Positions 1-24,000 of a DNA stretch of 24,000 nucleotides are shown here, one piece after another. Location of the stretch: contig NZ_JQGK01000018.1 in the NCBI RefSeq assembly GCF_000743525.1, forward strand, positions 23,273-47,272. Reading direction: 5' to 3'. Both the position numbers and the translations under genes were made by a program. The notes beneath the pieces are model-generated. The model saw only the letters and a list, made by a program, of their open reading frames with translations. It was not told where the DNA came from and did not search any database. This DNA comes from Sulfurospirillum sp. SCADC. Lineage in GTDB: Bacteria; Campylobacterota; Campylobacteria; Campylobacterales; Sulfurospirillaceae. Every line of letters begins with the position of its first letter. Positions within the stretch are counted from its first letter, which is position 1.

Positions 1-987
<987 letters not shown>

Positions 988-1872
988 TTATTTCATAGAT
1001 TCTACACCACTGATAATCTCAATGAGCTCAGTAGTAATAGACTCTTGTCTAGCTTTATTGTATGCCAATGTTAAAATACCAACACGCTCTTTGGCATTGT
1101 TGGTTGCATTTTCCATTGCTTGCATTCTTGCACTGTGTTCAGCTGCGAGTGAATCAATAAGTGCATAATACATATTGTATTCAAAATATTTTTGTAACAA
1201 TGAATCCAAAATCTCTTCACCACTTTCATCAGGCTCTAATTCCATTAAGGAGCTTGTTTCAAGCGTTTCAAGAGGAGATTGTACGGGTACAACATCCACG
1301 ATTTTCAACTCTTGTGAAATCATATTTTTATATCCATTATGGATCAAGATCACTTTGTCAGTTTTCCCCTCAACAAAATCATCAATTGCACCTTTAATAA
1401 TCTCTTGTGCTTTTTCATAACTTGGAGATGAGCTTACGCCTGCATAGGAGGTCAAAAGCTCAGTTCCTTGGAAATTGAAAAATGCCATACCTTTTCTTCC
1501 AACAGCACGAAGTCGAACGGTTACATTTTGGTTTCCATATTCAGCTAAAAGGTTACGGACGGCTTTAATGGTTTGAATATTAAAACCACCACACAAACCT
1601 TTATCTGCGGTCACAAAAATGACATCAATCGTGCTGGGTGTCTCATTTTTATCAAAAAAACGACTCTCAACCGCACCATTTTTGTACTGGTTAATTTTAT
1701 AAGCAATTTCGGAGAGTACTTCGTTAATTTTAACGGCATACACACGTGATTGCTTCGCAGCCATTTCGGCACGTTTTAACTTTGCAGTTGAAACGAGCTT
1801 CATAGCGCGTGTTGTTTTTTGAGTATTCTGAACACTCTTAATTTTTCTTTTTATCTCTTTAAGGTTTGCCAT
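988..1872 (-). CDS. atpG: F0F1 ATP synthase subunit gamma
   Basis: 294 aa. The N-terminus [35 protein letters not shown] and the C-terminus [11 protein letters not shown] are typical gamma-subunit ends. It lies between atpA and atpD. Confidence 0.95.
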
Positions 1873-1881
1873 AGCTGATCC

Positions 1882-3399
1882 TTACTTGACTGCAAACGTC
1901 GCTTTAAACTCGCTCAATGCCTTATGTAATAGCTCTTCAAGCTCTTTATCAATCGCTTTTTTAGCTTTAAGTTGTTCAAAAATATCTGCATACTTTGCTT
2001 CAACATAAGAGTTAAGTTCCACTTCAAAACGGCCTACTGATTTAACATCAATACTGTCTAAGTACCCTTTAGCGCCTGCAAAAATAATCAAAATCTGTTT
2101 TTCAACAGGAATTGGTGCATAAGGAGGTTGTTTTAAGAGTTCAACCATACGTTGACCACGCTCTAATTGTTTACGGCTTGACTCATCAAGATCACTTGCA
2201 AATTGTGCAAATGCTTGAAGCTCACGGTATTGAGCAAGGTCAAGTCTCATCGTACCTGCAACTTGTTTGGTTGCTTTAATTTGTGCCGCACCACCAACAC
2301 GAGAAACCGATAGACCGACGTTAATCGCTGGACGAATACCAGAGTTAAAGAGGTCTGATTCTAAGAAGATCTGACCATCGGTAATAGAGATAACGTTCGT
2401 TGGAATATACGCAGATACGTCGCCTGCTTGTGTTTCAATGATTGGAAGCGCTGTTAGTGAACCTGCACCTAATTCATCATTAACTTTCGCTGCACGCTCA
2501 AGAAGTCTGGAGTGTAGATAAAAAACATCACCAGGGTACGCTTCACGACCCGGAGGACGTCTGAGAATCAATGACATCTCACGGTAAGCAACCGCGTGTT
2601 TTGAAAGATCATCATACACGATTAACGCATGTTTGCCACTGTCTCTAAAAAACTCACCCATAGAAACACCTGCGTATGGAGCTAAGAATTGCATAGCAGC
2701 AGAATCACTTGCGCCCGCATTAACGATGATGGTGTATTCCATAGCGCCGTGTTCTTCAAGTTTTTTAACGACTTGAGCAACGGTTGATTGTTTTTGGCCA
2801 ATGGCTACATAAATACATGTAACGTTTTGACCTTTTTGGTTAATGATGGTATCAAGAGCAATGGTTGTTTTACCCGTTTGTCTATCACCAATAATCAGCT
2901 CTCTTTGACCTCTACCAATTGGCACAAGCGCGTCGATCGCTTTAATACCTGTTTGAAGTGGTTCATGAACGGATTTACGTGCCATAATACCGTGTGCTTT
3001 TTCTTCAACGAAACGTGTTTCAGTGGCGTTGATGGGACCTTTTGCATCAATAGGATCACCGAGTGAATTCACAACACGACCCACCAAGGCTTCACCAACA
3101 GGCACACGAAGAAGTTTTGCCAATCGTTTAACTGAAGAGCCTTCTTTAATCTCATTACAACTACCCAAAACAACGATACCTACACTTGATTCTTCAAGGT
3201 TAAGTGCCATGCCTCTCTCGCCATTTTCAAACTCAACCATTTCACCGGCCATAACGTTTTTCAAACCATAAACGTTTGCAACACCGTCAGCGACAGAGAT
3301 AACCTTACCTGTCTCTTCGATGTCCACATTGAGCTCAAAGTTTTCAATACGCTCTTTAATGATTGAACTGATTTCGTCAGCTTTCATTTTTGCTCCCAC
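1882..3399 (-). CDS. atpA: F0F1 ATP synthase subunit alpha
   Basis: 505 aa with Walker A GDRQTGKT and the alpha-type [16 protein letters not shown]-terminus. The GTG at 3399 sits 6 nt after AAGGAG. The ATG at 3387 is an alternative start. Confidence 0.95.
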
Positions 3400-3434
3400 A
3401 CATTACTCCTTAACTTTCTTTTATCTATTTATTA

Positions 3435-3965
3435 TTAAATTGCTTTCAAGATATGCTCTGTTAATTGAGCTTTAAGACGCTCAACTGAGAAACTCACTTC
3501 CACACCCAAATCATCTAACTCAACTTTAATACCCGGATAACTGTTTTTGTTTGCATCTAATTTAATTTTAGCATTAAACTTTTTACTGAAATTCTCTTCT
3601 AACATACTCACTTGTGCTGGACTCATTTTAAAGTTTGTTGAGACACTCCCTTCGTACGTATTGTTTTTTAAAGAGAGTTGGTATTTTAACTCTTTAGCAA
3701 CAACCGCAATCAAGGCAAGTCGATCGTTGTGGCTCAGTAATTTGATGAAATTTTGAAATTTCATATTTTGAGTTTCTACCAAAGAGAGTACTAATGCTTC
3801 TTTTGCGTTCACAGAGACATCTGGAGAGAGAATAATGTTATGAAACTTCTCTATCGTAAAGGCCCCAGCCAATTGCGTTAACAAACCATACACTTCTGTT
3901 AATTCCGCATCATTACAGCTGCTCATGAGCGCATTAACATATTTTTTTGCTATTGCTCCACTCAT
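3435..3965 (-). CDS. atpH: F0F1 ATP synthase subunit delta (OSCP)
   Basis: 176 aa. Size and position between atpF and atpA fit. It abuts the atpF stop. Confidence 0.85.
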   Translation of the reverse strand: MSGAIAKKYVNALMSSCNDAELTEVYGLLTQLAGAFTIEKFHNIILSPDVSVNAKEALVLSLVETQNMKFQNFIKLLSHNDRLALIAVVAKELKYQLSLKNNTYEGSVSTNFKMSPAQVSMLEENFSKKFNAKIKLDANKNSYPGIKVELDDLGVEVSFSVERLKAQLTEHILKAI

Positions 3966-4481
3966 TTAGGCAACCTTCTTATTGACAATTTTAACGATTT
4001 CGTCATTGTCTAAAGAGATAGAACCCTCTTTAAACATCTCATCTAAAACTTCACAAACAATGGCTCTTTGCATTTTACGACGCTCAATACTGACACGATC
4101 CTCAAAGGCTCTGCTCAAACTTTCAATTTCGACATCTGCGTCTTGTGCAACTTTATCGGCTAAAAGAAGTGCCTCTTTTTTAGCCGTTTCGACAATGACT
4201 CTTGCATTGGCTTTGGCCTCTTCGACTTTAGCAAGAGCAATCTCTTTTTTGCTATTTGACTCTTTCAATTTGACCTGAATCGAATCTAACTTCGTTGCGA
4301 TCTCATTTTTACGACCTATATACCACTGTTTTGCGGCATCTGCAACGTAATAGTACATAATCGCAGCAAAGATTAAAAAGTTGACAGCTCTTGGAAAAAT
4401 ATCCGTCGATCCGCCACTTTCACCACCGCTGGCTAAAAGCGCCATGGGAGCTAACAAGAGTAAAAAATAGTTTATTTTCAT
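3966..4481 (-). CDS. atpF: F0F1 ATP synthase subunit b
   Basis: 171 aa with an N-terminal hydrophobic segment followed by a long charged coiled-coil (KLKESNSKKEIALAKVEEAKANARV...). Operon position fits. Confidence 0.85.
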   Translation of the reverse strand: MKINYFLLLLAPMALLASGGESGGSTDIFPRAVNFLIFAAIMYYYVADAAKQWYIGRKNEIATKLDSIQVKLKESNSKKEIALAKVEEAKANARVIVETAKKEALLLADKVAQDADVEIESLSRAFEDRVSIERRKMQRAIVCEVLDEMFKEGSISLDNDEIVKIVNKKVA

Positions 4482-4492
4482 CCGTATACTCC

Positions 4493-4915
4493 TTAAATAT
4501 GGCTCAGTTTAGCAGCAACACTCTCTTTGAAAAGAGGCATTTGTGCCAACAGACCATTTTTAAACTCATCCTTTTCTGACTCTAAAGCCTTCAAGAACGT
4601 TACGCTTTGAGCTTCAAGATCACTCTTTTTTTGCTCAACTTTTTTGCCCGCTTTCTCTTTTGCCTCATTCAGTGCAGCTTCTCTAATTTTCGCTGCTTCC
4701 ATTTTTCCTTCAGACAAAATCGTCTCTACTTCTTGATAGTAGGCTACAACGTCACTGGCATTTTTCCCTGCATTTTCTAAATCACGATTAATAGAGTTAT
4801 TTCTATTGTCGATAAACTCCAGAAGGGGTTTGTAAAGCGTTTTGTTAAGAAGTATTAACATCACTAAAAACACAGTTCCAGTCACCAGTAACAGTGCTGG
4901 GATAATATCCAACAT
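4493..4915 (-). CDS. atpF': F0F1 ATP synthase subunit b' (second b-type stalk subunit)
   Basis: 140 aa with a single N-terminal TM helix (IIPALLLVTGTVFLVMLILL) and a charged helix. It is the first gene of the atp cluster, as in Campylobacter and Helicobacter. The RBS AAAGGAG lies upstream. Confidence 0.8.
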   Translation of the reverse strand: MLDIIPALLLVTGTVFLVMLILLNKTLYKPLLEFIDNRNNSINRDLENAGKNASDVVAYYQEVETILSEGKMEAAKIREAALNEAKEKAGKKVEQKKSDLEAQSVTFLKALESEKDEFKNGLLAQMPLFKESVAAKLSHI

Positions 4916-5001
4916 ATTTCTTGCTCCTTTAGCTCGAGATCAGACTCAATTTTTAAGATTTTTTAGCACAAACAAGATTGCTGTATCAAAATTTTGCGCG
5001 A

Positions 5002-5010
5002 ATTGTAACA
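5002..5010 (-). promoter_or_regulatory. Candidate extended -10 (TGTTACAAT) for the atp operon
   Basis: The minus strand reads ...TTTTCCTTTGCTGTGTTACAAT..., with a T-rich upstream tract, in the 139-nt gap between the parB stop and the atpF' start. This is sequence resemblance only. Confidence 0.35.
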
Positions 5011-5054
5011 CAGCAAAGGAAAATAGTTTATTAAATGAACCGACGCAACTCGTT

Positions 5055-5915
5055 TTATGACTTCAATTGCTCCAAAAAAGTATAAATTGCTTCACCGTTT
5101 TTAAAATGGATGGTAATGGTATTTGCTTTAGGTTTTGCCTCAAAGCCAAGCTCTTTTAGCCTGCTTGTGAGTGTTTGGAGCTCTTCAGGAATTGAGGGAA
5201 CGGTCTTTTCTACTTTACCAATTAACTCGTCACTACTTTTAAGCTTTTTCACTAACGCTTCGGTTTCACGGACACTGAGCTTTTGACCTAAAATGGTGTT
5301 GACAATCGTCTCTTCATCTTTAGGCTCAAGTCCTACCAAAACTTTGGCATGACCTTGGGAGAGAACACCTTCTGCAAGGTATTTTTTGGTTTGGTCGCTT
5401 AAGCTCAGCAACCGAATCGTGTTGGTGATTTGGGTTCGGCTTTTATGGATAATCTCAGAGAGTCCATCTTGCGTTATTTTATACTCTTCAATGAGTTCTT
5501 TATAAGCGATGGCAAGTTCAACGGGATTAAGATCTTCTCTTTGAATATTTTCAATCAGTGCTAATTCACGCAGATTCTTTGATTCGATGTCTGCAACAAT
5601 GGCTTTAATTTTTGTAAAGCCTGCTAGTTTGCTCGCACGTAAACGACGCTCACCTGCAAGAAGCATATAGCCATCATCTTTGGCAACCACAATGATGGGT
5701 TGGAGTAACCCATGGCGCTTAATCGATTCGCTAAGCTCTTTTAAAGCAACTTCATTAAAATGTGTTCGTGGTTGGTAAGGATTTGGGGTAATACGCTCAA
5801 TGGCAATGTCACGAACCAAATCTTTTGCTTGCTCAATATCTTGTTTGTATGCCTCTTCGACATCTTCGATAATCGCACTCAGTCCTCGTCCTAAAACCTT
5901 CTTTGCACTCATCAC
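5055..5915 (-). CDS. parB: Chromosome partitioning protein ParB/Spo0J
   Basis: 286 aa with the ParB motifs GLLQPIIV and LLAGERRLRA and an HTH region. The track start is a GTG at 5915, and an ATG follows at 5912. Confidence 0.9.
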   Translation of the reverse strand: MMSAKKVLGRGLSAIIEDVEEAYKQDIEQAKDLVRDIAIERITPNPYQPRTHFNEVALKELSESIKRHGLLQPIIVVAKDDGYMLLAGERRLRASKLAGFTKIKAIVADIESKNLRELALIENIQREDLNPVELAIAYKELIEEYKITQDGLSEIIHKSRTQITNTIRLLSLSDQTKKYLAEGVLSQGHAKVLVGLEPKDEETIVNTILGQKLSVRETEALVKKLKSSDELIGKVEKTVPSIPEELQTLTSRLKELGFEAKPKANTITIHFKNGEAIYTFLEQLKS

Positions 5916-5916
5916 G

Positions 5917-6702
5917 TTAACTCACTAAAATCGAATTGGCAAGATTTTGGTACGCTTTAGAACCTGGAGATTCTACATCGTATAAAATAATCGGTTTGCC
6001 AAAACTTGGGGATTCTGCGAGTTTGATATTGCGTGGAATGACCACATACGAAGCACTCTCTTTGTCCACAAACAGTTTGCTTTTAAAATGCTCTTTCAGA
6101 TCGGCAAAGACTTGTTTTGAGAGGTTGTTTTGGGTGCTATACATGGTCGGTAAAAAGCCTTTAATTTCCAGTGTCGGGTTAATCGTTTTTTTAATCAGTT
6201 TCACGGTATTGAGTAACTGCGCCAAACCTTCCAATGCAAAAAATTCGCACTGAATCGGGATAATCACAGAGTTTGCAGCACTCAGTGCATTAATTGTAAT
6301 GCTTCCAAGGGCTGGAGGTGAATCGATGATGATATAATCGTATTGATCTTTAATCTCTTCAATTTTCGTTTTCAAAATAAGCTCGCGACCCTTGGTATTG
6401 TTATCGTAAAACTCTTTTTCAACTCCCACAAGCCCAATATTCGATGGCGCTACATGTAAGGTTGAAAGTGACGTCTCAAGAATGACTTGCGAAAGACGTT
6501 TTCTGCCGATAAGCACGTGATAGATGTTGTACTCATAGTCGCTTCTGTGAAAACCAAGACCGGTTGTCGCATTGGCTTGAGGGTCAATATCGATCAATAA
6601 CACGCGCTTTTCAGCAACTGCTAAGGAGGCAGCCAAATTGATAGCGGTCGTTGTTTTACCAACACCACCCTTTTGATTTGCTATCGCTATAATCTCACTC
6701 AT
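5917..6702 (-). CDS. parA: Chromosome partitioning ATPase ParA/Soj
   Basis: 261 aa with the deviant Walker A NQKGGVGKTTTAINLA. It lies directly upstream of parB, and its start overlaps the birA stop (ATGA). Confidence 0.9.
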   Translation of the reverse strand: MSEIIAIANQKGGVGKTTTAINLAASLAVAEKRVLLIDIDPQANATTGLGFHRSDYEYNIYHVLIGRKRLSQVILETSLSTLHVAPSNIGLVGVEKEFYDNNTKGRELILKTKIEEIKDQYDYIIIDSPPALGSITINALSAANSVIIPIQCEFFALEGLAQLLNTVKLIKKTINPTLEIKGFLPTMYSTQNNLSKQVFADLKEHFKSKLFVDKESASYVVIPRNIKLAESPSFGKPIILYDVESPGSKAYQNLANSILVS

Positions 6703-7352
6703 CGTAAACTGTACACCTTTTTATTTTCTAGCTCTATAGAGCCATCATCACACAATATCGCGTCACGTAACGAGACCAATTTGCCATCCAAATGGAAAGA
6801 AAAGTTTCGATTTTGGTCAAATTCTATCTTATATTTACTAAAAACTTTCTTCCACGATATTTTTTCCTCAACCTTTGTAACTAAATCTTCGGCTAAAGCT
6901 TTGGGTGTAACGATAATATCTAAAGTCCCGAAATTTTCAGGTGCGCTACACAGATTAAGTCCGATAGAACCTACAATTGTAGCACCCGTTTTGGTGGTGA
7001 TCATTCCTCCAATTTTTTTCGTGTCACAGTAAAAATCATTGGGCCATTTTAGCCATACTGACGAGCCTTTTTCTTCTAAAATCTGCTTCACTAAAGCAGA
7101 AAAATAGATCGAAACAGAGGCTAATGGCAAATCGAGTGGTAACTGTTTCTCTTCGACACAAAATGAGAAAAAGAGATTTCCCGCTTTTCCAACCCAAGCG
7201 TTACCACGACTGCCCACCCCATTGGTTTGTGTCGTAGCACCGATGGCACATGGTGCAAGAAGTGTACCTTCGCGAAGCGAGGTGATGAGATGTTGATGCG
7301 TGGACTCTAAAGAATCAAACCAGTGTATCACCAATGTTAAGCCTTTTTCCAC
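6699..7352 (-). CDS. birA: Biotin--[acetyl-CoA-carboxylase] ligase (group I, no DNA-binding domain)
   Basis: 217 aa with the motif TNGVGSRGNAWV (GxGRxGxxW type) and DSLESTHQ near the N-terminus. The ATG at 7352 overlaps the fmt 3' end by 38 nt. In-frame TTG and GTG codons a few codons downstream would shorten the overlap. Confidence 0.85.
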   Translation of the reverse strand: MEKGLTLVIHWFDSLESTHQHLITSLREGTLLAPCAIGATTQTNGVGSRGNAWVGKAGNLFFSFCVEEKQLPLDLPLASVSIYFSALVKQILEEKGSSVWLKWPNDFYCDTKKIGGMITTKTGATIVGSIGLNLCSAPENFGTLDIIVTPKALAEDLVTKVEEKISWKKVFSKYKIEFDQNRNFSFHLDGKLVSLRDAILCDDGSIELENKKVYSLR

Positions 7353-8232
7353 GTATATAATCTACTGCACTCATCGCATTTTTGGAGATCGGCTGAAGGG
7401 TTTTAAGCAGCAAAGAACCCTTTTTACATGTAAGGATAATTCCCTCCGGTTTGATCGCTTGAATAACGCTACCAAGGGTATTTTCTTTGTCATCATGGTA
7501 TTCAAGCTCTAGCAGTTTTAGCCCCGATTCCAAGTAAAGTCCTGGCCAAGGAGAGAGTGCTTTAAAGCGTGTCACTATCGCTTGAGCACTTTGCTCAAAA
7601 GAGACTAAACCATCCTCTTTTTTGATCTTTTTACAATGGGTTGCATTAGCACTGATTTGGGTTAAAGGCGAGATGGAATGAAAATTTTCAAGGGTCACAA
7701 CGGTTAGTTTTGCCGCGAGTGTAGCAAGGGCATCAAACAAAAGTGTCGAAGTGTGTTTAGATTCAATTTTAAGGTATGAAAATCCAAGCATTGCACCCGT
7801 ATCAAGCCCCTCTTCTATAAGCATTGAGGTCACGCCTGCATAGGTTTCATTGGCTAAAAGGGTCGATTGAATCGGACTTGCACCTCGGTATTTTGGAAGC
7901 AGCGAAGCGTGAAGGTTGATGCAAGGCGCAATAGCAAGAATTGCTTTAGGCAAAATCTGACCGTATGCTGCCACTACGATAAAATCAGGCTTTAAGGCAG
8001 CAATCTTGGCGTGAGCTTCATCTCCTCGCAGTGATTTTGGCTGATAAATTTCTACATGTAAACCTTGTTCAAACAACCATGCTTTTGTATGTGGAGGTGT
8101 CAGTACCTGTTTTCGCCCGACGGGTTTGTCTTCTTGCGTCACCAAAAGCACCACTTCAATGTCAGAGTTTTTTAGAAGTGCTTCTAAAATCGTCGTGGCA
8201 TAAGAGGGAGTCCCCATAAAAACAATGCGCAT
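7315..8232 (-). CDS. fmt: Methionyl-tRNA formyltransferase
   Basis: MRIVFMGTP... with the motif HASLLPKYRGASPIQ. I place the start at the ATG at 8232, preceded by ACGAAGGATTAAG (RBS), rather than the track's upstream alternative start at 8262. Confidence 0.9.
   Translation of the reverse strand: MRIVFMGTPSYATTILEALLKNSDIEVVLLVTQEDKPVGRKQVLTPPHTKAWLFEQGLHVEIYQPKSLRGDEAHAKIAALKPDFIVVAAYGQILPKAILAIAPCINLHASLLPKYRGASPIQSTLLANETYAGVTSMLIEEGLDTGAMLGFSYLKIESKHTSTLLFDALATLAAKLTVVTLENFHSISPLTQISANATHCKKIKKEDGLVSFEQSAQAIVTRFKALSPWPGLYLESGLKLLELEYHDDKENTLGSVIQAIKPEGIILTCKKGSLLLKTLQPISKNAMSAVDYIRGKRLNIGDTLV
7423..7434. repeat. Iterated palindrome copy TTTACATGTAAG (11/12)
   Basis: Inside fmt, encoded as L-T-C-K. 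Confidence 0.9.
8051..8062. repeat. Iterated palindrome copy TCTACATGTAAA (11/12)
   Basis: Inside fmt, encoded as L-H-V-E. Confidence 0.8.
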
Positions 8233-8301
8233 CTTAATCCTTCGTATAGGTTCATTCTTCACATAAATACTTCGGTTCCAACCCTATAAAAATGAAGAAG
8301 T

Positions 8302-9069
8302 TTACTTTTCACATGTAAAGAGTGTTCCACCTTTATGAACGCCCTCTAGCATATAACTTTTGACATCGCTTAAATCAAAACCATTCGCGATAAACATCGA
8401 TTTTTCACGCTCTAGCAAAAAGTCTGCCGCTTTGAGTTTGGTCACGATGCCGCCCGTTGCAAAAGCAAAATTGGCCGATTTCTCAACTTCCAATTCGCAA
8501 GGATCTATCGCATGGACAATTTTGCGCATCGTCGCATCGGCATGTTTGTGAGGGTCTTTGTCGTAGTAGCCATCAATATCGGAGAGTAAGATCAAAAGAT
8601 CCGCTCCAAAATAATACGCGACGCGTGAAGAGAGTTGATCGTTATCACCAAAAACAAGCTCTTCCGTTGCCGTCGCATCATTTTCGTTGATGATGGGGAG
8701 GATACCATTTTCAAGCAATGTGTCAATCGTACATTTCGCATGGTAACAGCGTTTTCGTGAGTCAAAATCATCCGCCGTTAAAAGCAGTTGCGCACCACTT
8801 TTCCCAAATTTTTCTAACTTTTTATTGTATGTAGCCATGAGTTGGGGTTGCCCAACAGCAGCAATGGCTTGGCGATTGTGCAATAATTTTTTATCCAACT
8901 TCAAAATGGAATAGCCAGCAGCCACAGCCCCCGAAGAGACTAAAATGACTTCATGCTTCTCCATCAGTGCGACTAAAAATTCCACCAAATTTAAAATGCG
9001 CTCTTTACATAAACGGTTTTGCTCGCTTAATACGTGCGTGCCAACCTTAACGACTACTCTTCTCATCAC
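8302..9069 (-). CDS. proB: Glutamate 5-kinase
   Basis: 255 aa with VVKVGTHVL and VSSGAVAAG, typical of the amino-acid kinase family. There is no PUA domain. It overlaps the obg 3' end by 23 nt. Confidence 0.9.
8308..8319. repeat. Iterated palindrome copy TTCACATGTAAA (11/12)
   Basis: Inside proB, in the last codons, encoded as F-T-C-E. Confidence 0.8.
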
Positions 9070-10153
9070 GAACCTTTGTTATAACATCGGATAGGGCATA
9101 CTTGATCGAATCAACGTTGATTTTAGAGACCGAAGAGAGTGGCATCACAAAAAAGGGCAATGCTCGCTCTCTCTCATGGACATCTTGACCATACGAATGC
9201 AAGTCTTCTCTCGTTTTATATTTATGCGTAAATTCATTGGCTTCAAGCCCTAAGAGTCTTAAAAATTGATCCACTTTTTCATTGATTTCATCGGGTGTTA
9301 AGGTGTCACAACGTGTCAGTGCAATCGCGTAATCACGGTGTGCTAATTTTTCAGAAAAGTTACGAAGTTCTTGTTGCAACGTGTAGTATTGCTCTTTAAG
9401 ATCACGGTAATTAGCAAGATCAATCATAAACAGTAAAAACTTCGTACGCTCAATATGGCGTAAGAACTCAATTCCTAGCCCTTTGCCTTCACTAGCTCCT
9501 CCAATAATACCTGGAATGTCCGCCATCACATACGTGCGGAAATCATCGGTGACAACCACACCCAGTTTGGGTGTTAACGTTGTAAATTCATAATTGGCAA
9601 TTTCAGGTTGTGCATTAGAGACAACTGAAATCAGCGTTGATTTGCCTACATTTGGAAACCCAACCAGTCCAACATCCGCGATCAATTTAAGCTCTAATTT
9701 AATCTCTTTCGTGATTCCAGGGCGACCAGGTTGTGCAAATTCAGGGCGTTGATTGGTCGAACTTTTAAAGTGAGTGTTTCCAAGCCCTCCCATGCCACCT
9801 TCTAAAAAGAGTTTTTTTTCACTGTCATCGACAAGATCTAAAAGCACCTCTTTCGTTTCAGCATCCAATACTTGGGTTCCAGGAGGAACAGATATAACAA
9901 GATGTTCTCCCATTTTGCCATACATTTTGCGTCCCATACCTGCTTCGCCATTTTTGGCTTTGAGGTGTTGGTTGTTTCTAAAATGCGAAAGCGTATGGGT
10001 ATTTTTATCCACTTCAAAATAGACATTGCCGCCACGACCGCCATCTCCACCATCAGGACCGCCTTGGATAACATGCTTTTCTCTACGGAAAGAGACGGAA
10101 CCTGGGCCTCCTTTTCCGGAGCTGAGTGTGAGTGATACATTGTCTATAAACAT
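9047..10153 (-). CDS. obg: GTPase Obg/CgtA
   Basis: 368 aa with the Obg-fold glycine-rich region [12 protein letters not shown] and the G1 motif GFPNVGKST. Confidence 0.95.
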
Positions 10154-10182
10154 CGTAAAAACCTTTTAATATAAAGAGTAAT

Positions 10183-10228
10183 AATACCTTTAATCATTAC
10201 ATGTAAACGTATAATCATTAGAGGTATT
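10183..10228. promoter_or_regulatory. 46-bp imperfect inverted repeat in the obg upstream region (function unknown)
   Basis: AATACCTTTAATCATTA (10183-10199) pairs with TAATCATTAGAGGTATT (10212-10228) at 15 of 17 positions. It contains two copies of the 9-mer TAATCATTA spaced 21 bp apart and overlaps one iterated-palindrome copy. Confidence 0.6.
10196..10207. repeat. Iterated palindrome copy ATTACATGTAAA (11/12)
   Basis: Intergenic, between the rpmA terminator and the obg start. Confidence 0.9.
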
Positions 10229-10241
10229 TTTGTTTTGAGGG

Positions 10242-10269
10242 AAAAAAGAAGGGTGGAGAAAACTCCACC
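10242..10269 (-). terminator. Rho-independent terminator after rpmA
   Basis: The minus strand reads TAA-TGTAAA-GGTGGAG-TTTT-CTCCACC-CTTCTTTTTT. This is a 7-bp GC-rich stem, a 4-nt loop and a U-tract, beginning 6 nt after the rpmA stop. Confidence 0.75.
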
Positions 10270-10275
10270 TTTACA

Positions 10276-10536
10276 TTATAAGCTTGCGGGGATAACAGAA
10301 ACTTTGTTTCTAATTTTATCTTTACGTTGGAATTGTACAAAACCATCGATTAATGCGTAGATCGTGTGATCAACACCGATGCCTACGTTATTTCCTACAT
10401 GTACTTTTGTTCCACGTTGACGAATAATAATATTGCCTGCGCGTACAAATTCACCACCAAATTTTTTAACACCCAGTCTACGTCCAGCTGAGTCTCTATT
10501 ATTCTGGGTACTTCCCTGACCTTTCTTGTGAGCCAT
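10276..10536 (-). CDS. rpmA: 50S ribosomal protein L27
   Basis: 86 aa starting [24 protein letters not shown], which is diagnostic of L27. Confidence 0.95.
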
Positions 10537-10566
10537 TGGTTACTCCTAATTTTTTGTATCTTAAAT

Positions 10567-10586
10567 CGGAGTTTTGAAAAACTCCG
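10567..10586. other. Perfect hairpin CGGAGTTTT-GA-AAAACTCCG in the rplU-rpmA spacer
   Basis: 9-bp inverted repeat read directly from the sequence. It lies 31 nt upstream of the rpmA start on the transcript and has no U-tract. Confidence 0.6.
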
Positions 10587-10590
10587 TTAC

Positions 10591-10665
10591 ACGCTTAAAA
10601 AGCAAGCTTTTCAAGCTACGTTAGCCACTACGGCACTAAAGCTAGCCAACTGAAGTTGGCAGAAT
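10591..10665. repeat. Structured intergenic element, copy A (homologous to 23724-23794)
   Basis: Both copies share the blocks ACGCTT, AAGCTT, AAGCTACG, CTAAAGCT and GGCAGAA in the same order. Copy A has two hairpins, at 10593-10616 and 10645-10660. Confidence 0.6.
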
Positions 10666-10677
10666 TCTATAGGTAGG

Positions 10678-10986
10678 TTAAGCTTTAATGCTTACAACTT
10701 TTACTCTAGTGTATTGTCTTCTAAAACCACGTTTGACTTTAGAGTCTTTACGTCTACGTTTTTTGAAAGTAATAACTTTTTTGTCTTTGCCTTCAGTAAC
10801 AACTTCGAGTTCTACTGTAGCACCATTGACGAATGGGGCACCCACTGTAAGTTCGCCGTTGTTCACAGCTAAAACTTCCGTCACTACTATTTTCTCTTTT
10901 GGCTGAGCGTCAAGTCTATCGACATTTAAGTAGTCGCCTTCTTGAACTTTGTACTGCTTCCCGCCATTTTTGATAATTGCATACAT
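10678..10986 (-). CDS. rplU: 50S ribosomal protein L21
   Basis: 102 aa starting [18 protein letters not shown], which is diagnostic of L21. The RBS AAGAAGGA lies 7 nt upstream. Confidence 0.95.
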
Positions 10987-11072
10987 GCGTATGTCCTTCT
11001 TGGGAGAGATTTATTTTGAGGTTTGGATTGTACCTAAACCTTCTTTAAGGTAATATTAAAGGAAAACGTCTT

Positions 11073-11103
11073 TAAGCCTAAAGGAGTCTTTCCAAAAGGC
11101 TTA
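11073..11103 (-). terminator. Weak candidate terminator after pyk
   Basis: On the minus strand TAAGCCT...AGGCTTA forms a stem with an internal loop, followed by AAGACGTTTTCC. The U-tract is short and the structure imperfect. Confidence 0.3.
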
Positions 11104-11121
11104 AATCGTCTTTAAATCTCC

Positions 11122-12567
11122 CTAGAGAACCATATCGGTGTAGTATTCAATCTGCGCTTTTTTCAAGATGCGAATAAAGTTGGTACTTCCTTCAACACCG
11201 GCTGGATAACCTGCTGTGACGATGTAGGTTTTTTCTTTATCAATCAAACCTCGCTCAATGCCCTTTTGAAGCGTTTTACCCAACATCATATTGAGATTAC
11301 TGGCTTCAATGTTCATGATCGGTTTAATGCCCCATGCAATGGTTAAAGAGCGGGCAACGCGTTCATCATGCGTCACGGCATAAATATCGGCACGAATTCG
11401 ATACCGTGCCAATTTTTTAGCCGATTTGCCTGAACTGGTCAGTGAAATCATCGCTTCAACACCCAAGCGATCTGCAAGACGTGCGGTGGATGAGGAGATA
11501 ATATCGGTCTCATCCAAGAAAGGATACACCTCAAATTTGCTGTACGGATAGATCGATTCAATCTCTTTAATCGTATTGGACATAACCTCAACCACATGGA
11601 TAGGATTGACCCCAATCGCACTCTCTTCGGAGAGCATAACCGCGTCCGTTCCATCCAAAACAGCGTTCGCAACGTCACTGATTTCAGCTCTGGTTGCCAT
11701 CTCTTTTTCTGCCATGGAAAGCAGCATTTGCGTCGCTGTAATAACGGGCTTAGACGCTGCATTGGCTTTGGCAATTAATCTTTTTTGAATGCTTGGAACT
11801 TTGTAGTACGGCACTTCAATACCAAGGTCTCCTCGTGCAACCATGATACCATCACTGACTTCTAAGATTTCATCAATTTTTTCAACGGCGTCAAATTTTT
11901 CAATTTTAGCAAAAATATGGGCACGGGATTTATGCTCTTTCAGAATTTTTCGTGCTTGTAAAATATCTTTGGCACTTTGAACAAAAGAGACCGCCACAAA
12001 ATCGACGCCGTGCTCAGCACCCCAGCGAAGATCTGCTTCATCTTTAGGCGTAATGACTTCAATGTTGATGATGGTATTGGGAAAATTCACCCCTTTGTTG
12101 GACGAGAGTTTCCCACTGTTTTCCACGGTGGTCACAATCTTATCGCCTATTTCAATCACTTTCGCGCGAATATTGCCATCGTAGAGATAGATATATTCAC
12201 CCTCTTTCAGCATATCTAAAATCTGCGGCTGGTTAATGCAGAGTTCATATCTGCCTTCTCCCGTTTTTTTACCAACGATTTGCTCTTTCGTAAAATGGAT
12301 TTGATCCCCTGACTCAAGGAAAAAGTCATCTTCGAGTTTTCCTACACGAATCTTTGGCCCACAAATATCTTGTAAAACACCCACTTTTTTCTGAACATTT
12401 TTTTCCGCTTCTCTGATTTTGGCAAGTGTACTGGCATGGTACTCATGGGTTCCATGGCTAAAATTGAGTCGAAATACATTGACACCTGCTCGAATTAACC
12501 CTTCTAAAATTTCTACACTATCACTTGCTGGTCCAACGGTTGCTAGGATTTTTGTCTTTTTATCCAT
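11122..12567 (-). CDS. pyk: Pyruvate kinase
   Basis: 481 aa with KILATVGPAS, NFSHG and MVARGDLGIEVP motifs. The RBS AAAAGGAAA lies upstream. Confidence 0.95.
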   Translation of the reverse strand: MDKKTKILATVGPASDSVEILEGLIRAGVNVFRLNFSHGTHEYHASTLAKIREAEKNVQKKVGVLQDICGPKIRVGKLEDDFFLESGDQIHFTKEQIVGKKTGEGRYELCINQPQILDMLKEGEYIYLYDGNIRAKVIEIGDKIVTTVENSGKLSSNKGVNFPNTIINIEVITPKDEADLRWGAEHGVDFVAVSFVQSAKDILQARKILKEHKSRAHIFAKIEKFDAVEKIDEILEVSDGIMVARGDLGIEVPYYKVPSIQKRLIAKANAASKPVITATQMLLSMAEKEMATRAEISDVANAVLDGTDAVMLSEESAIGVNPIHVVEVMSNTIKEIESIYPYSKFEVYPFLDETDIISSSTARLADRLGVEAMISLTSSGKSAKKLARYRIRADIYAVTHDERVARSLTIAWGIKPIMNIEASNLNMMLGKTLQKGIERGLIDKEKTYIVTAGYPAGVEGSTNFIRILKKAQIEYYTDMVL

Positions 12568-12619
12568 CTCTGTTTCCTTTTTTATAATGAGTTCTATTCT
12601 ATCACTTTAGTGTTACAAA

Positions 12620-12628
12620 ATTATATCA
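12620..12628 (-). promoter_or_regulatory. Candidate extended -10 (TGATATAAT) for pyk
   Basis: The minus strand reads ...CTTACATGTAAGGCTTATGATATAATTTTG..., about 50 nt upstream of the pyk ATG. Confidence 0.5.
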
Positions 12629-12633
12629 TAAGC

Positions 12634-12645
12634 CTTACATGTAAG
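12634..12645. repeat. Iterated palindrome copy CTTACATGTAAG (10/12, itself a perfect 12-bp palindrome)
   Basis: Intergenic, 5 nt upstream of the candidate pyk extended -10. Confidence 0.9.
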
Positions 12646-12793
12646 CTTTAAAAAGATGCTGAAGTTTTACACATCTAATCAATCTTGCATCACGTCTATC
12701 AATCGGCTTTAGACAATTTAAGAGAGCACTTTTTGCATTAAATTGATCCATACAAGAGCACTACCTTAATTCAATAAAATTAAAAGCTTTCTG

Positions 12794-12802
12794 TGGTATT
12801 AT
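12794..12802 (+). promoter_or_regulatory. Candidate extended -10 (TGGTATTAT) for the CheX-like gene
   Basis: CTGTGGTATTATCAC lies about 45 nt upstream of the ATG at 12847. This is resemblance only. Confidence 0.4.
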
Positions 12803-12846
12803 CACTACTTATTATCCTAATCAACACATACGGTTAACATAACACC

Positions 12847-13899
12847 ATGACAAACAGCATTCAACACTCTATTTTAATTTTTAACTATAACGAAGCGGTT
12901 CATGAGAATCGTAACAGTGTCTTATACAATACGATTATAGGACAACAGGCAATGCTCAAAGACAAAGGGATCAAAGGTGTACTTGTCTCCTTAAAAGATA
13001 CCCCTTATTCTCCTTTAACCAAAGAAGATCCCAACCTTGCGAATTTAGTCAAACAGCTTGAAAAACTAAGCCATAGGATTGATCTTCCCGTCGCCATTGG
13101 TGATTATAAACGCGATACGTTTGCCTATCTTAAAAAATTTAGTGCCAATACCTCGGTGAAACTCTTTCAAAACATTAATACAGCGATTCTCTTTTTTAAC
13201 CCAAAAGCCTTCAAAAAAGAGCTCGATGTCCTGATCTACGATGAAGATAAAGAAAATGCGGACAAAATTGCAATGGAACTCGGGAAAATGGGCTATTCCA
13301 TCGTTCATGCACGCAATGTAGAAGATTTTAAGATCAAAGCTTCTGCTAAAAAATACGATATGACCATCACGCACACGGCCATTAACCAAAATAGTACTAA
13401 AACACAGGCATCACAAGGGTTGGGACTTTCAAAACAGCTGGTGATGAATCTTCCTGTCTTTATTGACACCGCTGTGAATTCACTTGTGACGATTACAGGA
13501 CTTGAAGCGCAAAAAATCAAGCATGAAATCAGACCGTTTAATGAAAAAATTCCTCCTCATGTGATCATTGCGGCGATGAAATTTAAAGGTGATATTAGTG
13601 GTGTTTTCTTCCTTGTTTTTCCACGAGAGCTTGCCCTTGTAGCACTTGAAGCAATGTTAGGGGAGAGTCTGGAAGCCGATGATACGGCGTCAATTGTCGA
13701 TGGCGTTGCTGAATTTTGCAATATCATCACAGGATCAGCAAAAGTGACGTTCTCGGGTAAAAATCTTAAAGTTCTTTTTGAACTTCCTAAAACCTACCTA
13801 TCTGTGCAAGTTGCCCTGAGCGATACGTTAGGTTCCAATGGCGTTTGGATCGACATGCAACTGGATGAAAAACCTTTTTACATGTTTATTACCAAGTAA
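12847..13899 (+). CDS. CheX/CheC-family phosphatase-like protein with a roughly 200-aa N-terminal extension (includes a degenerate receiver-like segment)
   Basis: 350 aa. The C-terminal part (about 13444-13896) aligns by eye with CheX (GDISGVFFLVFPRELALVALEAMLGE) and carries DGVAEFCN-x21-P at 13699, matching the D/S-x3-E-x2-N...P active-site pattern. Residues 127-177 (VLIYDEDKENADKIAMELGKMGYSIVHA...) resemble the first half of a receiver domain but lack the phospho-Asp position. No Shine-Dalgarno sequence precedes the ATG, so the start is uncertain. Confidence 0.6.
   Translation: MTNSIQHSILIFNYNEAVHENRNSVLYNTIIGQQAMLKDKGIKGVLVSLKDTPYSPLTKEDPNLANLVKQLEKLSHRIDLPVAIGDYKRDTFAYLKKFSANTSVKLFQNINTAILFFNPKAFKKELDVLIYDEDKENADKIAMELGKMGYSIVHARNVEDFKIKASAKKYDMTITHTAINQNSTKTQASQGLGLSKQLVMNLPVFIDTAVNSLVTITGLEAQKIKHEIRPFNEKIPPHVIIAAMKFKGDISGVFFLVFPRELALVALEAMLGESLEADDTASIVDGVAEFCNIITGSAKVTFSGKNLKVLFELPKTYLSVQVALSDTLGSNGVWIDMQLDEKPFYMFITK
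13877..13888. repeat. Degenerate iterated palindrome TTTACATGTTTA (10/12)
   Basis: Inside the CheX-like gene, encoded as F-Y-M-F. This is the only copy in the third reading phase, and its TAA half is broken. Confidence 0.6.
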
Positions 13900-15051
13900 C
13901 TACTTTTTCTGTAAAAAACGTAATGCTTCTTGAAGGGGAATATCTTCCTCTTCGCTTCCTTGATTGATCTCAATATTGGGTATCACACCACTGGGCCATA
14001 CACTTTTTCCCTTAGGCGTACACCAACGTGCTGTCGCAAACTTTACAGCGGTTGTGTTGGTGCTCAGTGGGAAAAGCGTGGCAAACGTGTCTTTACCAAA
14101 CGTTGGCGTGCCAATGATCGTGGCACGATTGTACTCTTGAAGGACGGAGGAGACAATCTCCGAGCTCCCTGCTGAGTCATTATTGGTTAAAATGACTAAA
14201 GGGACTGTTTTTAAAAAAAAGAGCTCTTCGATTTTGTCAGCATATTCAACCCCTTCAAAATCTTGCGGTGTGTTTTTATACTGCTTTTTTTCCTCTTTGT
14301 GGCGACTTTTGACTGTTAGAACAAGTTTGTCTTTCTCTAAAAAAAGAGAGGTTACGGCAATACCACTGCTGAAAATGCCTCCTGGATTATCGCGAAGATC
14401 CAAAATCATTCCATTAATTTTGTGCTTTTGTGCTTCGTAAAGATAGCGCATATCCTCCAAAAAAGAGGGAAGTATATCTTGGGCGAAAGAGCTAATTTTA
14501 ACATAGGCAATATCATTTTCAAACATCAAAGAGCTCATAAGATCGATCGTAACTGCTTTACGCGTGAGTTGCAGCTCAATCGGTTTTGAACTGTTCAGTT
14601 TGAGTGTTAATAATTTAATTTTGGTATTGGGAGATCCACGAAGGGCTGAAATGACCTCATCTAAACTGAGGTTACGCACTAAGACACCATCAATTTGAAC
14701 AATTTCATCACCTTTTTGAAGATTGGCTTTTTGCGCAGGAGAGTGGTCAACAACCGATTTGACATAAATATGGTTGCTCTTTTGAATCAGATACAGCCCG
14801 ACACCTGCAACGGGCTTTGAGCTGAGATAAAGCGTCTCATACTCTTCTTCATTTAGATAGCGCCCATTTTTGTCAACACTGGTTACCATTCCTTCTAAAC
14901 AGCCTTCCATCAACCGTTTTTCATCCAAAGGCTGAATCGACTCCTCTTTAATTTTTTGCACAACCTCTTGATAAAAAAGATAAGGATCATTGGTTGGAGC
15001 TGCATTTAAAAGTGTCATTATGAGGCTTAAAAAACCAAAAAAATGTCTCAA
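13900..15051 (-). CDS. S41 family C-terminal processing peptidase (Ctp/Prc-like) with PDZ domain
   Basis: 383 aa with a signal-like N-terminus MRHFFGFLSLIMTLLNA, a PDZ segment (GDEIVQIDG) and the S41 serine motif ILTNNDSAGSSEIV. The start is a TTG at 15051, preceded by AAAGGA 7 nt upstream. Confidence 0.9.
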   Translation of the reverse strand: MRHFFGFLSLIMTLLNAAPTNDPYLFYQEVVQKIKEESIQPLDEKRLMEGCLEGMVTSVDKNGRYLNEEEYETLYLSSKPVAGVGLYLIQKSNHIYVKSVVDHSPAQKANLQKGDEIVQIDGVLVRNLSLDEVISALRGSPNTKIKLLTLKLNSSKPIELQLTRKAVTIDLMSSLMFENDIAYVKISSFAQDILPSFLEDMRYLYEAQKHKINGMILDLRDNPGGIFSSGIAVTSLFLEKDKLVLTVKSRHKEEKKQYKNTPQDFEGVEYADKIEELFFLKTVPLVILTNNDSAGSSEIVSSVLQEYNRATIIGTPTFGKDTFATLFPLSTNTTAVKFATARWCTPKGKSVWPSGVIPNIEINQGSEEEDIPLQEALRFLQKK

Positions 15052-15115
15052 ACATAGATCCTTTGACTTTGTATAGCGGTATAGTACTACTTTTTACGCC
15101 TATTTTGCAAAAATG

Positions 15116-15565
15116 TCACGCTAAGATCAATCGCATCGGTTGCATCAAAGAATCGACAAACCCCAGCCGTTTGTAGAAGCGCTGTGCCGCATGATTGTGC
15201 GTGTCCGTTAAAAGAGTAATGCGTTTACATGTAAGCTTTTGAGCATGTTCTATGGCTGCCTCAACCAACCGTGTTCCGCATTTTTCTCCTCGAAATTGAG
15301 GCGCAATAATCATATCTTCCAAAAAGGCTACTTTTCCGCCAAGTGCTGTGCTGATCGTCCATAAAAGGCTTACCATTCCGATGATCTCACCCTCCTTTTT
15401 AAGCACAAAAATGGTTCCTATCGTGGCATCTTCTAGGATCATTTTAAGACCTGCGCGTTGAGCCTCAGGATGTGGCGTAAATTCAGCCTCTTGAGAAAAA
15501 AGGAGGGTTAATAAATCAATTAAAGACTCTATATCAGAGCTTTTTGCCTCTTCAACGCTAAACAT
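15116..15565 (-). CDS. GNAT family N-acetyltransferase
   Basis: 149 aa with an acetyl-CoA binding pattern (FRGEKCGTRLVEAAIEHA) and a ...AAQRFYKRLGF tail typical of GNAT. The RBS AGGAG lies upstream. Confidence 0.85.
   Translation of the reverse strand: MFSVEEAKSSDIESLIDLLTLLFSQEAEFTPHPEAQRAGLKMILEDATIGTIFVLKKEGEIIGMVSLLWTISTALGGKVAFLEDMIIAPQFRGEKCGTRLVEAAIEHAQKLTCKRITLLTDTHNHAAQRFYKRLGFVDSLMQPMRLILA
15224..15235. repeat. Iterated palindrome copy TTTACATGTAAG (11/12)
   Basis: Inside the GNAT gene, encoded as L-T-C-K. Confidence 0.9.
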
Positions 15566-15615
15566 ACCACTCCTTTTTTGATCTGTATTGTAACATAGGA
15601 ACCCTTTTTGCTTGT

Positions 15616-15621
15616 TATAAT
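15616..15621 (+). promoter_or_regulatory. Candidate -10 (TATAAT) for ORF 15646
   Basis: TTGTTATAATTAC lies 25 nt upstream of the ATG. A strong RBS AAGGAG at 15634-15639 sits 6 nt before the ATG. Confidence 0.45.
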
Positions 15622-15645
15622 TACTGATATGATAAGGAGTTTTTC

Positions 15646-16128
15646 ATGACCATTGAAGAGAGTAAAAACAGCGTCAATCAATCGTTATTGAGCACACTCG
15701 CCAAAGTTACCACAAAGAATACGACTACGGAAGATTCGTTTGCCAGTATTTTAGCAAGCCAATTAAATGGAAGCAGCAGTTCAAGTGATGAATCCACAGC
15801 TTCAACGGCTGCAACCGAATCCAATGCTGCCGTTGAGGCGTTTAAAGAAGCTCTAACGTCCAAAGGGGCGCTTCAATTCTACCAAGAGTACAATCAAGAG
15901 AAAATTGAGCAACTGATGGAAGAGAAAAAAGCGGAACTTGAAGATAAATTGGGGCTGAGTGCAGACAGTGTGCCACCCTTAAGCGGCGAAGATCGAGAAA
16001 ATACGCTCTCTATGCTAGACATGATGCTGGATGCTTACCGTAAACAACTGCAAGAGAAGATGCAAGCTGAGGATGAGCTTGAGCAAGAGACGACAATGCT
16101 CAATACGTTTTTACAAGACCTTGCTTAG
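15646..16128 (+). CDS. Hypothetical acidic protein (Ser/Thr-rich N-terminal half, coiled-coil-like C-terminal half)
   Basis: 160 aa with an excellent RBS and a plausible promoter. It has no TM segment or signal peptide and I recognise no family motif. Confidence 0.65.
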   Translation: MTIEESKNSVNQSLLSTLAKVTTKNTTTEDSFASILASQLNGSSSSSDESTASTAATESNAAVEAFKEALTSKGALQFYQEYNQEKIEQLMEEKKAELEDKLGLSADSVPPLSGEDRENTLSMLDMMLDAYRKQLQEKMQAEDELEQETTMLNTFLQDLA

Positions 16129-16850
16129 CGTTTTTGCAAAATTAAGATGGTTTTATCAGGCTCGTCACCAAAGAGTGTGACGGGTTTGGTAGAACAGAGT
16201 TTAAATGCCTTGAGTTTTTTAAAAAACGAGAGTGGGTGAAAGTATTGGGTGATGACTCCCTCTTCTTTGCGGTAAAGCTTTCCCTCTTTTTCAAACAAAA
16301 CGATCTTTGTGACCAGCTCATGATTTTCAAAGGTTGCATCCACGCATAAAAACTGATCTTCCTTCTCTTGGCACATCACGCCTTCTGCCACGCCTTCAAA
16401 ACCATACAAGGTATTGACATCGCAGACAAAATAGCCATTTTGAGGCAGCACACGTGCAACCGCTTCTAAGAAAGCGTTTATCTCGGAAGGGGCAATGTAA
16501 TTTAGCACATCGGCAATCGCTACAACGCACTCAAACGAAGCCTCTTCCCATTCGTCTAGCTCTTTGGTACTCGCTTCCACCCCTAAAGCTCGTGCACGCT
16601 CGATCATGGCGACACTTCGATCAATTCCGCACGCACTGATCTGCTCATCTTTAAGATGCACAAGAAATCTGCCATTGCCACATCCCACATCCAAAATACG
16701 CTTTACATGTAAAGATTTGAGTAAACGCAAATAGGTCTGGTAGAGGGTTTCATACTGGGCATCAAAACCGATCAGCGATTCGATTTTGGCGTAAAGATCA
16801 AGAGGAGTTATCATGGGTACACTTTGGTTGGGGCTTTTTGAAAGCCCCAT
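16125..16850 (-). CDS. Class I SAM-dependent methyltransferase (substrate unknown)
   Basis: 241 aa with motif I ILDVGCGNGRF. The start is ambiguous between the ATG at 16850, which lies inside a hairpin, and the ATG at 16814 (MITPLDLY...). Neither has a clear Shine-Dalgarno sequence. Confidence 0.85.
   Translation of the reverse strand: MGLSKSPNQSVPMITPLDLYAKIESLIGFDAQYETLYQTYLRLLKSLHVKRILDVGCGNGRFLVHLKDEQISACGIDRSVAMIERARALGVEASTKELDEWEEASFECVVAIADVLNYIAPSEINAFLEAVARVLPQNGYFVCDVNTLYGFEGVAEGVMCQEKEDQFLCVDATFENHELVTKIVLFEKEGKLYRKEEGVITQYFHPLSFFKKLKAFKLCSTKPVTLFGDEPDKTILILQKR
16702..16713. repeat. Iterated palindrome copy TTTACATGTAAA (12/12; 14-bp palindrome CTTTACATGTAAAG)
   Basis: Inside the methyltransferase gene, encoded as L-H-V-K. 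Confidence 0.95.
16830..16848. other. GC-rich hairpin GGGGCTTT-TTG-AAAGCCCC just after the mqo stop
   Basis: 8-bp perfect stem. Coordinates are anchored to the ORF-track positions of the mqo stop (16857) and the MTase ATG (16850). No U-tract follows on either strand. Confidence 0.5.
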
Positions 16851-16856
16851 GAGATT

Positions 16857-18197
16857 TTAGTCAACGAGTTCGTGTTTAAAGCGTGCTTCATCAAATGTCT
16901 TGCCAAGGTATTCGCACACGATTCTAACATCGCGACGCGCATTTCCAAGACAACTGGTTGCACCTGGACTTGGCGTCATGTTAAAGATAATGCCCGTTCC
17001 TGGGTTGATGCTCGCTTCACCTAGCATCAATTTTTGCTCTGTTTTATTAATCACTTGAGGTCTGACACCGCCAAAGTGATGCGCATATTCAATGTCGTCT
17101 AGTTGCAACGAAGGAACAATTTTGCGTGCATCTTTGATGAAAAGCTCTTTACCAAATTTAGGAAGCTCAAACAGAACGTTTCGTAAGATGTAATTACGAA
17201 TATCGCTGTCTTTCATCAAATCATAAAAAACTTTCGCCACTTTACCATCAAATTGCAATGTTTGCCAAAAATCAAGATACGTTCCACCCGTGTAACGCTC
17301 TAATTTTGGCATCACAAGGGCTGTGGGTCCAAAACGGGTACAGCCATCGGCTAAAATGTCCGGATCGCCATGCAGTGCCGCAAAAGGAAGTTTAGGATGC
17401 TGCACCATATAGACTTTACCATTGAGCATTTTTTTCTTGGTCATATAAAAACTGCCACCCACCGGTAAACAGGCAAAATCAAGTCCATAGCCCATTTCAT
17501 GCGCTAAATAGAGTGAATGAGCGCCCGCATCGACCACGACAAAATCAGCCGTAAACGTATGATCTTTGGTCATCACCACGTGCATATCACCCAGTTTAGT
17601 AATGTTGGTTACTTGAGAGTTCAAAAAGACATCCGCAACTTTACCTTCGATTTTTTGAGCTTCAGAAACCAAGCTTTCACTCATTTGCCCAAAATCAACG
17701 GTACTAAACTCTCCGCCTTCCACGCCCACACCAATGACATTATCAAGACGCTCTTTGCCCTCAGCATCGTAAATAAGCTTTGGCTCAATCTGTGCAAGTT
17801 TCTCTTTATCAAAGACTTCAAGATAGGGGTACAGCTCTTTAAACTCTTCATAACGCTTTTGCATATACGCAACTTCGGTATCACCCACACCGATTGCCAT
17901 TTTTTGATGCGCAAATAAAAACTTACCCTCGTGTCCATGCGCAACACAATACTTTGCGATCATGCCTGCAGTCTCTTTGACTTTTTTCGCTTTTTCTAGA
18001 GTATAGTTGGTTTCTATGTCACCACAGTGAATGGTTTGAGAATTGGACGTTCCAGCAGAATTGAGTTTTGCTAAACGCTCATATTTTTCGACCAGCGCGA
18101 TACGCTTAATGTCTGTATATTTTGCAAGCTCATAAAACAGAGCTGCACCTGAGATTCCGCCACCGACGACCAAGACGTCATAGTGATTTTTTGTCAT
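16857..18197 (-). CDS. mqo: Malate:quinone oxidoreductase (FAD-dependent, epsilonproteobacterial type)
   Basis: Carries the FAD motif DVLVVGGGISGAAL plus NSQTIHCGDIETNYTLEKAKKV and FNMTPSPGATSCL, which I recognise from Helicobacter and Campylobacter Mqo. I prefer the ATG at 18197, with AGGAAG 8 nt upstream, over the track's TTG at 18206. Confidence 0.88.
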   Translation of the reverse strand: MTKNHYDVLVVGGGISGAALFYELAKYTDIKRIALVEKYERLAKLNSAGTSNSQTIHCGDIETNYTLEKAKKVKETAGMIAKYCVAHGHEGKFLFAHQKMAIGVGDTEVAYMQKRYEEFKELYPYLEVFDKEKLAQIEPKLIYDAEGKERLDNVIGVGVEGGEFSTVDFGQMSESLVSEAQKIEGKVADVFLNSQVTNITKLGDMHVVMTKDHTFTADFVVVDAGAHSLYLAHEMGYGLDFACLPVGGSFYMTKKKMLNGKVYMVQHPKLPFAALHGDPDILADGCTRFGPTALVMPKLERYTGGTYLDFWQTLQFDGKVAKVFYDLMKDSDIRNYILRNVLFELPKFGKELFIKDARKIVPSLQLDDIEYAHHFGGVRPQVINKTEQKLMLGEASINPGTGIIFNMTPSPGATSCLGNARRDVRIVCEYLGKTFDEARFKHELVD

Positions 18198-18239
18198 GCT
18201 AAACAACTTCCTACTCTAAGATTTTAGGGTGTGACATTC

Positions 18240-18269
18240 TATTATAAAAACTTTAAAGTTTTTATAATA
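18240..18269. promoter_or_regulatory. Perfect 30-bp palindrome carrying a TATAAT on each strand (probable mqo promoter, possible divergent antisense promoter)
   Basis: TATTATAAAAACTTTAAAGTTTTTATAATA equals its own reverse complement. The minus-strand TATAAT (18246-18241) is preceded by CTTTAAAGTTTTT, an AT-rich periodic upstream pattern like Campylobacter sigma-70 promoters, about 45 nt upstream of the mqo ATG. Confidence 0.5.
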
Positions 18270-18274
18270 AATTG

Positions 18275-18646
18275 TTACTTTACTGCAATAGCTTCGATCT
18301 CAACCAACGCATTTTTAGGCAATGTTTTGACACCCACGGTGCTGCGTGCAGGTTTGTGCTCTTTAAAAAATGCGCCATACACCTCATTGACTTTTGCAAA
18401 GTCGTCCATATTGGCTAAAAAAATGGTCGTTTTAACCACTTTTTTCAGACCACTACCGGCTTCTTTAAGCACGGCTTTGAGGTTTTCTAACACTTGGGTG
18501 GCTTGTGCTTCCACATCGCCTTCTAAAAAAGTACCATCGGGCTTAAGCGCGATTTGCCCAGAGGTAAACACCATATCGTTTACCACAATCGCTTGCGAAT
18601 ACGGACCAATGGCAGCGGGTGCATTGGTTGTCGAGACTATTTTCAT
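18275..18646 (-). CDS. ridA: RidA/YjgF family reactive-intermediate deaminase
   Basis: 123 aa with [11 protein letters not shown] and [23 protein letters not shown], typical of RidA. Its start overlaps the dapE stop (ATGA). Confidence 0.9.
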
Positions 18647-19755
18647 ACATCTTCCTTTTTGAAATTTTCAATGACAGATTTAAACACTTGGACGAGTGAT
18701 TCAACTTCGCTCATCGGACAACACTCATTGGGTGCGTGAATCGTATCGTTTACGACGCCACACTCAATCGTAGCAACCCCAAAAGCGCCAAAAAATCGCG
18801 CATCACTCGTTCCACCAGCCGTGGAGAGTTTGGGTGCTTTTGCGTTTACATGTAAAAGTGCTTTTTCAACAGCTTTGACAATCATAGAGTCTTTACATGT
18901 AACAAACGGATGCGCACTTTCACTCAAGTTGAGCGTAAAATCTAAGCCTTGCAGTAACGCTTCCACATAGGTACGAATTTTTGTACTATCGGTTTTGGTT
19001 GAGTTGCGTACATTAAACATAATCTTGAGATTACCAGGGGTAACATTGCTCACTTCCATACCACCACGAATGTCCGTGATAATGATCTGCGAAGAGGCAA
19101 AAAATTCGTCACCCTCATCCAAATAATGTCCTGCAAGTTGAGGAAGCAGAGGGGCTATTTGATGCACGGGATTGATGGTTTTTTCAGGATACGCCGCATG
19201 ACCTTGTTTACCCGTGATCTCAATCACCCCGTTAATGGAGCCACGACGCCCTACTTTAATCGCATCGCCAAAAACCTTCTCAGAAGTCGGTTCTGCCACG
19301 ATGACGTAGTCGGGTAAGAAAGAGCGACGCTCTAACTCTTTGATCACTTCAATCGTTCCATGCTTCGCATCACCCTCTTCATCGCTGGTTAAGATGGCAG
19401 AGAGGGTTCCATTAAAATGCGTCGTCTCGCGCAGCGCTTGCACGAATGCACAGACACCACTTTTCATATCTTGAGCACCTCTGGCATAGACAACACCCTC
19501 TTTAACGATAGGCTCAAACGGGTCACTTTCCCAACCATGCCCCGGTGGAACCACGTCAATATGCCCTGCAAAACAGAGGTGTGGGCCTTTTCCAAAACGT
19601 TTATATAAAAAAAGATTTTTAGTGTTTTCGACATTGAGCTCAATGACCTCAAAGTCAGTGAGGTACGCTTTAATGAAGGTGAAAGCACCGCCGTCATCGG
19701 GGGTGACTGAGACAAAGCGTAAAAGTTTTAAAAAAAGTTCGTGTGTTTTCAGCAT
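18643..19755 (-). CDS. dapE: Succinyl-diaminopimelate desuccinylase (M20 peptidase)
   Basis: 370 aa with M20 metal-binding motifs [19 protein letters not shown] and SDEEG, and a DapE-like length. Confidence 0.88.
18845..18856. repeat. Iterated palindrome copy TTTACATGTAAA (12/12)
   Basis: Inside dapE, encoded as L-H-V-N. Confidence 0.95.
18892..18903. repeat. Iterated palindrome copy TTTACATGTAAC (11/12)
   Basis: Inside dapE, encoded as T-C-K, 47 bp from the previous copy. Confidence 0.9.
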
Positions 19756-19829
19756 GATTCCTCTATTGTAAAAGAGTATTCTTTAGAGTTTATACTCATT
19801 TCTTGGTTATGATTCAATATCAAGTTTAT

Positions 19830-22031
19830 TTAAAGCTTGATCAATGTGGCACCATAACCACCCATATTGATCGGTGCATCGCCATACGAAACTAAAGAAG
19901 GATAGCTGCTTAAAAAGGTTCGCACCGCATAGGCGAGTTTTCCCGTTCCAATGCCATGATAAACCAACACCTCATCAAAGCCGCTCATCAGTGCGTCACT
20001 TAAAAATTTATCGAGTTTTTCAACCGCTTCATCGGCTCTGAGTCCATGCAGATCCAAAATCATTGAACCACTGGGTGTCTCTTTGGAGATCACCACACCT
20101 GATTTGTGCACTTTGGGTTGGTTGCCACTGCGTTTGAGTTTGGAGAGGGGAACACGAAGCGTAATGCCGTCGCACTCGATGGTCGCTTCTTCTTTTTTGA
20201 TGCTTTTAATCACCCCTTTAGAGCTTCCGTATTTGATTTTATCGTTTACATGTAAAGGTTCTGCTTTTTGATCGGGAATCACTTTACGTGTCTCTTGATG
20301 CAACTGGTTCGCTTTGTTGAGCAAGCGGTGCGACTCTTTGGTATCCGAACTCTTGATCGCCTTTTTGGCTTCGCCAATCGCTTGGTTGAACTCTTTGGAC
20401 ATTTTAGAGTACGCATGATCAAACTCTTCTCGCACGCGCTCTTTTTCATCGCGTAACGACTCTTTGAGTTTTTCCACTTCATGCAGTCTCGTATCAAGCT
20501 CTTCGGAGGTTTTGCGCATCTCAAGCTCTAAGTCGATGTTTTTTTGAATGAGCTCATTGAGTTTTTCTTTATCTTCGCCGTACAAAACACGCGCTTCGGC
20601 GACCAATGACTGCGGAATGCCATAACGAAGTGCCGTCTCAAACGCATAACTCCTGCCAATCGTCCCTTTTAAAAAGCCATACGTCGGACGCTCACTCTTT
20701 TCATCGTAAATCGCCGCTAACAGTTCGACTTCAGGGTGCGTGGCAAGCAAAGAGGCTAAGCGTTTATGGTGCGTGGTGATGACGATTTTCATCTCTTTAT
20801 CGATAAGCTTTTCGATCATCACTTTAAAGAGATTCGCCGCTTCATCGGCGTCTGTTCCAAGTTCGATCTCATCGACACCAATGAGTGCTACTTTTTTACC
20901 AAAGAGTTTACTAAACTCACTCATCCGCCCTGCAAAAGTGGAGATGTCATTTTTAACATTTTGCGGATCATCCAAAATCGCAAACACCTCTTTGAACGAA
21001 CCAATGCTCGAATGTTTCGCATCAATGCGCATCGGAAGAAGGTATTTACTCAAAATCGCCGCCGTCAAAATGGATTTAAGCAGCATCGTTTTACCACCGG
21101 CATTTACACCCGTGATCATCAAGACCTGTTTGCTAAAATCAATCGTAATCGGTTTGGGATTGGCAAGGGCAGGATGCGCAAAGTTTTCAAGTTTGATGGC
21201 ATTGGTTTTGGAGGGAAGCACAAACTCCATATCTTTTTCTCTGGCGTACGCGACTCTGGCATAGTACGCATCAAAGCGGTCAAACTCTTTGTTCACAAAC
21301 CCTAAAAATTTGAGCTGTTTGGTAAACACCGACGAGATTTGCTTCGCGTACTTGTACACCAACTCTTCTTTGCGGTCGATTAGTTCACTCTCACGACTCG
21401 CCAACTTTGCAAGCGCTTCGGGTACGACATAGAAAAAACCGCTGCTACTGCGCCCGATGACATTGCCTTTGAGGACATGGTTAAACCCACCACGTACCAA
21501 AAGTGCCTCTTGATTGTTGATGTAGTGAATTTGTTTATCGGCAAGGTAAAGAGCGATTTTTTCGGTCGAGATCAGACGGCGAAGCGTGCTGTTCATCTCC
21601 TCTTTGACCATTTTAAGGCTTTGAGCGATGCTCGCAAACTGTTCATCTACGCTGGATTTGAGCTCACCTTTTTCATCAAAATAAGCGCAAATTTGCGCGA
21701 CTTCGGCAGGGATGAGAATGCGCTCCATCCATTCGCCAAGGCTCTGGTCGTTCAGCATATGTTTAAGATACTGCATATAATTGATGATCTGTACAAACGC
21801 AAAAATCTCACTAAGACGCAAAATGCCCATTTTACTCAGGTGCATCAGTGCCACATCCAAAGAGGGAACTTCCGGCAAAGGCTTCAAGCGATCGCGTGTG
21901 AGCAGTTCATGGATCAATTTATAATGAAGATTCGCATCGCCCTCCATAAACAGAGGTTTTTCGCGCGCTAAAAAGTGTTTAAATCCGGTCGCATAATCGA
22001 CCAGATCGAGTTTTGAAAAAAGCTTTTCCAT
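19830..22031 (-). CDS. mutS2: Endonuclease MutS2 (MutS domain V ATPase plus C-terminal Smr domain)
   Basis: 733 aa with Walker A ITGVNAGGKT, a long coiled-coil linker and a C-terminal Smr motif LDLHGLRADEA...VYHGIGTGKL. Confidence 0.9.
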   Translation of the reverse strand: MEKLFSKLDLVDYATGFKHFLAREKPLFMEGDANLHYKLIHELLTRDRLKPLPEVPSLDVALMHLSKMGILRLSEIFAFVQIINYMQYLKHMLNDQSLGEWMERILIPAEVAQICAYFDEKGELKSSVDEQFASIAQSLKMVKEEMNSTLRRLISTEKIALYLADKQIHYINNQEALLVRGGFNHVLKGNVIGRSSSGFFYVVPEALAKLASRESELIDRKEELVYKYAKQISSVFTKQLKFLGFVNKEFDRFDAYYARVAYAREKDMEFVLPSKTNAIKLENFAHPALANPKPITIDFSKQVLMITGVNAGGKTMLLKSILTAAILSKYLLPMRIDAKHSSIGSFKEVFAILDDPQNVKNDISTFAGRMSEFSKLFGKKVALIGVDEIELGTDADEAANLFKVMIEKLIDKEMKIVITTHHKRLASLLATHPEVELLAAIYDEKSERPTYGFLKGTIGRSYAFETALRYGIPQSLVAEARVLYGEDKEKLNELIQKNIDLELEMRKTSEELDTRLHEVEKLKESLRDEKERVREEFDHAYSKMSKEFNQAIGEAKKAIKSSDTKESHRLLNKANQLHQETRKVIPDQKAEPLHVNDKIKYGSSKGVIKSIKKEEATIECDGITLRVPLSKLKRSGNQPKVHKSGVVISKETPSGSMILDLHGLRADEAVEKLDKFLSDALMSGFDEVLVYHGIGTGKLAYAVRTFLSSYPSLVSYGDAPINMGGYGATLIKL
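20245..20256. repeat. Iterated palindrome copy TTTACATGTAAA (12/12)
   Basis: Inside mutS2, encoded as L-H-V-N. Confidence 0.95.
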
Positions 22032-22038
22032 GAGGGCG

Positions 22039-22392
22039 TTACTTCACCTTTTCCAGTTTACATGTAGCCATATCGATCACAATACCTTTATCATTTGGGT
22101 TCTTGTCATTTGCAATAAAACTAAGCGTTCCACTCACAAACACAAACGTCTCCAACGAGATTTCACGCCCGTCGCAATAGAGTGTTTTACCCTGTTTAAA
22201 CGCACTGATCATCATGCGATTTGATTCACTGTTCTCACGATTATGGGCTTCATACCACCACGCAATCCCAATGAAAACCACCAGAAAAAGAAAAAGTCCT
22301 ATTTTTGCTTTGTGAGAGAATGTACTCTTTTTAGCATAGAGCACCGAAACAACCAGAAGTACCACCGCTAAAAAAAGTAAAAATTGCATCAC
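22039..22392 (-). CDS. Small hypothetical membrane protein (two predicted TM helices)
   Basis: 117 aa with hydrophobic stretches FLLFLAVVLLVVSVLY and IGLFLFLVVFIGIAWWY. The GTG or ATG start overlaps the murC stop (ATGTGATG), and the stop is 7 nt before the mutS2 start. Confidence 0.6.
   Translation of the reverse strand: MMQFLLFLAVVLLVVSVLYAKKSTFSHKAKIGLFLFLVVFIGIAWWYEAHNRENSESNRMMISAFKQGKTLYCDGREISLETFVFVSGTLSFIANDKNPNDKGIVIDMATCKLEKVK
22057..22068. repeat. Iterated palindrome copy TTTACATGTAGC (10/12)
   Basis: Inside the small membrane-protein ORF, encoded as A-T-C-K. Confidence 0.75.
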
Positions 22393-23699
22393 ATGGCTCC
22401 TCGAAGCTGATAGGTTATGTCCCCTGCGCCAAAACTGATCACCAACCCTTCATCAAAAATATGTTGGTTCGCTTCGCAAGGAAATATCTCTATACTATCA
22501 TTATTTCGGTAAACACGCGGTGGGAAAAGTGGCTTATAGCGTGCGAACTCTTTTTCAAAGTCGATAAAAACCTCTTTTTCCCCTGCACGCCACACAGGTA
22601 AAATCACGAGCTGATCGACCCCTTCAAAGCAGTTGACAAAACTTTGCAAATTATCAACCGTGCGTGAATATTTGTGTGGTTGCCAGATGGCAGTGATCTT
22701 TTTTAGCCCCATCAGAGCAGCATATTGTGTCGCAGACTCCAGTGTTGCTTTGATCTCGGTGGGGTGATGCCCGTAATCATCAATCAGTGCAAAGTTTTCA
22801 TGTTTGCTCAAAAGATCAAAACGTTTTTTGATGCCTTTGTACTGTTTGAGTTTCTCACGCGCCGTTTCCACATCCATCTCATGCAAGCTCGCCAAAATTG
22901 CCAGTGACGCATCCAGCGCCATATGAGCCCCTATTCCCCACACCTCAAAACAACCCAAATCTTTGAGCACAAAGGAGGTAAAAGGCTCACCATCACGCAT
23001 CACGGTTTTAATGTCGCTGATGTCACGACTTGGATAGAGACGATCAGCTTCAAGCTCCGTAAGCGTGCTTAAAAAAGGATCTTCCGCGTTAATGACGCGA
23101 ATCTTCGCACTCTCCAAAAAGTGTCTGTAAGCCCCATAAAATCGGTCATAATCGTAGTTATAATACTCCATATGTTCCGGCTCTGCGTTGGTGACAATCG
23201 CGATGTAGGGATTGGAATTTAAAAAGCTCGCATCACTCTCATCGGCTTCAAAAATGACATTATTGCCCTCTTTGTAGTACATGTTTGAGCCATACTGCTT
23301 GCTCTCCGCACCAATGACCAAAGAGCCCTCGACCATCGAAGCGAGCATCGCACTGGTCGTACTTTTGCCATGCGCTCCACAGACGGAGAAAACACGTCTG
23401 TTTTTTAAGATAAACAAAAGCGCCTCACGACGAGGCATGATCGTCATTCCTTTTTCACGTGCACGTACAAGTTCGATGTTATCGGGTTTAATGACCGCAG
23501 AAAAAACGACCAAATCTTGGTCAGTAATGCACGCAGGATCGTGTGGAATATGCACAGGAATGCCCATCTCTTCGAGCCCTGCGGTAATTTTGCTTGCTTT
23601 CACATCGGAGCCTGTGATTTCGTAGCCCTCTTGTTTTAAATATTTAGCTAAGGCAGAAAGCCCAATGCCACCAATGCCTACAAAATGAACTTTTTTCAA
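22389..23699 (-). CDS. murC: UDP-N-acetylmuramate--L-alanine ligase
   Basis: 436 aa with VHFVGIGGIGLSALA and the Mur ligase P-loop GAHGKSTT. The start is a TTG at 23699, with AAGGA 6 nt upstream. Confidence 0.93.
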   Translation of the reverse strand: MKKVHFVGIGGIGLSALAKYLKQEGYEITGSDVKASKITAGLEEMGIPVHIPHDPACITDQDLVVFSAVIKPDNIELVRAREKGMTIMPRREALLFILKNRRVFSVCGAHGKSTTSAMLASMVEGSLVIGAESKQYGSNMYYKEGNNVIFEADESDASFLNSNPYIAIVTNAEPEHMEYYNYDYDRFYGAYRHFLESAKIRVINAEDPFLSTLTELEADRLYPSRDISDIKTVMRDGEPFTSFVLKDLGCFEVWGIGAHMALDASLAILASLHEMDVETAREKLKQYKGIKKRFDLLSKHENFALIDDYGHHPTEIKATLESATQYAALMGLKKITAIWQPHKYSRTVDNLQSFVNCFEGVDQLVILPVWRAGEKEVFIDFEKEFARYKPLFPPRVYRNNDSIEIFPCEANQHIFDEGLVISFGAGDITYQLRGAM

Positions 23700-23723
23700 C
23701 CAATATCCTTATCTATTTTTTAT

Positions 23724-23794
23724 ACGCTTTCCAAGCTAAGCTTGAAAAGCTACGCTGCGCTGTGCGCTAAAGCTTGCCTTTTGCAAGGCAGAAA
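23724..23794. repeat. Structured intergenic element, copy B (homologous to 10591-10665)
   Basis: Has the same ordered conserved blocks as copy A. Hairpins at 23726-23750 and 23775-23790 occupy the positions of the copy A hairpins but use different stem sequences. Confidence 0.6.
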
Positions 23795-23810
23795 TGGTAC
23801 CGCTTTACTC

Positions 23811-23822
23811 TTTACATGTAAA
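23811..23822. repeat. Iterated palindrome copy TTTACATGTAAA (12/12; 14-bp palindrome CTTTACATGTAAAG)
   Basis: Intergenic, 12 nt after the aminotransferase stop and next to structured element copy B. Confidence 0.95.
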
Positions 23823-23833
23823 GCTACGCTTTT

Positions 23834-24000
23834 CTAGAAAGAGGCGATAACCTCTTTGATCTCTTTTAAGATCTGCTCTGTTTTTTCACTGTTTTCCACA
23901 AGTGCGATACGCACATAATGCTCGCCGATGCCGCCGCGTCCTAGAAAACGACCCGGTAGTACTTTGATATTTTTTTGCTCATACAGTTTACATGTAAAGA
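23834..24000 (-). CDS. PLP-dependent aminotransferase (class I/II), C-terminal 55 codons only
   Basis: Manual reverse translation gives ...FTCKLYEQKNIKVLPGRFLGRGGIGEHYVRIALVENSEKTEQILKEIKEVIASF*, stop at 23834-23836. The PG..F......YVRIALV pattern is typical of aminotransferase C-termini. A DapC-like role is a guess based on proximity to dapE. Confidence 0.6.
   Translation of the reverse strand, partial: FTCKLYEQKNIKVLPGRFLGRGGIGEHYVRIALVENSEKTEQILKEIKEVIASF
23987..23998. repeat. Iterated palindrome copy TTTACATGTAAA (12/12)
   Basis: Inside the aminotransferase gene, encoded as F-T-C-K. Confidence 0.95.

Follow-up and report, generated by a model that had tools for sequence, protein, structure and literature searches.

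The 8-bp palindrome TACATGTA is iterated through the window (the whole 24,000-nucleotide stretch of DNA analyzed here, from a Sulfurospirillum MAG near S. barnesii, with 89% MutS2 identity) as a short tag with a density of ≈6 copies per 10 kb. Given its ≈50-fold excess in coding and spacer DNA of Sulfurospirillum and some allied sulfur bacteria, and its evolutionary preservation, TACATGTA resembles the HIP1 of cyanobacteria and the uptake sequences of Neisseria and Haemophilus, as a counterpart that has apparently not been described before; we found no earlier description of an iterated TACATGTA in the literature. Extrapolation of the observed density would give ≈1,400-1,700 copies per genome. 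To our knowledge, few bacterial groups (Neisseriaceae, Pasteurellaceae, and cyanobacteria) carry a short word at ≈1000 copies per genome, and TACATGTA would be an independent example in another phylum. We tentatively favor, at somewhat short of an even chance, the interpretation that TACATGTA (extended to TTACATGTAA, and to TTTACATGTAAA in this lineage) is an iterated self-tag of the HIP1/DUS type recognized by a putative reader, with DNA exchange as the preferred guess for its role.

The unit under constraint is the perfect 8-mer, which has T/A-rich flanks and lies mostly within TTACATGTAA. Among palindromic 8-mers in the window, TACATGTA ranked far ahead (15 copies), followed by TTTTAAAA (6 copies). 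The hexamer ACATGT occurred 18 times compared to 6.7 times in dinucleotide shuffles (sd 2.8, maximum 16), and the 10 exact copies of TTACATGTAA compared to 0.02 (maximum 1). Five exact copies of the 12-mer TTTACATGTAAA were found, and 14 sites with ≤2 mismatches to it compared to 2.7 expected. These counts and their coordinates, including the 14 sites matching the 12-mer at 10 or more positions, reproduce those of the initial annotation, whose estimate of ≈40% GC was acceptable because the measured GC content of the window is 41.3%. In 41 kb of the contig, 23 copies of TACATGTA were observed compared to 0.41 expected from an order-3 Markov model; this many-fold excess of a short palindrome over Markov or shuffle expectation, seen in the contig and in S. 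barnesii regions, is a hallmark of HIP sequences. Motif information ends at ≈10-12 bp; beyond the 12-mer, the adjacent base is constrained only to "not A." A longer 16-mer consensus proposed earlier, CGTTTACATGTAAACG, has zero occurrences; of the flanking hints behind it, CGTTTACA does occur at 15222, 18843, and 20243, and TGTAAACG starts at 10202 rather than 10201.

Copies of the motif in the window (window coordinates; peptides are those read through the motif)
Copy	Position	Strand	Context and remarks
TACATGTA 8-mer	2814..2821	.	within atpA, V-T-C-I; outer flanks degenerate
TACATGTA 8-mer	6451..6458	.	within parA, L-H-V
exact TTACATGTAA	7424..7433	.	within fmt, L-T-C-K; kept in relatives L009-L013
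TACATGTA 8-mer	8053..8060	.	within fmt, L-H-V; protein segment variable among relatives
one-off copy TTCACATGTAAA	8308..8319	.	within proB, F-T-C-E
exact TTACATGTAA	10197..10206	.	rpmA-obg intergenic spacer; kept in >10 relatives including S. barnesii
TACATGTA 8-mer	10396..10403	.	within rpmA (L27), V-H-V; kept in S. barnesii
exact TTACATGTAA	12635..12644	.	intergenic, divergent pyk/cheX
degenerate copy TTTACATGTTTA	13877..13888	.	end of cheX (plus-strand gene)
exact TTACATGTAA	15225..15234	.	within GNAT acetyltransferase gene, L-T-C-K
exact TTTACATGTAAA	16702..16713	.	within SAM-methyltransferase gene, L-H-V-K; 10-mer core kept in 7/8 aligned relatives, L016 reads CTACATGTAA
exact TTTACATGTAAA	18845..18856	.	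within M20 peptidase gene, L-H-V-N
exact TTACATGTAA	18893..18902	.	within M20 peptidase gene, V-T-C-K; 47 nt from 18845 copy
exact TTTACATGTAAA	20245..20256	.	within mutS2, L-H-V-N
TACATGTA 8-mer	22059..22066	.	toward 3' end of 117-aa ORF, A-T-C-K
exact TTTACATGTAAA	23811..23822	.	spacer, 12 nt past aminotransferase stop codon, upstream of murC
exact TTTACATGTAAA	23987..23998	.	within aminotransferase gene, F-T-C-K; kept in S. barnesii

About two-thirds of the copies are intragenic. The exact 10-mers of the window fall in six genes and three intergenic regions, where the initial annotation had placed the copies in nine genes on both coding strands and in three intergenic regions; since nearly all window genes lie on the minus strand, its mention of both strands hangs on the one degenerate copy in cheX. 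Intergenic DNA makes up ≈4% of the sequence, yet carries 6 of 17 exact copies. The low density noted earlier for the atp and parAB block is real, with zero exact 10-mers between merged positions 24599 and 34565. Within genes, 11 10-mers were observed compared to 0.85 after synonymous-codon shuffling, so the excess is explained neither by codon usage nor by peptide motifs. Moreover, all 11 Thr-Cys dipeptides are encoded by ACA-TGT, the peptides TCK (8 compared to 0.47) and LHV (9 compared to 1.65) are over-represented, and the two stop-free reading frames of the motif are used equally. As with DUS and USS, a hyper-abundant 9- to 12-mer shapes coding sequences, and the proteome bears its mark as over-represented tripeptides (cf. 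Findlay and Redfield, 2009, PMC2817400). The intragenic copies force Cys and His residues into proteins, at a cost in protein sequence.

The flanking sequences of the copies are mutually unrelated, which bears out the earlier argument that neither a mobile element nor a gene duplication is involved, and orthologous sites lacking the motif align mostly without gaps. On these two grounds, interspersed repeats or mobile elements (REP, MITE) were rejected. The tag spreads into genes and spacers by point substitution and not by insertion, a coding and noncoding dispersal without conserved flanks that is shared with HIP1. An artifact of codon usage, a conserved peptide motif, a mobile element, or MAG assembly error can be considered refuted: beyond the intragenic location of most copies, nothing speaks for it, and it is contradicted by the synonymous shuffles, by the use of two reading frames together with intergenic copies, by the unrelated flanks, and by the occurrence of the same sites in the isolate S. 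barnesii SES-3, whose genome is finished.

Perfect 8-mers numbered 235 in 510 kb of enriched loci compared to 9 in 508 kb of control loci, whereas one-mismatch variants were equally frequent in the two sets (189 and 187, respectively). Deviations from the motif were concentrated at the outermost bases, as they are in HIP1. Once present, the tag is maintained by a DNA-level force that acts on the perfect 8-mer only. Transcription-factor operator sites were rejected, given the predominantly intragenic location and the lack of excess of one-off variants. In this specificity, TACATGTA also differs from DUS and USS, which are non-palindromic and accompanied by many partly functional one-off copies; TACATGTA is palindromic and lacks such a halo. 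In addition, DUS and USS often form terminators as inverted pairs, whereas no shared or stable hairpin was found around the intergenic copies of TACATGTA.

The gaps between copies, a small and partly non-independent sample, had a CV of 0.88 compared to 0.90 for random placement, indicating random spacing; in this same limited sample, gaps <300 bp were in excess (37 compared to 23), and the quasi-periodic spacing reported for HIP1 was not detected. A Chi-type hotspot with strand or replichore skew was rejected, in its orientation-dependent form; strand skew of TACATGTA is impossible, because it reads identically on both strands.

Enrichment is not confined to the window. Comparable density was found in 17 kb of sequence adjoining the window and in the syntenic S. 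barnesii locus. It also recurred in 36 metagenome contigs, prokaryote-like and unrelated, whose genes include nuo, MCP, GGDEF, and AddAB genes. In S. barnesii SES-3 or a near-identical strain, two unrelated regions each contained 15 copies per ≈22 kb: the counterpart of the window locus, at ≈0.5 Mb of 2.5 Mb, and the equally dense addAB region (15 copies per 22.7 kb), without regional bias between these sampled loci. This recurrence in unrelated regions supports the initial proposal that the motif is iterated genome-wide as a signal like DUS, USS, and HIP1.

Between species, enriched relatives kept 67-78% of sites compared to 16-26% for any 8-mer, and S. barnesii kept 10 of 13 compared to a 20% background (P = 2e-5); HIP1 is likewise conserved at orthologous positions above background. 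By contrast, the nearest non-enriched clade kept 2 of 6 and 2 of 11 sites compared to a 28-39% background, which is retention at background level or below, and the changes were mostly single substitutions. At lineage-specific sites, the orthologous sequence often departs from the motif at 3-5 positions. The mutS2 copy is such a site, because the orthologous position lacks the motif in S. barnesii and in one further relative (L011). Enrichment is patchy: the maintaining force acts across most of Sulfurospirillum and in a single clade of Sulfurimonadaceae; several sublineages have lost it, and their sites are decaying. The flanks show lineage "dialects": the S. barnesii group has TTTACATGTAAA, and Sulfurimonadaceae have CTTACATGTAAG.

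Conservation at orthologous positions, intergenic spacers included, would also be expected if the sites bound an abundant chromosome-organizing protein (like Noc, SlmA, MatP, or a ParB paralogue), such that ≈1000 perfect sites were selected for nucleoid structure or division control without DNA exchange. We consider this explanation unlikely. A dimeric DNA-binding protein would fit a perfect 8-bp palindrome, and in TACATGTA, as read off the sequence, pyrimidines and purines alternate throughout, which makes for a flexible tract. Moreover, phage contigs hold tight arrays of the same 10-mer beside HTH and small-terminase genes; therefore, proteins that read the 10-mer exist. However, known systems of this type use tens of mismatch-tolerant sites, not ≈1,500 sites whose one-off variants show no excess, and most sites here are intragenic, with the attendant cost in Cys and His. 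The random spacing and the equal density of the two S. barnesii regions likewise argue against this function. The phage arrays also suggest that the host motif could mimic the site of a phage, gene-transfer agent, or restriction-related element, such as pac, and spread through preferential packaging or transduction. Two viral contigs (L118 and L110) do carry TTACATGTAA arrays adjoining small-terminase genes (PF03592), but there the repeat units are longer and tightly clustered, and the contigs, at 47-48% GC, lack any link to Sulfurospirillum, whereas the host sites are single and dispersed. Such mimicry is very improbable.

The CATG core of the palindrome is N6-adenine methylated in S. barnesii SES-3 by a solitary Type II methyltransferase: 99.1% of CATG sites carry m6A through M.Sba3II (Sulba_2268), and no restriction enzyme is listed alongside it (Blow et al., 2016, PMC4752239 and its supplements). 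This literature result, from one enriched strain that is a relative of the MAG, gives substance to an earlier remark that ACATGT contains CATG. The methylome entry is CATG and not TACATGTA (PMC4752239), and CATG sites that lie outside the 8-mer show a mild deficit (O/E ≈0.6-0.7) whether or not the lineage is enriched. Therefore, CATG methylation alone cannot define the tag.

A methyltransferase site inside the palindrome raises the alternative that TACATGTA is a functionless footprint of biased repair, in which a methyl-directed or very-short-patch-like system turns near-cognates into the perfect palindrome. Elhai's model for HIP1 is reportedly of this kind. The sharp specificity for the perfect site, the decay by single substitutions where enrichment was lost, and a patchy distribution compatible with gain and loss of one enzyme are consistent with such a footprint. 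However, one-off variants were not depleted, nor was the deamination product TATATGTA (24 in enriched loci compared to 19 in controls), and a Vsr-type footprint of cytosine-deamination repair was sought in enriched and control loci and not seen. In addition, the modification known here, m6A, gives no mismatch by deamination; the lineage-specific sites are often 3-5 positions and not one position away from orthologous sequence, and no such repair enzyme was found. We regard a repair footprint as improbable, even more so than a chromosome-organizing function.

In the self-tag interpretation, a putative factor with 8-bp specificity would read the tag, which is probably methylated, on incoming or recombining DNA, and because of this reading, tagged fragments would be preferentially taken up or recombined. 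This bias, or selection for it, would build up and maintain the tag. Preferential uptake would have parallels in Campylobacter jejuni, with methylated RAATTY, and in cyanobacteria, with methylated HIP1. Unlike the perfect 8-mer TACATGTA, RAATTY is a degenerate 6-mer, and it is not known to have reached a HIP-like excess. Import in C. jejuni is restricted to DNA that carries RAATTY methylation, and the CtsM system of this species (RA(m6A)TTY) shares with TACATGTA the phylum, a palindromic site, and adenine methylation by a solitary methyltransferase (PMC10046745); methylated RAATTY marks self DNA for import, and TACATGTA is likened to it through the methylation half, in S. barnesii only. Methylated HIP1 increases transformation by >100-fold (bioRxiv 10.1101/2024.09.10.611283).

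The resemblance to HIP1 (GCGATCGC) and the alternate HIPs extends to a perfect 8-bp palindrome enriched tens-fold or more at ≈1 copy per 1-2 kb, a patchy phylogeny with independent losses, and a core targeted by a solitary methyltransferase, here in S. barnesii only. The purpose of HIP1 is still debated. TACATGTA differs from HIP1 in sequence, being A/T-rich with a CATG core, and in phylum (Campylobacterota). HIP1 contains two internal methyltransferase sites, one of which is CGATCG methylated at the first cytosine (Elhai, 2015, PMC4390886), whereas the only known methylation of the TACATGTA core is m6A at CATG. The HIP1 features compared here are taken from Elhai (2015, PMC4390886), Xu et al. 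(2018, PMC5861425), and bioRxiv 10.64898/2026.06.24.733823. With DUS (Neisseria) and USS (Pasteurellaceae), TACATGTA further shares a location in both genes and spacers, a lower copy number in genes under the strongest constraint, and lineage dialects in flanking bases. Its copy density is of the same order as that of DUS and USS. Sequence-biased uptake has been demonstrated in DUS and USS organisms, whereas uptake biased toward TACATGTA is a proposal.

A broader proposal, which we hold to be doubtful, is that a Campylobacterota HIP system evolved independently of cyanobacteria, with a solitary Type II-like methyltransferase and a putative reader forming a methylated barcode that gates or promotes the exchange of DNA between conspecifics. 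In other clades, the barcode may be replaced by palindromes with restriction-site-like cores, for which ATCATGAT, CGATATCG, and TTGGCCAA are candidates. If true, "methyltransferase plus reader gives a self-tag" would be a general, recurrent principle, and cultured S. barnesii SES-3, with its characterized methylome, would serve as a test organism. Natural loss-of-enrichment lineages adjoin enriched ones, flank dialects differ between lineages, and S. barnesii SES-3 is cultured, with a finished genome and a published methylome; the question is therefore directly testable by comparative genomics and experiment. If the transformation idea holds, the motif could be used to improve the genetic tractability of organohalide- and arsenate-respiring bacteria. 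The motif is also a strong taxonomic k-mer signal for binning.

The palindrome counts of the initial annotation were reproduced in the window (GC, 41.3%). ACATGT occurs 18 times, where dinucleotide shuffles expect 6.7, the exact 10-mer TTACATGTAA 10 times (0.02 expected from shuffles), and the exact 12-mer TTTACATGTAAA 5 times, and 14 sites match TTTACATGTAAA with ≤2 mismatches compared to 2.7 expected. The left-flanking CGTTTACA was likewise placed correctly, and the right-flanking TGTAAACG is present, starting at 10202, one base from the reported position. The 16-mer consensus that had been proposed does not occur at all, and positions past 10-12 bp carry little information. Among palindromic 8-mers in the window, TACATGTA ranks first (15 copies) and TTTTAAAA second (6 copies). 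In reverse-complement orientation, the window forms part of the 81.8-kb contig DIGH01000021.1 of a hydrocarbon-metagenome MAG (GCA_002419535.1). Merging the window with its flanks on this contig gave 41,044 bp containing 30 ACATGT, 23 TACATGTA (0.41 expected under an order-3 Markov model), 17 TTACATGTAA, and 8 exact 12-mers. The flanks are therefore also motif-rich. Confinement of the enrichment to the window, which the initial annotation had named as an outcome that would count against its claim, is thus not what is seen.

The genes in the window are atpFFHAG, parAB, birA, fmt, proB, obg, rpmA, rplU, pyk, cheX, mqo, mutS2, and murC, together with genes for an S41 protease, a GNAT protein, a SAM-methyltransferase, and an M20 peptidase. 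The Obg and MutS2 relatives place the window in Sulfurospirillum, close to S. barnesii (MutS2 identity, 89%). The atp/par/exbBD block is a genuine low-density stretch for the motif. Canonical parS (TGTTTCACGTGAAACA) was not found near parAB or in its surroundings, the single match at ≤3 mismatches is at chance level, and the motif was rejected as a parS variant. Outside the window, ileS and gatA are both overlapped by a 42-codon ORF called between them, the position of which is kept in S. barnesii.

The exact recognition unit was determined by comparing an enriched pool (510 kb, 27 loci) with a control pool of similar GC (508 kb, 35 non-enriched Campylobacterota loci). The perfect 8-mer TACATGTA occurs 235 and 9 times in the enriched and control pools, respectively, and the perfect 10-mer 125 and 5 times, whereas the one-mismatch 8-mers, summed over all 12 classes, number 189 and 187. 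This excess of perfect 8-mers at equal one-off counts, without a halo of one-off variants, implies that the selected unit is the perfect palindrome of 8 bp, preferentially flanked by T/A. Tolerance in the 10-mer is limited to the outermost position (CTACATGTAA, 50 copies in the enriched pool). A simple mutation-fixation balance would reproduce the pattern if perfect sites had a scaled advantage of ≈3 and one-offs had none. CATG overall is mildly under-represented everywhere (O/E ≈0.6-0.8), and CATG in general was rejected as the signal because it fails to separate enriched from non-enriched lineages. The excess of ACATGT is confined to enriched lineages (327 observed, 117 expected; in controls, 68 and 93). 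Copies of the deamination-type variant TATATGTA are not reduced in number (24 in the enriched and 19 in the non-enriched pool), so a Vsr-type repair footprint is not seen. We regard as quite unlikely that the motif reflects a repair bias without function, the model that Elhai put forward for HIP1. TACATGTA alternates perfectly between pyrimidine and purine in TA, CA, and TG steps, the most flexible dinucleotide steps, and this flexibility may be relevant to any protein that reads the motif.

The force on the motif acts on DNA and not on protein. Genic copies occupy only two reading frames, x-T-C-K and L-H-V, about equally; the third frame contains TAA. Eleven genic 10-mers were observed compared to 0.85 after within-gene synonymous codon shuffling that left the proteins unchanged. 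The protein sequences themselves are bent towards the motif: the tripeptides TCK (8 observed, 0.47 expected) and LHV (9 observed, 1.65 expected) are in excess, and ACA-TGT encodes every one of the 11 Thr-Cys dipeptides, accounting for about one-tenth of the cysteines of the region. Intergenic DNA, only ≈4% of the sequence, holds 6 of the 17 exact 10-mers, several of them 9-31 nt past a stop codon. Position within genes showed no strong bias, and the intergenic enrichment was only ≈3-fold by crude gene calls. Regular spacing was not found; the gaps between copies could not be told from random placement, except that close pairs were somewhat too frequent. The flanks of the copies have nothing in common, alignments of relatives that lack a site show mostly substitutions there instead of gaps, and six intergenic copies folded with 45-nt flanks share no structure, which argues against a hairpin or terminator. 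Thus, the motif is not a mobile element, duplication, or terminator; codon usage and assembly artefact are likewise refuted.

We surveyed palindromes in 66 loci of at least 9 kb, comprising the Obg loci of 65 relatives and the merged 41 kb. The outstanding palindrome is TACATGTA in ≈28 of these loci (Poisson p 1e-5 to 1e-32), which represent most Sulfurospirillum, one Sulfurimonadaceae clade, and locus L032. It is absent from the Obg loci of Nitratiruptor, Sulfurovum, Nitratifractor, and another Sulfurimonas clade, and several Sulfurospirillum sublineages show no significant enrichment, including the nearest relatives of the window (L006-L008). In the enriched loci L009 and L011-L014, 67-78% of window sites are kept at the orthologous position, compared to 16-26% for any 8-mer, and S. 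barnesii keeps 10 of 13 (20% background; P = 2e-5). The non-enriched, less diverged L006 and L007 keep 2 of 6 and 2 of 11 sites, respectively, against a background of 28-39%, and their losses are mostly single substitutions. Distant enriched lineages have almost no site positions in common with the window. This pattern implies maintenance of the motif in lineages that have its driver, decay in those that have lost it, and turnover in the long run. Lineages also differ in the third flank base: the S. barnesii group has T, the Sulfurimonadaceae have C, and the S. arcachonense group has yet another preference, which resembles the dialects of DUS.

Sulfurospirillum cavolei NBRC 109482 (L019) has 17 ACATGT in 21 kb and just 4 perfect TACATGTA; many of its copies have a single mismatch at an outer base (TACATGTT, 4 times; GACATGTT, 3 times; CTTACATGTTAA, 2 times). 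This is an intermediate state, in which the motif could be decaying or its specificity shifting. Other Obg loci contain other 8-bp palindromes with restriction-site-like cores and weaker enrichment than TACATGTA: ATCATGAT in L043 (12 observed, 1.5 expected), CGATATCG in L052 (14 observed, 3.9 expected) and L060 (10 copies), and TTGGCCAA in L041 (10 observed, 2 expected) and L040 (8 copies). This suggests that over-represented 8-bp palindromes are general in Campylobacterota.

The motif extends beyond this locus. The syntenic locus in the finished S. barnesii SES-3 genome has 15 TACATGTA in 22 kb. A second, wholly different region of 22.7 kb (cbb3 oxidase operon, addBA, rplM-rpsI, purT), on a contig encoding an AddA-like protein identical to that of S. 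barnesii, has 15 TACATGTA, 14 exact 10-mers, and 8 exact 12-mers. A metagenome scan for motif pairs yielded 36 usable prokaryote-like contigs (208 kb) encoding nuo subunits, chemoreceptors, an autotransporter, a GGDEF protein, a DEAD helicase, and AddAB, with 5.6 copies per 10 kb after removal of the ascertained pair. Extrapolation would give ≈1,400-1,700 copies per 2.5-Mb genome, a range shared with USS, DUS, and HIP1. The densest stretch lies in metagenome contig L247, with 18 TACATGTA in 11.4 kb; its AddA shares 42-65% identity with Campylobacterota proteins, and S. barnesii addBA has 5 copies in 5 kb. DUS are reportedly biased towards genome-maintenance genes, which the motif density in addAB recalls in numbers too small for a test.

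The core is methylated in the close relative S. barnesii SES-3, where M.Sba3II (Sulba_2268), a Type II m6A enzyme, modifies 99.1% of CATG sites (Blow et al., 2016, PMC4752239 supplements). These supplements give M.Sba3II no restriction partner, contain no motif entry specific to ACATGT or TACATGTA for S. barnesii, and report a CATG m6A enzyme in Sulfurimonas denitrificans (44.9% of sites modified). The core of every motif copy in S. barnesii is almost certainly methylated. CATG methylation alone cannot account for an excess that is specific to 8 bp, which makes it necessary to postulate a separate reader. Our regex scan of all loci for methyltransferase catalytic motifs returned 7 weak candidates, including a false positive in motif-rich contig L191 (a ketoacyl synthase) and a 995-aa ORF with NPPY in L155.

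The maintenance force is DNA-level, specific to the perfect 8-mer, and can be lost. We tentatively favour, with somewhat less than even confidence, that it would reflect a role in DNA exchange, because C. jejuni, of the same phylum, imports only DNA carrying methylated RAATTY (PMC10046745), because methylated HIP1 raises cyanobacterial transformation >100-fold, possibly in part in a Chi-like manner (bioRxiv 10.1101/2024.09.10.611283), and because a bias in uptake or recombination drives each site strongly enough to override protein constraints. As a rival, that the sites serve an abundant nucleoid protein seems rather unlikely to us. The HIP literature that we found concerns cyanobacteria only. 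In literature on the motif, on iterated palindromes, on uptake sequences in Epsilonproteobacteria, and on Sulfurospirillum methylomes, taken from a library with few subscription-journal papers, we found no description of this motif, so that a prior mention is possible. The motif is a hyper-abundant short genomic palindrome, a known class in a phylum new for it.

When viral contigs were scanned for motif pairs, most of the matches were tight arrays resembling operators or pac sites. In IMG/VR contigs, TTACATGTAA is spaced 11-26 nt apart within longer units such as TCTTACATGTAAGAAGT, directly adjoining small-terminase genes (PF03592) or an HTH gene. These resemble arrays of pac sites, operators, or iterons, in which the palindrome is put to another use; we consider a link of the bacterial motif to phage or GTA packaging very improbable. 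About two-thirds of the matches in the metagenome scan were low-coding and probably eukaryotic repeat families, especially from metagenome Ga0209679. Its subset of L129-L207 (≈30 contigs, 129 kb, 18 ORFs of at least 150 aa) is full of a dispersed repeat family with TTACATGTAA(AA) and TTTGCAAATGTTTT, which is probably eukaryotic and unrelated to the bacterial motif.

Coordinates of motif copies, arrays, and neighbouring features
Feature	Sequence	Coordinates
TACATGTA copies	window	2814-23997
parAB	window	5055-6702
Single parS match (≤3 mismatches)	window	631-646
42-codon ileS-gatA ORF	L001 (merged 41-kb contig)	1188-1316
42-codon ileS-gatA ORF	L248 (S. barnesii locus)	1352-1480
Syntenic locus	S. 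barnesii SES-3 genome (2.51 Mb)	0.50-0.52 Mb
Densest stretch, across AddB- and AddA-like genes	L247 (metagenome contig, GC 33%)	2458-9787
Viral TTACATGTAA array	L118	600-950
Viral TTACATGTAA array	L110	9480-9520
Viral TTACATGTAA array	L109	1200-1430
Viral TTACATGTAA array	L106	3598-3667
Viral TTACATGTAA array	L101	5667-5780
Viral TTACATGTAA array	L094	358-545

Follow-up and report, generated by a model that had tools for sequence, protein, structure and literature searches.

The window analysed here, i.e. the whole stretch of 24,000 nucleotides from Sulfurospirillum sp. SCADC, contains ten exact and five one-mismatch copies of the 10-letter DNA palindrome TTACATGTAA (expected: 0.94). The names of the genes in the window were confirmed by Pfam. 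Exact intergenic copies lie upstream of obg (10197..10206; kept in the word-rich relatives G017 and G006, but mutated in G010, a word-poor congener), upstream of the pyruvate kinase gene (12635..12644) and, with full 14-mer flanks, at 23812..23821. Inside genes, the word is read in one of two phases, as Leu-His-Val (LHV phase) or as Thr-Cys-(Lys/Asn) (TC phase). Exact copies in the LHV phase are found in the genes for a class-I SAM methyltransferase (SLHVK; 16703..16712) and the M20 peptidase DapE (LLHVN; 18846..18855) and in mutS2 (PLHVN; 20246..20255), and one-mismatch copies in fmt (CTACATGTAA, GLHVE; 8052..8061) and parA (TLHVA; 6450..6459). The TC phase is used by exact copies in fmt (ILTCKK; 7424..7433), a GNAT acetyltransferase gene (LTCKR; 15225..15234), dapE (VTCKD; 18893..18902, 47 bp from the 18846 copy) and a gene running off the window end (23988..23997). 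It is also used by one-mismatch copies at the C-terminus of proB (TCACATGTAA, FTCEK and stop; 8309..8318), which is exact in G017, and in a 117-aa ORF (TTACATGTAG, ATCKL; 22058..22067). The first-pass annotation of this DNA had described the two-phase reading, and all peptides that it quoted for these copies are correct.

In the whole Sulfurospirillum genome, there are 1,312 exact copies of TTACATGTAA, compared with about 6 expected from base composition. Shuffling with dinucleotides preserved never gave as many copies as observed. The strict core of the palindrome, TACATGTA, occurs 1,520 times genome-wide (38 times for the reversed control word), and the extended form is C-T-TTACATGTAA-A-G. 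Copies are spread across the whole chromosome with near-exponential spacing (mean 1.97 kb). Variants with a single mismatch in the inner 8 bases do not exceed background; one-base deviations cluster at the first and last bases (23-60 copies per variant at outer, 0-19 at inner positions). Around the copies, no sequence conserved past 14 bp was found. The flanks showed no covariation with each other, and their complementarity is that expected by chance; the word is thus not a hairpin. A hairpin or terminator reading was ruled out by this result and by the lack of Rfam or tRNA matches. Nor do the copies resemble REP-, BIME- or MITE-like structured repeats, which are intergenic and form compensated stem-loops, as 64% of copies are genic and Rfam gave no matches. 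Our literature search yielded no paper mentioning the word in these bacteria.

Genes for the genome-wide phase analysis were defined with a crude ORF-based gene caller (2,557 genes, 91% coding). The two-phase reading holds at this scale as well: 536 of the 1,312 exact copies are read in the LHV phase and 280 in the TC phase, 473 (36%) are intergenic, and none lies internally in the stop phase. Copies are denser between genes (1.3-4.2 per kb, with the maximum between convergent genes) than within them (0.35 per kb). Because an exact copy in the third phase holds an in-frame TAA, its absence from the interior of ORFs is a logical necessity and carries no statistical signal. The frame pattern itself is ordinary, since a pattern of this kind is bound to appear for any maintained word with a TAA in it; for TTACATGTAA, this leaves Leu-His-Val and Thr-Cys-Lys as the readings within genes. 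In all 22 exact stop-phase copies, the TAA is the stop codon of the gene itself, and TACATGTAA is the most frequent 9-nt gene end in the genome (24 genes).

The suggestion that the stop phase is “avoided or disrupted” is therefore trivial as far as avoidance is concerned. One-off copies in the stop phase number 47 here versus 18 in the word-poor congener, and 28 of the 47 are TTACATGTAC (Tyr-Met-Tyr, TAC-ATG-TAC), the closest legal spelling. These legal near-copies form a genuine class of disrupted stop-phase words. The example originally put forward at position 13877, in a CheX-like gene (FYMF; 13878..13887), is not among them. This word, TTACATGTTT, has two mismatches, and two-mismatch words in the stop phase are at background (258 here versus 233 in the word-poor congener), so that it cannot be called a disrupted copy and is probably a chance match.

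The over-representation of the encoded peptides could in principle mean that LHV or TCK is a functional peptide common to these proteins, or be due to plain compositional chance. In the proteome, LHV occurs 690 times where 124 are expected, and TCK 273 times where 35 are expected. However, TTA-CAT-GTA spells 622 of the 690 LHV tripeptides (90%), whereas codon usage predicts 1.7%, and ACA-TGT-AAA is used in 236 of the TCK tripeptides (86%). Such uniform spelling, the large intergenic share, the depletion of reversed tripeptides and the shuffling result contradict this explanation, to which we give hardly any credence. Even the codon that follows is affected: Lys after LHV is encoded by AAG in 157 and by AAA in 96 cases, despite AAA making up 83% of Lys codons overall. 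This AAG excess is in line with the G that flanks the word in its extended form.

Comparison with relatives showed that individual copies are preserved. Exact copies are conserved in 8 of 8 cases in G017 and 6 of 7 in G006, compared with 18% and 12% of control 10-mers, respectively. Alignments of orthologs at word sites are mostly ungapped, with small gaps in a few word-poor rows. These alignments also bear on the idea that the word is the footprint of a mobile element, inserted as a unit, e.g. as a target-site or excision scar. Its high copy number and its presence in genes as well as between them would be in line with such an origin, but the orthologous sites show substitutions and mostly no insertions of 10-14 bp, nothing is conserved beyond 14 bp, and sites are stable between species. 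A mobile-element footprint is thus contradicted by the data and highly improbable.

The first-pass annotation had further argued that the word forces rare Cys and His residues into unrelated proteins, and had regarded residues already present in distant Campylobacterota as evidence to the contrary. This idea is only half borne out: such residues exist at some sites and not at others. Against forcing, Cys-Lys of the fmt TC copy (fmt-278) is conserved as far as Campylobacter, Sulfurovum and Arcobacter, with only Thr being new (the copy itself is conserved in G017 and G006). Cys-Lys-Arg at GNAT-112 is likewise common to all congeners, i.e. to the compared relatives, all within the genus, and again only Thr is new. 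LHVK of the SAM methyltransferase (in word-poor congeners) and LLHV of DapE pre-exist with other codons, and the parA peptide is conserved across the family, with LHL in Campylobacter. Lineage-specific changes are found at the second dapE copy, where Cys replaces Ser (G010 and G020 have Ser, G013 has Ala), in mutS2, where His replaces Val (Val-Val-Gly in G010, G020 and G006), and at the variable position fmt-68.

Genome-wide, about half of the residues are shared with the word-poor congener: at 690 orthologous sites (~88% proteome identity), the congener has the same residue for 52% of His and 54% of Cys. Approximately 200-300 His and Cys residues at word sites differ from those of the congener, and between about one third and one half of the copies go with a residue difference. 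Copy density falls 9-fold with gene conservation, from 0.70 per kb at 70-80% identity to 0.075 per kb at 95% identity or more, with low values also in accessory genes and in low-GC islands. The word thus mostly settles in genes of low conservation and at sites whose protein sequence comes close to spelling it anyway, the latter being reflected in the half of the His and Cys residues that are shared.

The core fills most Sulfurospirillaceae genomes, with several losses; our set of 61 genomes of this family includes the type genomes of S. barnesii and S. deleyianum, and two genomes of family f16 are word-rich as well. Flank preferences vary between lineages, and counting the 8-mer core showed several genomes with low 12-mer or 14-mer counts to be word-rich. 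G010 lacks 496 of the genes of G000. At the 690 orthologous sites, G010 retains the exact word at just 12, and a search for a replacement hyper-abundant word in this genome found none. LHV and TCK remain 2-fold enriched there, their codons having decayed, whereas the reversed tripeptides are rarer than expected. Codon statistics, site conservation and these fossil tripeptides strongly support the earlier proposal that it is the DNA word, not the peptide, that is acted upon.

Taken together, TTACATGTAA is very probably a lineage-specific highly iterated palindrome that is kept site by site as double-stranded DNA, with the two-phase reading as a by-product. On this reading, copies come about by point substitution, not insertion, at sequences that are already close, and translation then filters them, so that the third phase, with its TAA, survives only as a gene's own stop or as the legal near-copy TAC-ATG-TAC. 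Where upkeep has stopped, as in G010 and G020, whose past possession of the word is shown by fossil tripeptides, word and codons decay and the tripeptides remain; upkeep may also have been lost in the word-less G051 and G052. The reader of the word may be a two-fold-symmetric protein. No candidate for a reader or receptor protein was found.

The centre of the word is CATG. Of 11 DNA methylases examined in G000, most lie in low-GC two-gene inserts, and only an orphan gene of the D12 class (G000:C5:49452-50435; PF02086 match, N6-adenine methylase family) looked resident. Homologs with ~50% identity carry the name NlaIII methylase, and a relative in G003 adjoins an IceA-type (NlaIII-like) nuclease. 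From these similarities, the orphan gene is predicted to encode a CATG methylase of the NlaIII/HpyI family. Such an enzyme would be the key element of methylation-linked biased repair, as in Elhai's model for HIP1, in which an orphan CATG methylase and mismatch correction convert near-copies and the word is their neutral product. All 15 members of the genus with the class A enzyme, which have 1,073-1,727 cores each, carry this NlaIII-family methylase as an orphan gene in synteny. At the syntenic site of G010 it is replaced by unrelated DNA with no remnant of the gene, and a genome scan found no homolog in G020, G058 and G001. Methylase and word have both been lost in one clade of the genus, and the association holds in the genus crown clade. 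The nuclease next to methylase relatives, the near absence of one-off copies and the position of their deviations at the outer bases, as in HIP1 (PMC4390886), also suit the repair model.

However, no methylase homolog accompanies the word in G049 or in G019 and G060, the latter two with more than 1,100 cores each, and G051 and G052 carry a homolog but are word-less. By presence and absence, the predicted methylase therefore looks neither necessary nor sufficient for the word. Judged by the 8-mer core counts, the class-A methylase does not separate word-rich from word-poor genomes perfectly. Vsr and MutL are absent from G000, a MutS_I protein is retained in word-poor G010 and hence does not discriminate, and of ~10,400 CATG sites in the genome just 1,520 are in the core context. 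We consider biased repair as the origin of the word quite improbable.

Around the word, A+T content rises and falls in register with its dyad at a period of 11.2 bp, with peaks at 10.5, 22, 33, 44.5 and 56 bp from the dyad and a signal detectable to ~250 bp, equally at genic and intergenic copies. The best-phased 11 of 444 frequent 8-mers are all derived from the word. Adjacent copies are in helical register (R=0.27-0.33, n=136) and cluster at 20-24 bp. The core alternates pyrimidines and purines, i.e. flexible steps, and at orthologous sites in G010 phasing is down to approximately 1/3 of its amplitude. All these features are in line with a structural or architectural site, in which the word is the dyad of helically phased, intrinsically curved DNA and is kept by selection. 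It would bind or position a DNA-bending or -wrapping protein (a nucleoid protein or topoisomerase) or be a supercoil apex, and the coding phases would still be a by-product. HIP1, too, has been linked to nucleoid structure (PMC5861425). On the other hand, the periodicity pervades the genome even when 300 bp on either side of each copy are masked, and other A-tract boundary words attain half of the word's phasing, so part of the signal is generic. Uptake sequences likewise carry phased AT tracts, and no candidate protein was found. A structural role is possible but rather doubtful.

Such a mark in natural transformation or recombination is our leading, still tentative, guess for what the word does, by analogy to known systems; models are provided by DNA-uptake sequences, the methylated RAATTY of Campylobacter jejuni and recent HIP1 work. 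If the word is a self-DNA mark, drive would be responsible for part of its accumulation. The genome encodes ComEC and a ~510-aa secretin, but they also occur in word-less genomes, their profiles do not discriminate, and thus nothing ties the word to uptake. We know of no documented natural competence in Sulfurospirillum. One-off copies of the uptake signal sequence (USS) are much commoner than those of our word, and this scarcity is easier to reconcile with selection or repair at each site than with a weak uptake bias. A further point against a self-DNA mark is that the helical phasing speaks just as much for a structural site.

The resemblance to USS (Pasteurellaceae) and DUS (Neisseriaceae) is nevertheless extensive. 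These occur in about one copy per 2 kb, about a third of them intergenic and most frequently downstream of genes, and have lineage-specific flank preferences and helically spaced AT tracts beside the core. They double the tripeptides they encode, show reading-frame bias, prefer poorly conserved genes and are absent from recently acquired genes (Findlay & Redfield 2009, PMC2817400). The word shares this density, the intergenic and downstream placement, the flank preferences and AT tracts, the inflated tripeptides, the frame bias, the preference for poorly conserved hosts and the absence from recent DNA, as well as the chromosome-wide over-representation, and its tug-of-war with coding is of the same kind as already described for DNA-uptake sequences. 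In contrast to USS and DUS, it is a perfect palindrome, inflates tripeptides 5-8-fold instead of ~2-fold, has almost no one-off copies and is known from sequence alone, with uptake genes also in word-less relatives.

HIP1 (GCGATCGC) and the alternate highly iterated palindromes of cyanobacteria (PMC4390886, PMC5861425, PMC13756078, bioRxiv 10.1101/2024.09.10.611283) share with the word an over-represented palindromic octamer core (40-200 times over expectation), conservation beyond background at orthologous genic and intergenic sites, one-off deviations at the outer bases and lineages with loss. The centre of both is the site of an orphan-methylase family (GATC in HIP1, CATG in the word). The word differs in being AT-rich, in belonging to another phylum, in its effective length of 10-14 bp and in a methylase association that fails at the family level. 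Within the same phylum, the RAATTY mark of C. jejuni, as far as it is described in PMC10046745 (citing Beauchamp 2017), is a palindromic site of an orphan N6-adenine methylase, CtsM, and serves self-DNA discrimination at uptake; unlike the long, hyper-enriched word, this 6-mer owes its frequency to base composition alone.

The word thus shows cleanly and in numbers how a force at the DNA level rewrites proteins, with two tripeptides inflated 5-8-fold, in a second phylum and in cultured genera, where lineages that lost it naturally can be compared. The purpose of highly iterated palindromes, a question of 30 years' standing, thereby becomes approachable outside cyanobacteria. The locking to helical periodicity, which to our knowledge has not been reported for HIP1, is a new lead on such words. 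It is conceivable, although we think it unlikely, that a DNA-shape code extends over the whole genome, with the palindrome as its dyad, and positions a DNA-wrapping or supercoil-handling machine. If so, each genome would have ~1,300 to 1,700 sites, each within up to ~500 bp of 11.2-bp-phased A/T-G/C alternation, and the code would be strong enough to override amino-acid choice, with word and phasing decaying once the machine is lost. Bacteria would then have their own counterpart of a positioning sequence, which might also supply the explanation that HIP-type words in general have lacked.

The palindrome TTACATGTAA is present in the window in 10 exact and 5 one-mismatch copies, compared with 0.94 expected from shuffles. 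The copies were placed on ORFs and their host genes named via Pfam. The T-C-K/E phase is used in fmt, proB, GNAT, dapE, a 117-aa ORF and the window's last gene, the L-H-V phase in fmt, a class-I SAM methyltransferase, dapE, mutS2 and parA, and all window peptides quoted in the first-pass annotation were correct. The assembly of the source genome G000 (38 contigs, 2.66 Mb, 41.6% GC) contains 1,312 exact copies of the 10-mer, so that 1,312 of its 1,863 ACATGT sites stand in this context. Genes were taken from a home-made ORF-based caller (2,557 genes, 91% coding), which is crude and has unreliable start codons. With these genes, 536 exact copies lie in the L-H-V phase, 280 in the T-C phase and none gene-internally in the third, while 473 are intergenic. 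The observation of a two-phase reading inside genes is thus confirmed genome-wide.

The first-pass annotation had also taken the third phase to be avoided or disrupted. Internal copies are indeed absent, but because such a copy would terminate the protein, this absence is forced and is no evidence by itself; a logical necessity had been mistaken for a signal. There are 22 third-phase copies, every one of which is the host gene's own TAA stop, and of all 9-nt gene ends in the genome, TACATGTAA occurs most often. Legal near-copies in the third phase do form a genuine class, with 47 one-off copies, 28 of them TTACATGTAC. The site at 13877, which had been presented as a disrupted copy, has two mismatches, and such words are at background in this phase (258 in G000 versus 233 in a word-poor congener).

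Within the inner eight bases, variants with one mismatch occur at background frequency, and the deviations sit at the outer bases. The two flanks vary independently of each other, so no hairpin is selected, and this reading was ruled out. Intergenic density is 4.2 copies/kb in convergent, 1.9 in tandem and 1.3 in divergent spacers, compared with 0.35 in genes, and copies are in excess 2-8 nt past stop codons. Distances between copies follow a near-exponential distribution, and low-GC islands account for several of the longest stretches free of the word. Genome-wide, 73 close pairs of copies lie 12-50 bp apart, against 24 expected; they cluster at separations of 20-24 bp, equal to two helical turns, and include the two dapE copies of the window, which are 47 bp apart. 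The intergenic spacers of the window also hold a ~75-nt repeat rich in AAGCTT-like units (10588-10665 and 23715-23794; the two copies are 77% alike), which matches dozens of places in each congener searched and gave no tRNA and no Rfam match.

That the DNA sequence rather than a shared peptide motif is the unit under constraint, as had been proposed, is right, and both codon skew and ortholog tests support it. LHV is seen 690 times in G000 against 124 expected from amino-acid frequencies, and is spelled TTA-CAT-GTA in 622 of the 690 cases, for which codon usage predicts 1.7%. TCK is seen 273 times against 35 expected, 236 times as ACA-TGT-AAA. The near-cognate tripeptides LHI (0.64x) and SCK (0.39x) are depleted. 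The bias continues past the word: a Lys codon following LHV is AAG in 157 cases and AAA in 96, yet AAA makes up 83% of Lys codons, and Asn is AAC in 126 cases and AAT in 5, in agreement with the extended consensus C-T-TTACATGTAA-A-G.

The window was aligned with the syntenic regions of five congeners. Exact copies are conserved at 8 of 8 sites in G017 and 6 of 7 in G006, both word-rich (control 10-mers 18% and 12%), and at 0 of 8 in G010, 1 of 6 in G020 and 0 of 3 in G013. G010, reassembled as a complete genome, is the sole word-poor genome compared in full (37.6% GC versus 41.6% in G000; 1,987 orthologs, median identity 87.7%). It carries the exact word at 12 of 690 orthologous genic sites, with 3.30 mismatches on average versus 2.18 for control 10-mers. 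G010 nevertheless has a two-fold excess of LHV (230 versus 115 expected) and TCK (67 versus 35), in decayed codons (TTACATGTT, TTACATGTC, TTGCATGT-); the reversed tripeptides occur less often than expected. These fossil tripeptides indicate that its lineage formerly had the word and then lost it. In the mutS2 tree, a single-gene and partly unresolved species tree, G010, G020, G058 and G001 are nested within a clade of word-rich species.

The claim that the word forces rare residues into unrelated proteins stands for part of the sites and overstates the extent. From the alignments, dapE Ser->Cys, mutS2 Val->His and fmt-68 are probably forced. Probably pre-adapted are fmt-278, whose Cys-Lys is conserved out to Campylobacter, Sulfurovum and Arcobacter, GNAT-112, with Cys-Lys in every congener compared, and the SAM-MTase LHVK and dapE LLHV, already present in relatives in other codons. 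Across the 690 sites, G000 and G010 share His in 52%, Cys in 54%, Leu in 73%, Val in 54% and Thr in 46%. Word density drops as proteins become more conserved, being 0.70 copies/kb in genes of 70-80% identity to G010 and 0.075 in those of at least 95%; genes without a G010 homolog have 0.23. The 10 kb opening the window (window 1-7423, G000:C18:20729-30695), with the ATP synthase operon (atpG, atpA, atpH, others), parB, parA and birA, contain no exact copy, which is consistent with this steep drop. Uptake sequences show the same published pattern (PMC2817400).

Nearly all of the 61 sampled Sulfurospirillaceae genomes contain many copies of the 8-mer core (maximum 1,727 copies; 17-74 for the reversed word as control). 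Many counts are intermediate, and truly low ones are found in G010 (109), G020 (132) and the word-less G051 (27) and G052 (28). These counts overturned the patchy genus-level trait suggested by 12-mer and 14-mer counts; the 14-mer/core ratio varies by lineage, which points to differing flank preferences. The remainder of the order has only two word-rich genomes, both of one other family (608 and 611 core copies).

Around the word, the A+T content rises and falls every 11.2 bp in fixed register with the dyad, equally for genic and intergenic copies. This oscillation has an amplitude of 0.076 over 8-64 bp, which drops by half about every 56 bp, and can be followed out to ~250 bp. Among 444 frequent 8-mers, the best-phased 11 are all word-derived (0.06-0.076; next best 0.037, median 0.019), and neighbouring copies are in helical register. 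This dyad-locked DNA-shape periodicity is a real property. At orthologous G010 sites about one third of the amplitude is left, the GC-rich troughs around former word sites being now A/T-filled. The 11.2-bp periodicity is also genome-wide in G000, where it is twice as strong as in G010, and remains with copies masked, in agreement with the ~11-bp "structural code" described for bacteria (PMC4132750). Maintenance of the word as a structural site is an explanation we regard as possible, though rather unlikely.

G000 has eleven DNA methylases, mostly low-GC two-gene inserts. An orphan D12-class gene of native GC (G000:C5:49452-50435) is syntenic in six word-rich genomes; homolog names and an IceA-type nuclease adjoining a relative assign it, putatively, to the NlaIII/HpyI CATG family. 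Its clade, class A, is found only in core-rich members of the genus, and G010 has unrelated DNA in its place (~500 bp; G010:2364387-2365097 versus G000:C5:49371-50618), with a small Lys/Ser-rich ORF with a hydrophobic N-terminus. The association does not hold across the family: no homolog accompanies the word in G019, G060 and G049, and in G051 and G052 a homolog is present but the word is not. In another genome, G003, two tandem NlaIII-family methylase genes adjoin an IceA-type (NlaIII-like) nuclease gene (G003:C21:107323-114277), probably a full restriction-modification system with an orphan counterpart in G000. Neither Vsr nor MutL was detected in G000. It does encode a MutS_I mismatch-binding-domain protein of 982 aa (G000:C7:106693-109641, minus strand), retained in G010 at 92% identity; such a protein in a genome without MutL or Vsr is unusual for Campylobacterota. 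A methylation-linked repair bias as the maintaining process appears improbable to us.

Every genome of the family, the word-less ones included, has ComEC and a ~510-aa secretin. A methylated palindromic uptake mark in C. jejuni (PMC10046745) is a precedent within the same phylum. For HIP1, published explanations differ, some favouring repair, others nucleoid structure and, in recent work, transformation (PMC4390886, PMC5861425, PMC13756078, bioRxiv 10.1101/2024.09.10.611283). None of the papers searched describes the word, which joins the class containing HIP1 and the uptake sequences as a new member. For the process that maintains it we tentatively place a transformation-linked self mark first, ahead of a structural site and, last, a methylation-linked repair bias.

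Follow-up and report, generated by a model that had tools for sequence, protein, structure and literature searches.

The BOX elements of Streptococcus pneumoniae and the Correia (CREE) elements of Neisseria are intergenic repeats of 100-150 nt with a modular or structured build; they are transcribed along with their neighbours, form stable RNA folds and can alter mRNA stability or processing. BOX elements are assembled from the modules boxA, B and C, and Correia elements carry terminal inverted repeats and a TA duplication. Integron attC sites combine a recombination-prone hairpin, in which the stem is variable and complementary and one strand folds, with conserved flanking words, and occur in tandem arrays with exchange at the hairpin. 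Closer to the repeat described here are the REP/PU/BIME repeats of E. coli and their relatives. Classical REPs are single hairpins of 20-40 nt, often arranged as inverted pairs, and members of the GTAG REP superfamily carry a GTAG tag, described as unpaired, at the end of a stem-loop with a stem of 5-13 bp and a loop of 2-20 nt, form subfamilies with complementary stem changes and contain G.T pairs (Di Nocera, De Gregorio and Rocco 2013, PMC3733652). In the REPIN-RAYT systems of Pseudomonas and E. coli, long-lived hairpin repeats are paired with a vertically inherited, single-copy Y1 homologue (Nunvar 2010, PMC2817692; Bertels and Rainey 2011, PMC3116915).

The window analysed here, a 24,000-nt stretch of the Sulfurospirillum sp. 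SCADC genome, contains two copies (A and B) of a structured element that we term T1. A preliminary description had proposed, from these letters alone, that a structured element occurs twice, in the rplU-rpmA spacer and upstream of murC, with its hairpins kept by compensatory changes. We recovered two similar elements at these places, each lying between co-directional minus-strand genes (rplU/rpmA and aminotransferase/murC), and MAFFT alignment of A against B reproduced the colinear conserved blocks that had been listed. In hairpin 1, the two copies indeed differ by compensatory changes, at three pairs. The claim that five of the six pairs of the last hairpin differ, on the other hand, had compared the arms one base out of register. 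When anchored on the conserved flanks, they read GCCAA(C)/(G)TTGGC in A and GCCTT/AAGGC in B, and two pairs are swapped from A-T to T-A. We refer to the minus strand of the window, which is the mRNA-sense strand for most neighbouring genes, as the sense strand; folding of both strands, as had been proposed, determined that the sense RNAs of A and B are 3-4 kcal/mol better than the antisense RNAs. Searches against Rfam 15 returned no match at gathering score in the window, and at E <= 1 four copy-bearing loci gave a single match, to a snoRNA and by chance.

Features of the two T1 copies and of their flanking genes in the window (positions numbered along the + strand)
Feature	Position	Strand	Description
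T1 copy A	10589..10664	-	Sense TTCTGCC...CGTGT; in the rplU-rpmA spacer; located by nhmmer (C18:33861-33936) and covariance model R1
Copy A hairpin 1	10593..10616	-	11-bp stem, 2-nt loop; minus-strand flanks ACGTAG (5') and CGTGT (3')
Copy A small hairpin 2	10624..10634	-	GCC / 5-nt loop / GGC
Copy A hairpin 3	10645..10660	-	GCCAAC-TGAA-GTTGGC, then AGAA; on the minus strand TTCT-GCCAAC..., the 5' end of the element
Accessory hairpin adjoining copy A	10567..10586	-	CGGAGTTTT-GAAA-AACTCCG
T1 copy B	23722..23793	-	Between the aminotransferase stop and murC; 22 nt upstream of the murC TTG start
Copy B hairpin 1	23726..23750	-	GCTTTCCAAGC-TAA-GCTTGAAAAGC
Copy B hairpin 3	23776..23789	-	GCCTT-TTGC-AAGGC
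rplU	10678-10986	-	Flanks copy A
rpmA	10276-10536	-	Flanks copy A; rplU-rpmA spacer of 141 nt in the window
murC	22389-23699	-	TTG start; the other neighbour of copy B is the aminotransferase 3' end

Further copies, which the preliminary description had suggested looking for in the genome and in relatives, proved abundant. BLAST against the whole 2.66-Mb genome (41.6% G+C) yielded 35 matches, and an iterated nhmmer search converged on 92, none of which falls in a credible ORF and all but one of which lie between the ORFs of a crude gene map. Approximately 40 of the 92 belong to T1, the type of A and B, with 35 at full length (~75 nt), so that the statement that the element occurs twice stands for the window alone and fails for the genome, where it recurs about 40 times. 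Some 50 further matches define a sister type, T2, which shares only its first module, hairpin 1, with T1 and continues with a different middle hairpin and a terminator-like GCACC-TTT-GGTGC-TTTT. The pattern ACG-N8-GCAAAGC-N8-CTACGYT, which captures hairpin 1, presents 60 exact matches in the genome, and its reversed control presents none. T1 has no terminal inverted repeats of the MITE type, its ends (TTCTGCC... and ...CGTGT) not being complementary.

On the sense strand, T1 reads 5' to 3' as TTCT, hairpin 3 (5-7 bp), the fixed word AAGCTTTAG, hairpin 2, the box (A/G)CGTAG, hairpin 1 and CGTGT. Hairpin 3 typically consists of GCCTC and GAGGC around a loop that is often GNRA-like, hairpin 2 of 3 bp and a 5-nt loop, and hairpin 1 of 11 bp with the fixed tip GC-TTT-GC, its stem being otherwise free in sequence and always complementary. 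CGTAG lies directly 5' of hairpin 1 and is nearly invariant in an alignment of 102 unique copies from this and other genomes, and in 33 of the 35 copies the final G of GTAG is base-paired to the C of CGTGT.

Covariation across the larger set of copies upheld the proposed hairpins, with the three helices far above shuffled expectation. In the sense-strand alignment of the 35 copies, standard pairs occupy 96.9% of cells, against 78.0% in column shuffles (0 of 500 reaching the observed value) and 27-52% with slid partners; in the antisense alignment, 90.7% of cells are paired. Changes on both sides were detected at 16 of 23 pairs (15-16 across the three helices; 146 cells), including 9 of the 11 pairs of hairpin 1, while the helix of hairpin 3 is 99% paired and 4 of its 5 core pairs covary. 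In the 102 unique copies, the top values of corrected mutual information correspond exactly to the pairs of the three helices and to one additional loop-to-box pair, in which covariation links the hairpin-2 loop pyrimidine (AG-Y-G) to the box purine (TA-R-CGTAG; C-G in 57 copies, T-A in 40, with 5 exceptions). Together with its invariant G-C neighbour, this pair makes up a 2-bp pseudoknot-like contact. T1 is a genuine, strongly covarying structured repeat.

The repeat extends well beyond the source genome. The hairpin-1 pattern was found in all 24 Sulfurospirillum congeners sampled, with 2-52 exact matches each and none for the control, and in 2 of the 16 further families sampled. When a single genome was scanned for each species, it was located in Sulfurospirillum, Sulfurimonas, Sulfurimonadaceae, Hydrogenimonas and many Campylobacterales MAGs, with a few chance matches elsewhere. 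Full T1 units with the same fixed words are present in other genera, such as Sulfurimonas, and there again lie just upstream of start codons. A covariance model (R1) identified T1 in 38 of 151 Campylobacterales genomes, representing 10 of 26 families, with no T1 in several families sampled ten times each, and a search of plasmid and phage collections returned no T1 match.

To follow individual insertions, we compared orthologous sites among species. Among 24 Sulfurospirillum species, 5 hold the element in the rplU-rpmA spacer, which there measures 117-121 nt, and 19 lack it and have a spacer of 10-16 nt; one of the five filled species (G021) presents a completely different hairpin-1 stem. At the murC site, 8 species harbor a full T1 with the same locus-specific stem as copy B, whose hairpin-1 sequence is kept in orthologous copies of other species, and 1 harbors a tandem partial duplicate. 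A further 4 species carry truncated copies that keep hairpin 1 and CGTGT-AAAAA and, in some cases, a remnant of hairpin 3, 2 have nearly deleted copies, and 11 have an empty junction of 27-30 nt. Comparisons over 20 kb with five congeners provided additional cases. The T1 at C21:23804, with ATTTTA on both sides, is shared by the source genome and G022 alone, 4 others having clean empty sites, and a 154-nt T2 insertion without duplication is unique to the source genome. Candidate target-site duplications occur at C21:23804 and at the murC site, where AAAGATTTT-like words are seen on both sides in some species, and none was found at C21:25290, C21:17096 or the rplU-rpmA site. The absence of the element from orthologous sites in some species is a polymorphism that contradicts an element fixed at the same site everywhere.

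The same comparisons make recombination between copies directly visible, with the fixed tip of hairpin 1 as the recurrent joint at which T1 and T2 trade their left-hand modules. One T1 insertion has a duplicated hairpin 1 at its flanks, and G007 carries T2 where G000, G009 and G023 carry T1, with a chimeric hairpin whose arms stem from different sources. S. cavolei harbors a tandem array of four 102-bp units with chimeric hairpins. An orthologous stem shows compensatory double substitutions (G016), the hairpin loop flips between TTT and AAA among orthologs, and in G022 hairpin 1 has been lost exactly after CGTAGG. Some orthologous copies retain locus-specific stems genus-wide, and many copies are therefore old and stable rather than actively moving.

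Taken as a whole, T1 is comparable in kind to BOX and Correia elements, to which, to our knowledge, it has no sequence relation; it lacks the terminal inverted repeats and TA duplication of the latter, and its architecture differs from that of the BOX modules. By analogy only, it resembles integron attC in its recombination-prone hairpin with conserved flanking words and a variable complementary stem, its single folding strand, its tandem arrays and its exchange at the hairpin, but T1 has no ORF cassettes, its site consensus is different and its copies are dispersed chromosome-wide. The likeness to the GTAG REP/BIME repeats is closer. T1, too, is a short stem-loop that is repeated between genes and carries GTAG at one foot, its 11-bp stem and 3-nt loop fall inside the published ranges, its subfamilies show complementary stem changes and common G.T pairs, it is present in tens of copies, unevenly among species, and it occurs between both co-directional and convergent genes (PMC3733652). 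As in BIMEs, its units are joined with other fixed modules into mosaics and tandem arrays (PMC3733652). It departs from classical REPs in its size of ~75 nt, its three hairpins with a loop-to-flank pair and its direct arrangement, and from the GTAG REPs in that the last G of its GTAG is paired (PMC3733652), its AT-rich stem is hypervariable, in contrast to the fixed loop and flanks, the unit is kept in at least 10 families of one order, and its orientation in operons is biased toward sense.

The preliminary description had offered two readings of the element, a REP/MITE-like repeat family and a conserved RNA structure. The first is borne out by the 92 intergenic copies, their presence or absence at orthologous sites, their mosaics and the GTAG beside the main hairpin, whereas the second holds only as a constraint at the level of transcripts. 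On this evidence, A and B are probably, in our moderately confident assessment, members of a dispersed, non-coding, mosaic Campylobacterales repeat of the GTAG-tagged REP/BIME kind, and T1 is best filed as a new composite variant of that kind, not as a REPIN-RAYT system or a gene-specific RNA regulator. Such a repeat would spread as DNA, likely through recognition of the single-stranded hairpin by a putative enzyme, with recombination between copies adding to the spread. Its copies would survive only at places and in orientations that are harmless, or mildly useful, in the transcript, namely in short intra-operon spacers and in 5' leaders, close to the ribosome-binding site on its upstream side. 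In these positions, stable hairpins may shield the message that follows from 5'-to-3' decay, or the message that precedes from decay at its 3' end, like REPs in E. coli, and such message stabilisation may be the most plausible useful effect of T1. Against a REP/BIME-like repeat stand the lack of any enzyme linked to the copies, the weak co-occurrence of T1 with Y1_Tnp genes, the three-hairpin build and direct orientation of the unit, the age and stability of many copies and the conservation of the fixed words across families of an order; the last is more than would be expected of decaying selfish DNA, and a host function would fit it too.

A co-oriented gene lies 3' of T1 (sense) in 29 of 39 copies, at a median gap of ~26 nt that holds an A-rich tract and the ribosome-binding site, start-codon distances being approximate and a few contexts possibly misassigned on a gene map drawn with a crude longest-ORF picker. 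In 22 copies, T1 sits inside an operon spacer, near the upstream stop as well, and about a quarter of copies differ in orientation or context. The downstream genes include rpmA (L27), murC, dnaK, mdh (malate dehydrogenase), aclB (ATP-citrate lyase), fba (FBP aldolase), acs (acetyl-CoA synthetase), ribA (GTP cyclohydrolase II) and genes for a copper ATPase, a ClC channel, UDG, cinA, a MiaB-like protein and others, which are functionally unrelated.

On the + strand, the non-Watson-Crick cells of helices 1 and 3 in the 35 copies comprise 31 A.C, 7 G.T and 8 other, and the one A.C in the hairpin-1 stem of copy A is a G.U on the - strand. On the sense strand of the 102 unique copies, we counted 1668 Watson-Crick, 103 G.U, 25 A.C and 38 other cells. 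T1 is in sense orientation in 23 of 28 copies between co-directional genes (P = 0.0009, overstated because copies are related), and five genomes, drawn from as many other families, show the same bias (14 of 17; P = 0.013, overstated for the same reason). Its orientation relative to the G-rich (leading) strand reveals no replication-strand bias (24 of 40), and where gene and replication direction disagree, as in lagging-strand genes, 7 of 9 copies follow the gene. T2 shows no orientation bias toward transcription. The T1 hairpins are probably constrained as part of mRNAs, since they are kept on the mRNA-sense strand (103:25) and their orientation follows transcription, although a transcription-linked C-to-T bias on the non-template strand could contribute in part to the G.U excess.

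These preferences would also be expected if T1 served the host first and foremost as an RNA element, in the form of a generic leader or intercistronic module that sits immediately before ribosome-binding sites and stabilises or insulates the downstream cistron, for instance by blocking the 5'-to-3' exonuclease RNase J or by offering an RNase III/Y processing site, with repeat-like spread as a secondary feature. Such a role is consistent with the retention of hairpins on the mRNA-sense strand, with the sense bias in operon contexts in both sets of genomes, and with the fact that many downstream genes are highly expressed housekeeping genes. It is also in line with the survival of hairpin 1 and CGTGT-AAAAA when the murC copy decays and with the conservation of the sequence words and the pseudoknot-like pair across 10 families. 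The short distance between element end and start codon, with the element followed by an A-rich tract and a ribosome-binding site in Sulfurimonas and other genera alike, can be cited in its favour, but it follows trivially from insertion into short spacers with the ribosome-binding site spared, and is most simply explained by insertion into spacers formerly just 10-30 nt long. Given that close relatives without T1 at the same genes have spacers of 10-30 nt, and that about a quarter of the copies do not conform in orientation or context, we regard a primarily host-serving element as unlikely.

More specific RNA functions find no support. A gene-specific cis-regulatory leader, one of the possibilities originally raised, is unlikely, as the downstream genes are functionally unrelated and the rplU-rpmA copy is absent from most congeners; an embedded sRNA is likewise unlikely, T1 having no promoter-like or terminator-like site of its own in scans of both strands of A and B. 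The unrelated nature of the genes downstream of T1 rules out a pathway-specific regulator, and T1 probably does not regulate either rpmA or murC specifically. Riboswitch and r-protein leader classes were considered and set aside, T1 not being tied to any one gene family or pathway. Superficially, the A-rich tract that follows CGTGT (CGTGT-AAAAAT) resembles an extended -10 box, but a promoter there was dropped as a candidate because the leader would be too short to hold a ribosome-binding site, and because the tract is missing in copy A and is a target duplicate at one site.

The possible source of mobility was sought among Y1 (HUH) transposases. The source genome encodes two Y1_Tnp genes, which score 58-60 bits against PF01797 (cut-off 23) and 72.8-74.5 bits, below the cut-off of 80, against their best NCBIfam match, NF047646 (REP_Tyr_transpos). 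In 26 of 28 Sulfurospirillum genomes, a 258-aa open frame with Y1_Tnp occurs as a single copy in synteny beside gyrA; a Y1 protein of 252 aa is encoded at G000 C22:13482-14240. No T1 or T2 was found within ~1.5 kb of 31 Y1_Tnp loci in the 28 Sulfurospirillum genomes, and the Y1_Tnp gene is bracketed by unrelated terminal inverted repeats of its own (GGGTCAGGGCTAAAC...). Y1_Tnp is present in 24 of 38 T1-positive and 49 of 113 T1-negative genomes (odds ratio 2.2, P = 0.04 uncorrected for relatedness), with six T1-rich, nearly complete genomes devoid of Y1_Tnp and Y1_Tnp-rich families devoid of T1. The search for a TnpB/IS605 link produced a sub-threshold PF07282 match alone. No inverted REP doublets were identified; adjacent copies run in the same direction (C13:28304/28398, C26:4281/4378 and the S. 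cavolei array).

These data allow an assessment of whether T1 and T2 are true REP/REPIN elements, mobilised by a RAYT-like Y1 (HUH) transposase whose target would be hairpin 1 of the sense strand together with the GTAG on its 5' side; the covarying pair beside GTAG would then serve as a guide-to-cleavage-site contact of the IS200/IS605 kind. As in REPIN-RAYT systems (PMC2817692; PMC3116915), nearly all Sulfurospirillum genomes pair a vertically inherited, single-copy Y1 homologue with long-lived hairpin repeats. Unlike in those systems, its transposase gene has no flanking repeats and possesses its own terminal inverted repeats, similar to the 'TIRtron' of PMC3733652, T1 forms no inverted doublets, and several repeat-rich genomes lack a Y1 gene. 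GTAG immediately precedes the hairpin on the G.T-tolerant strand, which argues for such an enzyme, as do the syntenic Y1_Tnp with its best match to a REP-associated tyrosine transposase, the predominance of insertion sites without target-site duplication, the deletion that ends exactly after CGTAGG and the covariation between the base adjoining GTAG and another that lies 4-7 nt upstream. However, no copy of the repeat ever flanks the Y1 gene, and the orientation of T1 tracks transcription and not replication, unlike that of IS200/IS605-type elements, which track the lagging-strand template. Together with the mismatch in genome distribution and the missing doublets, this makes RAYT-driven mobilisation distinctly unlikely.

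Two bolder variants of these ideas are quite improbable and are put forward tentatively. Either hairpin 1 might be the recognition and strand-exchange site of a putative ssDNA-specific enzyme that inserts, swaps and amplifies ORF-less cassettes (the left halves of T1 and T2) across Campylobacterales chromosomes, or the three-hairpin pseudoknotted unit, conserved through the order, might be a generic transposable mRNA-stabilising module, domesticated by its hosts upstream of highly expressed genes. The strand-exchange variant takes its cue from the fixed feet CGTAG/CGTGT, the fixed tip GC-TTT-GC, the free stem and the guide-like covarying base next to GTAG.

Complementary stems could, in principle, be kept purely by DNA palindrome dynamics, through intrastrand template switching or gene conversion in quasi-palindromes, with no selection or function at the RNA level and with the strand bias as a mutational by-product of transcription. 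Copying one arm onto the other restores pairing without selection, and both the inversion of the loop between TTT and AAA among orthologs and the chimeric hairpins with crossovers at the hairpin tip are of the kind that such a process would leave. Template switching, however, restores Watson-Crick pairs on both strands alike and does not predict the 4:1 excess of G.U over A.C or the orientation bias in operons, nor does it explain the conserved unpaired words and the loop-to-box pair, and we consider this explanation very unlikely. A chance resemblance between two AT-rich structured spacers, for which only the low complexity of some arms (A and T runs) could be adduced, is refuted to the point of near impossibility by dozens of copies with nhmmer E-values from 1e-12 to 1e-21, the absence of matches to the reversed pattern and R1 scores of 83-100 bits.

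As a REP/BIME-like repeat, T1 changes how the two loci of the window are to be annotated: the 141-nt 'structured spacer' in the L21-L27 operon and the murC leader are repeat insertions, not operon-specific regulators, and one model can mask and explain similar spacers in Sulfurospirillum, Sulfurimonas and their relatives. Our searches of the accessible literature found none linking Sulfurospirillum with REP, RAYT, REPIN or MITE, and, as far as searchable literature shows, T1 repeats in Campylobacterota are undescribed. With dozens of copies, locus-specific compensated stems and clean filled and empty alleles, the family constitutes a natural experiment, in which tip-recombined hairpins and the strand and orientation biases allow DNA-level constraint on REP-like repeats to be separated from RNA-level constraint. 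Identification of a mobilising enzyme or of an mRNA-stabilising effect would extend REP biology to the Campylobacterota.

Two smaller observations concern sequences that adjoin the repeats. The combination of GTAG with the abundant palindrome CTTTACATGTAAAG was considered as a second REP family and dropped, just 2-3 such junctions being present. The accessory hairpin next to copy A belongs, together with that copy, to one insertion of ~118 nt, and it is similar to the AGAGTTCT...AGAACTCT hairpins that flank many T2 copies.

One copy of T1, the ~75-nt three-hairpin intergenic repeat, was compared with its orthologs across six species. Its hairpin 1 occurs there with the loop and closing pairs in either orientation (GGGC-TTT-GCC versus GGGGC-AAA-ACCC), a sign of palindrome tip inversion in the DNA itself. 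A spacer located 5' of the acetyl-CoA synthetase gene has an insert that differs in almost every species compared; the inserts include T1, in two copies unrelated to each other, as well as other hairpins and palindromes that resemble terminators. This comparison marks the spacer as a probable hot spot of repeat turnover.

Tandem amplification was identified in Sulfurospirillum cavolei NBRC 109482, where each unit of a four-unit array consists of T1 and a 27-nt spacer, hairpin 1 is chimeric in its arms within the internal units, and a gene lies just downstream of the array. The same genome harbors a second array elsewhere, with a 114-bp period.

The SCADC genome encodes a RAYT-like Y1 transposase with an HTH-like C-terminal tail. 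Its gene is present in one copy, with conserved synteny, in nearly all Sulfurospirillum genomes, and has GGGGTCAGGGCTAAACTTTTAACTTTT, a word found six times in the SCADC genome, on both flanks in inverted orientation, an arrangement resembling that of a 'TIRtron', a transposase gene with its own terminal inverted repeats (PMC3733652). A second Y1 homolog (364 aa) and a truncated duplicate are located on contig C31.

The 2.66 Mb SCADC genome contains 1312 copies of a palindromic 10-mer, TTACATGTAA (813 within ORFs and 499 between them), against a handful expected by chance and 0-13 occurrences for control palindromes; TTTACATGTAAA is present 659 times. TTACATGTAA looks like a highly iterated palindrome, akin in this respect to cyanobacterial HIP1, or an uptake-signal-like word; no mention of it was found in the searchable literature. 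Copies of this palindrome are often found at repeat insertion sites or adjoining them.

A sister repeat, T2, is present at ~50 loci in the SCADC genome, none within the window. It shares hairpin 1 with T1, but in T2 this hairpin is followed by TTAACACTGGG-hairpin-CCC and a terminator-like GCACC-TTT-GGTGC-TTTT. Two extra hairpins, AGAGTTCT-nnnn-AGAACTCT and CTTCTTGCAAAA-nnnn-TTTTGCAAGAAG, often flank T2, one at each end. In this genome, T2 copies show no orientation bias and are enriched between convergent genes (12/52).

Coordinates of the features discussed (G000, SCADC genome; C, its contigs; L, extracted loci)
Feature	Location	Details
T1 copy with inverted hairpin 1 tip	G000 C18:51072-51146	orthologs L334-L338
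Spacer 5' of acetyl-CoA synthetase gene	G000 C2:10238-10332	orthologs L349, L355, L357, L358, L365
T1 tandem array, four 102-bp units	L107:4509-4885	S. cavolei NBRC 109482, NZ_BBQE01000001.1
RAYT-like Y1 transposase, 252 aa	G000 C22:13482-14240 (L022:1108-1866, minus)	adjoins gyrA
TTACATGTAA palindrome, window	23810-23823	example; reads CTTTACATGTAAAG
TTACATGTAA palindrome, window	around 10190-10230 (example)	
T2 example	G000 C21:25290-25348	
T2 example	G000 C2:20344-20405
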